Assembly (NCBI GenBank): GCA_963924565.1
Contig: OZ004615.1
Coordinates: 16,368,001-16,432,000 of the forward strand
Source of the DNA: Ascidiella aspersa
Lineage: Eukaryota
Length of the DNA: 64,000 nt
Reading direction: 5' to 3'
Shown here: positions 1-64,000 of the stretch, one piece after another
How positions within the stretch are numbered: the stretch's first letter is position 1
Layout of the letters: each line of letters starts with the position of its first letter
Notes under the pieces: model-generated
What the model was told of the DNA's origin: nothing
What the model saw: only the letters and a program-made list of their open reading frames with translations
Database searches by the model: none
Translations under genes and position numbers: made by a program

Positions 1-527
1 ATTTTCTTTAATTCTATTTTTACATTTTTATTTCGATTTACTTTATATTTACGCCTTTTTCAATTGTTGTTCAGACTGTGCATAACTATAAAAGGCTTCA
101 CTTTTTGTTAAGCGTTCAATGTATCCTTTAAAATGTAGTCTGCCCAAGTCCTATATTTTATTATGTGGTAGAAATAACTCAATTAAATAGCAAGGTAATG
201 AAATCATACAATTAAACAGCGTTTTTTTAAAAGTGTGCATCTTGGCTTTTTGCCAAACAAGTATGATGTTCCTGTTAAATACCAAGTCAATTTTTTGCAA
301 CTTACTATTTGGTTACCGAATTATATAGTTATTGGAAGTAATCCCCAGTTTGGTCAGTTTTATTGTTCGAGTTATTCTTATTAGTTTTTAGCGAAATTTA
401 CTGGCTTTCCTTATATAAGTAATTTTGCGTATACAATGCGAAACCAGTGCACCTAAATAATTTACCAAGACAGATGTTGAATTTTATATTTTGTGTAATA
501 TAACGTGTAATCGTGCTTACTTTTCAG

Positions 528-680
528 AACCCGGCCGATTCGAGTTCAGCAAGTCCTCGTTCGTGTTCAAGACAAGCGGGGAAGTTGGAATGGTTCCTGT
601 GATTAGATCGGACGGAACTGACGGCGAAGTTTTCCTCAGTTGGCTCATCGAATCAGTCGGCGCCCCTTCGCCATTTGAGG
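528..680 (+). CDS. Exon 1 in window, Calx-beta N-half ([14 protein letters not shown]...)
   Basis: ttttcag acceptor, gtacgt donor, phase 1-1. Confidence 0.88.
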
Positions 681-3600
681 GTACGTGGATTAATATTCCT
701 GTTGACAGGCATCTGAGAGATTACATTAATGTGTTAATATTGTCTTTAATTTATTGGACGAGGAAGTCTGCCAAGTAACTTATAAATACCAAACCTAATG
801 ATTTAACTTGGTTGCGCTAGTATGAAAAGCTGCTCGGTCAATGTGTTCAAAATATAGTCACTTATTTATGCAACTTTTGCCACAAGTTTATTGTTTTTAC
901 TTGCGCCTCTGAAAAAAAAACAGTATTTAATACAAAAAGAGACAGAAAATTTGATTAAAAAAAATCACCGGGTACGACTAAAACGATAAAAGAAGTATGC
1001 TATTATAGACTGTACTGCGAGGAACTTGTTGTAAGAAACAGTGTTAAAATATTGTCTCTAATGGTTTAGTGACGTACATATTCCTATCTTCTAGGAGCCG
1101 AAGGTTTCCTTAACTTCCAGGACGGCCAGGTGAGCGCCAACATCGAGATCGGACTTGAGGGTGTCCCCTCCGACGAGTTCATGCTTGTTCTCCTTCCATC
1201 TAAGGACGGAGCAGTGCTTGGGGCAGCCACACGCGCCAGGGTCACAATCATTGGAGAGAAAGGTAGGGAAATGGATGTTTTTTTGTTTTTTTTTTAATAA
1301 CGGTGAATTTCTGTATGTCTGAGACGATTTCAAGCGGATTGTGGTATATTGCTGTTTTATATTAGTGAATGGATCAGGTAAATTATAAACGTCTAAATTA
1401 ATGGGGGTATATATCGCTAAACACCTATTAGGGTTTCATTCAACCATTTTGCATTCAGCTTTCTGAAAACCAGTATAAAACACGTGTTTTCTTTATATTT
1501 GACCGCCAAATACCACTACAGATCAAATGAAAGCAGATGCAACGGTTCCAAAATAAATTTACTTTACAGTATACTTTGTATTATGTTGTATATTTTGGGA
1601 GCCTTAGTTTTGCTCAACCAAGTATCTTCAGAAAATTTAAGATTTTAGATTCTCGTAACAATTCATAGCCAACACTATAACAGGATTGTGTTCTTCAAAA
1701 CCCCTATTTTTTTCCTTGTGAGTTATATTTTAATGTACGATGTAACAAGTAATAAAGCTAATTCGCCACTATTCAACAGTTGTAGACTTATTTCAGACAT
1801 AATACTATCTTTATATAAACTGTTGCTACCAGGCATAGTAATACACATAAAAAACAGCTCCTCTTGTATATTGAAACGTTGGTGAAGAATTAAAATTACC
1901 AGAGGAGCTGTTTTTTGTATAATACCATCTTCACTCACCGCTCTTACTTTTTTCCACAGAGGAGCCCACAATCGAGATGGGAGAGCCGACGATGAGTTTG
2001 CACGATCCGGAGGTGGTCGAGGTCAAGGTGATGAGGATCGGTAACGTGGAGGAGGCAACTTACGTCGGATGGAAAACGGAGGACGACACTGCCGCCAACG
2101 GGAAGCACTTCATCGGAGGAGCAGGTGGGATTTAGAATGTTGGGCTTAAAGCAATAACTTGGTATGCAGTTAATCCCGGATTATAAGCTGATTATATTCG
2201 TACTAAAAGATGAAGGAAATGTTTGTTTTGACGAATTATTATCAGCTCGGTGGCAAAGTTAAGTTACAATTAGCATATATAATTCCATTAAACAAATGGT
2301 GACAGACTCATCTCGTTATATATAGCTAAACAGTTTTTCTTTTGTTTGCTATATGTTTTTGGTTTACGATTATATGTATTTAGTATTTATCTTAAGGACT
2401 GTCACTGTAACCATATTTTATTTGCTTGGTTTTCATGTTCTACCCAGAGTTGGATCAATTGTAATTGTAACTTTTGTTATTAATTACGGTTTTTAATGCT
2501 ATTGTAATTGTAATGTAATTGAGGCATTTTCATTCTGTGTAATTCTAATTGTAATTTTCTACAATTTGGTTCAATTGATATTAGGAAAATTTAAGTTTCA
2601 ATAATGTTCCACGTTGTTTATTTTGTTTAGGAAGCCATGAAACATAAACTGATTTCCATATTTTGGCAGCAATAAAAACTTAGATCAATTGTAATTGTAA
2701 TTAATGTACAATTAATTACAGTTTTTAATGTAGTTGTAATGTAATTGAAGCACCTATGTAATTGTAATTGCAATGGAACTGAATTAATGTAATTGATCCA
2801 ACTCTGGTTCTACCCCTGTTAATCTTCCTCGTCTTTCTCCAGGCAATCTCGTCTTTGATCCTGACGAAACGGAGAAGAGCATCCTCATCCCGATCCTTGC
2901 ATCTCCCAACGACGCGCCCGGAGTCTTCGTGGTGCGACTCGTTGACGTCAGAGGCGTGGGAAAGCTTGGTGACGATGCGGCCGCGACGGAAGTAACGTTG
3001 CAGCCTGTTCCGAGTGAGTGAACACTGTTGTTTGTTGTTAAACGAGGCTAAGTTCAGGTTTTACTTTGATGTGTTTTTTTAGTTACACGAATTTAGATTA
3101 TTTTGTTACAAATGTTGTTGTTTTTGCGATGTGAAGCCTGCAACGGAATGATGCCAACTTCGACAATTAATTTAATCTGTTATTCTCTAGATTTCCAGAA
3201 ATGTCAATGTATTCTAATGAAAGGTGAAAAGAGGTTTAAAAGAGTTTTTTTTTAATTTATTTAGGGCGATCTATTAGGTTGGATTTAGTAAGCACCACCT
3301 GGAGACTAGTGTTTTTCGTAAAACTTTAAGTTTCTACTTTTAAATATTTCCTACATTCTGTCCTGATGTACATACAAATTTGATCTCTAAGTAGGTTAAA
3401 CGACTATATTTAAGATTTTCTTCGACTATTGTTTGTAATGATAAAGCATCAAGTGCAAGAAATTAAATTGTTTGTAGTTAGAAAATTGTAAAGTGTGTCG
3501 ATTTAATCGTTTACATTTATGCCTTTTTCTAAAATCTTTAACGTTAAAACTACACAGGAATCGAAAGAGTACAATTACAAGAATCCGCACCCACAGGTAT

Positions 3601-6600
3601 TAAACATATCGGTGCCTAATCAAATAACCAACATCCACGCTTTCAAGCATATAATTTGTTCAATTTCCATCGAAACACTGTTAAAAATGCTTTAATTCAA
3701 CCATCCTCACTTATTTTTGCAAACTGATATTACGTTTGAATCTATATTATATTTTCTCAAATAAGCTCATAGCATGAAAAATTGAGATTTTTAAGTATTA
3801 AATTTTAAGGCGGGTGGAAACCGCATGGCTATTTTTGTACTGGCTGACTTGCTGAAACATTCTGATTGTAAAGCTTGTGATACATATACACTATACGTGT
3901 TACATTTATAACTTTGATTATAGCATGCACGTGCGAAAAGAATGTGACTTTAATATGTAACTAATTTGTGGATTACTATCGCGTGTGGTAGGATTAAGCA
4001 TTAAATCTTCAGACTCAAGACTCTACTGCATGACGATTGTGATTTGTTGTTTGCATGTCGCGCGTGGTGGCCAACTTGCATTGCAATGTATACTCATTAA
4101 TCGCCAGCTGATAAAGTAATCAATACAATGAAAAGTGATATGACTGCTTGTTACGAAAATATATAATTGTACATTCAGTTATTTTCGCCTAATTACAAAA
4201 ACGTCTCCTTGTAAGGCCATGTTATGGTCGATAAAGTAATCAATAATGAGAAGTAATATTACTGCTTATTACAAAAATAAGAAATTGTACATTCAGTTAT
4301 TTTCGCCTAATTAAAAAACTTCTCATGTGTAAGGCATAAAATAACTCCCGTGTAAGGCATAAAATCGAACTAGTTATGGCAATTTGTTGCTTAACTGTAA
4401 CCTTACGCCTAAAACACCGTTTTCGCGCTTTATATTTTTCGTCATCTAATTTTCGGAACACTTTTTCCAGAAATGGTGGTTGAATTCCTGCGAAAGCGAT
4501 ACCTCTTCCGCCAGTCGCAGGGATCGGCCTTCGTCCCAGTTAGACGATCCAATGCCTACGGGATGCTGGCTCTTCGCTGGAGGACTCAGCCAATCACGGG
4601 AGCCGACGACTCCCAGCTGGCATCCTGGACCTCCGAGAAGAGGGAGAGGAAGAACTCATCCTCTTCGGTCGACTCTTCGCCCGAAAGAGGACAGAAGCAG
4701 GCGGAGGAAGTTGCGGCCTACGACGACAGCCTGATCGACTGGGGATCCGGTAAGTTGCAATTTTGTCGGGGTGTTTAATTTTCTGCAATGACTAAGTACA
4801 AATATGTTTTGTAAATGGCTGAATCTGTCTAATTCTAAATAGAGGAATAAGGAGCCATCTTATTCCTCTAAGTAAAAATAGTGTTTCGGATTGTTTTGTT
4901 TTATAAAAATATAAAGAGATGGAAGATTTGTAAGGTCGTAGCCAAAATAGGTTGATCATACGACGAAGTAAGGGATGTCGTTTAGTTAATGTAAATAACA
5001 ATACGTCTTCCTTTAACTATGAAAGTTGTCCAACAATTGTTATTTAACCTGAGTAAATTACTCAAAACCTAATTTTAGAACTGTTACTATTTTAAGCAAA
5101 TCGATCGACAAAAAACATTTTGTTAAGTACAAAGCGCGCCATAAACGTTCCGAGAGAATGTAAATGTTAATATGCCACGTTTTTTAACTGTTCATATGAA
5201 CACAGGAACGATCACGTTCGACGACGGCGATCACGAGGCGAGCATCGAGGTGATCGTGTGCCGTGATATGGCTCACCGTGAGTCCAACTTCCGAGTTGAG
5301 CTGGTCGATCCGTATGACCGCGTCACCTTCGCTGTTCCGACCACGATGGTGACCGTGATCAGAGACAAAGGTGAGATGTTTTTCGTGATGCTTTATTCGT
5401 TGATCTAAAGTCTAAACAGGATTGTGATGTAATGTTGCCGTAAGATAACTGTGTGGAATACGTCTGTTAAGTTACTGGAAAGAATATTCTTAGCGCTAAA
5501 CCAGAGTTTGGAACTCATTTTCATTCATAACCATCCATGTCTATTCAAATAACTATGTGTAATTGTGTATTCACACAAGTTGGTTGTAAGTAGCATATCA
5601 TTAGAGGAAAATCTATAATCTGAATAGCAAAACCTTTTTTAATGATCCTTGCCTAACTAACTAGCAATGAAGTACATCTACTCTGTCCACATGGGTTTTT
5701 TAAATATTACAGCATTTACCCTTCTCAGCGACAGTTAAGGTATACTTCTTAAGAAAACCTTGCCGCCATTGCGGTAGCCCTTCGTTAGGTTATCCTCAAG
5801 GGTCCATGGGTCGCAGATAAGACGCCCTGGTTTAAACTGACTTCAAATTTTTATATAAAATAGGGGCAGAAGACTAATCAAATCTGTTTACACATGCGAG
5901 AACACGCATTGATAAAACACGCGTAATTACTTATTCCACAAATGGGTTTTTATTCTCGGCTGGCTAGGTCAGCAGTTTTTACAAAGATATTTTCTTCTTT
6001 GCTCAGACCCCGGCATGCTGGGCTTCGCGAGCCCCAAGTACAACTTCATGTGCAGCGAGAAGCAACTTGTGATCCCGGTCCATCGCAGCTCCGGCGCAGA
6101 CGGAACGGTCGCCGTGCCTTGGTACACCAGGGACGCAACCGCTGTTGGTAAGACGCAGATTTACTGAGCTTGGGGTTTCTTTAAAGTTAGACGGTATCAC
6201 TATAAAAATGTTTATTTAAAAAAATTAGAAAATATTTGGTATTTTAGCAAAGTTTGCAATATCGGTAAAATCTTTTAGTTTTAAACGCTGATCTGACAAA
6301 CGCCATGAAACGTTGTTTGTATCTTTTTCGAAATGTTGAGCGACACGGTGCACTGATGCAGTCGACTCGAGTTAAATTCATATATATTTATATCTTTATT
6401 TTTAGATATTTGTTTAAATATATAGACGTGTCTGATTTTGACTTACTAACTACTGACCAAGAAAGCGGTCTTAACAAGATTAGTCTTGTTTCAAGTATCG
6501 GTAGAATATAAAAAAAACTCTTTGGAAAAGGTAAATCTAAACGAAAATCATCCTTAGTGTTTTACGAAAATTGTACGACCGGCGACCATATTCTTTGCAA

Positions 6601-9600
6601 CATATCTTGCTCAGCAAAATCGAAAAGAAAAAACAAAACGTGTGCACTGTTAATAACGTAAAGCGAAAACTGAGCGACCGTTTGGTGTAGGTGGAGTGCA
6701 CTACTTGCCGGCCGACGGTAACCTGGTCTTTGGCGACGGCGATGTGCTCCGCAAAATCACAATCCCGATGCCAAAGAGGGTCGACTACTTTGACGAGGAC
6801 GAAGTCGCATTCAAGCTCTGTCTAGGCGAGCCGACCGGCGGAGCGTCGCTCAACGTATACGAGGCACACGTCATACTGCAAAACGACATAGGCGAGTGGA
6901 TATTTTATACGTTTTCATAGTCGCAAGTTCTGGTTTTCATTCTGGAGGTTTTTCGGTCGTTTAATGACGATTTGTATGCAAACACAGAGTTGCTAAAAAC
7001 GTTAGGTTACGATGGAAGAGGAACCAACCTCCTTTACCAGTGTTTCTCAACCCTTTTTTTGCGGCGAATAAAATTCCTATTATTTTTGTCAGAGAACAAA
7101 GCATAAGACAGTGACATAAACAAGGTGGAATTTATTAATTAATTAATTAATTATTGTGAGCCAGGACGTGACAAAATCATGGTCATTACGGATCTTACTG
7201 ATCTTAGTCTACCACTTTAAATCTGCTGCAATCGGCGACCCAATTGTTTTTCTTTTTTTTTGGCGACCCAATTTTTGGTTTTTTTTTCGACCCAGGTTGA
7301 AAAACACTGGAAGTCATTATCTTTAGGCAGTGCCACTTCGGAAGTGGCTAATGTAAATTTCAAGTATACACATTTGTAAGTCAGGTCAAGTTGTATGTAT
7401 ATCAGGTTAAGTCATACAACGCTCACAGAATATTACCTAAACGTATAGTGATATTTTCGTAGTAATTCGTTTGATAATTTTTTTACAACTATTATCAAGC
7501 GTTGCGCATTTCTTCAACAGTTCCCGCCAAGATCTCATTCGCCGAGCCCAGCATCACGTGCTGCCAGTCAAGTGGAACGCTCCAGGTTCCGGTTCACCGC
7601 GACCAGGACGCCTCGGGTCTGGCCACCCTGGCCTGGCAGGTCCGGGGACTCCCCGGCAAGCCTAAGTCTCGCTACGAGGGCGCCACCGGAACCTTGGTGT
7701 TTGCTGACGGCGAGCCATCCAAAGGTTTGTAAAGATGTCTGTTTTTAAGTGGCACAAGCACGCTACTAAGCAACTTAAATTGCACAAAAAATCACGGCAA
7801 CTGTCACAGGTTGTTCCTGTGTAGAAGGCTCGAAATCTAAAATCTTATATTTCATAAATTTAAGATAATTAAAACCGTTGTTTTGCTATTTAGATTTGAA
7901 TTCCCTATATTGCTAATTTAAACGCACCAAAAACATAATTTAAACGCACCAATAAAAAGCAGTTTTTTCTCCTTAAATATATTTTTTTTATTTTGGCGCA
8001 GACATCTCGATCAAGTTGCCGCCCCAAGTGCAACAATACACAATGGACGCCTTCCAGATAATCCTGGAGCAGCCTACAAGCGGACGAGCTACGCTGGGAG
8101 ACCACCAGCAGTGCAACGTGTCCGTCGATAACGACATAAGTAAGTTTGCTTTGCGTTTAATTTGTAACAATCCTTTTCTGCTATTTGTTTAAAAGTGATA
8201 CATGTATCGTTAACCAGGGTACACTAGAATGCACGGTTATGTAATCAAGCTTGATAATGAATTGCAAAACCGAAAAGATCGAGTAGATCGACATCATCTT
8301 GATTATGAGCTTGTATCATATTCAGTTAAAATGCATTGTTAACCATCTTACAATAAACTAGGTGTACCGGTTGATAGAAGCTTTTGAAATGCAATTGGTT
8401 AACGTTAGTGACCATAGCCCATACTAGTCTGACGTGCTAAGGGTAGTTTTCTAAACAAACTGAAAAACCAAAATTGTTTTTTTTATATTCCACTTTGTGC
8501 AACACATGCATGGCGATTTCTTATTCCGTGGCTTTCCACAAAGCAGCGACCCTTAAACCTTTAAAATCGGACATTATCACATTGTTGTATTTCAGTTCCC
8601 GGACGTTTCAACCTGGAGCGGGAGAGCTACGACTTTAAACAGAGCCAAGGCCGTGACGTCATTCGCGTGGTGAGGAACGGAGGTGCAAAAGGAGCCGTGT
8701 CGCTTCCCTGGAGGGTAAGTCGACTTCAATGTTGGTTTCACGGCGAGGTTACACATAGGTGGTTATTTCATGCTATATCCTGTACACGTGTAAGGGCAGT
8801 TTATTTAATCCCCTAATTCCGGATTTGCCACTAACCTTTATCCTCGTCAAACTTTATTTGCACATTTTTAAATATTCCAGTAATTTTTTCGTCTGTAGTC
8901 TTGCCAACAACGGATTGTAGCAGTTAAAAGATGCTATAGTTTATAAATATGTATTTTGAATAGCAACTTTGCGCTGTTAAAGTTTGATACATAAGGGCAT
9001 CAATTTTATTTTTTTTAATTGCTTTAAATTAAATCTCCCTGTGTTTTTGATTTTGTTAGAGCACATTAACTTGTAAATAAACTTTAAAGGTTCTACCCGC
9101 CCTTGACACATCACCGCCCTCATCCATGCATGACCTTCACGGTTCAGTGGAGTTCGATGACGGACAAACAAGCGCTGACGTCATCATCAACTTTCCACCA
9201 GATACTGACGAAGACGAGGAAAGGTAGTTTTTCTCCTACGCCGTTCCGTCGCGAATATTATTCATAAATGTATTCTAAGGCATACCGTAATGGTATCGTT
9301 ACAATGAGTTACATCAAAAAAGTTTGACAAGATATCCTAGATTTTTAAACTCGGAGTTGTTCAGTTTTATTATTACAGGTTTTTTTAATTCCGAGTTCTT
9401 TAGTAATCATATTAAATCCAGGAGTGATTTCTGAAATTCCAGCCAACAGTCCAATATTGCTCACCCATCCTTCTTTTTTCAGCTTCGTGTTCATTCTGCT
9501 GCCGCCAGATGGCAGAGCGGAGCTCGAGGAGCCATACAGGGCAAATATGACCTTGGACAATGATCTGCGAAGCGAGGTGACCTTCACCAAGCCAGAATAC

Positions 9601-12600
9601 GTTATCAGGGGTGACATCGACACTTTCCTGTTGCCCGTCGTCAGGGATGGGCCAAAAGGAAGACCAGCATCCGTTGAATACAAGACCAAAGGTTTGTTGG
9701 GACATTTGAACGTGGGTCATAGAGTTTTATGAGCGTTTGTAATGATAAATTATAATGGATTCTGGTAAAAATCTACTTTACTTTGTAAACCCTTGGATTG
9801 GATGTTTTTTAGATCAGGGTTTCTTAACCAGGGGTGTGAGATTTTCAAGGGGGTGTGGTGATGCTGAATCAGACACAGAAAATGTATTGTTGTAATTTAT
9901 TTCTTTGCTTAATTAAATGTAAAACTAATTCACATTTTGGTATTGGATTCTTGTGTTATAAGTTACTTGCATAAAAATAAAATTACAATGGATTTGATAT
10001 TTAAGCATTTCTAAAAGGGGTTGCGAGAATTGTCGGTGATTTTAAAGGAATACAGCAAGGAAAAAGGTTAAGAATCACTGTTTTAGATACTTGTGTTGCA
10101 CCATAGCAAAACTACTGCACGTAACTTGGTAAAACGAAACATAAGGGCCTTAAAAAAATCTTATACAAAAACTGGGACTAACCTTCAACATTTGAACTTG
10201 AGAAACAATAGACTTATCATAAAGCCATCTTTCATCCGCAGATGGTTCAGCCCAGGATTGCACGCACTACATCGGAGGCGAAGGAGTCCTCAGCTTTGTT
10301 CCGGGAGAGAACAAGAAGGACATTCTCATCCCGGTCATGAACGACTCGAACGGCGGAAGAGTGTCCTTCACCGTCCAACTGGGCGATATTACAGGGCCGG
10401 CAGAGGCGGGGGCTAACGTGTCGGCAACCGTCCATATCGACAACATCGCAGGTATTTTAGGTCGCTTTGATATTGTTGCCACATTTGGAAGGACAGTTCT
10501 TTACTTGCGCGAATTGTTTAAAGGGTAAAAAAAGATTAGATTTTAATGAAAAACTTTACAGTCAGTCCGTTTCCATCAGTAGAAGAACTCGTTGCAAGAA
10601 AATATTACATGTTGTGCAGAAACAATGGTTAAAATAAATATTTACGCAAAAATTGTTATGTATTTTACGAGGCGGAGTCAAAAACACTATAAAGTAGCGG
10701 TCCCCAAACTTGGGTCCGTATAGCAGTTTTAGAGGTCCCACAATGAAAATAATAACTGTGATTCGATAATAAAGCTTTCTCGGGTGCATTGATGAGGTAA
10801 TTGCAGCAAAACAATTGCACCCATCCCATTAAACGCTTACCGTATTTGAGAGTTTTTTTGCTTTTTCTTTCATTGGTGTTTTTTTGCATTTTTCCTATAG
10901 CATTCTTTATTTTTTATAGGGCCGCGAAATATCAAAATAACTGCAAAGGTTCCACCAGGCAAAATATTTAGAAAAGTTTTGGAACCGCTGCAGTATAAAG
11001 GCCTCCAATGTTTTGCGTTCGCACCAGGTTCTGGAAAGTTCGAAATGGCTTCTCGCCAGCAGCGCGTCAACCAGAGCGAGGGCGTCCTCAAGGTGGCGGT
11101 AGTGCGCAAGAGCGGGCGCAAAGGTTCGGCCGACGTTTCGTGGTTCGTGGAAAGGGTGGCCGGCACCCACACAGCACCCTCACCCCTGCAACGCGCCGAC
11201 GACTACGACAACATGGAGGGAACCGTGAGTGGTCGTTTACTTTTTGACCCGCAATTGTTTCCGCTACATCCGTTTCGACAAATTCGCCTTTTTTGTCTCA
11301 CAGTGGACGAAAAATATACGCGGTTTTGCGCAGTATTCGATACTTCGCAGTATTGCAGAATTTGGGTTCGAAGCGGTATTTGTTTAAATTAAAAGTGAAA
11401 ATTAGGGCGACACTGTTTATTTTAAAATTTTATGCGATTTTACTTCATGTGCTTGAGCCCTCATTACGCATGTTTTCCTTCGTTTAATATAATTTAAGAC
11501 GGATGTGAAATTTCTTCTAAATTGAAATATATTTTTTGCCAACATAATTAAAAAAAATATTATATTCAGATAATAAATTGCAAAGCCAAAAAATCCGAGT
11601 TGATCGACATTATCTTGATTATTAAGACGTTTAGATAAGATCTTCAGTTAAAAGCTTATATCTAAACGTCTTAACAATCAAGATTATATCGATCTACTCG
11701 GCTTTTTAAGCTTTGTAATTAATTATCAAGCTACATTACAGATCCGTCTACAGTTTACCAATGATATATTTAATCTTTTAACATCAATGGAAATAGACAA
11801 CGTCAATCAGTTCGTTTAGGTAACATTTTGGCGACAAAGGCTGTATGTTTCCATTTTCTTTATCGTTATTCGAAATTTATGTATTCTACAGTTAACGTTC
11901 GACGACGGCGAAGACGAAAAGTACCTGGAAATTCCGCTTTCGGATCGACCGCAGGATGACGACGTCACCTCTGTTGACGTCACGCTTCTGACGCCTACGT
12001 CAGGCGCAACGCTTGGCGAGCTGACGTCTACACGGGTTGCGATCAACAACGATGTCGGTAAGTGGGACGTGAATTTTCTGATATGTAAAAGGACGTTATA
12101 ACAACTACAGTAAAATGTTAGAAAATTGTTCGTATTTACTTTTGAAAAATATATTGTGATATGTTTTTTATTTTCTATGTCCAAATCTAAATCTAACGTA
12201 TGGATTATAGTTAAGCAATTTAAAACACAAAAAAATCCCTTTGGTGAACGCAAACAAACATTAGTTTTCACAGAGGGTGTCATAAAGGTAACTCATCAAA
12301 ACATTCCCAATTTAAATTCCTTTAAAAAACGTATTCATTAATGCAAACAAGCAAACAGTACTTATTTTCGGCATGCATACTGTTTTCTGTTAATATAGGT
12401 TACAAACATAGTCCAGTTAAAACAACATAAAAAGTATTTCAAGCCATTAGGCTTGGTTTTAAAAGCAAGATACAATAGCTACTTATCACTTATGTACACC
12501 ACGAGCTTCTTTGTTTTTTTAGACGGCGGCACCGTCCAACTGGAAAAGCCTAGCATCGAAACTTTCGGCACCGACGGCGACGTGAGGGTCGTGGTGGTCC

Positions 12601-15600
12601 GGACCGGCGCGTGCACTCACCCGTGCCAAGTCACGTGGGAGGCGCTTGACGACACGGCGCTGCGCGGAAAGCACTACAGGGCTGGAAAGGGAATGATCAA
12701 CTTCGCACCTGAGGAGACAAGGTTTGCTTGTCGGTTATGGCAAATTTCTGGCAACAAGTTAAATGTGCAAGCTGTGTAGTCTATTATGCAAAGTTAATCG
12801 GCATCCAATGGTTTGGGAAATATAAAATACCAGAAATGCTTGTTTGTTGTTCACCAAAAAACTGATGTAGTAAGCATACCAAAATCCCATACAGAAGTAG
12901 GTAGCTTTTTGGACGTGTCATATATCTCTTGAAAAAAAAATGAATGAAGTGATATTCGAAACGTTCGAAATAATACCTACTTCTGTATTGGCTTTGATAT
13001 TCTTACTACGTCTTAGTACAACCACTAATCATGCTCCTTTAGGTCATCGGTTTTGGATCATGTTTGTTTGAGCTTAAGGGTAGAAGTGATAACAAGGCGA
13101 GGCGTAATAGGTTAACATTCAATTTACATGAAAGATTTTTCTACATCTCTCGCCTAAAATTTATGTCACATAAATTCTATATAGTTTTAGATTTCGTGGT
13201 ATTACCACTATTAGAAGCCTGGATCTTCATGGTCCTTAAACACTCCTGTCATATTTCAGAAAAGAGATCATCATCCCAATCGTAAATGATCCCAGTGGTG
13301 ACGTCATGCACTTCAACGTCGTGTTGGGTTCAGCGAGGGGAGGCGCAAAACTGGGAGAGACCTGTCGTGCTCAAGTTATGATTGACCACGTTCAAGGTAA
13401 AACAAATCGTTTTTAAATTATTATCGGGCCTTAAGACTAGATGAATGCCTTACGAGCATGTTTGATTGATTTTTGTATTAGTGATGATATTGATTTTTGC
13501 CTATATGTTATTACGTGTGTTTTAAAATTCGCATTTGCAGTCATCTGCCATATAGAGAACATTAGATAGTCATCGTTGGCCGACTAATATAGTTACACTT
13601 TGTAGTTGTTGATTTTAATTAAACCTCATGCGCTCATGTAGAATTACTTTTGATACAACACATGTCGTAAATAAGATTCAAAGATCGTTTTTGAACTATT
13701 AGTCAGAAAGAGTTTTTTTCTTAAAATATAGCCGAAATGTAATAGTTAATAATCTATACTAGTATCGATTGTATAACTTTAAAGATAAAAGAACGTTTCA
13801 TAATAAAAGTTTTGCCATACGTTAATGTAAAGTGCCACATAACTGTATGCAGTAACAAGTTATATGGTTATTGCTGCTGCAGGCGCAAGATTTTCTGCTG
13901 TAGGCTCATTTAATCCGGTGTGGCATGGTGGAGCGCCTATAGCTTCTCAATTTCATACTTGCCTTATATCGGGTTTTGATATGCTTGCTTTTTCCCGTTA
14001 TCATGTACGAATACTTGCATGAGCGTGTGTGTTTTTGTGGCCTGCAGAAATGAAGCGTGTTTTCGAGTTGGAACAGAGAGAAGCACCGCCGATCGTTGAA
14101 AACGGTAAGTGACGTCGCCCTTTATTAGACATGCACGGTGAAAGGCATTGGCTAGTTAAATATCGCCAAATAGAAGAGTGGTTCCTAACCTCTCTTGCTT
14201 ATCGCCCCGTTCCGAAAACATAATAGATTGCGGCAACCTAACTAATGATTTGGCCTTTAGTAGTTTTCTGTAATATCACAAATAAGAAAATTGAACAACG
14301 CTCATTAACTGTACAGTGTAGGTAAATATTTTTTCTTGCGCTCTAATTCCATAAACAACTATATGAAGAGGCTTACTGATAGAGCAAAAGTACAGTTTTC
14401 AAGGATTCATAGTTCTTTCGGCACCGTTAAGCACTATAAATGGCACTTGTTTTAAAAACACTGACATAGCATTATTAATAAACTGATTGCAGAAAGCAAG
14501 AGGTTCGTAAGATCGTGCTAGTATAGGATCATTTTTCCGTCGTTTGTGTAAAATAGGCTATACCTTTGTTGTCTGTCTAACTATTACTAGAATGAGCTGC
14601 CTAGAGATTTTTTTGCCTAACTTTTAGAAGTTATGTAAAGGCGCCGGTTTCCCAAAGCTAGTACTCGATCATATAAAGACGGCGACAAATTGATCATAGT
14701 TCTACAGCATCGCATTGCCTGTGGTGCACTGTGTCAGTGCTTTTCATTCCCATTTCTAACTGCATGTTGATTCATCAGTTCAAGGCTTATAGTGAGCGCA
14801 TTTGAATTTGTAGTTGTAGGCCATGTTATTAGATGGCATTTAAAGCACGTTAATAATGTATTACATTTCCAACAGTTATTTCCATTAGGTAACTCAGAGG
14901 CGAGTGTGTTGCAATCGACGAACTTCGAATTTGGCGAATCGAGTTTTTTTTTAAGAAATAAATAGTTATATATGACAATTAAATATGACAATGGATTACC
15001 ATATATTGAAAGGCCAAAGGTTTGAGAATCAATAAACTTGAAAAAGAGCATTTATTTCAATACTCGTCTTCTCAGTTAAAAAACAATCCCGCAAGATAAC
15101 AGCTCCCAGATAAATATATGATAAGTAATAATCGAAATCGAAATCTCCGCATTGACGCTTTTCAAATCTCCTATTCCTGGTTGTTAAACACCCTTATTGT
15201 ATGCCACAGTTCACGGCGAGATCGGTTTCGCTGAAGCGACTTCGCAGCACACGCAGAGCACTGGCAAAATTGTTCTCACCCTTTTGCGAAAAACTGGTAA
15301 ACGTGGCCGCGTGGTGGTGCCGTGGAGCATTGAGAGCGATTCGCCGAAATCACCGTACCATGTAAGTAAACGAATTGTCGTACTTGTTTTTAGGTAGTCT
15401 CTAAAAGTAGTGTTTTCAACTTTGGGTACGTTTTTCATTACAATTGATTTTGTTTCACGGGAAACAATGTTGCTTTGTTTAATATTCCAGTTGAACCTTG
15501 CTCCTAGTACCAGAATTTTAGTATAATTTAAGTCAGGAGCTGTTTTAGTTATACTATTTTAGTTATATTTACTAGATTATTTATCTCTCATAGCAGGATA

Positions 15601-18600
15601 TTTGACGTTCTTCTCATAAGCTTTATATTATCCTAATTATCGGCACCGAAAAGCTTTACGCGCCAATGTTTCCCACGTATGACTTAAAAACAAATCTAAA
15701 TGCTCTTTCGCAGGATCTTCACGGTCAGGAAACGTTCAAAGACGGGGAGGAGGAAAGTCACATCGAGATCGACACCCCGGAGAAACCCCAGGGATCCGAC
15801 ATGGAAACCTTTACGTAAGAACAAACGTGAAACTATTGCACACATCGTACACCCGACGCATATTAATAGAGATTATAGCCTGGCATTGTATTTTTAACTC
15901 TAATATTCTCTTAATTTTAACAAAAAAGCTAATTGAGCTTACTTTTAAGATTTCAACATTAAGTACAGAATCCTGAATGTATAATTTATTAGTTTCCTAA
16001 AATGTGTATACTTTACTTGTAGTTTATCTTTTCTTTTTCAGTTTATGCTTGTTGACTTATAATAACATTACCTGATTGCAAAAGAAGTAGTATCAAAACG
16101 ACGGCAAATATTTCGTTATATTTTAGCCTTATCCAATATTTGCAGGGTGCTTCTCGGTGACCCTACCGGCGGAGCTGTGCTCACTGGCGACACCGAGTGT
16201 GCAGTTTGTGTCGTCAATGACGTCATACCCGGCAAGGTTGCGTTCCCGGAAGGCGCGATCGAGGCGAAGCAGTCGGAAGAGGTTTTGAAGATTCCAGTCA
16301 TAAGATACGATCGAACAGAAGGTAGGAAACGTTGTTTATTTCACGCACAAGTTAAAAAAAAACTCGTTCAACCTGAGGTCACACCTCTGTAGTTTATAGG
16401 TATGTACTAAACATTTGAAAAAAGGAGAGCAATTTAGGAATTGGGTTTTTCAGCATTACAAGAATGATTGCACTTTACTAAAACTGACGGGGAAATTCAT
16501 CGGATGTACTAGTTGCACTTTGTTTTCGTTTTACCTATTAGTTAGTGACGATGCAATTTAATTTGCATTATGGTGGGAGGATATTATAAGGTCTTTATTA
16601 GAAATCCAAATACTTGGCTCAATTGTATTTTACTGTAAATTGTATATTCTCAAACAATATAAAATATGCAGAAGCAGCGAAAAGGTTTCCCAGATATTGC
16701 TGAATATTTTAGTCTGCTTTTTGCGACGAACTGTGGAGTCGTACAATTTTCCAATCAAAACCTGTAATGTAGATTTTACAATTTCTATACATTCTAAAGC
16801 AGTGTTTCGCAACCTTTTTTAGCTTGCGGCACCCTGAAGAAATTTTAAATAGTTCGTGGCACCCTTGCACGTATTTTTGCCGAGTGGTTAACTGTAACGT
16901 TACATTAAACGATATTGAAACAGCAAATTAACTGTGTAACAATGTTGAAAACACCTTTTCAATTTTTTGCACTTTTATCTTACACAAAAAATTGTATCAA
17001 AAAGCTTACCACAAAAGCAAAAATTAGTATCCCTAAAAATGTGAAATATTTGTCGGCAGATTCAGATGCAGATTTAGATTCAATTTATTTTTGTGGATGT
17101 TTGCAAACATTAAAAAACAAAGTAACATAAAGAATAACACAAGGACAGCGAAAGGACCGTTTGGTCATCGAGTCGACCTGCCCATAATCTTAAATGGCAC
17201 CTTAAAGTGCCGCAGCATCCCTGGTGAGAACCACAGTTCTATTATGAAGCTAACTAAACTTCCCACTGGTCGCAGGAAAAGTCCGCGTGCCGTGGAAAAC
17301 CAGCAGCGACGACCCCGAGTCGCCCTACGCCAACCTCTCCGGCATCGAGACGTTCGAAGACGGAGAAGAGACGTCGCACATCACCGTTCCTCTGCCCAAG
17401 CAACCACGTTATGACGACGAGGAACGCTTCGTCGTCTGGCTGGCGCCGCCCAAGACTAGCGAGTGCGTGCTGGGCGAGGTGGAATCCTGCCAAGTGGCTG
17501 TCGTCAACGACATCAGTAAGTTGTTTTTATTGTGTGATAACATGCGTGTAAACGGCTTTTCGATTGCCTGACCGACACGACACCAAGTGCGATTTTTCAG
17601 TTTTTTGCATGATAAATAGGTGGCGTTAAAAAGGAGTTAGCGATTCAGAGAAAGTTAGCGGATTTTAATTTTACTTCTTTGAAATGTGAATTTTTTGCTT
17701 CGAAATTTGACTTTGTTATTTTTGTCGTATTGGAAGTTTTGGATTTTTATAAATTATGCTGCTATAGGTTTTATGTTAAAACAAAACGCTACAAATATGT
17801 TTTTAAAGTTTTTATGTGCAGTACCAAACTGCGAACTATTATTATAAAAGTTTATCTGAAATAAACCTTTACATTGCTGTTCTTATATGCACCCGAATAG
17901 CCTTCCAACTAATCATTTTACAGTTCATTTAATGTTTTAGCGACCACGTCTTATATAATGACGCAAAATAGCTTGTTGTGCTGTCAATGGACAATAATAG
18001 ACGACTCATTGCTTCTACTTGACTTCTCAGATCCAGGCATGATCACCTTCAGTCAGACCACGGCTCAGGCGCTACAGAGCGAGGGCAAAGTCCACTTGAC
18101 AATCTTCCGATCCCAGAACACACAGGGAAGGGTTGTCGTGCCCTGGAAGCTAATTCCCGAAAGTCCCGATTCTGTATATGTTGGAGTAACTGGTAATAAT
18201 ACCATTTTTTAAACATTTATATTAAATGCTGTTTTTGTTTTCTTAAATTTTTGCTTTTTATAAGAATATCAAAGCTCATACAGAAGTAGGAATCATTTGA
18301 ACTTTCTAATAACTCTTTATTCATTTTCAACTCCAGTGAAATGTACAGCGAAATACAATCTTGAAAATAAATAAAGAGTTATTCGAAACGTTCAAAATGA
18401 TACCAACTCTGTATGGGCTTTGATATTCTTATTACGTCTTACTGCAACCTCCTACCATTATGCTGCAAAGTTGCTTTTTATGTTTCACGTTTAATATGAA
18501 TTCAAGCTCTACTGTATAAGTTGAAAGCACACATTTACCGGAGCAGGTCAAATATAAAATACGTTTTCTTGCTTAACGTTGTAAAATTCGGTCTACTTAG

Positions 18601-21600
18601 AAATTGTTTTACCAGATGGACAGCAGTTAATTAGTTGTTATAAAATAGTACATCATCGTCATAATACTTGAACTTAGGTAAACTATGCACTTGCGTCGCC
18701 TCATAGCAGTAATAACCCTGAGTGTTCCCCAGGCGAAACCACACTTGAGGACGGCGAGGAACACGGAGCGGTGGAGGTCGCTCTACCGCAACTGCCACTC
18801 AGCAATCCGGCCGAGACGGTAACCGTGGCACTGGAACCTCCGCTGGCCAACCACGCCAAGCTGGCCGACGACGCCATGTGCACCACAGCCATTGTGCACG
18901 ACCTAGGTACGTTGTCTACCGCAGACGCTTTGAGTGAAGAACAAAACGAAACACGAATATGGTAAAAAATCGGCCTTGTATTTTTAAAATGACTACATTT
19001 AATGGAAACTATGGAAGAAAAGATAGATACTAAGCGGGGTCCTAACTGCAACACAATATTTTTAAACTAAGCGACAAAAATGAAATGTAGATATTGTTAC
19101 ATTGATCCTGATTATTTATTTTTCCATTATACCTAAAATTTTAAGTAAAGCGTATCCACACAAGTTCAAAAACACGTTTGATTTTTTGTTGATTCGGAAC
19201 AAGAATTTGTAGCTTTATACGCATACTGATGGCTGAAATTGACCCATAAAAGTTTGAAATTAAAGTGAAATGTTTTTTATCCATGTCGTATTGTTCTTTA
19301 TAACTTGTGTTGCACGATGTAAAATGGTAACTAAACGGCTTTAAGGTAACGGGTCGTTTTTCAGGTTTGTTGTCCGATAAGCTCAGATTTAATTTAGCTA
19401 AAAACGTTTCTCAATAAAGATAATGCTCGTTATTGTCAAAACTGTAAATTCTTCTCTTTAAACATAATTGATCGATACGTTCGGTGTAGCCAACTTATAT
19501 TTTTAAGCAACTTCACTGTGCTTACATGTTTTACTTATTCTCCAAAAGGCGAGGGCTTGATCGAGATGCGCTCGCACGAGCTGACGTGCAACAGCGAAGA
19601 CGGCGAAGCACTTGTGGCTGTCGTCAGAAAACTAGGCTGCGATTTCCCTGCCGAGGTCACGTGGTCTGCCGAGGAGGGCGACGCGCTTTTTGGTCAGCAC
19701 TTTGACGCAGAGAAAGGTAAAACGAAGACTAACGTTTCTATTTACTTTGTTGAATTGGAGAAAACTTGATTAAATGTACCCAGCCGGAAGGCTAAATCCA
19801 ATCAAATAGAATCTATATAAAAGTACAACTAAAATTAATGGATGTTTACGAATAATTATGGGAAAATGGGTAACAAAAGATGGTACAATACAATCTATGT
19901 AATTACCAAAATGTGGCAACCTAGAACTGTTTCCGTTGATGTTCATCAAATAATTGTTACCACTCATTATATAACTATAGCCTTTCAAACTACATTTATT
20001 TCCTCGGAAATAGGGCTCCGAAAATATAGCGTTCATTCTCGGGGCATTGTGGGATTTTCTAATTACTTTTTGCTTCGTGCAGGAAAATTGAAATTCAAAC
20101 CGGGCGAGGCAGAGCGCAGCATCCACATTCCGATACTGAATGACCCGAGTGGCGAGGCACGTCACTTCCAGGTCGTCCTGACAGGGGTCAAGGGTCGCGA
20201 CAAGGTCGGCGAAAACGACATCTGCAAAATCAACATCGACAACGAAGCCAGTAAGTGTTTTCTCATCTGTAGTGATATACTTTGGTACACTATGTACGGA
20301 TAATTGATAATGAATCGCAAAGATAAAAAGGTCGAGTAGATTGACAACATCTTGATTAAGACGTTTCGATACGAGCTTGTATAATCTTCAGTCTATCTAC
20401 TCGACCTTTTTGGCTTTGCCATTTATTATCAAGCTATAGTGATACAGTAATACGAGTTCGTAAAATTTTGTTTTTTCTAATAAATCAAATTCGCCAGATG
20501 CTATAGTAAGGATTTTTGTAACATTTTTAAATCTTTTAAATTGTTTTCGTTGTGTTGAATACGACACCAAACATATCGTGACATTACGGGTTTAGATGTT
20601 GAGTTGGGTGGTAACATGTTGCGGAATACTGCTGGATTTTATTTTATTAACTTTATGTCCATCATTTTCACAGCACCGCCGAACGTGGTGAGTGACTTCG
20701 ACGCCGACTTAAGCGGGCCCCAGGCCGTAAATACGTCTTGGCTTGCGGCCGAAGAAGGTGCGCCGGTGAAGGGTTACAAGGTTACCTACTGGAGTCGACC
20801 AGGCACCGTGAAGAGCCTGCGAGTCCCAGCCGAGGTAAAACTCTTGCGAGTCTATTTTGACGAATCCTACTGTATTCACAATTGCACACTTTTGTACGCT
20901 TGGGCTGTTACAATTTATTTTATATTATGTACTTATTACGTGTATTATAATATTATGTAATGAAGTTTTAAAATGGTATAATATGTAGTGTTTGTATTAC
21001 TCGACTAGAGTTTTTTTTTTCGGACTATGGGTGTAATTTTGTATGCTGATAAGCTAGCTTATAGGATTGGACAAATCACATCAAGATTCCCATGTTTCTT
21101 CTTCTGTATGTTGCAAAATCCGTTGGGAAGCAATTTTGTAGGAATTAAGAATCAAGTAACAAACGTTTTTGAAGATGAAATACATGAAGTTTGAAAAGAC
21201 AAAATCGAAAAAGTTTGTTATGTTTTCCGTATTCTCATTTAGGAAACATCGGCCGTTCTTGAGGACCTTCAACCCAACACTCCCTACCAAGTCAACGTTC
21301 GTCCTTTCAACGAGGTCGGGGACGGTCCCGCTTCCGAAACTTTGGTAGTGGAAACACAGCCAGGTAAAAACAGTTTTTTTTTTCAAACACAATGCACCAC
21401 AATGATTGTAGATAGAACTCTGATGGAATAACATACGTTTTGCAATAAATATCGTTTGAATATAACAATGTAGTAAATGTTCCCGAAACTTGGAAAGCAG
21501 GAGTTAGATTTTAACCGCTAATGAAGATATTTAGATCATTTTCGAACACAATCAAGACAATATAGTTTAAAATAAAGGTAAACTAATGACAAACAAAACG

Positions 21601-24600
21601 GCTAACCTGAACATCGTTTTGCATTTTGTATGCCAGGAAAAGGGTAAAATTACTCCTAAAACAATTATAATATTAACAAGGATATCATTAAATTGCAGCG
21701 CCATAAATATTTCTCGAGCGATATCACACAAAACAAGGTCCAAGCGATACGATAGGTTTAATTGGATTATTGTATCCAAGCCTTACGAGACTTAATTTTG
21801 TGGCAGAGTTGCGCCTCGCCTACCAGACCCCGGTGCAAGTGAAGACCAGCCAGCAGGTGGTCGACCTCACCCTGAAGAGGAACATCAAGGAGTTCACCGA
21901 CGTTGTAACGTGGAAGGTCATCAAGGAAGTGAGAAGGAGGAACAAGTCGGCTCCCAGCTCCACCACATCCAGCAGCCAGTCGAGCGGATCAAGGTGAGTT
22001 GATGTGACCACTTTAAACGGGATCTAAAGTAGAAGGCGTTTTATAATCAGGAGGGTTTGCCAGAATTGCCGTTGTAGCTTCGTTTGAAGTTTCTTATTAG
22101 ACCATCAACATATTTAGCAACTGTGTAATAATGAGTTTCGACTACCAGGCAACCAGACTGAGATATGTTTAAAATTCATAACCATTAACTAGCAAAAGTT
22201 TCGACAGATCTTGGTAACATCATCCACTAATCAGATGTCCTATATTAATGTTACACTCTATTAAAATGAGGGATTGTTTAGATTAAAACAATTGTGGTAT
22301 TTTCGCACTTTTTAAGTACATTTAAAAAGAGTTTATTGTTATCTTCGCTAAGGTGACAAAGGCAACAGTGAATTGCCACTGGCTCTACCTTATATAATGA
22401 TACACCGCTTAAATATATAACGACGGTGATGTCCACAACTGCTGAACACCGCAAAGCTTGTATTTATTAACAACATTTGCCAAAATGATGTTGGCGAAAG
22501 CGAATTCAGTAAACGTTCCTAGTAGAAAGTATTAACAAACAATTATCGACAATAATAATAAAAAAAATCTGTATGCAACCTCGAGACAAAAAAACAACGC
22601 TTTCATCTTCGCACGATCAAAATGACACAGCACGAATAATTTCGATTGTTTTTTCGACGTAGCTCTTCAAGCTCCAGCAGCGACTCAACAACCGGTGCTT
22701 CCCCCGCCCCAGTGGTTAGCAGCGGCGAGCTGGAGTACGCCCCAGGGGCCGACACCGTCACCCTCCAGTTCCCTCTCAAGCAGGACATGCGCCACTCGTC
22801 GCAGCTCTATCGTCTGATCGTCCGACCCAAGCGAATATTTTCCGCCTCCGCTGAAGAGCAAGGGAGGACCCCTGAGCAACAAGAAGAGGAGGACGGAAAG
22901 GAGCGTCCTCTCGCCAACATCGAGCTCAACGTTATCAACGACACAGGTGAGAAACAAACTAAACACACTAAAATTCGACAAAAAAGTATTTCTTGAACAA
23001 CCATTCAACAAAAAAGTGTTTTTTAAACAACTATATAAGCAGCCTTTGTGGTCGATTGAGTGAATAGGCGCTTGTTGATCAACTGTTTATGTTATTTATT
23101 GGGCGTCTGTGGATGTATTAGACTTAATTTGTATGATGGCCTTTTATTCGCGCTTGTATTCCTATAGGTTTTAATTTATTTCATTTCTACTCTGGCCTGA
23201 CAAAGCACGGTTGTGCGAACGCTTGTCAAGCTTTTAATACAGTTTGTCGTTAAAGAGTGACAACTGATTCCGTTTATTAGGTGTGATAAGTTGTTACACA
23301 CAGCTTTAAAAGGGATCATAATTTGCAGAAGACTTTCGTCGTATCAAGGGCACTGCTTTGACAAACCACATTTCCACCATGGAACTATACAAATTTTAAT
23401 TGCTTCACGCGCATTTAGGTTACCCGGGTCGCGTGCGCAAGCCTTTTGCTGCTTCCATGAGTCCAAACGAGTGTACCGTGTCTTGGGAGCCTCCGGCCTT
23501 CGGTGGACCTGTCGAGGGCTACAGGGTGATTGCAAAATCTGACGGTAAGTTTAAATACGGTTGTTTGGTGAAAATTTATTAAAAGTCCAAGTTTACAAAC
23601 TACTCTAAACCGTGAAAAAATAGATTCTTTTTGCAATTTATAAAGTCTCATAGGGTTTCAGATAAACACTTTGCAATTAATCTGTTTCGGTTAACTTAGG
23701 CTAATATTATCCAAAATTTATATTGTTTTGACTTAATCCACACCCGTGTGTGACAAATGCTGTATTTCCATAAACTGCGCAAGGTGATAAAGAAGGAAGC
23801 CTTAGTATAACTACAGATAAAATTAGCCAACGGAATCACAACGTTTACATTTACCCGACATGTTAGAATAAAAAACTCGTAGAATCCCTATGATTTGTTT
23901 ATTATTTCGTTCACGCGTGGCCTCACATTTTCGACAGTAAGTAATATTACCACACCTCGAAACCATATTCAATTGACGTCACCAGATGCTCCAAACGCCG
24001 AAACGATGGTTGGCCCCGACGAGAGAAAGTTAACCATCACTGGAATGAAGCCCTCCACTAAGTACAGGGTGTTCGTCCAGCCATACAATAAGGTTGGCAA
24101 CGCACGCCCGTCATCCACAGCGACCGTTGTCACACAAGACGGTGAGCGGCTTACTTTACCGGTTGTTTAGTATCTCGATGAAGAAAACGCAATTGATTGA
24201 TTTGGAATACCTTTAAAATGCGTTCAGTTGCCTGACAACTTTTAGAAAAATGCATGTTTTTTAATTTAGAGTAAACCGCATAACGTTATCATGATACACA
24301 CCGTTTCTTATGGTTATTTAAAATGAATAGCAAGATAATTAAAAATGGATAGATGACATTAAAAACTCGCGCGAAATTTCCGCAACTACTATAAACTAGA
24401 TCGGGTAATAACAAAAAACTGCGATAATTAATCAATAACTTGTAACTTTTAAATCCGAATACGCATTTGTCCATTTTTATGGTCACGCCCAACGGATATT
24501 TGTGCCACGCCTACCAGAAACAACGTGGCCGTCCAGTGAAGTAACCCTATAGTAAGGGTTCTTACACTTTTTTTACCGCGAACCCCTACATTTTTTTTGC

Positions 24601-27600
24601 TCCGCGTGGACCACGGTACACAAGAAATTTTCACATATGACGTCACAATCAAATAGACATCAAAATTATGCTGATTTTTCATAAATTTACGTCAGAATAA
24701 AATTTGACTTTCAGAAGCATGCTCATAATTAAAATGGAGTCAAAAATACATTCAGTGCTAAACCGTTTAATATTTAATTATACTCTTTTCTTTGAAAAAT
24801 AGATTACTTCTTGTATATACTAATATTTCAATCCATGGACCCCAGTTTAAAACAATCCATTGACCCCAGTTTAAAACCCCTGCCCTATAGCAATTCCTAA
24901 AAGCTCAATAGTCGACCCAGGCGGAGTTTTAACGTAATTCTCTCCTTCGCTTGTCCGACCCGCAGAAATGAAGATCGAGTTTACGGAGCGCTTCTTCTCG
25001 TTCAAGACCAGCGACAAGGTGGCGGTGATTCCCCTCAAGCGCCACTTCACGCGCGGTTACGCGACCCTGCATTGGAACGTGCGCTGGTGCAAGACGAGCG
25101 ATGCCTCCGACGCTTCAGGATCCGACTCCGAGTCGGAGAGCGACGTAAGTTAAGGCCCGTTTACACTACAGCTGATCTGCATTACCAAGTATTTTAGTTC
25201 GACGAGATCGCTGTTCGGTGCTGAAATTTGCACCAATAAATTAAAAAAAACGATTTTCTGTTTAAAGGCCCGTTTACACTACAGCTGATCTGGGCGTGAA
25301 ATTGCGTTTGTACTATTAACAATGCATAATCACTTTCACGCTTGGAATGGCTTTTGAGAAAAGCGTAAAAATCGCCCAAAGCCTAACTTTTTGCTAGCTG
25401 CACGGAGCTTGAGTTTAGCAAAGCGTGAAACGCTCGCCACAATAGAATTTAAATGTAAATACACTTTGCTCAGATCAGCGCAGCTGTAGTGTAAACGGGC
25501 TTTTAGACCTTCGGAACGAATATAGTTTTATTTTAAATTTATTGGTGCAAATGTCAGCACCGCGCAGCGGTTTCGTCGAAATAAAACACTAGGTAATGCA
25601 GTTGGCGGGATATCTCTCGCTTTAACCTTCTTTGGTTTTAATTTAGTTTGAAGGCCTGTCTTTTTTTGACACCCAACACAACGTAAATTTTGCGGTTTTG
25701 CTTAATTGGAAAACTTGAAACTCCGCAGGGTCGCGGTCGCGATTGGGCCTCGGGCTCCGTGTCCTTCCCGGACGGAGTCGACAGGTCCGAGGTTCGAATC
25801 CCGCTGCAGCAGGCAACGCCTGCACCTGTGTCGAGGAAGCGATCCTTTTTCTGGCTCCACGTGGTCGATCCCAACAAGAAGAAGCGTCTCGCTGCCATGC
25901 GATGCAAGCTGGTGGACGACAAGGGTATGACAAACTCGACCGTTGCACTAACAATACTGGGCAACACTGCTACTTACATGTATCTAATTGTAAACTATGT
26001 TTATAGCTAAGAGAATATAATAACTAGCTTTAACGGGGTACTTGTCTAAAATTTCCCCTTCTGATTGTTTTATACTGGGTAAATAAAAACAATGGTATGG
26101 ATTTTGATACTTGATTTTCTCTAGTAAGCCTACACAGAAAAATGCTGTACTTTTCAAGGATGTTGTATTTTGGTTAAGTTCTTGTTTATTACGTGATGAT
26201 TTTGTCGGCTATTTTCAGCCTACGGCTCGGTTGGTTTCAAGAACGCGATCGACACCCTTCGCGGCGTGTTCGACGCCACCGACGTCCTTGTCTTGCCCCT
26301 GACACGCTCCAACGGCTCTGACGGTCACGTGACTGTGGCGTGGGAGGTCGTGTGCCCCGACAGCGCCACCTATCTGCTGTCGGACGAGAGAGACGGGGTT
26401 GTGGCGCTTGTCGACGGCGACGAGTACTCTCACGTCGCGTTGAAGTTGAGTCCGTCGTGGGTGGACGATTTTCAGTCACGTGACCCGGTTGACGTCACTG
26501 TGGTGCTGACGTCAGCGGGTTTGGGCGCCAAGCTTGATGACGAACACACTCGCTGCGTTGTCAGCCTAGTCCCCGGTGAGGATCTTGATATTGGCAGGAC
26601 TGTGTCGTATTGTTTGTCTGCATCTTGAGGCGACATATTCTACTTTCTTTGTCGTTCTTTCTGTTCAACACCAAGGTTTCTCAACCGTTCGCAGGAAATC
26701 TATTGTGAAGGTAACTTTGAGTTCCCACAGTGCCGATTGCACTATGCGAAGTTGCCATTTCGGTCCGTGTTTGGGACGCAAACGCCAGTTAGATTTCACA
26801 TAGCTGCACCGGTTGAGAACCTGTTTCTTCCTTCTAATTATTGAACACCGGTCGTAATTTACCAACACGTCGGTGGAATTGAAACACTGCATGTCACTTG
26901 TCTGTTGTACAACCCTAATCGTAGGCTGTATGTCACTTAGTGTGTGGCGTAACATACAGCGAGTAACACTACAAGGATTTATTGCGTTACCTAGAAACGT
27001 TTCAAACCTTGGTCTAACCAAATGCGTGTGTGTGTGTGTTAGAATACGATTTATCTAACGTAACAGTCTTACATTTTACAGGCAACTCATAACAAATAAC
27101 CAAATATTGTAATTCACTTCGCCGAACAGGGCAAAGTTACAATTTTGTACTGACAAAAACGTGCAACAAACGTAACACACGTGGCATGACACCCAGCATC
27201 TAATAACAGTTGGAAGGTAATACTTGACCTAATTAGCTGCATGCACCAATACGTGTAAAAAACGATTACTCATATATTTTTACTGTTAATTCGTATTTTG
27301 TCAAGCACACTAATTTCAATTTAAAGAAATAAATTTACATATGAGTTCACAAACTACAATACATTTTAATTTGGAACCATTTTCATTCAACAAACAAAAA
27401 ATATTATTTACCCAAGTTTGCGATATTGTATTGTTTGTTCTCTAGAATGAGTGCAAAACGTAGCAGTAACAAAGTAACTTTTGCGTGTCTTAACAAAATA
27501 ACTTTAGTATCTTGTAAGTTTGTTGTAGATCTGTTTTATATTTTGCTGTCAAACAAAGGTAACCATTTGTTCTGTCAACACACAACAAACAAGTCATATT

Positions 27601-30600
27601 TTTTATTTTCAGCCGAAAGAGGAATCATTTCGATTTTACCGAGGAAGCAAAGTATTAAATGGCCATTTAAAGATGACCGAGTGGTTTTTAAAATCGTCCG
27701 GGAAAATGGAACGTATGGACCCGTTCACCTACAATGGACCTTAGGGGCAAAACCGATTGAAACCTCATCACAATCCACCAGTAGCAGTTCCAGTAGAAGT
27801 TCGTCAAGTAGCGATAAAGAAGAAGCCATATTGGAGGGAATCTTTCGGCGCACCTACGGGGACATTAAAATCCCGAATCAAGAATCCGGCACCGAATTTT
27901 CTATATTCACCAATCCCGAAGTCGGTCTTGACGATGACGTCAGAGCGACGATCAAGGTCATTCCGATGACCCACGGAGTCATAATGAAGGAGGGGTCAAG
28001 TGCTGCGAACGTCAACTTCAAAGTGGAAAGAGGGCGGGTGTCTGTCCAACCAGTGCAGCCTGAAACTACTTGGCCTCCTAAAGATGGCCATCTCATCTTT
28101 GATGTACAGAGGGATCTTGGAACGTACGGTCCCGCTTATTTACAATGGAGTGTTGACCGTGCATCGGAGGGTTGCGATGAAGATTTGTTTGAAAACCTTT
28201 TTCCGCGTAAAGAAGGCGACATTCGAATCGCAAACCGGGAATCGAAAACAACGTTTGGAATTCCAATATCGAAAGATGACTACGGACCTCCAGACGATAC
28301 TGATTTTAGACTTCACATAACTCCTGTTACAAGAGATTTGACTTTGTCTGATGATTCTCATGAAGTTTTATTCACCATCAAAAAACGTTTGCCGCCAGGT
28401 GAGCTGGGATTCGCAAAACAGACCTTCGTATATAAAACCCACGAAACAACTGCGGTTATTCCAATTGTAAGGGAAAACGGTTCAGGCGGAGAAGTTTCCG
28501 TCGAGTATTTCGTAAGGGGCGACACTGCGTTAGTGGGTGAACATTACACCGAATCCTGTTCACAGGGAGTGGTTTTGTTTGAGGATGGACAAACCGAAGG
28601 AAAAATAACTTTGGACTTGGTTCCAGAAGCACGATACAGAAACCCGGTCAAGCTTCTGATCGAACTCGGAGCCACAACTGGTTTTGCTGAAATCGGTTTG
28701 TACGAAACCGAAGTAACTCTCCTACCAACTTACGTCGAACCTCCTGGCGTTTTGGAACTGGATGATGGTTCTGATCTTGAAGCTTGTGTTAAAAATAACA
28801 GTGTTATTGAAATTCCAATTAAGAGGAAGGAAGGTGTACAGGGTACGGTGTCGGTGGTTTGCTCAACTGTTGATGATTCAGCAGTTGCTGGAACTCATTT
28901 TAAGCCTTTGCAAGAAAAGGTTGTATTCGAAGATGGAGAGACAGAAAAGAAAATAGACATTGAATTAGTGCAATCCAAGTATCGTAAGAAGCTGGAGTTT
29001 TCTGTTCTATTATCTCAAGAGGAAGGTGGGGCAACTTTATCTCCTGTGTTTCAGAAACGCATTGTGCTACTTCCAACGTATACAGAACCACCTGGAACGT
29101 TTGCTCTTCCAGATGTAGACAGCTCTGCTCTTCAAGTCAGCGCCCTTCATGACAAAACATTTCCATTGACAATTAAGCGAACTGGCGGAGTTGGCGGAGA
29201 CGTATCAGTACATTATTTTACAGAAGACGGAACTGCAATTGCTGGGGAGCATTTTAAACAAAAAAGTGGCATCTTGGTGGTAAGCGACGGAGAAACGGAA
29301 CAAACTGATGCAGTTGAACTCATCCCTTGTCAGTACAGAGAACCAAAGTATTTCTACGTTAACTTCGACGATCCAAAAGGTGGTGCTGAGTTGAAGGATT
29401 CGCAAATGAAAGTGATGCTATTGCCAACCGATAAAGAACCCGCTGGAATTCTCGGCTTACCTGATGAGGAATCCCTCTCTGCAAACGCACTTGAAGACGA
29501 CACTATTGTTATACCTATTGTAAGAACAAAAGGCGTTGGAGGAGAAGTGAGTGTCAACATTAAAACGTCTGATGGCAGTGCCAAAGACGGCGTCCATTAC
29601 ACAGGAATTGACAAGACCATAACTCTAAGCGACCGCGAAGACTTATTGCAGCTTCCGATTGAGTTGCACCAACCTCTGTACAGCGATCCAGTTGACTTTA
29701 TTGTGGAAATTAGCGAACCATCAGGTGGTGCTAAATTAGCTGACAACAAGATGGTGAAAGTTGTTCTTCATCCAACAGAAAGAGGAACCATTTCGATAAC
29801 ACCTAAGAAACAGAGCGTAAAGTGGCCTTGCAAAGATGATCAGATTGTCGTGGAAGTTCTACGAGAAAATGGAACATACGGACCCGTTGATATCAAGTGG
29901 ACGTTGGATGAAAAGGCAAGAAAATACCCTTTAAATTCAAGCAGCAGTAGTTCCAGTAGTAGCAGCTCATCATCAAGCAGTGAAAATGACGATGGTAACC
30001 TTAAAACGTTTTTTACTCAAACTAATGGTGACAAGACAATTCCTGACAACGAATCAAGTGTCAGCATCAACATTCCGACTAATCACGACGCGGAACTTTC
30101 TGAAGACCTCAGAGTAACCCTCAACATTTATTCTATCACCAAAGGCGTCACCATGAAAAAACATGGAAAGTCTTCAAGAATTGATCTTAAGGCCGAAAGA
30201 GGTAAAGTGACCATCGAACCCACTTCCCCAAACATTACGTGGCCTCCTACAGACGGCGACGTTACATTTAAGGTACAGAGAAACCTGGGAACGTATGGCC
30301 CTGCTCATCTACACTGGAATGTTGACTGTGACTCAGAAAGCTGTGCAGAGGAACTTATCAATAGTATCTTTACCCAGAAAGAAGGGGATATCCATATCGC
30401 AAATGGAGAATCTAAGACCACGTTTAACATTCCTGTTTTAAAAGATGACTACGGACCTCCAGATGATACAGATTTTCGACTTCACATAACTCCTGTTACA
30501 AGAGATTTGACTTTGTCTGATGATTCCCAAGATGTTGATTTTACCATCAAAAAGCGATTTCCGCCAGGTGAGCTGGGATTCGCAAAGCAGACTTTCGAAT

Positions 30601-33600
30601 GTAAAACCCAGGACGAAGCCACTGTAGTGATTCCAGTTATAAGGGAAAACGGTTCAGGCGGAGAAGTTTCCGTCGAGTATTTTTTAAGGGACGACACTGC
30701 ATCAGTGGGTGAACATTACACCGAATCCTGTTCACGAGGAGTTGTTTTGTTTGAGGATGGACAAACCGAAGGACAAATCACTTTGGACTTGGTTCCAGCA
30801 GCAAGATACAGAAACCCGGTCAAGCTTTTGATCGAACTCGGAGCCACAACTGGTTTTGCTGAAATCGGTTTGTACGAAACCGAAGTAACTCTCCTACCAA
30901 CTTACGTCGAACCTGCTGGCGTTTTGGAACTGGATGATGGTTCTGATCTTGAATTTTGCGTTAACGATAACAATGTTTTGGAAATTCCAATCAAGAGGAA
31001 GGAAGGTGTACAGGGTACGGTGTCAGTGGTTTGTTCAACTGTTGATGATTCAGCAGTTTCTGGAACTCATTTTAAGCCTTTGCAAGAAAAGGTTGTATTC
31101 GAAGATGGAGAGACAGAAAAGAAAATAGACATTGAACTACTCCAATCCAAATATCGCAAGGAGCTGGAGTTTTCGGTTGTTCTATCGCAAGAAGAAGGTG
31201 GGGCAACGTTATCTCCGGTGTTTCAGAAACGCATTGTGCTCCTCCCAACGTACATAGAACCACCTGGAACGTTCGCTCTTCCAGATGTGGACAGCTCTGC
31301 TCTTCAAGTCAGCGCCCTCCATGACAAAACGTTTCCATTGACGATTAAGCGAACTGGCGGGGTTGGAGGAGACGTATCAGTACATTACTGTACGGAAGAC
31401 GGAACTGCAATTGCTGGGGAGCATTTTAAACGAAAAAGTGGCATCTTGGTGGTAAGCGACGGGGAAATGGAACAAACTGATGCAGTTGAACTTATTTCAT
31501 GTCAGTACAGAGAACCAAAGTATTTCTACGTTAATTTCGACGATCCTAAAGGTGGTGCGAAGTTAAGGGATTCGCAAATGAAAGTTATGCTCTTGCCAAC
31601 TGATAAAGAACCGGCTGGAATACTAAGCTTACCTGAAAAGGGTACACTATCTGGAAACGCCTTAGAAGACGAAAGTGTTGAAATACCAATCACTCGCACT
31701 AAAGGTGTTGGGGGAAAAGTCACTGTAAATGTTAAAACGACTGATGGCAAGGCAAAAGACGGCGTACATTACGAGGGAGTAGACGGGCAAGTTACATTGG
31801 CAGATCGGGAAAACTGTGTAAAGCTGCCAATCACCCTCCTTTGTCCTCTCTACCGCGATCCAGTGGACTTTACGGTGGAAATCAGCGATCCATCAGGAGG
31901 CGCACTACTCGCCGATAAAAACAGTCAATTGACGGTCGTTCTTACACCAACAGACACCGAACCTCAAGGCATGATAACGTTCGACGAGGGCGAAACTGGT
32001 GAAATCGCTGCCGATGCTAACGCCAGCAGTGAGGTCTCTGTTCCTGTTAAACGTATCGATGGTTGTGGCGGAGACATAGTGGCAATGTACAAGACAATTG
32101 AAGGGACAGCTACAGCCGGGAAACACTACGAACCAGTGAAAGGCTTGCTCACCATGAAAGATCGCGAGGAGAAAGCCACAATTGAAGTTCCTATACTCCT
32201 TGACCAACACCGCGACCAACTCGTGTTTAAATTGGCACTATTTGGCGATCCTGAAGACCCGGATAAAATGCAAACCAGCAAGATCGTTCTCGTTCCCACT
32301 GACCTTGAACCGACCGGTCGCATTGTATTACCTAGCAAGTTGGAGGCCAATGCCAATAACTCCAGCGTTATGAACGTGCCTATAAGTCGTGTGGACGGAG
32401 TAGGCGGTGAAGTGTCGGTCCATATCCGCACAAGTGACATTACAGCGCTGGAAAATGTCCACTATAAGCCCATCGACCGAACGGTAACGCTTGGAGACCG
32501 ACAGAGCGAAGTACAGATTCCGGTCGAATTACTTCCAGCCGTGTACCGAAGTGATCTGGAATTTTGCGTCGAAATATCGCAACCTTCCAACGGCACTGAG
32601 TTCAGCGAGTGCAATAAGACCACAGTCACGCTCGCGCCAACCGATACTGAGCCAGAAGGAAGGGTTGTGTTTAAATCTGATGACGATAATGAGGGCGCAA
32701 TATCGCGAAACGCAAATGACGCAAGTGAAGTCGTAATTGAAGTACGGAGAGTGGAAGGTTCGGGCGGCACAAAACAGGTGCAATTTCGCACAATAGACGG
32801 TACCGCCAAGGACGGCGAGCATTACGAGGGTCAAGCAGGGACCCTAGAATTAAAGGATCGAGAAGAAAGCGCCGCGCTTTCGATTCCGCTCGTGCACGCC
32901 TCGTACCGCGACGATTTGGAGTTCGAGGTGGCAATTTTGGACGCGGGCGCTCAAGAAAGGCACCTCACAGTCAAGCTTGAAGCGACGGACACCGAACCGG
33001 CGGGCGAGCTAGTTTTGCCTAAAGAAATCCAAGTACAAGCTAACATGGAGGACAGCAACACATTTGAACTGCCTATCAAAAGAGTCGGCGGAAAGGGCGG
33101 AGACGTCTCAGTGGCCATCAGCACTACGGACGGCACAGCCATCGACGGTGTTCACTACAAGGCCATTGACGGACGGGTGACGCTTAAGGACAGACAAGTG
33201 GACACTAAGCTATCCATCACCCTGCTCCCGGGAACGTACCGCGAGATGCTACAGTTCTTCATCGAGCTAAAGGACCCCGTTGGCGGATTTGTTCCAGCCA
33301 CTCACGCCAGGTGCAAAGTTGTGCTGCTTCCCACTGACAAGGAGCCTTCGGGTTACCTGGCTTTTGCCAAATCTGAGGAAGTTCCAGAAGTGCGCGCGAA
33401 CGCCCTGGAGCACGAACGCATTGAGGTCCCTGTGAGGCGCTTCGCTGGCCTCGGCGGCACCGCAACCGCGCGCTACAGGACTGTCGATGGAACAGCAAAG
33501 TCCTGGGAGCATTTCGAGCCGAGCCAGGGAACAATCGCGTTGGGCGACCGAGAAATTTCCGAAGAAATATCTATAACTCTATTGCCGGCCAGCTACCGAA

Positions 33601-36600
33601 AAGAGCTGCAGTTCCACTTGGAAATCGCAAACGACGACGACGGTGCGGATGATTGCAATGATGCGTCGTCGAAAATGCTGATCAAGTTGGATCCAACCGA
33701 CACTGAACCACCAGGAGAGGTAACATTGCCTGACGACGACGAGCTTGAAGTGAGTGCCTTAAGCTGCAACAGCCTTGGAATACCAATCAGACGCAAGAAG
33801 GGCCTGGGCGGGGAGGTCTCAGTGCGGGTTCGAACCCGCGACGGAACGGCCAAGGACGGGCTGCATTACACCGGCATCGACCAGCGAATCGTGCTCGACG
33901 ACCGCCAGGAGTTTTCGGAGGTTGTGGTGCCCCTGTTGTCGCTTCTATATCGCGACAGACTCAGTCTGGTTGTCGAGATTCTCGAGCCGGAAGGCGGCGT
34001 GACGTTGGGTGATGTGCAACACTCGTCGGTTACATTTCTACCGACCGATGACGAACCCACAGGTCAGTTGACGCTATGCGGCGATATGGACGGCGACGTC
34101 GTCGACGTGGACGCCACAACTACCAACATGGCCGTTGTGCCGGTTCGGCGCACTGGTGGAATGGGCGGGGGGGTATCCCTGCCTTATCGGACTAGGGACG
34201 GAACCGCCAAGAGCGGTACACATTACAAGGCAACCGATGGTGTTCTGACGTTAGGCGATCGCGAAACCGAAGGGAAGATATCGATTCCGCTTATCCCAGC
34301 CACGTACCGCGACCAACTTGAGTTCTACCTAGACACAGACGACGACAGCGGCGCCCAAGCTTGCGTATCCGTGCTTCTGCGGCCCACGGATAACAGTCCA
34401 AGGGGCGATCCCGCCTTCACGACAACAGACGGCGAGATAACTGTGGACCCCAAGAAAGTAGACCTCGTCGAAATACCCCTGAGCCGAGTTGGCGGTTTCG
34501 GCGGAGAACTCGACGTGACCGCGATTACTTGCGACGGCAGCGCCCTGGCCGACGTGCACTACAAGCCCCTGTACTCGGTCGTTACCTTTCCGGACGAAGA
34601 GACCGAATCTTCGATTTCTGTGCAACTGTTGGACGCCCAATACGACCAACCTTTGTGCTTCGAGGTGCACATAAACGGCGCCGACGAGCCTTCCGAGAAA
34701 CTGAAGAAGCTCAAAGTCAACCTGCTACCGACCGTGGTCGAGCCCCCGGGGCGTGTGATCGTCGATGCTTCATCGCCCGATGAAGGACTGAGGTTGGACA
34801 CCGAAGGACTTGACACGATATTTGTTCCGCTGACACGCGTAGAAGGGAGTGGCGGGGAAACACACGTCGATTACGAGACTAAGGATGGCAGCGCAAAGGC
34901 AGGTCAGCATTACGACCCCGTTCGGGGACGGGCAACGTTCGGTGACGGACAGGTCGAAACTGCAATCGACATCCCGCTCATATCTTGCTCGCGAACAGAG
35001 CCTCTTGATTTCACCATTGCTCTGCGCGGCGAAGACAACGATAACAATGACGGCGGTTATGAAGAGACGCGCGTCGTTCTGCTGCCCAACACTGAGCCCG
35101 AGAGCCACGACGTCGACGTTGACGCTACCTGCGTCGAAGCGTGCGTCTTGGACGACGGCGTCGCGCGCGTAACTGTGCGTCGCGGTGACGCAAAGTGCGC
35201 CAATGCCATCCCGATTTCGTACAAGACGAAGAACGGCAACGCCAAGGCAAGGAAGCATTATCAGGCGACGAGCGGGCGCGTCCAGATCCCATCGGGCGGC
35301 GATCAATGTTGCATCGAAATCCCGCTTAACAAACTCGACTACCGGCGCCCTGCCAACTTCTTTGTGCAGGTTAAGACGCAAACCAAAGTAGTGCGCGTTG
35401 TCGAGGTTGTTCTTCGTCCCACTGTGGAAGACCCGCCCGGCTTTCTCGAGTTCACGGCCCCTACTTTCGCGCACCCAGCTTTCACAAGCGACAGCGGCAA
35501 GCCGACCCTTTTGCTGCCGGTTGAGCGTACCGAGGGCACGGGCGGCGAGGTGTGCGTCGACTACTTCACACGCGACAACACAGCAATCAACGGGCAGCAT
35601 TACGAGGAAGCGAGCGGCGCGCTGACGTTCGGCGACGGCGAGTCACGCAAGGAGCTTGCCATCGAGCTGCTGCCATTCGACAACTACACGAAGGACGTGT
35701 CGTTCGTGGTCGAACTGGGGCTAGCGACCGGCGGCGCCGAGGTGGAAGGAAACTACGAGACGGAGGTGACTCTCCTGGCGCCGCTTGACGAAAACGACCC
35801 AGGTGTGCTTGGGTTCGAGTCGCAACGCACAGTTGTGTCCTCAACGCGGCTGCAGCGTGAATCAGACCGACCGGTTACAATCCAGATCCCAGTGAGGCGC
35901 ACACTCGGTTGTGGCGGCGACGTGAGTGTCGACTACTTCACGCGAGACAACACAGCCGTCGCCGGGCTCCATTACGCCGAGACTGAGGGCGAGCTTGCCT
36001 TTGCTGGTGGCGATGCCCGGCAACACATCGAGGTCGATTTGCTGCCAGGTGCGCACTTCGCCAAGCAGTGCTCTTTCACCGCGGAGCTGGGTGGTACGAC
36101 CGGAGACGCCGAAGTGGGACTCTACGAGACCGAGGTCGTACTGAACGCGCTTAAAAGGCGAGATTCGTCGAGCAGCTCCAGCAGTTCTTCGTCTTCCAGC
36201 TCCTCCGGTTCATCCGACAGTTCCTCGAACTCATCGGACGACGAGGGCGTTTTCAGGAAAAGTTCCCGATCAAAGCGGGTCCTTACCAAGACCAGCCAGA
36301 GGTCGGTGAAAGTGCTTCAGATGGAAGAGAGAACGACCACCACGACTTTTCAGACTATCGAGACCTTGGAAACCCAGTCGGCCTCGAGATCGGTCGTCGT
36401 ACAGCAACAAGAGCTCGACTTGGGTAAGATTAACAACATTGTCTGTTAAATGACCTTTATTTTGGTGGGGAACGAACGCTCGACAATGTACCTTTTCAAT
36501 TGCCTCTCTTCTTATTTGAATATGCCATTTAAGTTGCGGGACTTCACGTCAGCTTTTTTAAAATATTCCTTTTAAATCTAACTATCACAATCGGATGTAT

Positions 36601-39600
36601 AGAGAACGAAAAACCAGTAACCTATGTTGAAGTACGGCATTAAACAAAAATGATCCTCCTTAAAATATTACGCAGAACTGTAAAAATATATGGATAATTG
36701 TTTCAAAACGTTGCTACAATGCGCCCTACAACTGTAAAAGAGTTCAATATAAACTAATTTCTTCACGTTGTAAATCATGACTAACACAAACTTCGCAAGA
36801 CTATACAAGAAAATTGTGCATTCCTGAAATATTCAAATAACAAGGCCTTGTAATTGCCGATGAAATAAGTTATTTGAATTGCTAAATCATGGCTATCAGA
36901 AAATGGCAAGAAACAAATACCCAATCCCGACGTTTTTCGTGTGGGGCCTTTTAAATTGACCGGGGAATGAGGTATTTAAATTGCTGGGGTCGACTTTTAT
37001 AATAAAAGCGTTCGACTTTTATAATAAAAGCGTTCGCTTTTCCCGCAGGCGACGACACAGGAGGAGAAATCGGTTTCCCAGAGGAACAGCAGTCGGTTCG
37101 CGCCGGAGTGGACCGCGAGGCAGCCGTCACGGTCGCGCGCTCTTACGGGTTCAAGGGTCAGGTCACGGTCGACTGGTTTACGCGCGAAAACACGGCGGTC
37201 GAGGGCGTCGACTTCGTGCAGTGCGAGGGCCAGGTGACCTTCGCCCAAGGTCAAAAGATAGCCACTGTACACGTGCCGTTACTCGACGGAAGAGGAAATC
37301 GTGAGAGGGGCAGTTCATCCGAGAGGAGTTTTATCGTCGAAATGGGTGAACCAGATGGCGACGCCACCATGGGTCGGTATGAGACCAACGTGGTAGTGGT
37401 GGATCCTGATACGTCACAGTCCCCGCGGAAAGGTTTGCATATTTAAGCTTTTTGACAGGATACGTTGCACTGGTTACCAAGATTTAAAGTATATCGCCGA
37501 AACTTTGCCATTACGAATCGTTTTAGGTAGTGTTTGTGTTGCACAAGTGTGAATATAGTCCATAAATTAGAGTAACAATAAATACGCTGTAGCACAGGTC
37601 CTCTAAAACGATAAATACATTTTTTGTATACTTTTCTGTCTTTTATCCGCGGACACAACTGTGTCATAAAATACTATTTGGTGCTTGATTTATGTTTGGT
37701 ATTTGGTCTAAATTTACCACCTATAGGCTTTGGTGTCAGCGTTTATTTTATTCTTTCGTTAACATCGATTTTGTTTCGCAGGCAAACATCGAACCTTCGG
37801 CGGCAGAAAAACATGATTACCTGCTCGCCCTTTTTCACTAATTTTCAATATATATTTCTTACACTAACTCGAAATGTTCCTTAAATAGCTTACTAATCAA
37901 TATTCTTTTGTAGGATGTTTCTATATGAACTTTGTAATCTGTTCTCTACTTATATTTTCTTGCTTGCTTTACTAAGCATCTTTTCTTACAGCCTGTCCCC
38001 AGAAAGTCAACTTTATTTGAATACTTTGTCTAACTTTGAATGTAAAAAAAACTAACAGTTATATCGTCAGGGTAAACCTGGCTAAAAATCGGCATGTGAT
38101 GCCGTAACTCTAACTTGTTTGTCGTTTGTAACGCAAAGTTATTTAACATTCCGGGCTGCTTACAACAGACAAGTGACGTGACTTTACATATAACACTTGA
38201 CTGACGTGTATTGTTGCTCGCTCTTTCTGTTAACGACTCACACAAAATTCACGGCAAAAACACATTCTGAATCCCTGACTGGTGGTTGTCCCTGTTTCTC
38301 GATGGTGAGGTCTCTTCTACAATCTTGTTCCCGCTGTCGACTGGTATTTGTTGACTTATGTTTGTTTCAATTTATTATCGTCCGATAATATCTCGAAAAA
38401 TGGGTGTCTTGTATCTGTGTCTGGCATTGTCTTTTTACCGAGTCGGAAGCATTGTGGGTTAAATTTTCCAAGTTTTAAAGATCCATTGTTCTGGGTAAAA
38501 TGATACAAACGATTAAACATGTAAATATAAATTTAAACAGCTTTGAAGACATATCTTAGGACAATGTAGAAATCTTAAACACGTCTTTGACTATTTCAGC
38601 TCGCTTGGTGGCGCCCAAGAACGTGTCGGTTGACGTCACAGGAGCGACAAGCTTTAAGGTCAATTGGGAGCCGCAGGAAGCAACAGTTCACGAGTACTTG
38701 GTAGGTTAACGTTAGGGGTTTTGCAGTTACAAACGTTTTTTGCAGTAATAAAATCGAGTTCAAAATATGTTTTGCGTCATAACAGGACTACAACTAACGG
38801 TGTTTTTAAATTCATTGCTAATTCCGACAGCAAGTTACTGAGGATTCATATCTTAAAGCGTTTAGTGATTTTTAAACAGTTGGTGACATAGTTTGCTATT
38901 TAAATAGAAAACGTAATAACTCTTAATAAGAATATCAAAGCCCATACAGAAGTAGGTATCATTTTGAACGTTTCGAATAACTCTTATTATTGCAAAATTG
39001 TAATAAATTATCTTATTAAAATGTTTTAAATCGTGTTATACAAATAGGTCTGGTGCCAGTAAAAAGTACAAGCCGGCGTTCAAATGTTCATCAAACATGT
39101 CGCTGACAGTTCTTTCGCCCAAAATCGGAAACTATATAGAGCAGTCAGTTCAGTGAAATGGTACACACAACTAATAGGATGTATTCCGCATAAAAACGTT
39201 TCTATTTGCAAGCGTACATCAAATCCGTAACACTGTGTAGCCGATGACAAACTGAATGTGTAAAATATGAAGATATCTCCTCGCCCTTACACGTAAATGA
39301 CGACAATGGCTTCAAATGGGAGCAAATATTTTTTAGGCTTTCCCGTCAAAGTCAGTCATTAATAAGTTCTAGTCTTTTAAAGAATCATTCTATTTGAATA
39401 AGAGACTGATGATGCCTTATTTTGGGGCGAAATATATTTCTCTTTCAAAGGACTAGAACTTATTAATGACTGACTTTGACTAAGACCAAAGGAAAGTCTA
39501 AAAAAATTCACTGTGTAACCGCGTCGCTAATCGTTGCACAGGTTTCGTACAAACGAGCTGGAGACGCCGATGAACCTCACCGCTACACAGTGCCACCTAG

Positions 39601-42600
39601 CGATCACGAGTTCAAGGTCGACGGCCTTCTGCCCGAGTCGGCTTACGCGGTCGTGGTGTCAGCGCTGGGCGAAGGCGGCCAACAAGCGTCGAGCGATGTG
39701 ATCGGCTGCAAGACCCCTGGGAAAGGTAAATTACATAACTGTTTTCTACCAACCCGATGGTAGAAAAGCTGATCTTGCAATGCAGGATATTTGCAAGTTG
39801 TGAATACCAGACAATCCAGACATATTTTGTTTGTAATTCAAAATTTCTTAAAAGCGGCACAAGTTTTCTTAAGAACGCTTCTCTTAAAACCGTATTGTTT
39901 TATAAGCTTTTGAACACAAAAGTATATATTAACTATTTTATCGGCGAGTTCAACACATTTCATGAAACGATTATCTAATTTTTAAGCACATATGGCAGAG
40001 CCAAAGAAGTTGACATTCAGCAAGACCCTACAGTGTTAATTAAAACGATATATAAAGCGTCACTCTAGTTGCCCACGCTACGGTTTTTGTCGAAGAGTTT
40101 TTTTTTCGACAACGTTAGACCAAGATGCCAATTGTGTTTCAAACGCAGTTCCTGGACCTCCGAACAGACTTGCCTTCCAAGTACTATCCCCGACCTCGTT
40201 ACATTGCTCGTGGGGTGAACCTGCCGAAACGAACGGGCTTATCACCGGTTACGAAGTACTGTACAGGCCTTCTGGTAAGTGTACCTTTGGAAACATTTTT
40301 ATTATTGTAGGTGGTGTACAGGGAATTTCCTTTTTTGAGTATTGTTATATTACGTGCTTAGGAGATAATGAAACTCGGGATCTAGTAGACATAGCGGTGT
40401 AACCTACGTATTTCCAGGATCGCTCTACAAGCATATTGGAAGGCAGATTATTATTTTACAATAAGTTGTAATTCAGCTGAAGGCTCTGCACCTCTGTTAA
40501 ATATATATTGGTAAAAAAACTGAAGATGATATAAGCTCGTATTGAAATGTCTTAATAAAGATGATGTCGATCAACTCGACCTTATTGGGTTTGCAATTCA
40601 TTATCAAGCTACATTACAGATTCGTACAAAGTGTACCCAAATATTTGTTGGTGTAAAAAATTAATGTAAGGGTTCACCAAAAAACTGAAAAAAACAAATA
40701 ATGTTGTAGATCAAATAAAATAGTTCATTGAAACAACACAAGCTTCTTCACACATTTTCAGTCGGCATACTTCAACTAAATATGTCCTGTTTCGATTGCA
40801 ATAAAATTGCACGAAGCCTTGAGCCACCCTTGACAAACAAAACAACAAAAATACATGTAATCTTCCCAGACGACGACCCCAACAAAGACGAGCCGCCGAT
40901 CATGGTTCGCATCCCAGACGGACACTACCGCTCCTTGCTGGTGGAGGAGCTTCTTCCGGACACCTCGTACGTGTACAGCGTGCGCGCCCAGAACAGGGCC
41001 GGCACCGGGCCGCCCAGGGACGCCACCATGAAGATCGAGAGGGTCGGATCCCGGCCTCCTTCAGGTAATTATGCCGAACCGAGTTTTTGTGGTGTTTGTT
41101 TTATCAGTGCGTTAGCTTTAGTCATCAGTTTTTTTATGTTGGCATATAGGTTTTAATTTTCAAAGGTAAAGATGCAATGAAGTTTGTTTATAGTTATTGT
41201 GTTTTTGGTAAGCGCTGGTCAATTGTCGTTATTTGCCTGGATAAAGCGCTACCTTGATTATCACACTCTCAAAAACGTCGCAAATATAAAAAAAAATCAT
41301 TATGATCAGAATACGCCTCAAATGACTTCATCTAAATTAATAGGTTTAGAGCTTATGGTGAAACTAAATCTTACCTCATGCCTATTTGAGATTTTAAATT
41401 TTAAATGTAGCTTTGTATATGTAAACAATTAATTGAAGATTGTTAACTCACCCTAAACGACAAGCTTTTTGCGCAGCCATCTTTCTGGACGAGGAAAACA
41501 TGAAGGCAGTTCAGGAGCAAATCCGCTTGGAAGAAGCGGTGAGGCTTGCCAACCGAAGCATCAGCAGCAGCAGCGACGGACAGTCGCACGACGGGGGAAC
41601 CAAGGTATATCGAAATCTCTTGCAATGTCATTGTATCACAGGTTGCAGCTGAAATTCAAAACGCGTTGAAAGTGTAAAACAGTTGAAAGCTAAGTATCGA
41701 TAAGTTTTAGAATGGCTGAGAAAACAAACTTAAACCGCAGTGAACCACAGGTTATTTTACGTTCCTATTAAAAACTTGGAAGTTGTAGTATGTTTGACCT
41801 AATTTGTTTGGTGCACACCCGTATAAGTAGCTGCCGTATGTGTGTGTGTGGCAGGATACACTTCTTATATACTCGTCAATATACGCTAGTTAGTCTAGTT
41901 CAGCACTGTTTATAAATGAACTTGATATGCGGCTCACATTGTAAACACATTTCGGCTATGTGATTCTATATTTAGAAAAAAAATTTGCCGACAAAGTTTG
42001 TCAAAATAATTCGTCTAAAAGTTCAAGACGATTTTCAACACTTTAACGCTGTTGAGATCGAAACTTCAAAACAATATCTACAGTTTCTCATAAGGTTTTT
42101 TAATATTTTTGTATGGCAGATAACGACGACAGTTCGTCATGTCGTGCCACAACCGCAAAGTTCAAGCTCTGCGAGCAGCGCGACAAAGACAAGGGTTACG
42201 AGGTAGCTTTGTAATTTTGTGTGTTTATGCCAATTTTCAGGGTCTTGTATAGCTTGTTTTTATGGTTCGATTAGCTAGAAAAAATATATTTCATTTATTT
42301 ATTGAAGTGTTTTTGTTAAAGTCTAAAATAAAATCGGGTATCGCCACCATTTGATTTGTTCCGCAAAAATACAGCCAACAATCTAAACATTTTTGACAAC
42401 CTAAAAGTATAGTACTCCAAGTTCACCAAAAGCACTGGTATAAGTTTTAAAACTTTGCTGAAAGATTTTACGTCGTGCTTAATTTTTGTCGCCCAAAACC
42501 GCCCGAAAATCCATTAACTATTTCCTACATATAAACGCTGGCGTGTGTTACTGCGTTTCGCAGATACATTCACAAAACGGGACAACGGGAGCCGGAGGTT

Positions 42601-44790
42601 GAAACGGCGGAATATGACGGGAGATTGTCGCAAGAAGAACTGGCCAAGCTGGCAGAGGGGAGCCAACGAATCGAGGTAAGACAAAATGCGTCATCTTGCA
42701 TGCTAAATTACTCCCAAACGGCCCGGATCATTTCTAAAACAGGACTGACTACGCAAGATTGCAACTTTAGACTGGCGAAAACATTGCCACAAGTAAACTT
42801 TTCTCACTTCTTTTGACCTCGCTTTCTTTATGCATAACCAGTACCAAGGTACACTGTAAATCATTACCTATATTATATAAAGTATGAAAGTATGTGTTCA
42901 TAAATGACATATTCTAAAAACATACTATCTTGGGTCTATTAGATCGGGCCCAAAATATTTTCCATGCATTCCTATAATTTGCTTTTCGGTCTAATTTAAC
43001 TTTCCTAGCACTTTATTGACATTTCCCTTGTATCGATAAAATGCAAGCGTCTATACTTTCACTGTCGCATGTCTGCCTTTATTCTCGCTCCTTTTCACAT
43101 TTTCAACGCTTCACGCACTTCTTTTATTTCACAGTGCGCTTCGCCTCTTCAGGTAATATGCAACTCTATCTGGCTTGTTGATTCCTTGCTTTTTCTAATG
43201 ACGCATGTTTGATATTACAATGCTTTGCCATTTGCTCACATTTATATTTTCAACCTGGGATGATTGCATGGATTTATTACCGACTTACAACGTTCTATTT
43301 AAATGTCTGAAAAACAAAACATTGTTAATTTCTAAAAAGTGGAATAAAAAAAATATAAATAAAATAAATACCAGTATCGCAAACAAAAAATAAAAAAGCA
43401 AATGTTAATTTATTTTCCTGTTTGCGTGGTAAAGTGGTTTGATATTCGAATACAAATATAGATACCCTTAAAAGCTGTAAAAGTAAAAAAATAACATAGG
43501 AAGATAACACAATATTAACTTCAGGTTAAGCGAGCCAAAAATGTTTTTGTGTAAGTCATATATTAAAAGTAACTCGCGTGAATGTTTCATAATTATTACC
43601 ACGACAAATTTCCACTTTTCTCTGGTTAGTTGCTAAAAACCTGCGTGGTATTCGATAACTAAATCCTGTGGGAATTAATCAAACGGCTTACATATTTAAC
43701 AATGACACGACAAAATACTCCTGGCTATAAACTCATCTGGGGAAACTTTGTGACGTTTGCAATAGAAATACAGGATCAAGGTTGTGTGAGATTTAGCGCC
43801 GCGTAAACCCGGAAATTGCGGTTGTTAACTGAGGTCACTGGCGAGTGGAAAATCCAAGGCGAGCCGGTGTTTTGTTTGCCGCGGTCAGTTATAATTGCAG
43901 AGTAGAGAACTTCGACAATGGCCGGGTTTCGAACAACATATTGGCAGCTGCGCACAATAGTTTGATCTTGACTAAAACTGAGAGCATGTTGAATTGTTGA
44001 TATGTTTTGTTATAAGGATGAGGTGTACAAAATGTGCCTTTGTCGTTTTTGTGACATTTTAATGCAGTAAATAACCCATGATTGCTGAAAAAAACACAAG
44101 TATTTCTGTTTTGCGTAAATTTATTGACTGTCTCTTTGAGGTAATTCGGTAAATGATTTTGTTGCGTTTGTATATACTTTAGATTTTAGAACGATAAGGC
44201 CCGCATGATGAAATATCTTGTGCGACAAACATACAAAATGCCAACAGGGCATACTGCGTTTTACACTTATCTTCAATTAACATAGTAGGATGTAAAAAGT
44301 TATCGACGAGCAATATGAGTCAGTATGATTTGATTGCATGCAACACATCGCATGGCACTCGAACAGGTGCGAAATGTTGACGCTCGTGCAGCTTCCGATG
44401 TTCGTCCTATATACACAAAACTACCGCATAATAGAAACACACCTACATATTCCGCCTCAAGTATTTTCCCGATTTTCGTAGGTCATAACTAATTTATTAT
44501 TTTGCGTTTAGGTGCAAGTGATCTCGTACAACACTTCCAGTAGCGGCTCGAGCATTCCGAGCGGTTACCAGCAGCAGACGCAAATAACCAGCACCGACGG
44601 GGGTTCCCCTGTGATGACGCAACAGCAGCAACAACAGTATCAGCAGCAAGAGGGGCAACCGGGCGGCAACTTCACGTCGTCTTACTCCGCCTACCCCCAG
44701 GAATACGTCAACACTGACGTCAGGAGTGACGTTTCACAGGACACGGCGGTCTATACCGACGTGCAGGAAGAAAAGGACGGGGATGTGGAT
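528..44790 (+). CDS. Giant multi-exon gene (partial at both ends): ~41 Calx-beta repeats + 4 FN3 domains; C-terminal module resembles the integrin beta-4 cytoplasmic tail
   Basis: 48 exons joined by hand at AG/GT sites (one GC donor). All intron phases match and the reading frame stays open for ~5,590 codons. Repeated Calx-beta motif (G.i.F....; V.V.R..G..G.V.V.W/Y.T.DGTA..G.HY....G.L.F..GE..K.I.I.L) and FN3 motifs (W..P...GY.V; L.P.T.Y...V...N..G.G). Confidence 0.92.
1095..1262 (+). CDS. Exon, Calx-beta C-half ([18 protein letters not shown]...)
   Basis: ctag acceptor, gtaggg donor, open frame. Confidence 0.88.
1960..2124 (+). CDS. Exon, Calx-beta N-half (...[14 protein letters not shown])
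   Basis: tttccacag acceptor, gtggga donor. Confidence 0.88.
2445..2806. mobile_element. Non-autonomous hAT-type MITE with internal (GTAATT)n arrays
   Basis: TIR CAGAGTTGGATCAATT...AATTGATCCAACTCTG; perfect 8-bp TSD GTTCTACC (2437-2444 and 2807-2814). Confidence 0.85.
2843..3013 (+). CDS. Exon, Calx-beta C-half ([18 protein letters not shown]...)
   Basis: tttctccag acceptor, gtgagt donor. Confidence 0.88.
3558..3596 (+). CDS. Candidate 39-nt cassette mini-exon ([13 protein letters not shown])
   Basis: tacacag acceptor, cag|gtatta donor, phase 1-1, no stop; GCATG cluster downstream. Confidence 0.55.
4110..4320 (+). repeat. Intronic tandem duplication (~120-bp unit, 2 copies)
   Basis: GATAAAGTAATCAATA...AATTGTACATTCAGTTATTTTCGCCTAATTA occurs twice. 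Confidence 0.75.
4471..4749 (+). CDS. Exon, degenerate Calx-beta N-half with Ser-rich insert
   Basis: tttttccag acceptor, gtaagt donor; ORF 4473-4778. Confidence 0.88.
5206..5370 (+). CDS. Exon, Calx-beta C-half ([15 protein letters not shown]...)
   Basis: cacag acceptor, gtgaga donor. Confidence 0.88.
6007..6147 (+). CDS. Exon, Calx-beta N-half ([14 protein letters not shown]...)
   Basis: ctcag acceptor, gtaaga donor. Confidence 0.88.
6691..6891 (+). CDS. Exon, Calx-beta C-half; ends at a GC donor
   Basis: gtgtag acceptor; AG|GCGAGT donor gives the phase needed by the next exon. Confidence 0.82.
7038..7309. mobile_element. hAT/Charlie-like MITE
   Basis: Ends CAGTGTTTCTCAACC...GGTTGAAAAACACTG; no TSD detectable. 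Confidence 0.65.
7521..7724 (+). CDS. Exon, Calx-beta ([11 protein letters not shown]...)
   Basis: ttcaacag acceptor, gtttgt donor. Confidence 0.88.
8002..8139 (+). CDS. Exon, Calx-beta C-part
   Basis: gcgcag acceptor, gtaagt donor. Confidence 0.87.
8596..8714 (+). CDS. Exon, Calx-beta N-part ([13 protein letters not shown]...)
   Basis: tttcag acceptor, gtaagt donor, phase 1-0. Confidence 0.87.
9090..9223 (+). CDS. Exon, Calx-beta middle ([15 protein letters not shown])
   Basis: AAG acceptor, gtagtt donor, phase 0-2. Confidence 0.8.
9483..9691 (+). CDS. Exon spanning a Calx-beta repeat junction
   Basis: ttttttcag acceptor, gtttgt donor, phase 2-1. Confidence 0.87.
9815..10080. mobile_element. 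hAT/Charlie-like MITE
   Basis: CAGGGTTTCTTAACC...GGTTAAGAATCACTG; 8-bp TSD TTTTAGAT on both sides. Confidence 0.8.
10242..10451 (+). CDS. Exon, Calx-beta C-half ([19 protein letters not shown]...)
   Basis: ccgcag acceptor, gtattt donor. Confidence 0.88.
11028..11224 (+). CDS. Exon, Calx-beta N-half
   Basis: caccag acceptor, gtgagt donor, phase 1-0. Confidence 0.87.
11571..11732. repeat. Foldback repeat family B (other copies ~8245-8330, ~20304-20434, ~40518-40612)
   Basis: Shared GATAATGAATTGCAAA...TCGAGTAGATCGACATCATCTTGATTA motif; palindromic at 11571 and 20304. Confidence 0.75.
11892..12057 (+). CDS. Exon, Calx-beta C-half ([16 protein letters not shown])
   Basis: ctacag acceptor, gtaagt donor. 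Confidence 0.88.
12523..12721 (+). CDS. Exon, Calx-beta (...[10 protein letters not shown]...)
   Basis: tttttttag acceptor, gtttgc donor, phase 1-2. Confidence 0.88.
13260..13396 (+). CDS. Exon, Calx-beta C-part
   Basis: atttcag acceptor, gtaaaa donor. Confidence 0.87.
14048..14104 (+). CDS. 57-nt linker mini-exon ([19 protein letters not shown]), candidate cassette
   Basis: cctgcag acceptor, gtaagt donor, phase 1-1. Confidence 0.7.
15210..15361 (+). CDS. Exon, Calx-beta N-half
   Basis: ccacag acceptor, gtaagt donor. Confidence 0.87.
15714..15814 (+). CDS. Exon, Calx-beta middle ([16 protein letters not shown])
   Basis: ttcgcag acceptor, gtaaga donor. Confidence 0.86.
16146..16321 (+). 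CDS. Exon spanning a Calx-beta repeat junction
   Basis: ttgcag acceptor, gtagga donor. Confidence 0.87.
16800..17236. mobile_element. hAT/Charlie-like MITE (degenerate)
   Basis: CAGTGTTTCGCAACC left end, repeated GCGGCACCC subterminal motifs, right end GGTGAGAACCACAG; partial TSD TTCTA. Confidence 0.55.
17276..17515 (+). CDS. Exon, Calx-beta C-part
   Basis: tcgcag acceptor, gtaagt donor. Confidence 0.88.
18031..18192 (+). CDS. Exon, Calx-beta N-half
   Basis: ttctcag acceptor, gtaata donor. Confidence 0.87.
18261..18431. repeat. Foldback repeat family A (other copies ~12866-13010 and half copy ~38927-38986)
   Basis: TAAGAATATCAAAGC.CATACAGAAGTAGG.ATCATTT arms in inverted orientation; found three times in the window. 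Confidence 0.75.
18733..18906 (+). CDS. Exon, Calx-beta C-half
   Basis: ccccag acceptor, gtacgt donor. Confidence 0.87.
19549..19716 (+). CDS. Exon, Calx-beta N-half
   Basis: AAG acceptor after a pyrimidine tract, gtaaaa donor. Confidence 0.82.
20083..20250 (+). CDS. Exon, Calx-beta C-half ([20 protein letters not shown])
   Basis: gtgcag acceptor, gtaagt donor. Confidence 0.88.
20674..20834 (+). CDS. Exon, FN3 domain A, N-half
   Basis: PPNVVSDF...SW.....[10 protein letters not shown]; cacag acceptor, gtaaaa donor. Confidence 0.88.
21243..21363 (+). CDS. Exon, FN3 domain A, C-half
   Basis: [26 protein letters not shown] (FN3 tyrosine-corner motif). Confidence 0.9.
21807..21993 (+). CDS. 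Exon, degenerate Calx-beta N-half + Ser-rich insert
   Basis: ggcag acceptor, gtgagt donor, phase 1-2. Confidence 0.85.
22663..22946 (+). CDS. Exon, Ser-rich insert + degenerate Calx-beta C-half
   Basis: cgtag acceptor, gtgaga donor, phase 2-1. Confidence 0.85.
23419..23544 (+). CDS. Exon, FN3 domain B, N-half
   Basis: PGRVRKP...[17 protein letters not shown]. Confidence 0.88.
23986..24141 (+). CDS. Exon, FN3 domain B, C-half
   Basis: [22 protein letters not shown]. Confidence 0.88.
24553..24882. mobile_element. hAT-like MITE
   Basis: 8-bp TSD CCCTATAG (24545-24552 and 24883-24890); right end GTTTAAAACCCCTG. Confidence 0.7.
24966..25144 (+). CDS. Exon, Calx-beta N-half + Ser/Asp insert
   Basis: ccgcag acceptor, gtaagt donor, phase 1-0. 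Confidence 0.87.
25154..25601. mobile_element. Nested PIF/Harbinger-like MITEs
   Basis: GGCCCGTTTACACTACAGCTG at 25154 and 25267, inverted copy ending ~25501; outer arms 25177-25246 vs 25533-25601; TAA upstream of 25154. Confidence 0.7.
25729..25924 (+). CDS. Exon, Calx-beta C-half
   Basis: ccgcag acceptor, gtatga donor. Confidence 0.85.
26219..26575 (+). CDS. Exon encoding one complete Calx-beta domain
   Basis: ttttcag acceptor, gtgagg donor, 357 nt, phase 1-1. Confidence 0.87.
27613..36423 (+). CDS. Giant 8,811-nt exon: 24 tandem Calx-beta repeats + poly-Ser and Thr/Gln-rich tail
   Basis: Coding part of ORF 27426-36449; ttttattttcag acceptor, gtaaga donor; ~115-aa repeats with T.DGTA..G.HY and F.DGET.K.I.I.L. 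Confidence 0.93.
28272..31621 (+). repeat. Near-identical internal duplication within the giant exon (28272-29449 vs 30441-31621)
   Basis: Long DNA-level identity with an offset of 2169-2172 nt. Confidence 0.9.
37049..37432 (+). CDS. Exon encoding the last Calx-beta domain (integrin beta-4-like position)
   Basis: cccgcag acceptor, gtttgc donor; [26 protein letters not shown]. Confidence 0.9.
38600..38700 (+). CDS. Exon, FN3 domain C, N-half (like beta-4 FnIII-1)
   Basis: [23 protein letters not shown]; tttcag acceptor, gtaggt donor. Confidence 0.88.
39345..39480. repeat. Inverted repeat with ~33-bp arms (MITE-like)
   Basis: GTCAAAGTCAGTCATTAATAAGTTCTAGTC...GACTAGAACTTATTAATGACTGACTTTGAC. 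Confidence 0.75.
39542..39725 (+). CDS. Exon, FN3 domain C, C-half
   Basis: [21 protein letters not shown]...VIGCKT. Confidence 0.88.
40149..40274 (+). CDS. Exon, FN3 domain D, N-half (like beta-4 FnIII-2)
   Basis: [39 protein letters not shown]. Confidence 0.9.
40870..41064 (+). CDS. Exon, FN3 domain D, C-half
   Basis: [33 protein letters not shown]...RPPS. Confidence 0.9.
41477..41604 (+). CDS. Exon, linker after the FN3 pair (connecting-segment-like)
   Basis: gcgcag acceptor, gtatat donor, phase 1-0. Confidence 0.8.
42120..42202 (+). CDS. Exon, Thr/Ser-rich linker
   Basis: ggcag acceptor, gtagct donor, phase 0-2. Confidence 0.75.
42564..42675 (+). CDS. Exon, linker
   Basis: ttcgcag acceptor, gtaaga donor, phase 2-0. 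Confidence 0.8.
43135..43152 (+). CDS. Candidate 18-nt microexon (CASPLQ)
   Basis: Long pyrimidine tract + cacag acceptor, cag|gtaata donor; phase 0-0 matches both neighbours. Confidence 0.6.
44512..44790 (+). CDS. Last exon found in window: Ser/Gln/Tyr-rich low-complexity segment
   Basis: cgtttag acceptor, strong gtaagt donor; ORF 44512-44817. Confidence 0.82.
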
Positions 44791-47700
44791 GTAAGTTCAA
44801 AAGTGTTTTTTCTGTAATAGTAGTTTCAGTTGAATACAAGGGGTGACTTAATTAAAAGTCAAATTCGTGAACTCCGTCATAACATATTCCTCAAAGGATT
44901 GATAAGAAAAATGTGAAGTTTATGTAACTGTTTTACATATTTTTTCAACGATAGTAAACAACATCCCTCAAACTAAACATTTTAACATGTTTGACTGGAC
45001 AATTTATTGTCAAACAAACCTATAGAAATAGGAGTTCAACTTAGCCATATAGACAGGAGGTGGCCTAGTACGGTTACTGTGTGCTCGGCAGCGCAAGTAA
45101 ATTCGATTTCCCACAATTAAAAGCGTCCAAGATCCACGCGATTCATCATTCCAAAACGCGGCTCCCTTCTAGCTCATCGTGAAAACGCACAGCGGCGGCC
45201 CCACGCGCTATAAAGAGCAGTCCTTACACGTCTCTGTATTAGTGATGTCACCGCACCGAAAAACATTGTTTGCGGTTCGCGCAAAAGTTATGCCCGCTAT
45301 TTTAGGCAGCGTCAGCGAGCGATTTCAACACATAGCTCCACACCTTCCCTTTGGTGAAACCGCAACTAGCGCTTTGAAGAATCGGGCCTCCCAAAGATTC
45401 GGGCCTTTTAATACCGATCTGTGCCACTGGTGATTATTAGGATCCTTTTAAAAAAACGGTACCGGCGATTATCGGGCATTGCTGGAGTGGCGTTCTTGCG
45501 CAAATATTCGTTTTCGGTTGTATTGGAACTGAAAATGGCCAAATATGGGGTCGTCCAATCGCGAGAAAAATCACTTGCAGATCAAACTGAGCGGGGCAGG
45601 TGCATAATTAATGTTGTTGTGATTGGCCTCTAAGCACCGTTGACATAATTCGTTTCTCTATGGTTGCATATCGTATGACAGGGGTGTAATGTCCGTCTTA
45701 ACGAACGATATGAGTTCAAATAGCGAAATATCCAACTAAACAACTAATATTAAATTCTGTTTAAACGTATTTATGATAAAAGATAATTATTTCCCCGACG
45801 CTTTTCCAAACAAAGCTATGAACAATTTCCAAATTGATTACCTATTTTAATTTGCCATCGAATCGTATCGTGTATTGTTTTTATTTTAACCCGGTATTAC
45901 TGTTTCGATATTTAAAGGGTAATGAAATTAATTAATAGTGACACAGGTTATGAGCAATTCCTCCCTTCCATTTTCCATACTATCGTAGTCTTTGAATTTG
46001 AACTCAAGACGTGTCAATTTATAAATAGTTATGGATAGCCCGAGTAACAGCAAATTAATTAGCGCTGACCCGCCCCAATTTCGTGACGCTTTCGCTACAC
46101 CCCGCAAAGCCCGCCCAGGCACTGCGGCTACCTACCGCGATGACTTTTGCATAGCAACGCTATCGCTGGTCGACATATTTATTCTGTGGCCACCAGCTAT
46201 ATCCGCCTTTCCACGACAGAAGGATCGGCATACGTAGGAAGTCACAATTAAGTGCCGCAATCGAAATGATTTGGTGTGCTGTGTGCTTAATGATAGGGAA
46301 GGTGAAAGTCCGATTCCTGTCCAGCACCTTCGATTTGCTTATTGCGAGTTTGCGTTGTGACGATGCACTTTTGCGAGGCATTTCAATGCAAACCGCTTAT
46401 TCTGGCGAGCCCAAGTGGTTGTGTCAGAATTAGGCTTTGATCGAAGGACTGATTTTTTTTCTCGCGAGTATTCGCGTTGCACTTTTTCTGCTTTTAAGCC
46501 ACTGGCCGCCTTAAACGAACATCAATTATACGCATTTTGGAATCTTAAGTGTCGGTTGACAAAGTTGTTTAATTGCCAAACGAGGCAACGGCCGTAGATT
46601 ACTGGATTTGCATTTCCTGGTCTTAAACTAATATGCCGAATATGTGGGCTGCTTGATTGGGAAAAGTTTTAAAGGATTTAAAAGTGATAAACAACATCCG
46701 ATAAAAATATCCGCTTATTTAAAGTAACAATGCTATTTCTTTTTAGTTTTGTTTTGTTCGGCAAGAGACTATGTTTAAAGCATGTTACATCACTAATCCA
46801 ATCCTAAATTTTCGATTGCGTTATTCTTGTGACGTTGCAGTGTACCCCAATGTCAAATTTTGTCAGTCGTTAATTTTGTTGGAGCTTATGTCAAATTTCG
46901 TCAGTCGTTTATTTTAATTAGAACATTTAACTGTTAATTTGTCTTTTTCAAAATGAAAAAACGCAAAACTTGTGTGGTCAAAACTTGCCGGGGGTCTTCA
47001 CTAATGTGATGCAATGCCTCGTTTTAAAAAAAAGTATTTCGTTCTTTGAAAAGAAAATTTTGTTTATAAAGGAAAAATTTAACAAAGCGTTAATACCAAC
47101 GGGAACATCTTTCAAAGCATCTGTTATCTTCGCTTGGTAATTGCGTAATTCGCCGCAATGATGTTGAAATGGCTGGTGTTTGTAAAAAGATGTTGACAAA
47201 GCCGAATTGAATGTCAAAGTTTCATAACAGCTCGTCCGGGTTCGGCTCGACATTTGTCCCAATTTTAGAATCTTTTGTTTGGCGAGTTTTTGTCGTAATG
47301 TCTTACCTAAAGTCCAAAGGTCGTTCTTGAAGGTTGTACGTTTGCACGCACACGGGTATTACACGATAACAAAATTTTAGGTAAACCTGTAACGTTCCAG
47401 TTATCATAAAATTGATTTACTTCTAATCAAACAAGAATATTCCTGATATTGTTGGAACAGGCGCTCAGACGATTCACTTTTGATTGATCAAACGTTTAAT
47501 AACAGGTTACGACAATCACCAAGACTTACCGAACGACCACGACGGAACGAAGGTTGGAGACCACCTCGGGAATGAAAACGGTACTGCTCACCGAAGACGG
47601 GCAGCAGATTGAAAATCAAAGGCACCAGCAGCAGTAACTGCTTGCGATTGGCACGGCTACAAAGGCCGCCAAACCACGCTGGACACAACAACCTGGCCGC

Positions 47701-49873
47701 GGTTACTAATAGAAGCTCAAAACCAAGAGAGGTGCTACTTCTGCTGCTTTATTGGCGGCGTCAACCAAGAAACAAAGCAACTCTCGACTTGCATGCGCTT
47801 GGAGTGGTAAAAACAGGTCAATTAGCGCGCATCGCGCCTTCGCCTATTGCTATTATGTACTCATCGGGCAATCGCGCGCCAGGTTTCGGCTTTGAATCGT
47901 GGCGCGGGAAGGGTGATGCCTGTCTTCGTCCACTCTTCGCCACTTGATCAACCAGCACGACTAATAACGACAGCGATTTTCGCATCAACATAACAGCTTA
48001 AAATACGCCGCTGTCTGTGACTTGTTGTTGTGTCGTCACCTTTTCACGCAGAAACCAGGTGGGAGTTACCTCATGCTGGTGATAGTTTGATTGGCAGCCT
48101 GTCCGCAATTAAGTCAAGGGTTTCGCACGAGAAGAAACGTGCTTTCGCCATAAAGTTGGAAGATAACAGGATTTTACACCTCTTTCGCGTAATAAGTCCT
48201 TTTTTGTTGTTTTGCTTAAATCTAGGCGCCAAAAATATATATCCTTAACCGGAGAAATGCTGTTTTATTTTAAAAGCCGGTTTCCCTGACACTTTTGTAC
48301 ATTATTTTTATCCGACTTTTTCGCGTTTTGTTGCACCCACGCAAGTAGTAAACTTAACCACGTGTTTTAAGTGCTATGTGTTTTTAACCGTTTTCGAAAG
48401 GTGCTTTTTTTGTCAGTTACTGTTGTCTCCCGCGCGCACTTTCCGCTAATTAACAAATTTATTTTTGGTGCCCCGTGTTCCACCTGCCAAGTTTAAGGCT
48501 TGGTCGGCTATAAAAAACTTTTTATAAGTTGCTTGTTCTTGGTCAGGCCCACTAAAATATATATAACCTGGTGGTGGATTTTATTCGTGTTGTTTTTGTC
48601 GTTGTTGTACAAAATGGCATTTGCGGCGCACACTGCCTTCGTGGACTTTCCTTATAATTAAGCCAAACATTGCTTGTAATTAGGCCAAGACAACCCCGGT
48701 CGTAGCTGTATTTTTCGTCCAATATTCGCTTCCCTGTTTACAAATACCCAAAGTGCCACTTGAACTTGCTTCGAAAAGGTCACCAGTATACAATTCGATG
48801 TAAATATTGTTGCATGTGCAAGTTGTATTATTATTGCCTGAGCTATTTTGCGCCGTATTACTAAAAACTCGGATTTCGTGCAAACGATTTTCCAAATAAA
48901 TGCTAATGGATTGTTTAGTCGGTGTACTTCAAAGGAACAAAGCTGTTGTTATATTGTATGTGGTACAATCGATCAGCTTGTTATTGCTTTGACCAGGGTA
49001 TGGTGTTAATCGGGTTAATTCCGTTCAGAAGACAAGTACACAATACAGAAATGTGTATCTTGGGCGTGTTTCCGAATGGATCCTTTGACCGAATGACGGA
49101 AACCTGGGTTCATGCGAACAAAAACTTTTATAATTGTTCATCGAACAAAGCCTGTGTCAATACCTATCAGAAAGGAAAGTGATCAAACAGCATTTGGATC
49201 TGACTCAAATTGGCGATTTTTTATTTAATGGCAACATTCTATTAGTTTTTCTGAGATAGGATTTGGAATATTCAATCACACGTACTACCTTATAATACTT
49301 GTTGGCAAGCACACGAACCAAGGTGATCCTGCGCAAACATATAATTTTAGTGATACATATATTCGCAGAATGACATCTACAGGAACTTTACCGCGGATCC
49401 AAAGTAGAATAACGTGTACTTTAAATCTATAAGAGGCAAAAATTTCCCTTAGGTTATACAGTATTTTTCATGTAAAAACGTATATTGAGTTTTTGTGAAT
49501 AAGGGAGTGGTAGATTATATCGAAGGGATATTTTACATCATTTGTAACTTCTTTGAATAGGGATTAAAATGCAACGATTTAGTTTAAACTGGAATATTGT
49601 GTGAAAACCAATTATTTACGAAGCATTCAGAAGTTACCCATGGGCTAAAATCAGTTTAATTACACGGATTGTTCTATAATTTTGCTTGAAGCAAGCCTTG
49701 TCACAGAAAAAGTTTTTACTGCAACAGGGATTTGTCTGCTTCAGCTGCAGTTAATTTGTTGTTACAACATCTATATAGTCTCCAAATTTAAACGTACTAC
49801 AGATATTTAGTACAGCAATGCCAAGATATAACAATTGTTCTTCATTTGATAACATAAGTTCGTTGAATTCGTG

Positions 49874-49879
49874 TTTATT
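49874..49879 (-). promoter_or_regulatory. Candidate polyadenylation signal (AATAAA) of the antisense gene
   Basis: First - strand AATAAA I found after the stop (~780 nt downstream). Confidence 0.35.
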
Positions 49880-50653
49880 GTTTGCTAGAAAATAATAGAA
49901 ATTTGAATATTACACACGTACAATACGTAAAAAGACAGAAAAGTTAACAACAAAACAAATTTGCACCAGTAAAGTTTGGTCAATTCTCAAGCATCATTAT
50001 TCATAGATCCTAGTTTTGTTTAACCAAGGTTCGAAATTCATTGTCACATTGTATTTCCAATTGCTACTGTTCAATTCACATGCGTATTACTCCAAACATG
50101 TTGCATTTTTTGCTGAAAGTGCGGCGAGAGTGGGACATCAAACCGAGCAAATATTTTGTGCGAGCAAACTTACTGACGTGCGCGCGAATAACACACGGAA
50201 ACAAAACAATGAAAGCGAACATTCGACAGAAGTACAGAAACGCTATTAAGGACGACACAGTGACGTGGAATGGCGCGTGCTCAACAATAGAAGGCGGAAT
50301 TCATGGCATGAATTGAACAGAAATAACGCATTTTCGCGCAGCAATGGTGTAAGTGACTCGCGCTTAATTGCCAGGCACGAACTGGGCGCTTACATTGTCA
50401 TGATCAAACATTTACGAGCATTCGGACCAAGGAAAGTCGCAAAAAATGTCACGTTGAATCAATAAGGCATTTTCTTAAGGAAATCAACTTATGTGAGATA
50501 TAATGCACAAAAACTCCAGTATTGCCTTTAGGAGCGCTTTGAAAGTGTTTAAACATGCTAAACGGCAGTTGTAATCAATTGGGAAGTAAGCAGTTGCTTC
50601 CGTCTTTGCGCAGTGTATCGTAATGCTTCTTGTCGACATATAACGTTAGAACG

Positions 50654-50766
50654 TTACACGTAAAACTCAACGCAGCCGTTTTCCTCGCACGATTTTGCGG
50701 CACCGCACTCAGTTCTGTAGTCGACGCTCTCCGGGTGTGATGTGTGCTGGCCGCTGTAGCAATGAC
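50654..50766 (-). CDS. Antisense gene, terminal coding exon (GHCYSGQHTSHPESVDYRTECGAAKSCEENGCVEFYV*)
   Basis: ttgttcttgacag acceptor, phase 1, TAA at 50656-50654; continues the Cys/His pattern. Confidence 0.82.
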
Positions 50767-52059
50767 CTGTCAAGAACAAAGCAAACAGCTTATTATTTAG
50801 CTTCTGCAGTTCACATCTTTATTAAAAGAGGAACTACCTGTGTCGGGCCTAAAAAGGCAACGCCGAAGCGTTCGCCTTGATTAAAAAATATATTTCGCTC
50901 GCGCTGCCGCCCGTAATTAAAAACCATGCTGCAAGTGCCGTGGTTGAGAAAAGTCTAAGCCTGTTATTTTCTGCCTCGAAGAACCAGCAATTGATAAGAT
51001 GGATTACGGGTTGCATCGCGGCCGCCTGGGCGAATGCGATTTTTTTCACACATTCAAATCGCAACCAAACAAAGTTATTGAGCTGGATTAAAATCGTGGT
51101 CCTTCGGATTTTAATTGCACGTCAGACGGAAGTTTCAGATTTCGAAAAAAAAATATCGCTTTGTTCTATAGTTCAGGCCGGTTGATGGATTATGGTGGAT
51201 GACTATGCAAGTTGTTGACAGCCCGCTGTGAGCGAACTTCGCTTCCTTTCGTGCAAAGTAAACCGCGCGTTTTTGTTGTTGTTTCTATCCAGACTTTGAC
51301 CTGGTTCCCCCCTTTTCGACGGAAGTTGAGCGCCATTAGCGCAGGAACGTTCAGCGGCCAACCAGCAATTTCCGTCTCCCTAAGCCTGACGCCAAGCGGT
51401 TATGGCACGGGCCCGCCCGCCAACATTTAACCCGCGATCCGGCAATTAATGCGGGGGCGCAGACGAAGCGCGGCCCGACACAGTTGCGCATTTACCGGTC
51501 AGAAAACGCCGTTACTGGTACGCAACGGGCTGCGGCCCCGGAAAATGGGAGGACATTAGGCGAATTCTTTTCCCTTTTTATAACTGGGCGCGCGCAGGTC
51601 GCCGACCGCCGGGTGCGATCTACAAATATTTTCCTGCCATTAACACCTTGTCGCTTGAACCGGTTTTGGACGGACGCCTTAAGGTTGCGTTTGATCGGAG
51701 TGCGAAGTGATAGCAATTAAGTTTGCGCTGGCGGCGCGTGGCTCTGTAATCAACGCCGCCAAGACACATGTCAAACCAGAGCGCCGAATCAGACTTGCAA
51801 TTTTGCAATGGCCGGTTTCGATTGCGCTAAAAACAATTCCGCGTCGGCATAAACGCGTCTAATTGGGCAGTCGAAAGCCCGTAAACTCATTTCGAGGTTA
51901 ACTTAGTGGCTAATTATCTACGAAACAGGCAAACAGGTTTCAAAGATTAAGGCGTTTAAAGAAAAATAACATATTTTTCCAAATGCAGATCTTTACGACC
52001 GACCTGCGCCAAACCGAATAATTATTCAACACCAAAGAGTATAGCATCTGTATTCTTAC

Positions 52060-52231
52060 CTGTTAAAAGGGCGTTGGTCGATTCCTCGTAGAAGTCCATT
52101 TTGAGCAGTCGAAAGCCGGTGCTACAACATTGGCACTGGAAGTTGGCACCTTCGTCGTCTTGGCTAACCTTGTACACCATCGACTCGGGGTGCGGCAGGT
52201 AGCATCGTCCACGCTCGCTTGGGTTGTAGCT
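52060..52231 (-). CDS. Antisense gene, middle coding exon (SYNPSERGRCYLPHPESMVYKVSQDDEGANFQCQCCSTGFRLLKMDFYEESTNALLT)
   Basis: tctttttag acceptor, cag|gtaaga donor, phase 0-1, open frame. Confidence 0.85.
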
Positions 52232-52789
52232 CTAAAAAGATAACCGCATTTGTAAGAGCGTCGGGCCAATACCAAGGAACTTTTCGCGTTCGTCATTCGT
52301 GTGGCTTTATTGGGTTTGCGAAATTAAAACAATAAAACAAAGCCTTCCCTGTTTGCACCCAAAACCGTTATGCAGCTGGTGAAGGTTCAGTTTATTATGT
52401 GTTTAAAACGTTATGTTTAAACATGAGGCCTTTTATGTGAAGGCAGCATGAGTTATAGTCTGCGCGACCAAACCCCAGCCAGCTATTATTTTGAAACAAA
52501 GTTTTGGGTATATACACTAACCCTGGCCTTTTCTGTTAGTAAGTGTAACAAGCGGCTAAATTTTAAGCTAACTATTGTATTTACACGCAACACAACCTCT
52601 TGTATATCGTTTTCACCAAAGAAAAGGTAACTTAGTTTTGCATAAAGAAGCCCTGCTGGAAATGTTTGTAATGGTAACAACCCGGGGGATGCTACGAGAT
52701 CGCTTATCGCCTAGAGAAGCTTTACGCACCAATTCGGTCGCTTTGCATGAAATCGAGTTAAAACAAAGAAACCGCAACGGACCACCAAC

Positions 52790-54202
52790 CTTATGACAGC
52801 GGACGCAGTGTGACATCGTTTGCTTCGCAACACTAGCAGGAATCAGAGTGGAGAGCGCTCGAATGCATTTCGGGTCTTTCGATTCAAGTTTATCCTTCAG
52901 CATGCGTTTGAGGTCCTTGGCACTGCAGCCGTCCAGAAACTGGTCGAGGCGGACGGCGTCGTTGGTCAGAGACTCGACCTTGGGCGTTGGGCTGACGGAT
53001 GAGTTTGTTTCGGCTGTGGAGAGCGACTCGGTTTCGCTGCGATCATTGACGCTGAGCGAGCTGAGATCTCCAATGACCCGCGAGCTTTTGGTTGACCGAG
53101 ATGGTTTCGGAAAAAACTGAGGCTCTTCGACCCTCAGGGGACTTGGCTTTACGTAATGGGTGTGAAAGCCCGCGTGCTCGCCCAGAAAGAGTTCATCCGC
53201 CAAAGGATCGACAGGAGGAATATCAAACTGGTCTGCGCCGGTGACGTAGTCGGATACAGCCGGGCCCTTTACGGGTGTGAAGATGTTGGAGCTGCTGATG
53301 TCGGAAAGGTCGCTACCGCTTGTCAGGCGCTGCTTTCGGGGAATCACCGGGGTGAATGCCGACTTACGGGATCCATCGCTCGAGACCAGAGGCGATGGGG
53401 TCTTATGCTCGGATGGGTAAACTGCCGGAACCCGGATGGGGCTGACCTGGGAGCTGTGTGAGTGAAACTTGGTCGGGCTTCCGAAGGTGAAGCTCGCCGA
53501 GTCTTCAAGCGGCGTGTCAGGGGTCATCTGGATGCGGGGAACTTGAAGAGTCCTGGGCTTCTTCAGGATGCCTCTCTTGGCGGAGGCGGACGACTCCGTT
53601 TCGCTCACATCCGCGTCCGACTGGGAGGTCTTCCGCCACTTGGCATTCTCGTAGTCGGACTTATTAATGTTGCTGGAGAGGTGCAGCGGGTCGTAGTAGG
53701 ACTGACGCCCGTAACTGTCACCGACATAGTAGTAAGAGTTGGAAGACTCTTCGCCGTACTTCAACACGGGAGAAGTAGGAGACGGCGTCATGGACACAGT
53801 CGAAGGCGCGAAGGTCTCGGTGTAGCCTTGCGTCTGCTGGGCGTAGCCCCTCTGCTGGTGAATCGCCTCGTCATAGCTCGAAACACTCGAGGACGCGCCC
53901 TTCCTTTGCTTGAACTGCTGTCGCTTGTTGGCGGCATCCGGCGTGCTTGCGTAAATCTGGAACGCCTTGTCCGATGTCATACTCTTGAGCGGCGAGTTGG
54001 CGCCGTCGTCGCTGGACGCAGTGGTCGAGTAGCCGCTTTCGCACACGTCGTTGTTGAAGGTGACCTTGCGTTGCTCGAGTGACGTCTGGCTGCTGTGCCA
54101 GCGGGGCTGCTTTCCGTTCTGCGAGGATTGCTGGCTGATCAGGTGGTTAATCATTACTTGACGGTCTCGCAAATTGCCGTGCATCACTATACTGATATTG
54201 GC
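52790..54202 (-). CDS. Antisense gene, large exon: Ser/Pro-rich disordered region + start of Cys/His domain (HCVRCHK); first ATG at 54184
   Basis: ORF 52613-54187; - strand acceptor tttttttcaacag at 54203, donor aag|gttggt at 52789; GC-rich coding-like composition. Confidence 0.85.
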
Positions 54203-56453
54203 CTGTTGAAAAAAACGTTAATACCGGAGATTAAATATTGCCACCAAGTAATTACGCGGTTGGAACCGCAAGGTAAGGTTTAATTATGATATCATTTTGT
54301 GTGGGTGCGGTCTTACTTCTTCACCTTACTGTAAACTCATGTATTATAATACTATATCCTCCGAACTAAGTCGGTGCTATCGACCTGCAAACGACAGTTT
54401 AATCCCACTGCCTATAGTCATCGAAACCCGTTTCTCCACATTAATTGCTTATAAACGAAAAGCCTATAGTACCGAACGAAAAACCAAAGTTGTTACGCAA
54501 AACAGATAGTTCAAACGTTTCGTGTGTAATCCAAATCGTGGAAACGACGTTAGTAAGCGATACACGGGAGCACCTAATTTTGGCACAAAGCTTAGCGCCC
54601 ACGCAATACGCTTTAACCAAAGTAGTCAGTATATGAGGAAATTTCGGTTCACATGGCTATAAACCAAGAACGTTTTTGCGACCATGAAGTTAAAACAATC
54701 GCGCCTTTTTGTTTCACAAGCGCGGCGCAAGCTGATAATCTACTGCGCTGCACTGGGCACTCTTTTCCACTGGCCTCTTGCGCAAGTCAAGAACCCCGCT
54801 TGTGCAACGCAGGCAAAGCCGAGGCTATATGCAACGTAAACAGAACCAGCTAGCTGACACTTAATCTCTCGAAAACAAAAATATCCAGAGCTGTTAGCAT
54901 CGGTAAGCGGTGCATCGCGGGCGAAACGACACAGAAAGAAACGTTTAATATATTGTCGTGCTTCTCGTACGCTCGCTCGCCACTTAAGCGGGCCATCCGC
55001 GGTGACATTCCGCCTCCGAATCGTGACCGGGTTAAGTCGAAATCCGAAATTAGCAGTCAAGCGCGCCACTTGAGCGCAATACTCTCGGCCAGGTCCGAGA
55101 CCGTGTGACAAGGCGACCGCCTCCTTACGCTTCCTTACGCTTCCTTTAGTCGCTTTCGCCTCTCTCGAAAACACAACGCTGCTGCGTTCACTTTTCCTCG
55201 CAAGTGCGTTGGCTGCGGCGGAAGAAAACAGTGGCGATTAGGCCGCGTGGTAAATACAACGCCACTCGAGTTCCAGTGCGTGTGTACACACCTCGGCGCG
55301 GGGGACGCTGCGTTTAACACAACTCCGAGTTGGTCCGTGCCTAGGAGGGGGCAGATCGCCCTCGCGATTTGCGTTTTGTGTTCAGTTTATCTCCACCGTG
55401 TTTTCGCTGCGAATTTGCGCCGTGCGAATTGATTGTTTTCAGTAAAGACACGAGCAAAACTTGTACAGCTTAAAGCTATGGATTTCTAACGCGAGACATA
55501 TATTTTACTGATTAAAATGCTGTTTGTCTCTCTTTATTACCTAAATCAAGTTTTAAACTGCTAGATTTTTACAAAAACAAAGCCTTGTACTTTAAAAAGC
55601 TCTATTTCTTTGCAACATTTCTAGCGGACCGGAAATCTGTTTCTCGCACATGCTGACGATGACCAAAAGCTATTTTTCTCTGTTTCTGTATTGAATTCAC
55701 CTTTTCATTCGCCCCTTTAATTTCTTTCTCAATTTTTAATATAGCAAGATCCGCTGTCTCCTTGGCTTCAGCCTCTCACAACGCTCTGCGCAAAATATTT
55801 ATCTTTCTCGGAAAGCTGTAAGCTCCGTCCGCCAACCGCGGGCGTAACGGGCCTAACCCAACACGCGTGCGAGCCCGAGCACAGGATGTCTTAAGCGCGA
55901 GTGATCGTCGGTTAGAAGGCCGCGTGCCCTTTAAGAAATCCCAGCCTTTTTTCCCTCGGCCTGCCTATCGTTCGCACAGGATGGGCGTCAAGGAACGGTC
56001 GACACTGCAGCGGGTTAATATCCAGTTGCGGGCGGGCCACACTTTTAATCATGAAACTGGGTGCGTACCTGCAAAGCGTTGCGTACCAAGACCCCGACGC
56101 GACGGGGATGCTCGCCATTGATACGACACGGCTCGCCTGTAAACCATCCTGTATACGCATCGGTCACACCCACCTAGCTCTTTTTTCGTAACTGCTTATG
56201 ACCATGGGCAACGCGTGAGATTTTACGGGCAGCGTTTTAAGGGATGATAATGACATCGGAAAGGGCTGTGGCTGGTTATTTTATGGCATTTTAATTGCGC
56301 AATAATGAATGCACGGGTGCTTGCAAAAATGGAAAAGCAAGTGAAACTGGTACAGCTCATAAAATACTGATATTTGATTTCACAAATTCATCACCAAAAT
56401 AGCTACGCACAAGACACGAGTATTTTTTAAAGAACATTTTTTTTTTTAGTTTT

Positions 56454-56750
56454 TGCGGTTAATTATGCAGGAATTGAACTTTGGAGCAAACTAATCTGAC
56501 GTGGGATCACACATACCGTTTGTTTTTCAAGTTTTTGGAAGCTTTGTACTAAGCAACCACAAACTATCAAGACACACCCGTCATACTTTGGATTAAACAA
56601 ACGCATCAATCAAACAGCGCTCTTCATTAACTTTTACTTATAATTGCAAAGCGTAAAGTCCATTTAAAGCTCTGTCAGAAAAAAACGGTATGTGTGATCC
56701 CACGTCAGATTAGTTTGCTCCAAAGTTCAATTCCTGCATAATTAACCGCA
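56454..56750. repeat. Perfect 68-bp inverted repeat (foldback/MITE-like)
   Basis: 56454-56521 is the exact reverse complement of 56683-56750. Confidence 0.85.
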
Positions 56751-59700
56751 TCCAGTGCATAAGAAGATTAGGATTTTTTGGATCGGGGCATTTTTGGGCT
56801 AGATACCAAGCAAATATTGTCAAGAGCACGTCATCGCAGCTTTAAGGTGGCGCCTAATTCCTCGCGGCAAAATAACGCTGGCGTTTAATTTTTTCTGAAC
56901 GTCATAATAGCCTTAAATCGAAGATCTTGCTGCTGCAGTAAATTCCCAACCTTCTGCCTATTTGGCTTTGCGACTGCGATGCGCGAAAATTGCTACCTTC
57001 CGTGCTGGTCGCATCAAAGTCGCCTCTCATGCCTGTCCATTTAAGGCGACGCGCATCAATATGAACTTCTGCTAATCAAGGTGGATAGTTGATGTATGTT
57101 AACCCAGAGCTTAATACAAGAAATTGCACGTTGCGACAACGGCACCACTTGGCCGCTTAGCCTTCGGTTTAGCGGAACGACATAAGCCAGTTGGATGAAA
57201 GGTGTGAAATCGTCACTTGGCCTTTGCACGCCCTCTGCAAGAAAAAAACGCCCAGTGTGGCAATTACTTGTGATTTTTGCCCTTTCCAGCAAAGCGAAAG
57301 CAGCGCCTTCAATTGCATTGATGGTCGAAAACCGCGCTCAGCGATGCTACACAACAATTCCTTTCCCGGAAACAAGCTGTTGCGTCAGAACAGGTGCCGA
57401 ATGGAGAAAATGATGGAAATCTTCAAATCATTCATCTCGTTTTTAGGTATTTTTCAAAAGCGGTAGGTGAAATGCGCGTGCCACGAGCATACCTCGTTTA
57501 TAGAATATCCACTTTGCAACCTTATCGGGTCGATTCAATGTAAACTAAAGATTTCAATCGACATTATTTTCTTTAACAGGCATTAATATCGCCTTAGGTT
57601 TCACTCTGAAACCGTTTTTTTTTTTAAATCCAGTCATGTTCAATGCAGGTGTACAGTGTTTCTTGTTCAACACCTGCTACAACAACAAATTATTTGAGTA
57701 GATTTTCCTGTCAATGTTTTTGGCACGATGCTATCAGAAGCCCTGGGGTCTTCAACTTGTATATTCCGGGTAGGATAGGCTCGTTTTATCTTTCTTACGG
57801 TAAAACAGGGAATACGATTTTCAACCTAGTCTGTTCTGTCGCTCAACTAAAAAATCAAACCTTTGCTTTACTCAGTTTGCTAAATAATACTGACAATTAA
57901 AAAACTTGATAGTCTAAAAAGTCATAATAACCGATGTGTGAGCTATACGGCAACCAATATACCAAGTTTCGTTGTGTTTTACGCAACACCCCGCCTGGTA
58001 GATTATTGACAATCGCCAAAGAGCATCCCAAACCGCTCACACAATTGCTGCAATTGTTTTGCGATTAGTTTCTCGGCGCACGTGCTCTCGACAGGGCTTG
58101 TCCTTCGCCGAGCACCTATTTATGCATTCGCGCGCGCAATTCGCCAAGGCGAGGAGGCCTATTTGTCGCTAAGCCTGCCAACAACGCGCCAGAGTTCGTA
58201 ACCCGCGCTCGCACTTGCGCGAAAAGGCCAAAAGCGGTGCAGTTTGCGCGCAATTGCTGACGCTGGTTAAGGTCTCTCTTGGGCAAGATTAGCGCTCCAC
58301 ATGTAGGCTGCGCCTCCGCGAGGAAACGTAATTCCCAAACTATGCAGCTCCGAGGACACGGGATTAGCGTGTCAAGCTACGCTCTGTCACACCACGCTGA
58401 CCTCTCGTCGCTGCTTCGTATCCTTTATTTTCATTGCAGACGAAATAGAACCGTTTAGCACTGATTGGCTTGACGGCTGCTATTGACCTATACCTTTGAA
58501 TGCTTTACAGACTCGATATTGCTTTACTCTACTACAATAGGCAGATTGACAGATATTGATTGGCTTTCGCTTTTAATCTCTTTAACGCTTCTTGGCGAAT
58601 AAGCGTATTACAGGCGTATATCCATACACTCACCTATTGTTAGTTGATATAAATATGTAAATAATATTCACATAATCGTTATGCAAGCAGATTATTTAGT
58701 TTATGACCTACGCTTCGCATAAAACATTACCGTAAACACAGAAACAACAGCTATATAGTTGACTAAATTGCGTAAAAAGTCTCCATTGTGTAAAACCGGT
58801 TGCAATGTTTAAATGATTTTGTATACAACTGATACTTTTTTGGCCACTTCTGTTTTCCAAAATATTACTCGGCACTCTTTCTGTATCACGTTGTGCATTC
58901 ATCTCTCCGTTTAGTAATCAGTTGCTACATCAAGCATCATGTTTGGCTTTGAAAGTCTTGTAGCCAAGGCGGTCAAACTATTTCGAAACACGGATAAAGT
59001 GCGTGATCGGTCTTGACCGGGACTGACACTAAATACCGATCTAACCTTATGTTTACCTGCGTAACAAGTCGAAGGCAAGGCTAACGAAGTGGTCGTGCGA
59101 GGAAAACTTTTCCGGGCACAGCAGCATGCGACGCTGATCCCGAGTTTAAGCTCTCTAGGCCGATCGCGCAAACATGGTCACGACAAATCCGGCTTAGCCC
59201 GGGCTCAAGCTCCGTCGCAAACTGATACTATACGCCGTCGAACCGGAGTCAATCCATACAGACTCGGCTGCACTTCAAGGAATTTTAGTCACAGCACCTG
59301 CGCAGTGGCTCGGTATGGCGTGTCACCGATGCTTAACTAACTGTTGGTGGTCATCAACAAAATTCTTTTCATTCTGACTCGGATTTCAACTGGGAACTTT
59401 ACTACTGACGTACGGAAATTATTTAACTCAAAACGTACAGCGTTTGGTTTCTCGTCGTTCGTCACTGCTTTACAACGATTTCTAAGCACGATACTGTTCA
59501 TAAATTTATCACAACCTAAAAGTTTAACGTTCAATTTGCAAAGTCAACTTTACCATCAATGCGGTAATCTAATTTTTCACGTTACTTGTTTAAACGCCCA
59601 TAAGGCCTTCGTTGATAAATTGACTTTTCCAGTAGAAACTCTGTTCTGCTACAAAACCACTTGAAAAATAATTCATTGTATCTTCTCTAATTCCACTGTA

Positions 59701-62700
59701 AAATGGCCTCCTTCGGGACAAACGCAACAAAAACTAACGATTGTGTACATAACCTCTATACATTGAAAGCGGTGCTAAGTGGCGTAAGTTACCCGGAAAT
59801 ATTAATAATTAACGACAGGCTTTTCTCCGCCTGCTTGTCTACAATTGCTTAAAACTGGAGGCAACTTAACTTACGCAAAAAAGAGACAAGTCGACAACAA
59901 CAACAACTGACTAGCCGAGTCTGGCCTATGCCCACTGTATTCCAAAGACATGCTCGAATGGCCAATGGCCATCTTCCGCCGCTAAATAAAGAAGCAGCCG
60001 TGGCCCCCCGCCTCGAGTTGTGTATACGCCATCGATTTAACGAGCGACGCGACCCATTGTGACGTCACCATCTTCGCCATGGTGAATCACCATAATTTTC
60101 GGCTTCGGCGCAACGCGGTCCCTTGCTTTCGCGCGAGAACACAGAGAGCCCAACTCCGAAAGTGTAGCGTCTGTGGGTTTGGGCGTCTGTTCAAACACGC
60201 AAACGCGACCGACCCCGTGTTGGTCACACTCAACAGGGGGTCTGCTTTGATCGGTGATGACCCTTGAAAGTGACACAGTCTTCTATGCAGATCTAGGGGT
60301 TGTTAACCACCCAACGCAGTTTAGCCACCCTTTTCTTTATTTCTTAGACACCGCAATGGCAATAGGAACCCGTACAGTCGTACACCGATACAGGCATAGG
60401 GTAGTTTCTCTTTTCTGGCATATGGTTTCATCTTATTCCAAAGTCAACTTCACACAATGTGCTACAGGACTTCTACTGATATCCTGTTGAGCAAGGCAAT
60501 TTCTCTTGGAAGTGTTTTTTTTATCTCAATGCCAACAACGCGAAAGAAAAGATTTTTGCGGTATAGTTTGTCACATCCCTCACGATTGCTCGTCACTTTC
60601 TCTCTACTGTTAAACTATACCTTTTTAACCTCATCGATTTCAACTAACCCTTTGCTACTTTTCTTTAACCTCACTCACCTCAGTTCGATAAGTGCTATTC
60701 GCAATTTTCACAAGACTTGTTAAGATTGTTTCCGACGCCATTAGTGACAACGCCACGCGATATATCGTTTTTAACAGCAGGCCTATTACGCTTTTATAAT
60801 CAATACTTTATTTTGCCATCCTTGATCTTGTATCACTTGGGTGGTGCTATTTATAAAAGTGCAAATTAGAACAAAAAATTGATCATAAATAATATTATTC
60901 TCGCTACCAGTTGAATTGAGGTTAACTTACAAGTAATTGGATTTTATTGGGGTTAAATGCCTATCATTTTCCGTCGCAAAACTACACAGGCGCAACATCT
61001 ACGTTGGCAAACTAAAGGAGTAAAGTTATCCTCAAAACAAAACACGCGACATGGGTTTCCTATGTCACCAATCGCTATACATTAACCCAAGCAAAATCTT
61101 CCACACGTAAAACACAAGGAATAAAAAATAAAACTTTTGAGTAAAACAATCTTTAAACTTCTTGTTTTGCTTGCGAAAAATAAACAAACGAAGATGCTCT
61201 TGCCTATATATCAGGCTTGTTGTGCCGCATTATCTTATGCTGGCAACCTTTTATACAGCTAGCATAACAAAAATACGTTTAAATACGATTGAAATTGGGT
61301 ATTTTAAAAAACAAACGTGCCGCGTTCTCGTCGCAAATGCATCATTCACCGCACGTTGCGCGTGCACTTTTGACAAATTGCTCAAATAGCGCCGACAACT
61401 GGCATGCAGGTGCGTCAATAAATCGCCCATGCGTTTCTGACTTTATGACAAGCGACATGTGCAGATAGCAGGGGCGCTCGCGTCACTACGGGGAAAAGCA
61501 GGGCACTCTGAGCCCTTAAAATCGCCACTTAGTGCTGACCCAGGTTCGCGACCTGGCGTTTCAACGTCGTCACGAAAGCCACATGCCATGCAAACGGCGC
61601 GACCTCCACGTAGTTAAGCCCGCTGCACACTATCGCTGTGCGTGTAATTCTCGCCATGTCGCGCCAACTGTGAGCTGTGACAGCGGATAAATAAACAGCG
61701 CCGAAATTGCCGGGGTCGTCCCTCGCCTGATTGACGACTGGCGAGTTCTAGCCGTCTCCGCAGCCACCACCGCTTTGGTTTTGGCGGTCGGCGAATAGTG
61801 TGGACTTCCGTGTTGGGTTGTCAGACGTTGGGTAGTATTTCGAACGACTGATCGTTATTCAACATCGTTTTTAGCTTAGTTTGAGCCGTGATGTTCCCAA
61901 AAAACGACTAAAACGATAATAAGTTATCCAAATATACAAATTTGTCTTACAATCCTTGTTTTTCAAGGTTTATTAGGTGAAAAAGGGCCTTTATGCAATC
62001 AAACTTTCACTTCCCAATTGGTATAATCTCTATTTTGTCGTTGCGGGTATTGATTTTATCACAAAGTTTCGTGGTAGTCCTCACCACAAATCATCGCCAC
62101 CGATTTGTGGCCTATTTCAAAAACAGGGTCAAAAAGGTTAAGTTCAAAAAGGAAAAACAATCCCTGTGTGGTTTCCATAAAACTATCCAATAAGTACCTG
62201 TCGTCTCTCCGAAATGAGCCCTTTCCCTATGGGGACTTCCAGCCAATCGACGCCGCAACGATTTCGCCTTATCGCCGAATCTCCGAACAAATCGTGGCCA
62301 ATTGCAAACTATAAATCGTCACGGCGCATATACACAATGTCAGCGCCAATTTAGCCGTGGCCATCTAAAACACCATCGCGGGAAATTACGGAATCGGATT
62401 TATAGTAGCGAAACCTTTTCTCGTCATTCCCCTTAATTTGATCGCCCGTTTAAAATTGGCGTAGTTTTTCATTTGGAGGAGACGAGTGTTGTTACCGCTG
62501 TCTGTTGAGATTGAAAATAGGACACCGCTTTTGCGATATCGCAAAGACAAATCTTGAAACAGCATTTTTTTCCAAATACTTAAACAACGCATAGTATTGT
62601 TACATGCAAAGCCTCGGGTGATGGGATTATTCTTCACTTTAAAATAGTTAATCTCTTTCTTATCTTTTTTCTACTGTAACCACTATAAACAAACTATTTC

Positions 62701-64000
62701 ACAGATAAAAAAATGTAGTGATAAAAGAGATAATACATTTTAATAATAGTTTTAGTACAACGTAAACCCCTTGGCCAACCCTATTATTCTTCTAGATTTC
62801 TCAGTTTTTAAAAAAGCGTCATTTTATTCTTACCAGAAAATTTACATGTATGAATTTAATTACTTCTGATGCTGGTATCACGCGTCTTAAAATAAATCGC
62901 AACGAGGCTTGGCCTTATTTGTTTGAGAGCAAAGCCCCGTTTGTTTTTTCACGTGGCGACATCTGCCCCCTGACGCAATAACCAGGCAATCGAAAAAGAT
63001 CAATATGTGATTGTTTGCGTGTCCCGCGCCCAGCGAGTGGGTACTCGTATCAGTCGCTCGCCAAACTCTAACGTAAGCCAAACCCACTTGAAAGACCCGA
63101 GATCTTTCGCGACCGGTGGAAACTTTCACGTGTCAAGTGCCTTTCAGGTGGGCCCTTGGAATCAACGGGGTAGTATATTCCATTTGCTTTGCGAACACAC
63201 CACGAACCTTGTAGTCTATACAGCGAACAATGTGCCGCATTAAGATTGAGCGACTTGTCCCCCCGTCGACTATTATTGCAGACCGGCCGAAAAACGGCCT
63301 TCGCCTTTTGTTCAGATTCTCCAAGGAACCACGTTTATTGCTTGTGTCTTGCGTTTGAATGGCACTTGAAAGAAATTGTGTGTTTTCGCGCCCTTGGAAA
63401 ATCGCTTTCGCTACAAATTTGTTATACTTTTGAACAATTACACATTGACGTTTGCTGCTCATTGCACAAACATGTTTTTACAAATATGCTGTGTGAATCA
63501 AACTTGTCCGCACACGATTTTTGTTTCCTAAAACATTGTATACTAACTAATTTCATGTAAAAACACACTTTATTCAAAAACGATGTTAATTTTTAAGATA
63601 ACTTTGCCTTCCAAATTAGTTAATCTAGTTTTGTCTATACATAAAAAAGCTGTTCCTACTTGTGTCACTAACTTTTGGCTAGTCTTGACCTGAGATTATC
63701 AAAAGCTACACTATGTAATTGAATGATTTTTCATAAAAAGTGTCATTGATTCACAACTTCTAGTTAAAAACACGTTTGTAGTCGTTTACTCTACTTTAAA
63801 ACTTATACCTCCACGAATCTTCTTCAGCAGAAAAACAAATCCACCAAAGTAACAACACTATACGGCCTCCTAGTTGGGAATCCGTTTCGCTCGCAAACCG
63901 AAATAACGCGCTATACAGGCTCGAAAACAACACTTTTTAAGGGGGGCTTGTCCCGACTCGACGGCGCTGTGCCCACACTGGCAACTGCGTCTCCGTTCGA

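What the first reader, a model, noticed from the sequence alone, without database searches (positions are those of the whole stretch)
528..37432. At least ~41 Calx-beta repeats in one polypeptide with cytoplasmic-looking inserts
Seen: 16 repeats across small exons, 24 in the giant exon and 1 after it, with two lone FN3 domains (20674-21363, 23419-24141) between them; the gene is still open at the 5' end. Established: large Calx-beta arrays are known from extracellular proteins (ADGRV1/VLGR1 with 35; FRAS1/FREM; sponge aggregation factor), while beta-4 has just one. Here the loops carry poly-Ser/acidic inserts, Cys residues are scattered with no obvious pairing pattern, and no TM segment is visible. 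Inference: possibly an intracellular, titin-like or Ca2+-sensitive spacer rod.
Basis: partly seen in the sequence, partly recalled or inferred. Interest (0 to 1): 0.78.

Follow-up and report, generated by a model that had tools for sequence, protein, structure and literature searches.

The report
Sea-squirt integrin with giant inner tail
This is a sea squirt's version of the cell-anchoring receptor integrin beta-4, and the part of it that lies inside the cell appears to have grown to about 7,000 amino acids built from some 49 copies of one small folded unit, where the human protein is usually described as having one.

Summary
The window has 41 Calx-beta(-like) units on the + strand: 16 over small exons, 24 in one 8,811-nt exon and 1 after it.

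Eight more Calx-beta units lie upstream of the window. Before them come a single strong transmembrane exon and a complete integrin beta ectodomain. Downstream come an FN3 pair whose second domain best matches beta-4 FnIII-2, then tail exons to a stop at 47635-47637.

Styela clava and Ciona intestinalis RefSeq models (4,606 and 4,045 aa) carry the same fused architecture and are collinear with the locus. They are named "uncharacterized" and "GPR98-like". Ewan et al. 2005 called the Ciona gene the beta-4 orthologue but could not resolve its tail.

The array is therefore most likely the cytoplasmic tail of a tunicate integrin beta-4 (about 49 Calx-beta units, about 7,800 aa). It is not an ADGRV1/FREM-type ectodomain.

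Transcript proof in this species is missing: the one RNA lay was too thin. No paper describing the array was found in 7 searches.

The parts
527..20246 (+). Calx-beta units 9-21 of the array, each split into an N-half and a C-half exon (two of them into three exons). Units 1-8, the TM exon and the integrin ectodomain exons lie upstream of the window, at window coordinates -28591 to -92 (C9:16339410-16367909).
   Evidence: Own repeat HMM, with complementary profile halves on the + strand only. tblastn collinearity with the Ciona and Styela proteins.
20694..21350 (+). FN3-A, in two exons (20694-20822 and 21243-21350).
   Evidence: Pfam fn3 profile positions 5-47 and 48-83.
21740..22948 (+). Degenerate Calx-beta unit with a Ser-rich/acidic insert, in two exons (21740-21943 and 22694-22948).
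   Evidence: tblastn to Ciona residues 3369-3509. hhalign of the Ciona+Styela counterpart against the Calx alignment gives 83.8%, E 7.9e-6, over 105 columns. Pfam finds nothing on the two exons taken alone.
23457..24125 (+). FN3-B, in two exons.
   Evidence: Pfam fn3 profile positions 11-39 and 41-82.
24971..26577 (+). Two Calx-beta units. One is split (24971-25087 and 25744-25899) and has an acidic Ser/Asp insert. The other lies in a single exon (26278-26577).
   Evidence: Own HMM E 1.3e-4 and 4.1e-3 for the two halves, and 3.8e-11 for the single-exon unit. tblastn to Ciona residues 3603-3839.
27613..36423 (+). Giant exon of 8,811 nt (2,937 codons), phase 1 at both ends. It is built as two copies of a super-repeat (2 divergent + 4 canonical Calx-beta units) followed by 12 canonical units, giving 24 units, and ends in a Ser-rich charged stretch.
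   Evidence: ORF. Pfam finds 20 stretches. hhalign supports the 4 divergent units. The super-repeat copies are 86.8% identical at nucleotide level, with dN/dS 0.24. Splice sites TTTTATTTTCAG| and TGG|GTAAGA. AlphaFold2 of one tandem pair gives pLDDT 88.5, all beta.
37063..37401 (+). Last Calx-beta unit, immediately before the FN3 pair, as in vertebrate beta-4.
   Evidence: Own HMM E 5.5e-25. PDB matches: NCX1 CBD12 at 2.1e-7 and the integrin beta-4 Calx-beta domain at 1.9e-5 over its full length.
38611..41021 (+). FN3 pair: FN3-C (38611-38703 and 39542-39703) and FN3-D (40157-40279 and 40890-41021).
   Evidence: Pfam fn3 halves. The best single-domain PDB match of the FN3-D N-half is beta-4 FnIII-2 (1qg3, 42 bits in one stretch), against 22.7 bits for each of the two stretches on beta-4 FnIII-3,4. 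The top matches of the C-half are integrin beta-4 chains.
41437..47637 (+). Tail exons (41437-41649, 42550-42753, 44512-44790, 47503-47634) and the stop codon at 47635-47637.
   Evidence: tblastn to Styela residues 4458-4519. By eye, the sequence agrees with the Styela C-terminus. Splice sites are poor for 41649 to 42550, so an exon may be missing there.

Best explanation
The Calx-beta array is the cytoplasmic tail of the tunicate orthologue of integrin beta-4 (Ci_beta5 in Ewan et al. 2005).

One gene of at least 76 kb appears to encode, in order:
- a Ser-rich N-terminus, then PSI, beta-I (VWA) with a DxSxS MIDAS motif, I-EGF repeats and a beta-tail domain;
- one transmembrane helix and a short membrane-proximal segment;
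- 21 Calx-beta units;
- FN3, a degenerate Calx-beta, FN3;
- 2 Calx-beta units;
- a giant exon with 24 units;
- 1 Calx-beta unit;
- an FN3 pair whose second domain resembles beta-4 FnIII-2;
- a Gln/Ser/Thr-rich tail.

That is roughly 7,800 residues, of which about 7,000 are cytoplasmic.

Shown here: the domains, their order and strand, the single TM, collinearity with fused gene models in two other ascidians, purifying selection on duplicated repeats, and loss of most canonical Ca2+ ligands.

Inferred: the ectodomain binds basement membrane with an alpha subunit. The tail acts as a long, largely Ca2+-independent chain of beta-sandwiches. That chain holds the distal Calx-FN3-FN3 module, the part that in vertebrates binds plectin, far from the membrane. 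Its length could be of the order of 200 nm if extended, using a per-domain size that I recall and did not compute. The length seems to be tuned by exon and intra-exon duplication: at least 23 units by the same HMM in Ciona and in Styela, against about 49 here. Ser/acidic loop inserts are candidate phosphorylation sites.
For: Ectodomain:
- Integrin_beta matches lie at C9:16343116-16345455 on the + strand, best E 3.7e-31.
- Exon-by-exon Pfam finds PSI_integrin, Integrin_beta profile positions 2-214 across four exons, I-EGF_1, EGF_integrin, EGF_2 and Integrin_B_tail.
- The motif DVSYS is visible in the exon at -24938.

Transmembrane exon:
- It lies at -15335 to -15141 with a 19-residue Kyte-Doolittle mean of 3.39. 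Every later supported segment scores 1.38 or less.
- Its donor is CTA|GTGAGT, with an in-frame TAA just inside the intron. The next exon, 677 nt on, is already Calx-like.

Related gene models:
- Styela XP_077973499.1 (4,606 aa) and Ciona XP_018671881.1 (4,045 aa) contain Integrin_beta, PSI, I-EGF, 16 and 14 Pfam Calx-beta stretches, and fn3 in one polypeptide.
- Both align collinearly to the locus. Residue numbers run straight from the TM exon into the Calx exons: Ciona 743-807, 808-852, 836-873, 876-932, 933-983.
- Ewan et al. 2005 placed Ci_beta5 with vertebrate beta-4 and reported unexplained Calx-type ORFs 3' of it (passages read).

Distal module:
- Calx, then FN3, then FN3, with PDB best matches among integrin beta-4 chains.

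Coding constraint:
- 3,007-codon ORF.
- dN/dS 0.24 between the super-repeat copies.
- A tandem pair folds with pLDDT 88.5 and pTM 0.65 as two beta-sandwiches.

No sign of an adhesion GPCR:
- None of the 150 listed 7tm_2 matches lies within 2.8 Mb of the gene.
- ADGRV1 is reported absent from Ciona.
Against: - No transcript evidence in this species. The single RNA lay sampled about 6% of one run. It put a few reads on the beta-tail and TM exons (depth 0.5-2.5), none on the first Calx exons, and reported no splice joints. That is compatible with low expression, but also with a short isoform.
- The relatives' gene models are automatic predictions. UniProt/Ensembl split the Ciona gene into a 751-aa 'Integrin beta' and Calx fragments.
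- The signal-peptide exon is only a candidate, at -35140 to -35041.
- Orthology of the ectodomain to beta-4 was not tested here. The beta-I exon matches beta-1, -2, -3, -6, -7 and -8 about equally, and no beta-4 ectodomain appears among the 60 PDB sequences matched.
- The FN3 arrangement differs from vertebrate beta-4.
- My splice model is crude: 18 of 78 introns have poor consensus scores.
- The rod or spacer function has no direct evidence.
Confidence: 0.78

Rival explanations
1. There are two transcription units. A conventional short-tailed integrin beta ends just after the TM exon, by read-through into the TAA inside the intron. A separate, soluble cytoplasmic Calx-beta/FN3 giant starts downstream. 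On this reading the RefSeq fusions in Ciona and Styela are prediction artefacts.
For: RNA reads were seen on the beta-tail and TM exons but not on the first Calx exons. UniProt/Ensembl hold a 751-aa 'Integrin beta' and separate Calx fragments for Ciona. Reading through the donor would give a roughly 39-residue tail.
Against: The TM exon has a strong GTGAGT donor, and only 677 nt separate it from the next coding exon. The junction sequence (…PLLP.…GA.S.IEFIK.KY…) is conserved in Ciona and Styela. All RefSeq isoforms listed for the two species (9 of 9 full-length models) join the two parts. The first Calx exon has no convincing start with a signal peptide. RNA depth was too low to count absence. 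Even if this rival were true, the array would still be intracellular.
Confidence: 0.1
2. It is an extracellular Calx-beta array of the ADGRV1, FRAS/FREM or aggregation-factor kind.
For: These proteins carry large Calx-beta arrays (passages). RefSeq calls the Ciona protein 'GPR98-like'.
Against: The single TM precedes the array and follows an integrin ectodomain. No 7tm_2 match lies near the gene. Pfam on the giant exon and on the Ciona and Styela proteins shows no GPS, EPTP, LamG, CSPG, VWD or NCX membrane domains. ADGRV1 is reported absent from Ciona.
Confidence: 0.02
3. The array is chiefly a cytoplasmic Ca2+ sensor or buffer, like the CBD1/CBD2 domains of Na+/Ca2+ exchangers, rather than a structural spacer.
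For: The fold is that of CBD domains. Twelve of 46 E-F loops keep an acidic cluster, mostly in the small-exon units. The protein is acidic: the giant exon has 488 D+E against 298 K+R.
Against: The 'DY' Asp is kept in 4 of 40 units. Fifteen of the 20 canonical giant-exon repeats have Tyr/His-Arg/Lys in place of the acidic loop. The title of Alonso-Garcia et al. 2009, seen only in reference lists, speaks of cation-independent stability for the beta-4 Calx-beta domain. The mapping of ligands onto NCX1 residue numbers is my recollection.
Confidence: 0.1
4. The full array is rarely made. The phase-symmetric giant exon, and perhaps other exons, are usually skipped, so the common protein is about the size of the Ciona and Styela models.
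For: The giant exon is 8,811 nt, a multiple of 3, with phase 1 at both ends. Forty-four of 78 introns are phase 1. Styela and Ciona have several isoforms that differ by up to about 430 aa.
Against: A 3,007-codon open frame, together with dN/dS 0.24 between its internal duplicates, shows the exon is translated and under selection. A related 2,225-aa open product with 16 units exists in another assembly.
Confidence: 0.25

Closest known systems
Vertebrate integrin beta-4 (ITGB4), the hemidesmosome receptor subunit
   Same: Integrin beta ectodomain, a single TM and an unusually long cytoplasmic tail built from Calx-beta and FN3 domains. The order Calx then FN3 then FN3 holds at the distal end. FN3-D best matches beta-4 FnIII-2. 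The Ciona counterpart grouped with beta-4 in Ewan et al. 2005.
   Different: About 49 Calx-beta units instead of one, and a tail of about 7,000 residues instead of about 1,000 (the vertebrate figure is from the passage). The other two FN3 domains are not a second pair after a connecting segment. They lie in the middle of the array and flank a degenerate Calx-beta.
Ciona intestinalis XP_018671880-2 and XP_026695066 ('G-protein coupled receptor 98-like') and Styela clava LOC120348632 ('uncharacterized protein')
   Same: Same fused architecture, with exon-level collinearity. Exon identity reaches 65-83% at the best-conserved ectodomain and TM exons and about 23-24% in the repeats.
   Different: They are 3,838-4,613 aa long, with at least 23 units each by my HMM. 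The stretch that matches the giant exon here holds about 3-4 units in Styela. The Ciona models stop inside the divergent units. The names given to them do not recognise an integrin.
ADGRV1/VLGR1
   Same: A very large tandem Calx-beta array in one animal protein.
   Different: In ADGRV1 the array is extracellular and ends in GAIN/7TM. Here there is no 7TM, and the array follows the TM of an integrin. The count here exceeds the 35 usually quoted, a number I recall rather than took from a call.
Titin, obscurin and filamin-type cytoplasmic rods
   Same: It works like them in principle: long intracellular chains of small beta-sandwich domains, with disordered inserts rich in possible phosphorylation sites.
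   Different: Those rods use Ig/FN3 domains, and titin and obscurin are not tethered to a membrane. There is no homology beyond the four FN3 domains.
CBD1-CBD2 of Na+/Ca2+ exchangers
   Same: Cytoplasmic Calx-beta fold. This is the best PDB sequence match of the last unit.
   Different: Most units here lack the acidic ligands, and there is no exchanger membrane domain.

Membership tests
Integrin beta subunit | PSI, beta-I (VWA) with a DxSxS MIDAS motif, I-EGF repeats and a beta-tail domain, in that order | tested here: met
   Pfam exon by exon, the genome search, and DVSYS in the exon at -24938.
Integrin beta subunit | A single TM helix after the beta-tail, followed by a membrane-proximal W-x6-[HI]D-R-[RE]-E-like segment | tested here: met
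   19-residue Kyte-Doolittle mean 3.39. The sequence ...LLCCWRCCVYVIDREEAKNY... is visible. The canonical motif it is compared with is recalled.
Integrin beta subunit | N-terminal signal peptide | tested here: inconclusive
   Exon 2 starts at an acceptor and has no Met. One candidate exon 1 lies at -35140 to -35041. No RNA confirms it.
Integrin beta-4 | Long cytoplasmic tail containing Calx-beta followed by an FnIII pair | tested here: met
   Units at 37063-37401, 38611-39703 and 40157-41021. PDB best matches are beta-4 chains.
Integrin beta-4 | Connecting segment, then a second FnIII pair (FnIII-3,4) and a C-tail | tested here: not met
   No FN3 was found after 41021 on the tail exons that were examined. 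The other two FN3 domains lie upstream at 20694-24125 and are not adjacent to each other.
Integrin beta-4 | Ectodomain groups with vertebrate beta-4 in a phylogeny | not tested
   Taken from Ewan et al. 2005 for Ciona Ci_beta5. No vertebrate beta sequences were at hand. The PDB search of the beta-I exon does not discriminate.
Integrin beta-4 | Plectin-binding residues of FnIII-2, and pairing with a laminin-binding alpha subunit | not tested
   The first-reader note s1-801806 claims the arginines are conserved. I did not check this.
ADGRV1 (adhesion GPCR V) | GAIN/GPS plus a 7TM C-terminal to the Calx-beta array | tested here: not met
   None of the 150 listed 7tm_2 matches lies within 2.8 Mb (11 further matches were not listed). 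The gene ends at 47637 in a Gln/Thr-rich tail.
FRAS/FREM | CSPG repeats and an extracellular signal-peptide topology | tested here: not met
   Pfam shows no such domains on the giant exon or on the Ciona and Styela proteins. The array is cytoplasmic to the TM.
Ca2+-binding Calx-beta (CBD1/CBD2 type) | Acidic ligands: the Asp of 'DY', an acidic E-F loop, and C-terminal Asp residues | tested here: not met
   Asp in 4 of 40 units, acidic loop in 12 of 46, and Tyr/His-Arg/Lys in 16 of 46. Not met for most units, though a minority of the small-exon units keep acidic loops.

The most novel reading that the evidence does not exclude
Tunicate integrin beta-4 carries the longest cytoplasmic domain of any known adhesion receptor. 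It is a chain of about 49 Calx-beta domains in which a conserved Tyr-Arg replaces the Ca2+ site, so the chain stays stiff without calcium. Its length is set by exon duplication, from about 25 units in Ciona and Styela to about 49 here. On this reading, a hemidesmosome-like anchor in sea squirts holds its plakin-binding FN3 module some 0.2 micrometres below the membrane. The lone Calx-beta of vertebrate beta-4 would then be the remnant of an array already present in the common ancestor of tunicates and vertebrates.
Probability: 0.3. Interest if true: 0.8.

Novelty: new variant of a known kind. Interest (0 to 1): 0.66.

Why it matters
Integrin beta-4 is the textbook exception among integrins because of its roughly 1,000-residue tail. 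The role of that tail's single Calx-beta domain is, as far as I recall, still unclear.

A sister-group orthologue with a tail about seven times longer, made almost wholly of that domain, would change how the vertebrate domain is read. It could be a relic or a minimal spacer. It would also give a natural length series (Ciona, Styela, this species) for testing how far a cytoskeletal docking site must sit from the membrane.

The finding also settles a point that Ewan et al. 2005 left open, and corrects database names: 'GPR98-like' in Ciona and 'uncharacterized' in Styela. It shows that a large Calx-beta array is not by itself a mark of an extracellular protein.

Tried and rejected
RNA support. 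One RNA-seq run of the same species label (X3) was laid on the TM exon through the first Calx exons (L015:3901-9900). About 6% of the run was read. Depth was 0.5-2.5 on the beta-tail and TM exons and zero on the Calx exons. The only joints came from interspersed repeats. This is inconclusive, and the tool's single call is spent.

Ectodomain orthology by PDB. The beta-I exon matches beta-1, -2, -3, -6, -7 and -8 at E 1e-20 to 1e-23, with no beta-4 ectodomain among the 60 sequences matched. That does not discriminate.

FN3-C has only generic FN3 matches.

Start codon. Exon 2 has no Met. A scan of 16 kb upstream for Met + hydrophobic core + phase-1 donor gave one candidate, which remains unverified.

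Splice model. My scoring is home-made. All 78 introns allow a compatible GT-AG pair, but that is weak evidence because such pairs are common. Eighteen of the 78 introns score poorly, and one (41649 to 42550) scores very poorly. The figure of about 7,850 aa is therefore rough.

ADGRV1/FREM reading: rejected.

Literature. Seven searches found no description of a multi-Calx tail in a tunicate integrin. Only Ewan et al. 2005 comes near, with 'short ORFs ... data not shown'. I read passages only in PMC1145181, PMC4030831, PMC11670116, PMC13729602, PMC5400394, PMC8584163 and PMC4237329. Alonso-Garcia et al. 2009 was seen only as a reference. No supplements were opened, and they might hold gene lists that name this gene.

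The costly representative search was not used, so I make no claim about absence outside tunicates. One search shows only that, among proteins of 2,533-8,060 aa, the word search found Styela and Ciona alone.

All searches were made exon by exon or with natural proteins from the database.

Full report
What is in the window. The + strand holds an open frame of 3,007 codons at 27426-36449. Pfam finds Calx-beta in its translation with E 5.8e-197 and 20 separate stretches. I split this exon into repeats, built an HMM from them, and searched all six frames of the window plus 60 kb fetched upstream. I then rebuilt the HMM with repeats from related proteins.

Hits lie only on the + strand. The three minus-strand hits in 124 kb have E of 0.46 or worse. 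Outside the giant exon the hits come as alternating N-halves and C-halves of the domain in successive small exons.

Counting units. There are 21 split units from window coordinate -14457 to 20246. Eight of them lie upstream of the window. Two are weak: the N-half of unit 1 has E 0.0035, and both halves of unit 6 have E 0.39 and 0.075. Two more units lie at 24971-26577, 24 sit in the giant exon, and one is at 37063-37401.

Four of the 24 giant-exon units are divergent and invisible to Pfam. Profile-profile comparison with the canonical repeats gives 94.1% (type A) and 72% (type B). Ciona has counterparts of them. The 'linker' between the two FN3 domains is a further degenerate unit (83.8%).

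Both lone FN3 domains are confirmed as complementary half-profile matches.

What the gene is. An earlier first-reader note on this window (s1-801582) pointed to an integrin beta-4-like tail after 37049, so I searched the genome for the integrin beta domain. Four matches lie 22-25 kb upstream of the window on the same strand, the best at E 3.7e-31.

Exon-by-exon Pfam then gave PSI_integrin, Integrin_beta (profile 2-214 over four exons), I-EGF_1, EGF_integrin, EGF_2 and Integrin_B_tail. An exon follows whose 19-residue hydropathy peak is 3.39. No later supported segment exceeds 1.38.

That TM exon ends in a GTGAGT donor with a stop codon just inside the intron. The next exon, 677 nt away, is already Calx-like. 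The array therefore lies on the cytoplasmic side of a type I receptor.

Relatives. A word search with part of the giant exon returned a Styela clava protein (4,606 aa, 'uncharacterized protein LOC120348632') and a Ciona intestinalis protein (4,045 aa, 'G-protein coupled receptor 98-like'). Both contain Integrin_beta, PSI, I-EGF, many Calx-beta and fn3.

Both align to the locus exon after exon in the same order. Residue numbering runs unbroken from the TM exon into the Calx exons. A second search, with the Styela beta-tail/TM/first-Calx region among proteins of 2,533-8,060 aa, found only these two species.

UniProt holds the Ciona gene in pieces: a 751-aa 'Integrin beta' and a Calx fragment. 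Ewan et al. 2005 identified Ci_beta5 as the beta-4 orthologue. They wrote that they could not determine whether it has the long tail, and noted only short Calx-type ORFs within 10 kb downstream, data not shown (passages). Wittlake et al. 2021 report ADGRV1 absent from Ciona (passage), so the RefSeq name is a misnomer.

In this genome, none of the 150 listed 7tm_2 matches is within 2.8 Mb of the gene.

The distal end. After the last Calx-beta come two FN3 domains, each split in two exons. For the N-half of the second one, the best single-domain PDB match is beta-4 FnIII-2 (42 bits in one stretch), against 22.7 bits for each of the two stretches on FnIII-3 and FnIII-4. For its C-half, the top matches are beta-4 chains. 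The last Calx-beta matches NCX1 CBD12 and, over its full length, the beta-4 Calx-beta domain.

Tail exons continue to a stop at 47635-47637 and resemble the Styela C-terminus.

The order differs from vertebrate beta-4. The other two FN3 domains sit in the middle of the array, on either side of a degenerate Calx-beta.

Size and structure of the gene. I fixed frames by the homology-supported segments (79 of them) and chose GT-AG pairs with a simple home-made score. Every one of the 78 introns allows a compatible pair, 60 with a fair consensus. Forty-four introns are phase 1. The exons sum to about 23.5 kb, or about 7,850 codons from exon 2. This is a rough figure.

The giant exon is 8,811 nt with phase 1 at both ends, which agrees with note s1-802006. 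It contains a duplicated super-repeat of 2 divergent + 4 canonical units. The copies are 86.8% identical over 1.5 kb. Over 462 codons they give dS 0.39 and dN/dS 0.24, so both copies have been kept by selection.

The Styela stretch that matches this exon holds about 3-4 units, so most of the 24 arose after the split from the Styela line. An unnamed 2,225-aa product with 16 units, 32% identical, exists elsewhere. Its origin could not be looked up.

Ca2+ ligands. I aligned all units to the HMM and used the alignment of the last unit to NCX1 CBD2 to locate the E-F loop. Results:
- The Asp of the 'DY' motif is present in 4 of the 40 units that cover that column. It is His in 29.
- The loop is acidic (at least 3 D/E, including an adjacent pair) in 12 of 46 units. 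These are mostly small-exon units and the divergent type B.
- 16 of 46 units have Tyr/Phe/His followed by Arg/Lys there. That includes 15 of the 20 canonical giant-exon repeats.

In 21 giant-exon rows, Arg27, His51 and Tyr79 are kept in 21, 20 and 18 rows. Which NCX1 residues these columns correspond to is my recollection. Most of the array is therefore unlikely to bind Ca2+ in the exchanger manner.

An AlphaFold2 model of one tandem pair, using the 18 paralogous pairs as its alignment, gives two all-beta domains with mean pLDDT 88.5 and pTM 0.65. I could not compare it with solved folds.

Expression. One RNA-seq run under the same species label was laid on 6 kb from the beta-tail exon to the third Calx unit. 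A few reads, all in the orientation expected for a + strand RNA in a usual stranded library, fell on the beta-tail and TM exons. None fell on the Calx exons, and no splice joint was reported. With about 6% of the run read and depths near 1, this neither supports nor refutes the fused transcript. It is the main gap.

How it most likely works. Shown: a membrane-anchored integrin beta chain with one TM and an enormous cytoplasmic chain of beta-sandwich domains that ends in a beta-4-like Calx-FN3-FN3 module.

Inferred:
- The ectodomain, with an alpha partner, binds basement membrane.
- The distal module docks a plakin or intermediate-filament linker, as in hemidesmosomes.
- The Calx chain acts as a spacer or tether whose length evolves by duplication.
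- Ser/acidic loop inserts (27615-28025, 29778-30194, 24938-25150, 21707-22993, 36156-36423) are disordered sites, possibly for regulation by phosphorylation.

I put 0.78 on the architecture and topology, and much less (about 0.4) on the spacer mechanism.

Rivals are two separate genes (0.1), an extracellular array (0.02), a Ca2+ sensor or buffer (0.1), and frequent skipping of the giant exon (0.25). The last would not contradict the main reading.

Novelty. The kind of protein (integrin beta-4) is known. The fused models already sit in RefSeq under wrong or empty names, and a 2005 paper hinted at Calx ORFs. Seven full-text searches found no description of a multi-Calx cytoplasmic tail in any integrin.

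I class it as a new variant of a known kind. It would surprise integrin and hemidesmosome specialists, and it can be tested with standard cDNA and imaging work.

Noticed in passing
window 28000-36000: GC content climbs inside the giant exon from 0.44 (28-32 kb) to 0.54-0.59 (32-36 kb), against about 0.40 in the flanks. The 276-aa antisense ORF at 34770-35600 is probably a by-product of this GC-rich coding stretch.
   Followed up: no
upstream of window, C9:16339257-16339480 (window -28744 to -28520): Ectodomain exon 2 encodes a run of about 30 Ser-rich residues just before the PSI domain. It is conserved in the Ciona and Styela N-termini and may be a mucin-like O-glycosylated cap on an integrin.
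   Followed up: partly
window 23974-23985: The palindrome TGACGTCA sits directly at the predicted acceptor of the exon that starts at 23986. Earlier notes on this genome (s1-790905, s1-790894) report this word crowding coding exons.
   Followed up: no
L015:4901-5100, 6101-6500, 7901-9100 (introns of the gene upstream of the window): Very high word depth in a DNA run (up to about 228,000) and RNA reads on both strands mark interspersed repeats inside the introns. Many variable 'joints' around 8660-8993 suggest a family with an internal deletion or variable region.
   Followed up: no
genome G000: C1:7844581-7916385, C1:24459465-24488288, C2:36071350-36078535, C8:8124779-8132722: There are other Calx-beta loci in this genome. 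They may be the Na+/Ca2+ exchanger and FREM-type genes. They were not examined.
   Followed up: no
genome G000: C5:17.42 Mb, C1:17.83 Mb, C1:18.24 Mb, C8:11.31 Mb: There are four further integrin beta loci, making five with this one. That is the same number as reported for Ciona.
   Followed up: no
window 50654-54202, minus strand: A 524-aa ORF on the opposite strand downstream of the gene (52613-54187). A first-reader note (s1-802335) covers it. It is not part of this gene.
   Followed up: no

Follow-up and report, generated by a model that had tools for sequence, protein, structure and literature searches.

Why should a gene built of short exons contain one of 8,811 nt, and is this exon always present in its product? 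The question arises in a window of 64,000 nt from the ascidian Ascidiella aspersa (contig OZ004615.1), this being the whole stretch of DNA that was analysed. Sequence analysis marks out positions 27613–36423 as a genuine exon of 2,937 codons in phase 1-1, with AG/GT borders (a pyrimidine tract and AG on the 5′ side, GTAAG on the 3′ side), wholly enclosed by a stop-free frame of 3,034 codons at 27345–36446. The length divisible by 3 and the phase, both claimed in an earlier note on this DNA, are borne out by these splice borders and the open frame. The same note held that all other exons are shorter than 400 nt, and indeed the remaining 79 modelled exons measure 82–384 nt (median 166). A length divisible by 3 is found in 36 of the 78 internal exons of the gene, which is no more than chance.

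Sequence differences inside the exon comprise 16 synonymous and 15 non-synonymous changes and no stops (pN/pS 0.29, P=0.0007), counting the 31 in-exon differences among 40 listed, a set that excludes a further 122. The repeats encoded by the exon were also compared unit by unit, and the best-kept parts of an internal tandem duplication (Table 1) have 85% DNA identity and a dN/dS of 0.21. Given these two ratios, the frame of the giant exon is under purifying selection.

The gene model that contains this exon has 80 exons and encodes 7,424 residues without the signal peptide, approximately 6,670 of them cytoplasmic, with 50 Calx-beta and four FN3 domains. It is free of stops and collinear with the corresponding proteins of Ciona and Styela, to which its ectodomain is 67.6% and 57.0% identical, respectively. 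A signal peptide is present in both orthologues, and the model starts after the signal-peptide exon. Upstream exons on the same strand give Pfam matches to PSI, vWA/I-like, EGF repeat and beta-tail domains, with an intact MIDAS motif and a single TM, which together are the marks of an integrin beta chain. When the Ciona ectodomain was compared with longer proteins, a search that by design excludes beta chains of normal length, all nine matches came from vertebrates and were integrins built like beta4, and the top one is named beta-4. The orthology of the Ciona chain to beta4 follows from an earlier placement, in which Ci_beta5 was grouped with beta4 and its tail could not be determined (Ewan et al., 2005; PMC1145181). 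Judged by its sequence, the host gene is probably an ascidian orthologue of integrin beta4 with a different tail, and not a canonical beta4. The literature searched gave no account of this tail; the gene model settles this question, left from 2005, and corrects the Ciona RefSeq name ‘GPR98-like’, a misnaming, to integrin beta4.

Towards the C-terminus, the resemblance to beta4 extends to the tail. In a model with the alternative exons skipped, the Calx-beta/FnIII-1/FnIII-2 module is restored and gives a single unbroken alignment to beta4 of Xenopus and of fish (121–152 bits), and a continuous alignment of this kind was obtained with three vertebrate beta4 chains. The last FN3 is 45–50% identical to FnIII-2, although its second half, taken alone, fits FnIII-3 as well as FnIII-2. 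Two arginines of the pair align to Xenopus R1227 and R1283 and are spaced by 56 residues, like the human pair; these presumably correspond to human R1225 and R1281, the plectin-binding arginines of FnIII-2 (PMC4452579). On this basis the terminal FN3 pair is likely to bind a plectin-like linker, and the genome has 28 matches to plakin repeats, on three contigs. FnIII-3,4 were not found: what comes after the pair is a low-complexity tail alone, and the other two FN3 domains are single and lie upstream. The connecting segment that separates FnIII-2 from FnIII-3 in beta4 was considered as the site of the alternative exons and ruled out, as the alignment puts them ahead of FnIII-1,2, with the last constitutive Calx-beta on one side and the FnIII-1,2-like pair on the other.

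Table 1. Features of the locus. Positions are those of the window unless stated; all features are on the forward (+) strand.
Feature	Position	Strand	Remarks
Gene start	upstream of window, contig ~16339285 onward	+	PSI, integrin vWA with MIDAS, EGF repeats, beta-tail, TM with Cys-rich juxtamembrane segment, Calx-beta 1–9
Constitutive exons 34–67 of 80	528..25924	+	Calx-beta units 10–24, two single FN3; units collinear 1:1 with Ciona and Styela
Stretch removed by the inferred splice 25924>38600	25925..38599	+	9,552 coding nt, 3,184 aa, 26 Calx-beta
First block exon	26219..26575	+	357 nt, phase 1-1, one Calx-beta (unit 25); orthologous exon in Ciona isoforms X1–X3
TGCATG 26888, GCATG 27184, TGCATG 27238	26888..27243	+	present, not enriched
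Giant exon	27613..36423	+	24 tandem Calx-beta (units 26–49), then poly-Ser and Thr/Gln-rich linker
Internal tandem duplication, six repeats	28067..31903	+	best-kept parts 28067–29731 and 30236–31903
Last block exon	37049..37432	+	384 nt, phase 1-1, one Calx-beta (unit 50), weak donor; orthologue in Styela isoforms X1–X3
Intron with in-frame stop within 15 nt if retained, FN3 pair then lost	37433..38599	+	depth ~37 in run X3
Four exons, terminal FN3 pair	38600..41064	+	best match FnIII-1,2 of vertebrate beta4; both plectin-type arginines aligned
Low-complexity Gln/Ser/Thr-rich C-terminal tail exons and stop	41477..47637	+	gene model

The repeats of the giant exon have been further analysed. AlphaFold predicts a two-repeat piece with a pLDDT of 87.6, and the prediction matches the beta4 Calx-beta structure 3fq4 (rmsd 1.4, TM 0.91 by target); the pTM of 0.64 for the two repeats leaves the angle between them unsure. 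In 19 of the 20 regular repeats the E-F loop has at most two acids, compared with DDDIFEED in NCX1, so that the regular repeats do not have the acidic loop of NCX CBD1, while 4–6 acids are kept in four atypical repeats and in some constitutive ones. Most repeats thus appear to have lost the acidic Ca2+ loop.

Single ORFs of the same type were sought in other assemblies. Ten best representatives were examined, of which six were accepted, with 8, 11, 11, 12, 13 and 18 repeats; the other four (P0135, P0136, P0140 and P0142), and also P0141, were rejected as unrelated arrays without the end motifs. In a tree made by a quick method from 116 columns, 71 of the 73 units of the six ORFs group with giant-exon units in two clades (SH-aLRT 100 and 97) and are separated from the constitutive and bacterial ones. 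Across genomes, the repeats at either end of the exon, the first and the last ones, keep their order. The middle repeats are free to vary in number (8–24) and have approximately 30–40% identity across genomes. The exon would grow and shrink through internal tandem duplication, and would do so independently in different lineages.

We consider it likely that the giant exon is spliced in or out at the centre of a three-exon block, and not alone. All three exons are of phase 1-1, and their junction with the FN3 exon preserves the frame. Among RefSeq isoforms, the residue before the block is joined straight to the FN3 exon in one of four from Ciona (X4) and four of seven from Styela (the short isoforms), a junction equivalent to 25924>38600; block sequence is included in three of the four and three of the seven, and in Styela isoforms X1–X3 the block leads on to the FN3 pair. 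These isoforms are computed models, those of Ciona ending early, and the Styela block has just 419 aa. The skip annotated in these two relatives is indirectly supported in A. aspersa by the contig ends and depths of X3, a single RNA-like run that is not recorded as RNA and whose contig depth is a poor measure of expression. Its contigs break at 25895, 26575, 27612, 36422 (with 30 unplaced letters) and 38599, the positions predicted for splice branches. Depth is approximately 52–59 in the exon 25729–25924, 65–95 in the downstream exons, 26–30 in the giant exon and 13 at the inclusion joint; the depths of 53–62 in upstream exons are upper bounds, and would be 16–45 if their introns carry a depth of 14. 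The joint 38699>39541 (GT..AG) is seen in X3, but the joints listed for this run are 15 of 48, all deeper than block joints would be, and the skip is deduced from where the contigs end and from calculations on binned depth. The raw-read run X4, with a depth of ~1 or less, is too thin to be of use. The proposal in the earlier note that the giant exon sets a long versus a short isoform holds in part: the exon is likely alternative, but the unit appears to be the three-exon block of 3,184 aa and not the 2,937 aa alone.

On the basis of these observations, our favoured reading is that the giant exon supplies 24 Calx-beta repeats to an ascidian integrin beta4 whose cytoplasmic tail, likely block-spliced to contain 24 or 50 repeats, is probably an adjustable tether from membrane to filament. 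With the block out or in, 24 or 50 repeats would stand between the membrane and the FN3 pair, presumably as an extended chain. A Calx-beta repeat is approximately 4–4.5 nm long, so the tail would measure roughly 100 or 200 nm, and inclusion of the block would roughly double the distance from the membrane to the filament grip. We infer from this a spacer (‘ruler’) function, in which the tether would set the distance at which intermediate filaments are anchored from the basal membrane in a hemidesmosome-like junction.

It is rather unlikely that the block, spliced in the same way, acts instead as a multivalent docking platform or a Ca2+-sensitive scaffold. The conserved order of the end repeats and the acids kept in the atypical and some constitutive repeats would suit such a role, but the middle repeats vary in number and sequence as a length element would, and the regular repeats are without the acidic loop.

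We regard as improbable a reading in which block RNA mostly gives a truncated tail, with the intron 37433–38599 (or 25925–26218) retained, a stop reached and the FN3 pair absent, so that switching would detach the integrin from filaments and not make the link longer. The weak donor at 37432 and the depth of the intron after it would fit, as would the X3 contig 25895–26575, which is unbroken across the acceptor at 26219; the joint 25924>26219, required for the full-length long form, is not visible in the contig graph. Introns within the block have depths of 14–37, and much block RNA may therefore be unspliced. However, this intronic depth may simply represent unspliced precursor, the three block exons fuse in frame to the FN3 exon, and the Styela isoforms pass from block to FN3 pair.

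Slightly less probable still is skipping of the giant exon alone under Rbfox control, as the earlier note had it. Such a skip (26575>37049) would preserve the frame, giving a model of 4,487 aa, and the three (T)GCATG motifs that were reported upstream of the exon are present. However, the depth that lies outside the listed joints is ~13 at the 26575 donor and equally ~13 at the 27613 acceptor, which accounts for all of it, and the X3 contig of the intron begins at 26546, not 26547; as both fit expectation, 26575 appears to join only 27613. None of the 11 Ciona and Styela isoforms has the giant-exon-only form. Measured against 45 introns of the window, the intron 26576–27612 is not enriched in the motifs (TGCATG, 2 against 0.41 expected, P=0.064; GCATG, 3 against 0.96, P=0.073; Bonferroni 1.0), which leaves Rbfox control unsupported, and the literature searched yielded no relevant paper on ascidian Rbfox. 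A rare 26575>37049 skip could be lost from contigs.

Finally, an artefact, be it an assembly error or another Calx-beta gene (ADGRV1-like or bacterial) inserted in the model, is scarcely credible: the Ciona name ‘GPR98-like’ and the bacterial arrays that dominate loose searches (with the middle of the exon, mostly these at 21–30% identity plus the Ciona orthologue, 7,992 candidates being scored) would suggest it, but long contigs of the DNA-like runs X1 and X2 span both ends of the giant exon, the units cluster with block units of Ciona and Styela and not with bacterial ones, and EAR, GPS and 7TM, the marks of ADGRV1/GPR98, have no Pfam match in the scanned window ORFs or the orthologues.

Returning to the splice-adjustable tether, integrin tails are usually shorter than 50 residues, and the beta4 tail of 1,000 residues is the textbook exception. 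A tail of 6,700 residues with a splice-controlled folded insert of 3,200 would far exceed this known range, and would offer a direct test of whether a molecular spacer sets the membrane-to-filament distance in adhesion junctions. More tentatively, the integrin itself could serve as the long linker of a hemidesmosome-like anchor in ascidians. The length of the cytoplasmic Calx-beta rod in this beta4, which reaches 7,400 aa, would then be adjusted by splicing in the individual animal (24 or 50 repeats) and, from species to species, by duplication inside the exon, the vertebrate beta4 tail being either a collapsed remnant of the rod or the seed for it. The locus bears on the origin of vertebrate hemidesmosomes, because ascidian and vertebrate beta4 seem to have FnIII-1,2 in common, though not FnIII-3,4. 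Our literature searches returned no relevant paper on ascidian hemidesmosomes and nothing usable on insert variants of vertebrate beta4.

The closest known system is vertebrate ITGB4 of hemidesmosomes, where it forms a pair with alpha6 and has laminin and plectin as binding partners. It shares the integrin beta ectodomain, the TM followed by a Cys-rich segment with no NPxY after the TM, and a Calx-beta followed by the FnIII-1,2-like pair with its two aligned arginines. The A. aspersa chain differs in its tail (approximately 3,490 or 6,670 aa with 24 or 50 Calx-beta, against approximately 1,000 aa with one), in two extra single FN3 domains within the array, in that no FnIII-3,4 were found, and in its giant alternative block. 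Ciona Ci_beta5 (XP_018671880-882, XP_026695066) and Styela clava LOC120348632 are direct orthologues, with 23–24 collinear constitutive repeats and the same skip junction; the Ciona models break off soon after the giant exon begins, and the Styela block has three repeats against 26 in A. aspersa. The Calx-beta fold is also common to NCX CBD1/CBD2, to ADGRV1/GPR98 and to the sponge aggregation factors, and the last two carry long tandem arrays. Those arrays are extracellular and acidic, whereas that of A. aspersa is cytoplasmic by topology and has mostly lost the acidic loop. Giant alternative exons are known from ankyrins, each a single multi-kilobase exon (7.8 kb in vertebrates, 13.3 kb in Ciona, 27.8 kb in Drosophila), and they resemble the A. 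aspersa exon in producing a giant isoform and varying greatly in size between species, with only a Ser/Glu bias in common between species (PMC5422562). Unlike them, the A. aspersa exon encodes folded repeats, belongs to a transmembrane receptor, and likely undergoes splicing within a three-exon block.

The giant exon belongs to an ascidian integrin gene, probably the β4 orthologue. Upstream of the window, which is C9:16368001-16432000 of genome G000, lie PSI, integrin vWA, EGF and β-tail domains and a transmembrane (TM) segment with a Cys-rich stretch. In a protein search the sole animal match recognisable by name was a Ciona protein labelled GPR98-like, which bears integrin, Calx-beta and FN3 domains and led to Styela LOC120348632. 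The Ciona RefSeq proteins (P0005, P0122, P0124, P0125) call this integrin 'G-protein coupled receptor 98-like', and their models are truncated on the 3' side. The gene model, built from the Ciona and Styela alignment, has 80 exons, beginning about 28.7 kb upstream of the window and reaching 47637, with four junctions near its 3' end set by hand and a GC donor in one of its introns, at 6891. The modelled protein has 7,424 residues without the signal peptide, about 6,670 of them past the TM; its Calx-beta domains number 50 and its FN3 domains 4. In the ectodomain, identity is 67.6% with Ciona and 57.0% with Styela, and the 24 constitutive repeats are one-to-one and collinear with those of Styela (24) and Ciona (23). 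A search with the Ciona ectodomain, limited to longer proteins, gave nine relatives, every one a vertebrate chain with the β4 architecture. In the available text of Ewan et al., 2005 (PMC1145181), Ci_beta5 is named the β4 orthologue, the presence of an extended tail could not be determined, and only short exchanger-like ORFs were seen downstream.

As the earlier note had read it, the giant exon has 8,811 nt in phase 1-1; it is flanked by AG and GT and has a single stop-free frame. Pfam recognises 20 Calx-beta stretches in it; with a profile derived from these repeats themselves, the number is 24. The two copies of a six-repeat internal duplication have diverged with dN/dS = 0.21. Among the 40 displayed differences in other sequencing runs (122 more lie beyond these), 31 are in the giant exon, 16 synonymous and 15 non-synonymous (pN/pS 0.29), with no stops; none of the 12 displayed indels (14 beyond) falls in it. 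The exon is real, constrained coding sequence. GC climbs from about 0.43 to 0.60 along 27000-36423, the duplicated 5' part of the exon being AT-richer.

The unit of splicing needs correction. The giant exon and its two neighbours are each phase 1-1 and jointly add 26 repeats in 3,184 residues; without them, when 25924 is spliced to 38600, the modelled protein has 4,240 residues. This block-skipping junction is used by one of four Ciona isoforms (isoform X4) and four of seven Styela isoform records, block sequence being present in the remaining three of each. The earlier note had proposed that the giant exon is skipped alone (26575>37049); none of these 11 isoforms does so, and in sequencing run X3 the first base of an intron contig is 26546, which is what the absence of any path between 26575 and the G at 37049 would produce. 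The alternative unit is thus likely to be the three-exon block. Two further hints of regulation carry no weight: 36 of the gene's 78 internal exons are length-symmetric, and the three upstream (T)GCATG motifs, though present, are not enriched among 45 introns.

Runs X1 and X2 behave as DNA, and run X4 is too thin to use. X3, a single run of unrecorded type, behaves as RNA, with a GT..AG joint 38699>39541 and contig ends at 25895, 26575, 27612, 36422 and 38599. The block joints are not among the 15 of 48 X3 joints displayed, and skipping was read from contig ends and bin arithmetic. The latter gives unlisted depths of 388±68 (26575 donor) and 315±68 (27613 acceptor), each of which corresponds to a single joint contig with a depth of about 13. 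A 4.9-kb contig (31503-36422) has no internal joint and carries 30 extra letters not placed on the intron, as expected from a splice to the next exon; another runs unbroken through 26219 and shows no sign of the first inclusion joint. X3 depth is about 52-59 in exon 25729-25924, 65-95 in the downstream exons and 26-30 in the giant exon, half of the last being matched by intron depth; three upstream values (53-62) are upper bounds, or 16-45 under another assumption. These depths fit skipping by a majority of transcripts, roughly two thirds. Intron 37433-38599, preceded by a weak donor, has X3 depth of about 37, exceeding the giant exon; its retention would end the protein ahead of the FN3 pair.

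When the block is left out of the model, the terminal FN3 pair directly follows the last constitutive Calx-beta, and together they give one continuous alignment with Calx-beta/FnIII-1/FnIII-2 of three vertebrate β4 chains (121-152 bits). The last FN3 matches FnIII-2 at 45-50% identity and 92-107 bits, against at most 66 bits for FnIII-3 or -4. A PDB search by half-domains gives a less clear picture: a single-stretch match of the first half favours FnIII-2, and the second half scores FnIII-3 and FnIII-2 equally. FnIII-3,4 were not found in the modelled protein. FnIII-1,2 are described in the available text of PMC4452579 and PMC4388270 as the primary plectin site, requiring R1225 and R1281; two arginines in the terminal pair align with Xenopus R1227 and R1283, and the pair is likely to be plectin-binding. 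By this alignment the block separates the membrane-side rod from the putative plectin-binding pair. The genome has 28 plakin-repeat matches, whose loci are candidates for the tail's partner.

Among the best 11 new of 150 representatives listed from other genomes there are six single ORFs, with 18, 13, 12, 11, 11 and 8 repeats. Five are from ENA or Logan contigs. The NCBI record of the other, P0147 (MEL6740612.1), assigns it to a bacterial MAG (Planctomycetota, 3.1-kb contig), but by its repeats it belongs with the ascidian giant exon and so is likely host DNA that was binned with bacteria. Of the six ORFs, five end in matches to units 48 and 49 and one in unit 49 twice; two begin with the same residues as the giant exon. 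In a quick tree, which omits most units of bacteria, Ciona and Styela as well as five short ones from N-termini, 71 of 73 ORF units fall in two supported clades with giant-exon units and block units of Ciona or Styela. A separate duplication of seven repeats (99-100% identity) in one ORF is either recent or an effect of assembly. Because the six ORFs run uninterrupted for 3-6.7 kb, they probably represent giant exons of lineage-specific length at this site.

A predicted two-repeat model (pLDDT 87.6, pTM 0.64) has two β-sandwiches in series, closest to NCX/CALX CBD12 and β4 Calx-beta (3fq4, rmsd 1.4). Since 19 of 20 regular giant-exon repeats have at most two acids where NCX1 has its acidic E-F loop, they are likely structural. 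If each domain adds 4-4.5 nm and the chain is extended, the short and long forms would span about 100 and 200 nm, and we infer a spacer function for the block.

Elsewhere in the window, intron 42676-44511 has 8 GCATG against 1.7 expected (Bonferroni 0.02). At the place of its candidate microexon, Styela has a 7-residue insert included in five of seven isoforms and omitted in the rest, and Rbfox control is more plausible here than at the giant exon. The convergent ORF has no Pfam or atlas match. The short intronic repeats, with summed X1/X2 depth of thousands to hundreds of thousands, are probably small mobile elements.

Coordinates of features in the window and of plakin-repeat loci in the Ascidiella aspersa genome (G000)
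Feature	Position	Strand	Remarks
Block, first exon	26219-26575		
Giant exon	27613-36423	+	
Six-repeat tandem duplication	28067-29731 / 30236-31903		85% DNA identity
Block, third exon	37049-37432		
Candidate 18-nt microexon	43135-43152		AG/GT, phase 0-0
Ser/Pro-rich ORF, convergent gene	52616-54217	minus	534 codons, Cys/His motif near end
High-copy short intronic repeats	38924-38985, 24600-25495, 39244-39486, 40500-40560		
Plakin (plectin) repeat loci	C1:7745168-7768392, C4:3724270-3742782, C4:30078808-30079308, C6:10778383-12543801		

No description of a multi-Calx-beta integrin tail or of this giant exon was found in the literature searched, whose coverage mostly excludes subscription journals; RefSeq already contains the short isoform, with names that are wrong or empty. 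Giant alternative exons have precedents, among them an ankyrin exon of 13.3 kb in Ciona (PMC5422562).

What the first reader, a model, noticed from the sequence alone, without database searches (positions are those of the whole stretch)
37049..44790. Integrin beta-4 cytoplasmic-tail module at the end of a giant Calx-beta protein
Seen: after ~40 Calx-beta repeats the gene encodes Calx-beta, FN3, FN3, then a Ser/Thr/Gln/Tyr-rich linker. Established: this order (Calx-beta, FnIII-1, FnIII-2, connecting segment, then FnIII-3/4) is the signature of the integrin beta-4 tail that nucleates hemidesmosomes. The similarity goes beyond generic FN3: [39 protein letters not shown] versus human beta-4 (recalled from memory) [39 protein letters not shown], and [33 protein letters not shown] versus [33 protein letters not shown]. 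Inference: this is either a beta integrin with a hugely expanded cytoplasmic tail, or a stand-alone giant cytolinker related to the donor of the beta-4 tail. Either would point to an invertebrate hemidesmosome-like anchoring system.
Basis: partly seen in the sequence, partly recalled or inferred. Interest (0 to 1): 0.92.

Follow-up and report, generated by a model that had tools for sequence, protein, structure and literature searches.

The report
Sea-squirt integrin beta-4 with giant tail
These exons are the C-terminal end of a sea-squirt counterpart of vertebrate integrin beta-4, whose intracellular tail has grown from one Calx-beta domain to about 46, so the core of the hemidesmosome integrin tail is older than vertebrates.

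Summary
GT-AG exons with consistent reading phase at 37049-44790 encode one Calx-beta domain, two FN3 domains and a Ser/Thr/Gln-rich linker.

One coding exon was missed. It lies at 47506-47637 and ends in TAA, so there is no second FN3 pair downstream.

The gene is not a stand-alone cytolinker. On the same strand, 15-29 kb upstream of the window, lie integrin-beta ectodomain exons and a transmembrane exon. The first Calx-like exon follows about 0.7 kb later.

The whole 76-kb locus is collinear, exon by exon, with one Styela clava RefSeq protein of 4606 aa that is named only "uncharacterized". A 3'-truncated Ciona model is misnamed "GPR98-like".

The second FN3 is specifically like beta-4 FnIII-2:
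- 27/40 identical residues to lamprey beta-4 over exon 5.
- Best single-domain hit in PDB, and best non-ascidian hit among the 150 proteins returned from a 1.84-billion-protein library.
- Reciprocal best hit when lamprey beta-4 is searched against this genome.
- Groups with FnIII-2 in a tree, with moderate support.

The tail holds about 46 Calx-beta domains, 23 of them in one 8.8-kb exon that is a lineage-specific expansion.

A hemidesmosome-like function is an inference only. I rate this a new variant of a known kind. No RNA evidence could be obtained.

The parts
528..26575 (+). In-window part of the Calx-beta array encoded by small exons. There are 14 domains split over two exons each, plus one whole-domain exon at 26219-26575. 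The array begins about 14.5 kb upstream of the window.
   Evidence: Profile hits; exon-by-exon collinearity with Styela residues 1828-3760; ORF translations.
20673..21371 (+). Internal FN3 domain M1, in two exons (20673-20831 and 21243-21371). It is FnIII-1-like.
   Evidence: phmmer to Styela 3329-3425. The Styela and Ciona M1 domains fall in a starred clade with beta-4 FnIII-1, support 96/86.
23415..24149 (+). Internal FN3 domain M2, in two exons (23415-23546 and 24018-24149).
   Evidence: phmmer to Styela 3544-3641; same clade as M1.
27613..36423 (+). Giant exon of 8811 nt (2937 codons, phase 1-1). It encodes 23 Calx-beta domains plus poly-Ser and Thr-rich inserts, and is a lineage-specific expansion.
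   Evidence: Open frame; borders; Pfam Calx-beta 642 bits in 20 stretches; 23 profile hits; maps repeatedly onto only Styela residues 3766-4045.
37049..37432 (+). Last Calx-beta domain, the one that directly precedes the FN3 pair as in beta-4.
   Evidence: Pfam PF03160 E=1.3e-11. Styela 4063-4173, 83 bits. The beta-4 Calx-beta structure 3FQ4 aligns full length at 28.4 bits, but NCX1 CBD2 scores higher at 35.1.
38600..39725 (+). FN3-a, in two exons (38600-38700 and 39542-39725). It occupies the FnIII-1 position.
   Evidence: Pfam fn3 halves; Styela 4181-4273. No beta-4-specific hit in PDB. The Styela orthologue's domain groups with FnIII-1 in the tree, but on a long branch.
40149..41064 (+). 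FN3-b, in two exons (40149-40274 and 40870-41064). It is the counterpart of beta-4 FnIII-2 and runs into the first residues of the connecting segment.
   Evidence: PDB 1QG3 38.3 bits. Lamprey beta-4 27/40 and 23/53 identical, fish 24/40 and 26/63. Per-domain ranking. Genome-wide reciprocal hit at 64% identity.
41477..44790 (+). Four linker exons (41477-41604, 42120-42202, 42564-42675, 44512-44790). They are Ser/Thr/Gln/Tyr-rich and predicted to be disordered.
   Evidence: Splice sites and phases read; no Pfam hit; exon 9 matches Styela 4463-4499 at 32 bits and exon 10 matches 4500-4572.
47506..47637 (+). Terminal coding exon (43 codons plus TAA) with a Thr-rich C-terminal motif.
   Evidence: Acceptor AG at 47504-47505 and phase 0, matching the end of the previous exon. 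19/29 identical to the last 34 residues of the Styela protein.

Best explanation
The finding is the C-terminal end of the ascidian orthologue of vertebrate integrin beta-4. The gene spans about 76 kb (G000:C9:16339.3-16415.6 kb, + strand).

It encodes, in order:
- a normal integrin beta ectodomain (PSI, beta-I domain with a DxSxS MIDAS motif, and I-EGF repeats);
- one transmembrane helix with the beta-4-type Cys-rich CCW(R/K)CC juxtamembrane motif;
- a cytoplasmic tail of roughly 6,500 residues.

The tail is a chain of about 46 Calx-beta domains, interrupted by two FnIII-1-like FN3 domains. It ends in Calx-beta, FN3-a, FN3-b, a roughly 240-residue disordered linker and a Thr-rich C-terminus.

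What is shown: the domain order, the cytoplasmic topology, orthology to beta-4, and lineage-specific expansion of the Calx-beta array.

What is inferred: the tail acts as a long, rod-like spacer of beta-sandwich domains. It would hold a beta-4-type docking site at a distance from the membrane, so that a laminin-binding integrin is tied to a plakin and intermediate filaments. The docking site would be FN3-b, with both arginines that in human beta-4 contact the plectin actin-binding domain, plus the first residues of the connecting segment.

The FnIII-3,4 pair that binds BP230 and BP180 in vertebrates is absent. Any such junction would therefore be a simpler, plectin-only type.
For: One gene with an integrin ectodomain.
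- PF00362 exons lie at C9:16343116-16345455, best hit 115.6 bits. [quoted passage not shown]
- The transmembrane exon and the first Calx-like exon are about 0.7 kb apart on the same strand.
- 72 successive matches run in order along Styela XP_077973499.1 from residue 34 to residue 4602. That protein carries Integrin_beta, PSI, I-EGF, Calx-beta and four fn3 domains.
- A Ciona model of 4045 aa has the same head and array.
- An ORF from another ascidian reads straight from the FN3-a half into the FN3-b half, with the Val predicted at our splice junction.

Affinity to beta-4.
- Exon 5 versus PDB: beta-4 FnIII-2 is the best single domain, 38.3 bits.
- Among the top 150 proteins from a 1.84e9-protein library, the best non-ascidian single-domain scores are lamprey beta-4 at 46.0 and fish integrin beta-4 at 38.5, against 29.0 for the best sidekick-like protein. 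Exon 6 gives 34.1/31.1/28.7 against 20.1.
- The whole Styela FN_b domain scores 72/66 bits to FnIII-2, 52/47 to FnIII-4 and at most 45 to sidekick-type domains.
- Trees: FN_b groups with FnIII-2 at 97/73 in the first tree, together with one long-branch usherin-like domain, and at 89/67 once that domain is removed. FN_a, M1, M2 and FnIII-1 form a clade at 96/86.
- Lamprey beta-4 searched against this genome hits this gene's beta-I exon best (111 bits, 57% identity; other beta genes at most 43 bits per exon) and exon 5 best among all FN3.
- The juxtamembrane CCW(K/R)xC motif is shared with lamprey and fish beta-4.
- Ewan et al. 2005 (PMC1145181) placed one Ciona beta chain as the beta-4 orthologue and saw Calx-like ORFs 3' of it.

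Possible partners. Several plakin-repeat loci exist in this genome.
Against:
- That all exons sit in one transcript therefore rests on splice phase, on collinearity with a predicted Styela RefSeq model, and on the absence of any intervening gene.
- The giant exon is frame-symmetric and could be skipped in some isoforms.
- FN3-a and the last Calx-beta domain are not beta-4-specific in sequence searches.
- The FN_b plus FnIII-2 clade has only moderate support.
- The representative search shows only the top 150 proteins by summed score, so the per-domain ranking is incomplete.
- No beta-ectodomain tree including beta-1 and beta-3 type chains was built here.
- The functional part (plakin binding, filament anchorage) is untested. 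FnIII-3,4 and most of the connecting segment are missing.
Confidence: 0.87

Rival explanations
1. There are two genes. An ordinary integrin beta gene ends shortly after its transmembrane exon. A separate stand-alone giant Calx-beta/FN3 cytolinker starts downstream.
For: No transcript evidence from this species. The Ciona model is named and delimited differently and lacks the last module. Ewan et al. 2005 could not join the parts.
Against: The first Calx-like exon lies about 0.7 kb after the transmembrane exon on the same strand. RefSeq models from two ascidians join the ectodomain to the array. The locus is collinear with one Styela protein throughout. The juxtamembrane exon has no in-frame end of the kind conventional beta tails have.
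Confidence: 0.05
2. The beta-4 likeness of the FN3 pair is generic FN3 similarity or convergence. On this view the tail was assembled independently in ascidians from Calx-beta and FN3 modules.
For: FN3-a and the last Calx-beta domain give no beta-4-specific hit. Exon 6 also matches beta-4 FnIII-3 and contactins at similar scores in PDB. Support for the FN_b plus FnIII-2 clade is moderate.
Against: Exon 5 is 60-68% identical to beta-4 FnIII-2 and outscores every other FN3 seen by about 10-17 bits. Both halves hit the same beta-4 domain in collinear positions. The reciprocal best hit holds. No other integrin class has Calx-beta plus FN3 in its tail, and the ectodomain and juxtamembrane motif point independently to beta-4 (PMC1145181).
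Confidence: 0.04
3. The gene is real, but the full roughly 7,200-residue form is rare. The usual product would skip the frame-symmetric giant exon, or end early, and would be closer to the 4,000-4,600-residue Styela and Ciona models.
For: The giant exon is exactly 2937 codons with phase 1 on both sides. It corresponds to only about 300 residues in Styela. Styela has several isoforms of 4184-4613 aa.
Against: An uninterrupted 8.8-kb open frame with 23 recognisable Calx-beta domains implies selection on the coding sequence. This reading is compatible with the main explanation rather than a true alternative to it.
Confidence: 0.2

Closest known systems
Vertebrate integrin beta-4 (ITGB4), the hemidesmosome integrin subunit. 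Structures: 1QG3 and 3F7P (FnIII-1,2), 3FQ4 (Calx-beta), 6GVK (FnIII-3,4).
   Same: - Integrin beta ectodomain and a single transmembrane helix with a CCW(K/R)xC motif.
- A cytoplasmic Calx-beta domain directly followed by a tandem FN3 pair, then a disordered segment.
- The second FN3 is 60-68% identical over its first half to FnIII-2, including the two arginines at the positions of the human plectin-contact residues. The residue numbers R1225 and R1281 are from my own knowledge of the literature.
- Reciprocal best hits at both ends of the protein.
   Different: - About 46 Calx-beta domains instead of one.
- The long segment between the membrane and the Calx-beta domain in vertebrates is replaced by an array that starts about 50 residues after the helix.
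- Two additional FnIII-1-like FN3 domains sit inside the array.
- There is no FnIII-3,4 pair and no recognisable BP230/BP180-binding region.
- It keeps an Asp-Arg-Glu juxtamembrane motif like that of conventional beta chains.
- Estimated size is about 7,200 residues against about 1,800.
Ciona intestinalis Ci_beta5 (Ewan et al. 2005, PMC1145181) and the RefSeq models from Styela clava (LOC120348632, 'uncharacterized') and Ciona ('G-protein coupled receptor 98-like')
   Same: These are the same gene in other ascidians. The ectodomain exon is 77-79% identical, the transmembrane exon is 54/65 identical to Ciona, and the exon order is collinear throughout.
   Different: - The 2005 paper could not determine the tail.
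- The database models are unnamed or misnamed.
- The Ciona model stops before the last Calx-FN3-FN3 module.
- This species has a further roughly 2,600 residues from the expanded giant exon.
Na+/Ca2+ exchanger NCX1, cytoplasmic CBD1/CBD2 Calx-beta domains
   Same: These are cytoplasmic Calx-beta domains, and they give the best PDB score for the last Calx-beta domain (35.1 bits).
   Different: NCX has two regulatory Ca2+-sensing domains in a transporter loop. Here the domains form a long tandem array. Many giant-exon repeats appear, by eye, to lack the acidic cluster; this was not quantified.
ADGRV1 (VLGR1/GPR98) and FRAS1/FREM proteins, giant Calx-beta arrays
   Same: Dozens of tandem Calx-beta domains in one polypeptide. 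This likeness is why the Ciona model was named after GPR98.
   Different: Those arrays are extracellular and are attached to a 7TM/GAIN module or to CSPG repeats. Here the array lies C-terminal to a type-I integrin transmembrane helix, so it is cytoplasmic. No 7TM family appears in the Pfam lists of the Styela or Ciona proteins.

Membership tests
Integrin beta-4 (ITGB4) lineage | Integrin beta ectodomain with a beta-I domain and MIDAS motif, a PSI domain and I-EGF repeats | tested here: met
   PF00362 exons on the same strand upstream, best hit 115.6 bits. A DxSxS motif is seen in the exon at C9:16343062-16343217, and Cys-rich EGF-like exons follow. The beta-I exon scores about 83 bits to solved beta-1/2/3 chains.
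Integrin beta-4 (ITGB4) lineage | Single transmembrane helix followed by the beta-4-type cysteine-rich juxtamembrane cluster | tested here: met
   The transmembrane exon at C9:16352485-16352865 carries CCWRCC, and aligns to lamprey and fish beta-4 CWKCC and CCWKYC. That these cysteines are palmitoylated in human beta-4 is from my own knowledge, not tested here.
Integrin beta-4 (ITGB4) lineage | Calx-beta domain in the cytoplasmic tail | tested here: met
   Pfam PF03160 on exon 37049-37432 and on the giant exon; about 46 domains by a gene-specific profile. All of them lie C-terminal to the transmembrane helix.
Integrin beta-4 (ITGB4) lineage | Tandem FnIII-1,2 pair directly after a Calx-beta domain, with a second domain specifically related to FnIII-2 | tested here: met
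   Domain order. FnIII-2 specificity. The link between the first domain and FnIII-1 is weak and rests on the tree.
Integrin beta-4 (ITGB4) lineage | Connecting segment followed by a second pair, FnIII-3,4, and a C-tail (the canonical vertebrate architecture) | tested here: not met
   No FN3-like open segment was found on the + strand between 44800 and 52700. The coding sequence ends at 47637, and the Styela protein ends likewise about 230 residues after FN_b. I therefore file this as a beta-4-lineage orthologue with a divergent tail, not as a protein with the canonical ITGB4 architecture.
Integrin beta-4 (ITGB4) lineage | Reciprocal best hit with vertebrate ITGB4 | tested here: met
   Forward search. 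Reverse search, lamprey beta-4 against the whole genome: the best matches are this gene's beta-I exon and exon 5. A full beta-chain phylogeny was not built here; for Ciona it was done by Ewan et al. 2005.
Integrin beta-4 (ITGB4) lineage | Binds the plectin actin-binding domain and nucleates hemidesmosomes; pairs with a laminin-binding alpha subunit | not testable with these tools
   Only indirect evidence exists. Arginines align with the two human plectin-contact arginines, and plakin-repeat genes are present in the genome.
ADGRV1/GPR98-type adhesion GPCR (the name given to the Ciona model) | Extracellular Calx-beta array attached to a GAIN domain and 7TM module | tested here: not met
   The precomputed and scanned Pfam lists of the Styela and Ciona proteins show Integrin_beta, PSI, I-EGF, Calx-beta and fn3, with no 7tm_2 or GPS family. 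The array follows an integrin transmembrane helix.

The most novel reading that the evidence does not exclude
The ascidian beta-4 tail may be a cytoplasmic rod or spring of about 46 Calx-beta domains. At about 4-4.5 nm per domain (a figure from my own knowledge) it could reach roughly 200 nm if extended. It would place a plectin-type docking site deep in the cell, possibly with Ca2+-dependent stiffening through the repeats that keep acidic clusters. That would be a new way of building a cell-matrix junction, and a natural experiment on what the single Calx-beta domain of human beta-4 does. Its size would be tuned species by species through exon expansion (24 domains in Styela, about 46 here).
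Probability: 0.15. Interest if true: 0.8.

Novelty: new variant of a known kind. Interest (0 to 1): 0.6.

Why it matters
Integrin beta-4 is the only integrin that ties epithelia to intermediate filaments, and mutations in it cause junctional epidermolysis bullosa. The origin of its unique tail is not settled. The 2005 Ciona integrin survey could not tell whether the ascidian orthologue had an extended tail.

This locus, with the Styela model, settles part of that question:
- The Calx-beta, FnIII-1, FnIII-2 core and the start of the connecting segment predate the tunicate-vertebrate split.
- The FnIII-3,4 pair is either a vertebrate addition or an ascidian loss.
- Ascidians expanded the Calx-beta module about 25- to 45-fold.

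The finding also gives a tractable system (Ciona, Styela) for asking what a cytoplasmic Calx-beta domain does. It flags two database models that are unnamed or misnamed.

Tried and rejected
- Joined protein. Every search used single exons by reference, or database proteins from Styela, Ciona, lamprey and fish.
- Representative search. The search with exon 5 ranks by summed score, so titin-, twitchin- and usherin-like multi-FN3 proteins fill the top of the list. I re-ranked by best single domain.
- P0084. This protein first grouped with Styela FN_b on a long branch. It is an usherin-like protein and was removed from the second tree.
- Tail-specific search. A search for giant homologues with the Styela C-terminal module found only Styela isoforms.
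- PDB and the ectodomain. PDB cannot resolve beta-4 orthology of the ectodomain, because beta-1/2/3/6/7/8 all score alike and no beta-4 ectodomain chain appeared.
- Tandem Repeats Finder found no DNA-level tandem array in the giant exon, so the repeats are diverged.
- C-terminus. Likeness of the Thr-rich C-terminus to the lamprey beta-4 C-terminus was noted by eye, but no alignment supports it.
- Literature. Searches found no description of the giant ascidian tail.
- Complex prediction was not used, because no ascidian plakin N-terminus was available as an unspliced sequence.
Full report
WHAT IS IN THE SEQUENCE

The region holds a chain of short exons with canonical AG/GT borders, and their phases link into one reading frame.
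- An 8811-nt exon at 27613-36423. It is exactly 2937 codons, with phase 1 on both sides.
- 37049-37432.
- 38600-38700 and 39542-39725.
- 40149-40274 and 40870-41064.
- 41477-41604, 42120-42202, 42564-42675 and 44512-44790.

Scanned exon by exon against Pfam:
- 37049-37432 is a complete Calx-beta domain (E=1.3e-11).
- The next four exons are the two halves of two FN3 domains.
- The rest has no family and is rich in Ser, Thr, Gln and Tyr.

The observation therefore stands.

All searches used single exons by reference, or proteins already in public databases.

THE GENE GOES FURTHER IN BOTH DIRECTIONS

Downstream, one more coding exon lies at 47506-47637. It has an acceptor AG at 47504-47505, is in phase 0 like the end of the preceding exon, and has 43 codons followed by TAA. 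No FN3-like open segment exists on the + strand between 44800 and 52700.

The window is G000:C9:16368001-16432000. Upstream, on the same strand, I found:
- Integrin_beta (PF00362) exons at C9:16343116-16345455, best hit 115.6 bits;
- Cys-rich EGF-like exons;
- a transmembrane exon at C9:16352485-16352865;
- the first Calx-like exon about 0.7 kb further on, at C9:16353471-16353725;
- further Calx-beta exons from C9:16355829 onward.

Because the array follows the transmembrane helix of a type-I receptor, it is cytoplasmic.

COMPARATIVE SUPPORT FOR ONE GENE

The best database match of the giant exon is Styela clava XP_077973499.1, "uncharacterized protein LOC120348632", 4606 aa. By Pfam and by inspection it has:
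- a signal sequence, PSI domain, Integrin_beta (residues 160-408) and I-EGF;
- a transmembrane helix at 762-784;
- many Calx-beta domains;
- four fn3 domains, at 3329-3423, 3552-3640, 4181-4273 and 4276-4379.

Laying that protein on all open segments of the 124 kb I held gives 72 successive matches in strict order outside the giant exon. They run from Styela residue 34 (C9:16339298) to residue 4602 (window 47595).

The giant exon maps again and again onto only Styela residues 3766-4045. It is therefore an expansion specific to this lineage.

A search for every integrin beta longer than 2533 aa among 5.8 billion protein clusters returned only Styela and one Ciona intestinalis model of 4045 aa, named "G-protein coupled receptor 98-like". 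The Ciona model has the same head, an identical transmembrane helix and the same array, but stops before the last module.

An ORF from another ascidian assembly (P0211) reads directly from the second half of FN3-a into the first half of FN3-b, with the Val that I predicted at the splice junction.

A profile built from this gene counts 46 Calx-beta domains here: 7 upstream of the window, 15 in small exons inside it, 23 in the giant exon, and the last one. The same profile counts 24 in Styela. By adding exon lengths, not by assembly, I estimate a protein of about 7,200 residues.

IS IT BETA-4?

Evidence for FN3-b:
- Exon 5 aligns to PDB 1QG3 (integrin beta-4 FnIII-1,2) at chain residues 95-132 with 38.3 bits and i-E 6.7e-9. 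That is the best single-domain hit in the PDB.
- Exon 6 hits beta-4 FnIII-3 and FnIII-2 and contactins at similar levels.
- A search of 1.84 billion representatives with exon 5 is dominated by multi-FN3 giants because scores are summed.
- Re-ranked by best single domain, the order is: the ascidian fragment at 71.9, Styela at 55.5, lamprey at 46.0, fish "integrin beta-4" at 38.5, a sturgeon fragment at 34.5, then sidekick-like proteins at 29.0 or less. The lamprey protein has Integrin_beta, one Calx-beta and four fn3.
- Exon 6 picks the same three vertebrate proteins at collinear positions, 34.1/31.1/28.7 against 20.1 for the next.
- Identities are 27/40 (lamprey) and 24/40 (fish) for exon 5, and 23/53 and 26/63 for exon 6. 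The exon 6 alignment runs into the first residues after FnIII-2.
- The whole FN_b domain of the Styela orthologue scores 72/66 bits to FnIII-2, 52/47 to FnIII-4 and at most 45 to sidekick-type domains.

Trees of 48-52 FN3 domains:
- FN_b groups with beta-4 FnIII-2. Support is 97/73 in the first tree, where the group also holds one long-branch usherin-like domain, and 89/67 after that domain is removed.
- FN_a, the two internal FN3 domains of Styela and Ciona, and beta-4 FnIII-1 form a well-supported clade (96/86).
- FnIII-3 and FnIII-4 form their own clade, with no ascidian member.

In the reverse direction, lamprey beta-4 searched against this whole genome finds two best matches. One is this gene's beta-I exon (111 bits, 57% identity; exons of the four other beta genes reach at most 43 bits). 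The other, among all FN3 in the genome, is exon 5 at 64% identity.

The juxtamembrane motif CCW(R/K)CC is shared with lamprey and fish beta-4.

Ewan et al. 2005 placed one of five Ciona beta chains as the beta-4 orthologue. They could not establish its tail, and noted Calx-like ORFs 3' of it (PMC1145181). This genome also has five integrin-beta loci.

Weaker points: FN3-a and the last Calx-beta domain give no beta-4-specific signal in sequence searches. The best hits are fibronectin and PTPRD for FN3-a, and NCX1 CBD2 for the Calx-beta domain.

HOW IT PROBABLY WORKS

Shown:
- It is an integrin beta subunit.
- Its cytoplasmic tail is a long chain of beta-sandwich domains ending in the beta-4 core (Calx-beta, FnIII-1-like, FnIII-2-like, start of the connecting segment).

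Inferred:
- The FnIII-2-like domain keeps an arginine at each of the two positions that contact the plectin actin-binding domain in human beta-4 (alignments). The residue numbers and their role come from my own knowledge of the literature.
- The genome has several plakin-repeat loci.
- The most likely role is therefore to couple a laminin-type integrin to a plakin and intermediate filaments, with the Calx-beta chain acting as a spacer.
- Because FnIII-3,4 is missing, the vertebrate BP230 and BP180 contacts cannot be made in the same way.

I put about 0.87 on the identity and architecture, and about 0.35-0.4 on the plakin-anchoring function.

RIVALS

- Two separate genes: about 0.05. This is contradicted by the spacing, the shared strand, the collinearity and two RefSeq models.
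- Generic or convergent FN3 likeness: about 0.04. This is contradicted by the score gap, the reciprocal hits and the independent ectodomain and juxtamembrane signals.
- A shorter usual isoform that skips the frame-symmetric giant exon: about 0.2. This is compatible with the main reading.

NOVELTY

The gene exists as predicted models in two ascidians, one unnamed and one misnamed. A 2005 paper hinted at it. My five full-text searches found no description of the giant tail.

I rate it a new variant of a known kind: the beta-4 lineage with a 25- to 45-fold expanded Calx-beta module and no FnIII-3,4.

That the genome is an ascidian comes from an earlier scan note. The closest homologues found here, Styela and Ciona, agree with it: 77-79% identity in the beta-I exon and 54/65 in the transmembrane exon.

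LIMITS

- The per-domain ranking covers only the 150 listed representatives and the PDB.
- No full beta-chain tree was built.
- The FN3 trees rest on about 100 columns.

Noticed in passing
window 27613-36423: G+C rises to 54-59% in the 3' third of the giant exon (32-36 kb), against 35-44% in the flanks. The exon contains two long, closely similar blocks (for example the units beginning ERG-I/T-IS-I) plus poly-Ser runs, which suggests recent internal duplication. Tandem Repeats Finder sees no DNA-level array.
   Followed up: partly
Outside the window: G000:C9:16352662-16352859 (L002:4662-4859): The juxtamembrane segment combines the beta-4-type CCW(R/K)CC cysteine cluster with an Asp-Arg-Glu-Glu-x-Lys-x-Tyr stretch. 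By eye that stretch resembles the HDR(R/K)EFAKF membrane-proximal motif of conventional beta chains, which vertebrate beta-4 has lost. No NPxY motif is seen before the first Calx-like exon.
   Followed up: partly
Database protein P0243 (Ciona intestinalis, 4045 aa): This RefSeq/UniRef model is named 'G-protein coupled receptor 98-like', but it carries Integrin_beta, PSI, I-EGF, a transmembrane helix identical to this gene's, Calx-beta and fn3. It looks like a misnamed and 3'-truncated model of the beta-4 orthologue.
   Followed up: partly
Outside the window: G000:C9:16363349-16363982 (L005:5349-5982), an intron of the same gene: A minisatellite with a 21-nt unit. It reads as about 25 copies of a 7-residue unit in two frames of the + strand and lies between Calx-beta exons.
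   Followed up: no
window 52613-54187 (- strand): A 524-codon open frame on the opposite strand encodes a Ser/Pro-rich, probably disordered protein with a Cys/His cluster near its end. It marks the next gene, so the integrin gene must end before about 50 kb.
   Followed up: no
window 47506-47637, and the C-termini of P0001 and P0190: The C-terminus is Thr-rich (V-T-T-I-T-K-T...) and nearly identical in Styela. Lamprey beta-4 ends in a similar V-T-T-V-T-K-T-T-K stretch. This was seen by eye only; no alignment tool reported it.
   Followed up: partly
G000:C9:7591764-7608745: A very large FN3-rich open frame (open frames of up to 5899 codons) elsewhere on the same contig appeared as a weaker match to the lamprey beta-4 FN3 region. 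It may be a titin- or twitchin-like giant.
   Followed up: no

What the first reader, a model, noticed from the sequence alone, without database searches (positions are those of the whole stretch)
40149..41064. Both plectin-binding arginines of beta-4 FnIII-2 appear conserved
Established: human beta-4 R1225 and R1281 in FnIII-2 contact the plectin actin-binding domain and are mutated in epidermolysis bullosa. In my manual alignment to the recalled human sequence, R1225 (PGRLAF) matches PNRLAF (codon 40166-40168) and R1281 (PKNRMLLIENL) matches [11 protein letters not shown] (codon 40929-40931). RPxS after the domain is also kept, but the following prolines of the beta-4 connecting segment are not. 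Inference: the protein may bind a plakin/spectraplakin ABD and link to intermediate filaments.
Basis: partly seen in the sequence, partly recalled or inferred. Interest (0 to 1): 0.8.

Follow-up and report, generated by a model that had tools for sequence, protein, structure and literature searches.

The report
Sea-squirt integrin beta-4 keeps plectin contacts
The last fibronectin-type domain in the giant inner tail of a sea-squirt-type integrin beta-4 keeps the three charged residues that human beta-4 uses to grip plectin, which hints that this link to the cell skeleton is older than vertebrates, although binding itself has not been tested.

Summary
Observation confirmed. Two transcript-supported exons (40149-40274, 40870-41064, + strand) encode one FnIII domain. 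Formal alignments put its Arg codons 40166-40168 and 40929-40931 in the columns of beta-4 R1225 and R1281. The third salt-bridge residue, E1242, is also kept (40217-40219).

The domain is specifically FnIII-2-like: 53.0 + 44.7 bits against 27.2 + 30.6 for FnIII-3, and 51-53% identical to lamprey and fish beta-4. It ends the cytoplasmic tail of a real integrin beta gene. The head, EGF repeats and membrane helix lie 13-25 kb upstream of the window, and the head matches vertebrate beta-4 best.

Styela clava LOC120348632 is the orthologue. The trio is invariant in every relative found: 6 of 6 for the first Arg and the Glu, 5 of 5 for the second Arg.

The same genome encodes a plectin/MACF1-type actin-binding domain that keeps the three partner residues, with plectin repeats downstream.

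Against the binding idea:
- the 27 connecting-segment residues needed for strong binding are not conserved;
- FnIII-3,4 are absent;
- binding is untested, and the joined domain was never folded or docked.

Ciona's beta-4 orthologue is published (2005), but its long tail was left undetermined. The scan noted this module on this window only (s1-801582), not on other DNA.

The parts
37006..37443 (+). stop-free stretch holding the last Calx-beta exon before the FnIII pair
   Evidence: Pfam Calx-beta 44.5 bits. PDB best hit is NCX1 at 34.5 bits; the integrin beta-4 Calx-beta (3fq4_A) scores 28.1 bits. Exon ends were not fixed.
38600..38700 (+). first half of the penultimate FnIII (counterpart of beta-4 FnIII-1)
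   Evidence: AG at 38598-9 and GT at 38701-2. fn3 19.1 bits on the stretch. An X3 loose end before 39541 carries its last letters. FnIII-1 profile 11.3 bits against FnIII-3 10.8 bits, which is inconclusive for this half alone.
39542..39725 (+). second half of the penultimate FnIII
   Evidence: AG at 39540-1. Joint 39725|40149 in 2 X4 RNA reads and an X3 contig. No beta-4 FnIII-1 hit in PDB. The whole-domain orthologues favour FnIII-1: 36.1 and 34.6 bits against 15.3 and 16.6 bits for FnIII-3.
40149..40274 (+). FnIII-2 first half (strands A to C). Arg 40166-40168 faces R1225 and Glu 40217-40219 faces E1242.
   Evidence: FnIII-2 profile 53.0 bits against 27.2, 23.7 and 4.7 bits for FnIII-3, -4 and -1. 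The two variants seen in runs X2 and X3 (40174 C>G, 40192 G>A) are synonymous by my reading of the frame.
40519..40645 (.). interspersed ~125-nt repeat inside the intron; not part of the protein
   Evidence: 58 further matches at 75-90% identity in G000. Depth spike in the reads.
40870..41064 (+). FnIII-2 second half (strands C' to G) plus RPPS. Arg 40929-40931 faces R1281; RPPS is at 41052-41063.
   Evidence: FnIII-2 profile 44.7 bits against 30.6, 17.6 and 2.1 bits. Joints 40274|40870 and 41064|41477 stand in X3 contigs.
41477..41604 (+). tail exon 1, starting with the hydrophobic IFLDEE stretch after RPPS
   Evidence: Joints; exon-wise translation; no Pfam family; no similarity to vertebrate beta-4.
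42120..42202 (+). tail exon 2
42564..42675 (+). tail exon 3, with a motif shared with Styela (…GQ.EPEV…DGRLSQ.EL…)
44512..44790 (+). tail exon 4 (Q/S/T-rich)
47506..47637 (+). last coding exon (TTITKTY… motif), stop at 47635-47637
   Evidence: The X3 loose end at 44792 matches it.

Best explanation
The finding lies in the 3' part of a very large integrin beta gene on the + strand.

Shown:
- The gene has an ordinary integrin beta ectodomain and one membrane helix upstream of the window. A cytoplasmic tail follows, made of dozens of Calx-beta repeats with two interspersed FnIII domains. It ends in Calx-beta, FnIII, FnIII and a 244-residue tail.
- The head is closer to vertebrate beta-4 than to any other beta subunit compared. 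The last two FnIII domains correspond to beta-4 FnIII-1 and FnIII-2.
- The gene is therefore the tunicate-type orthologue of ITGB4. Compared with the vertebrate protein, its Calx-beta part is hugely expanded and FnIII-3,4 are missing.
- FnIII-2 keeps the three residues (R1225, E1242, R1281 in the human protein) that form the salt bridges to the CH1 domain of plectin. They are invariant in all relatives found.
- The genome also encodes a plakin with a plectin/MACF1-type actin-binding domain that keeps the three partner residues.

Inferred:
- FnIII-2 docks by charge onto CH1 of that plakin, as in vertebrate hemidesmosomes. This would tie the integrin to a cytolinker, and through its plectin repeats perhaps to intermediate filaments.
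- The docking would compete with actin for the same domain.
For: Gene and topology:
- Integrin_beta matches at C9:16343116-16345455, 23-25 kb upstream on the same strand; the best scores 115.6 bits.
- Reading of L001-L003 shows MIDAS-type, EGF and beta-tail exons, a membrane helix, then Calx-beta exons running into the window.
- The giant exon holds 16 Calx-beta stretches.

Orthology:
- The head exon scores 172.6 bits on Styela clava LOC120348632, 116.2 on lamprey beta-4 and 97.8 on fish beta-4. It scores at most 84.0 on any human beta chain in the PDB.
- The lamprey beta-4 head segment scores 122.7 bits on this gene and at most 86.4 (two exons summed) on the 4 other integrin beta loci of the genome.
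- Ewan 2005 placed a Ciona beta chain as the beta-4 orthologue (PMC1145181, passages).

Domain identity:
- Exons A and B score 53.0 and 44.7 bits on the FnIII-2 profile, against 27.2 and 30.6 for FnIII-3.
- Identity to vertebrate FnIII-2 is 51-53%, with a C-C' loop of equal length.
- A Foldseek search with a model of relative P0252 ranks the beta-4 FnIII-1,2 chains first (3f7q_A E 3.8e-14, 30-32% identity).

Residues. Conservation is 6 of 6 relatives for the first Arg and the Glu, and 5 of 5 for the second Arg.

Partner:
- ABD exons lie at C4:3674608-3680575. Their best PDB hits are plectin and MACF1. E, R and D at 4q58_A indices 31, 34 and 86 are identical here; these correspond to P1a E68, R71 and D123 by their spacing of 3 and 55.
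- Plectin repeats lie at C4:3724270-3742782 on the same strand.

Expression and splicing.
Against: - No binding data exist.
- Strong binding in the human protein needs 27 residues of the connecting segment; beta-4 1115-1328 binds weakly (PMC2174221). The tail exons here show no similarity to the vertebrate connecting segment or C-tail.
- The penultimate FnIII is only weakly FnIII-1-like. The window halves score 11.3 and 11.3 bits against 10.8 and 9.2 for FnIII-3, and there is no beta-4 FnIII-1 hit in the PDB.
- The last Calx-beta matches NCX1 better than the beta-4 Calx-beta.
- Arg and Glu at the first two columns also occur in beta-4 FnIII-3, which does not bind the ABD. Another FnIII of this gene also has Arg at the third column.
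- With 30 of 92 columns invariant, three conserved columns are only modestly unexpected (0.032).
- The partner residues are shared with MACF1, so they do not single out this interaction.
- The AF2 model of P0252 has mean pLDDT 60. Its domain pair superposes on beta-4 at 10.8-12.9 A rmsd.
- Continuity of head and tail in one transcript is not shown for this genome. It rests on same-strand exons and on the Styela gene model.
Confidence: 0.55

Rival explanations
1. The domain is a true FnIII-2 homologue, but the three charged residues are kept for another reason and no plakin ABD is bound. The reason could be another partner, an intramolecular contact with the conserved tail or the Calx-beta array, or surface charge needed for solubility.
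For: - The connecting-segment stretch needed for strong plectin binding is not conserved.
- The tail instead carries its own motifs, conserved with Styela and three unnamed fragments.
- FnIII-3,4 and the vertebrate C-tail, which add further plectin and BP230/BP180 contacts, are absent.
- Two of the three residues are also found in the non-binding FnIII-3.
Against: - R1281W abolishes plectin binding without disturbing other beta-4 interactions (PMC2174221), so in the human protein this residue is a dedicated contact.
- All three contacts are invariant in 8 sequences spanning vertebrates and the tunicate type.
- The partner residues are present in the genome's plakin.
Confidence: 0.33
2. Chance: an ordinary FnIII domain that happens to carry Arg, Glu and Arg at these columns.
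For: Each residue alone is not rare in FnIII domains: 9.8%, 10.9% and 15.7% of 459.
Against: - All three occur together in 2 of 459 domains.
- The domain is 51-53% identical to beta-4 FnIII-2 and sits in a beta-4-type integrin.
Confidence: 0.03
3. The Calx-beta/FnIII exons belong to a separate, possibly extracellular, giant Calx-beta protein (FRAS/FREM or ADGRV1-like) that merely lies downstream of an integrin gene.
For: - No transcript spanning head and tail was examined here.
- Calx-beta arrays occur in extracellular proteins, and ADGRV1 hits appear.
Against: - The Styela clava gene models P0154 and P0158 carry the integrin head, Calx-beta array and the same last FnIII in one protein.
- Calx-beta exons start about 0.7 kb after the membrane-helix exon on the same strand and continue into the window.
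- The FnIII pair is beta-4-specific.
Confidence: 0.05

Closest known systems
Vertebrate integrin beta-4 (ITGB4), FnIII-1,2 / plectin ABD complex (PDB 3F7P, 4Q58)
   Same: - Integrin beta head with best similarity to beta-4, one membrane helix and a long cytoplasmic tail.
- Calx-beta followed by a tandem FnIII pair.
- FnIII-2 is 51-53% identical, with the same C-C' loop length.
- The R1225, E1242 and R1281 equivalents are kept, and RPxS follows the domain.
   Different: - Dozens of Calx-beta repeats instead of one, and two extra interspersed FnIII domains.
- No recognisable connecting segment, no FnIII-3,4 and no vertebrate C-tail.
- A 244-residue tail with motifs of its own.
- FnIII-1 is much more diverged than FnIII-2.
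Ciona Ci_beta5, the published ascidian orthologue of beta-4 (Ewan et al. 2005, PMC1145181)
   Same: An ascidian-type integrin beta grouped with vertebrate beta-4. Calx-beta-like open frames lie 3' of the gene.
   Different: That paper could not determine whether the long tail exists ('data not shown' for the Calx-like ORFs). It says nothing of FnIII domains or plectin contacts in the passages I read. I did not compare the Ciona sequence itself.
Styela clava LOC120348632 (P0154, 4606 aa; annotated 'uncharacterized protein')
   Same: Same architecture. The head exon scores 172.6 bits, the last FnIII is 68% identical with the same three residues, and the tail motifs are the same.
   Different: It is a different species. 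The Calx-beta array aligns at only 23% identity in the best local alignment, so its length and repeat number probably differ.
Nematode fibrous organelles (VAB-10A plakin with LET-805/myotactin); recalled, not tested here
   Same: An invertebrate hemidesmosome-like link in which a plakin ties a membrane receptor that has FnIII domains to intermediate filaments.
   Different: The receptor is not an integrin and is not related to beta-4. This is a functional analogy only.

Membership tests
Integrin beta-4 (ITGB4) orthologue group | Integrin beta ectodomain (PSI, beta-I with MIDAS, I-EGF repeats, beta-tail) and a single membrane helix | tested here: met
   PF00362 matches at C9:16343116-16345455. 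Reading of L001/L002 shows a DxSxS-type exon, EGF and beta-tail exons and a hydrophobic helix. The helix was read by eye, with no predictor.
Integrin beta-4 (ITGB4) orthologue group | Head closer to beta-4 than to other beta subunits | tested here: met
   116.2 and 97.8 bits on lamprey and fish beta-4, against at most 84.0 on human beta-1, -2, -3, -6, -7 and -8 chains. Reciprocal check: 122.7 bits against at most 86.4 on the 4 paralogous loci. These are bit-score comparisons of one exon; no tree was made.
Integrin beta-4 (ITGB4) orthologue group | Cytoplasmic Calx-beta followed by the FnIII-1,2 pair | tested here: met
   Calx-beta 44.5 bits. FnIII-2 assignment is clear. The FnIII-1 assignment is clear only for the whole-domain orthologues. 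Foldseek's top hits are beta-4 FnIII-1,2.
Integrin beta-4 (ITGB4) orthologue group | Connecting segment, FnIII-3,4 and C-tail as in vertebrate beta-4 | tested here: not met
   No FnIII after 41064. The tail stretches match no Pfam family and have no similarity to lamprey, fish or sturgeon beta-4. I therefore file it as a variant orthologue, not as a protein with beta-4 architecture.
Integrin beta-4 (ITGB4) orthologue group | Pairs with a laminin-binding alpha-6-type subunit | not tested
   No alpha subunit was examined.
Plectin-ABD-binding module of beta-4 | FnIII-2 with R1225, E1242 and R1281 on the A, B and E strands | tested here: met
   the residue roles come from the PMC4353693 Fig. 6 legend. 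Their exposure on the surface is inferred from ungapped homology, not from a model of this protein.
Plectin-ABD-binding module of beta-4 | FnIII-1 present N-terminal of FnIII-2 (essential though not itself binding) | tested here: met
   The penultimate FnIII adjoins directly, with a linker of the same length as in beta-4. The requirement comes from PMC2174221.
Plectin-ABD-binding module of beta-4 | About 27 residues of the connecting segment that raise affinity | tested here: not met
   No sequence similarity. Only RPxS and a following short hydrophobic stretch look alike.
Plectin-ABD-binding module of beta-4 | Physical binding to a plakin ABD, lost on changing either Arg | not testable with these tools
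   This needs protein work or complex modelling of the joined domain, which I left out.
Plakin (plectin/MACF1-type) partner in the same genome | CH1 with the E, R and D that pair with beta-4 | tested here: met
   L015 exons against 4q58_A, 4z6g_A and 3f7p_A. The residues are identical at chain indices 31, 34 and 86.

The most novel reading that the evidence does not exclude
The charge-based dock between integrin beta-4 FnIII-2 and a plakin actin-binding domain was already in place in the common ancestor of tunicates and vertebrates. Tunicates would then build a hemidesmosome-like anchorage with it. In that anchorage the contact module sits at the far end of a tail of dozens of Calx-beta domains, a long and possibly calcium-sensitive spacer or spring between membrane and cytolinker. 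The conserved C-terminal motifs would stand in for the vertebrate connecting segment and FnIII-3,4.
Probability: 0.35. Interest if true: 0.75.

Novelty: new variant of a known kind. Interest (0 to 1): 0.55.

Why it matters
Hemidesmosomes and the alpha6beta4-plectin link are usually treated as a vertebrate matter. A Ciona orthologue of beta-4 has been in print since 2005, but its tail was left undetermined.

This work shows that the tail exists in tunicate-type genomes and ends in the FnIII-1,2 module. It also shows that the three salt-bridge residues mutated or mapped in human skin-blistering disease are invariant there, next to a plakin that keeps the partner residues.

That makes the age of this integrin-to-cytolinker link directly testable with a few recombinant fragments.

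The tail architecture is also unlike any described integrin: dozens of Calx-beta repeats between the membrane and the contact module. It raises the question of what such a spacer does.

Tried and rejected
- The representative search with exon A was swamped by multi-FnIII proteins ranked on summed score. Only 4 of the 150 listed proteins were relevant. Orthologues scoring under about 70 bits in total could not appear, so it says nothing about absence elsewhere.
- The Pfam CH search of the genome listed 14 matches. As I read them they include filamin-like and spectrin-like exons but no plakin. The plakin was then found with a short degenerate pattern, so one search was simply not sensitive to short exons.
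- The search with the Styela C-terminal region among long proteins gave 31 proteins, of which only the two Styela isoforms are orthologues.
- PDB searches of the penultimate FnIII half and of the last Calx-beta gave no beta-4-specific best hit.
- No beta-4 ectodomain chain appeared among the 60 listed, so the head comparison had to use lamprey and fish proteins.
- The tail exons found nothing in vertebrate beta-4.
- The de Pereda 2009 paper on the complex is not held. The full list of interface residues (PISA; Figs S7-S8 and Table S4 of PMC4353693) is in supplements that I could not see. Contacts other than the three salt bridges were therefore not checked.
- Paper searches for a described tunicate beta-4 tail or plectin contact gave only Ewan 2005. 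That holds for the held library only.
- I rejected the reading 'extracellular Calx-beta giant' for the reasons given under the rival explanations.
- The species name is coded. 'Ascidian type' rests on the Styela orthologue and on an unchecked note of the scan (s1-788248).
Full report
**What is at the coordinates.** The finding spans two exons on the + strand, 40149-40274 and 40870-41064, each flanked by AG and GT. Read in frame they give [41 protein letters not shown] and [64 protein letters not shown].

**Transcript evidence.**
- Run X3 has no recorded kind. Its contigs are deep on exons (depth 47-93) and shallow in introns (0-10), so it behaves like RNA.
- X3 holds a 351-nt contig that joins 40273/4 to 40869/70.
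- X3 also holds contigs with the joints 39725|40149, 41064|41477, 41604|42120, 42202|42564 and 42675|44512. All have GT..AG ends.
- Two raw reads of the RNA run X4 show 39725|40149. X4 gave only 17 reads from about 6% of the run, so expression there is low or the tissue is unsuited.
- The two variants listed inside exon A (40174, 40192) fall on third codon positions and are synonymous by my reading.

**The alignment.**
- Exon A matches integrin beta-4 FnIII-2 in PDB chain 1qg3_A (index 95-132, 38.3 bits, no gap). The window Arg lies opposite the Arg of PSEPGRLAF, and the Glu of SWGEP opposite the Glu of SWAEP.
- Taking index 100 as R1225, index 117 is E1242. That fits the residue names in the Fig. 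6 legend of PMC4353693, which lists three salt bridges: plectin-1a D123 with R1225, R71 with E1242, and E68 with R1281.
- Exon B matches 1qg3_A 145-190 with residues 9-54, and 3f7p_C 149-202 with residues 10-63. Both are equal-length stretches, which puts its Arg-20 at index 156, that is 1281.
- That alignment was not printed for me. I therefore built a profile of FnIII-2 from three beta-4 proteins returned by the representative search: P0109 (Lampetra planeri CAN0008225.1), P0112 (Brachyhypopomus gauderio integrin beta-4) and P0030 (an Acipenser fragment). The names come and the domain content.
- I aligned each exon to the profile on its own. Exon A scores 52.4 bits and exon B 44.2 bits. Both Arg and the Glu face the profile's Arg, Glu and Arg, and the C-C' loop has the same length.

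**Is it more than chance?** Among 459 other FnIII domains of 106 proteins, Arg stands at the first column in 45, Glu at the second in 50 and Arg at the third in 72. Both Arg occur in 7 and all three residues in 2. This sample was chosen by likeness to exon A and is therefore biased.

Beta-4 FnIII-3 has the first Arg in all three species, the Glu in two of three (Lys in lamprey), and Asn or Val at the third column. One other FnIII of this same gene (near 24009) also has Arg at the third column.

Given homology, the fair test is different. Of 92 columns comparable in three vertebrate beta-4, four relatives and the window, 30 are invariant and the three contact columns are all among them. That has a random chance of 0.032. 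This is supportive, not overwhelming.

**Which beta-4 domain is it?** I built four profiles (FnIII-1 to -4) from the same three vertebrates.
- Exon A scores 53.0, 27.2, 23.7 and 4.7 bits for FnIII-2, -3, -4 and -1.
- Exon B scores 44.7, 30.6, 17.6 and 2.1 bits in the same order.
- The penultimate FnIII (38600-38700 and 39542-39725) is much less clear in halves: 11.3 and 11.3 bits for FnIII-1 against 10.8 and 9.2 for FnIII-3. It finds no beta-4 FnIII-1 in the PDB.
- The whole penultimate domains of Styela P0154 and of P0252 do favour FnIII-1: 36.1 and 34.6 bits against 15.3 and 16.6 for FnIII-3.

**What gene it belongs to.**
- The window is G000:C9:16368001-16432000. The best Integrin_beta match of the whole genome lies 23-25 kb upstream on the same strand.
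- Reading those 30 kb (L001-L003) shows beta-I exons, EGF and beta-tail exons and one hydrophobic helix followed by a short basic stretch. From about 0.7 kb further on, Calx-beta exons continue into the window.
- Inside the window the open frame 27345-36446 alone holds 16 Calx-beta stretches.
- The FnIII pair is thus cytoplasmic, as in beta-4.
- The beta-I exon scores 116.2 and 97.8 bits on lamprey and fish beta-4, but at most 84.0 on the human beta-1, -2, -3, -6, -7 and -8 chains of the PDB.
- In the reverse direction, the lamprey segment scores 122.7 bits on this gene and at most 86.4 (two exons summed) on the four other integrin beta loci.
- This agrees with Ewan et al. 2005, who placed Ciona Ci_beta5 as the orthologue of beta-4. 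They could not determine whether it has the long tail, noting only Calx-like open frames downstream as data not shown (PMC1145181, passages).

**Relatives.**
- A search with the giant exon found Styela clava LOC120348632 (P0154, 4606 aa, and P0158, 4177 aa; annotated 'uncharacterized protein'). It has an integrin head, at least 13 Calx-beta stretches and FnIII domains.
- Its last FnIII scores 79.6 bits on the FnIII-2 profile, keeps Arg, Glu and Arg, and is 68% identical to the window's. Its head exon scores 172.6 bits.
- A search with the typed C-terminal part of P0154 found three unnamed fragments, P0252, P0253 and P0254 (JGI and Logan). They score 92.5, 93.7 and 87.4 bits and carry the same three residues.
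- P0130, a 107-residue Logan fragment 85% identical to exon A, keeps the first two residues and ends before the third.
- Count: first Arg and Glu in 6 of 6 sequences (window, P0130, P0154, P0252-4), second Arg in 5 of 5. P0158 and P0256 are the same gene or cluster as P0154 and P0252, and I did not count them.

**What follows the domain.** The tail is 244 residues in five exons ending at 47637. It has no Pfam family and no similarity to vertebrate beta-4, and there is no FnIII-3,4.

It shares motifs with Styela and with the three fragments. These begin with RPPS, one residue, and a hydrophobic [IL]FLD stretch. This matters because Geerts et al. 1999 mapped the plectin site to FnIII-1,2 plus 27 residues of the connecting segment. 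They found beta-4 1115-1328 only weakly active, FnIII-1 essential though not binding by itself, R1281W inactive, and binding stronger in low salt (PMC2174221, passages).

**The partner.**
- A Pfam CH search missed it. A short degenerate pattern hit once exactly, at C4:3675361-3675386.
- The surrounding 10 kb hold four CH1 exons. Their best PDB matches are plectin and MACF1 (37.8 and 37.6 bits, then 54.2 and 52.8 bits).
- In 4q58_A, the plectin-1a chain of the complex, the Glu and Arg of YEDLRDG are at index 31 and 34, and the first Asp of RNDDI is at index 86. That is a spacing of 3 and 55, as for E68, R71 and D123. All three are identical in this genome, which reads YEDLRDG and RSDDI.
- Plectin repeats lie 44-62 kb downstream on the same strand, and at four other loci. 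Whether they belong to the same gene is not shown.
- MACF1 has the same three residues, so this is permissive evidence only.

**Structure.** I did not fold the window's domain, because that needs the joined exons. The step of joining was left out throughout, and each exon was searched on its own.
- As a proxy I folded the natural fragment P0252 with four relatives as its alignment. Mean pLDDT was 60, with blocks of 61 to 88 over the two FnIII domains and a disordered tail except for residues 256-315.
- Foldseek against the PDB ranks beta-4 FnIII-1,2 first: 3f7q_A at E 3.8e-14, then 3f7p, 1qg3 and 4q58 chains, at 30-32% identity. Other tandem FnIII pairs follow at 13-25% identity (beta-4's own FnIII-3,4 pair reaches 24-25%).
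- The rmsd is 10.8-12.9 A, so the predicted angle between the domains differs or is unreliable.

**Reading.**
- I hold with high confidence (about 0.9) that this is the FnIII-2 of a tunicate-type beta-4 orthologue with all three plectin salt-bridge residues conserved.
- I hold with moderate confidence (about 0.5) that it docks on the plakin ABD, because the auxiliary connecting segment is missing and nothing has been measured. The link to intermediate filaments is one step further.

**Literature seen.**
- PMC4452579, PMC4353693, PMC2174221, PMC1145181, PMC2805694 and PMC4388270 were read as found passages only.
- de Pereda 2009 was not held.
- All other papers were seen only as search listings.
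- The mention of nematode fibrous organelles is recalled.

Noticed in passing
window 40519-40645: A ~125-nt interspersed repeat sits in the intron between the two exons. It has 58 other matches (75-90% identity) on contigs C1-C9, several as close inverted pairs, and a huge depth spike in all runs. It looks like a MITE-type element.
   Followed up: partly
window ~39400-39486: A second high-copy element lies just upstream of the FnIII-1 second exon. Contig depth is 3717-5597 and many loose ends occur at 39440-39486.
   Followed up: no
window 41477-47637: The tail after FnIII-2 carries motifs conserved with Styela clava and three unnamed fragments: RPPS-x-[IL]FLD, a TKTRVTRY…EPEV…DGRLSQ.EL block, and a C-terminal TDVQE…DVTTITKTY.TTTTER block. 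AF2 of P0252 predicts a hairpin-helix-strand unit at 256-315 (pLDDT 63-78). Function unknown.
   Followed up: partly
A last coding exon with the stop at 47635-47637 is joined in an X3 contig.
   Followed up: yes
window 40421-40482 and 42780-42820: Intron length variants (60 nt and 39 nt absent) occur in contigs of runs X1-X3.
   Followed up: no
G000:C4:3674608-3680575 and C4:3724270-3742782: A plakin-type actin-binding domain has plectin repeats 44-62 kb downstream on the same strand. Further plectin-repeat loci lie on C1 (7745168-7768392), C6 (two loci) and C4 (30078808-30079308).
   Followed up: partly
window 28717-28953 and 30889-31125: Near-identical off-frame open stretches about 2.2 kb apart inside the giant exon point to a recent internal tandem duplication of Calx-beta units.
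   Followed up: no
window 52616-54217 (- strand): A 534-codon open frame on the opposite strand lies downstream of the integrin gene. It is already the subject of another note (s1-802335).
   Followed up: no
L003:5349-5982 (C9:16363349-16363982): A long tandem array of a 24-nt unit lies in an intron upstream of the window. It reads as PKSSIHPP repeats in one frame.
   Followed up: no
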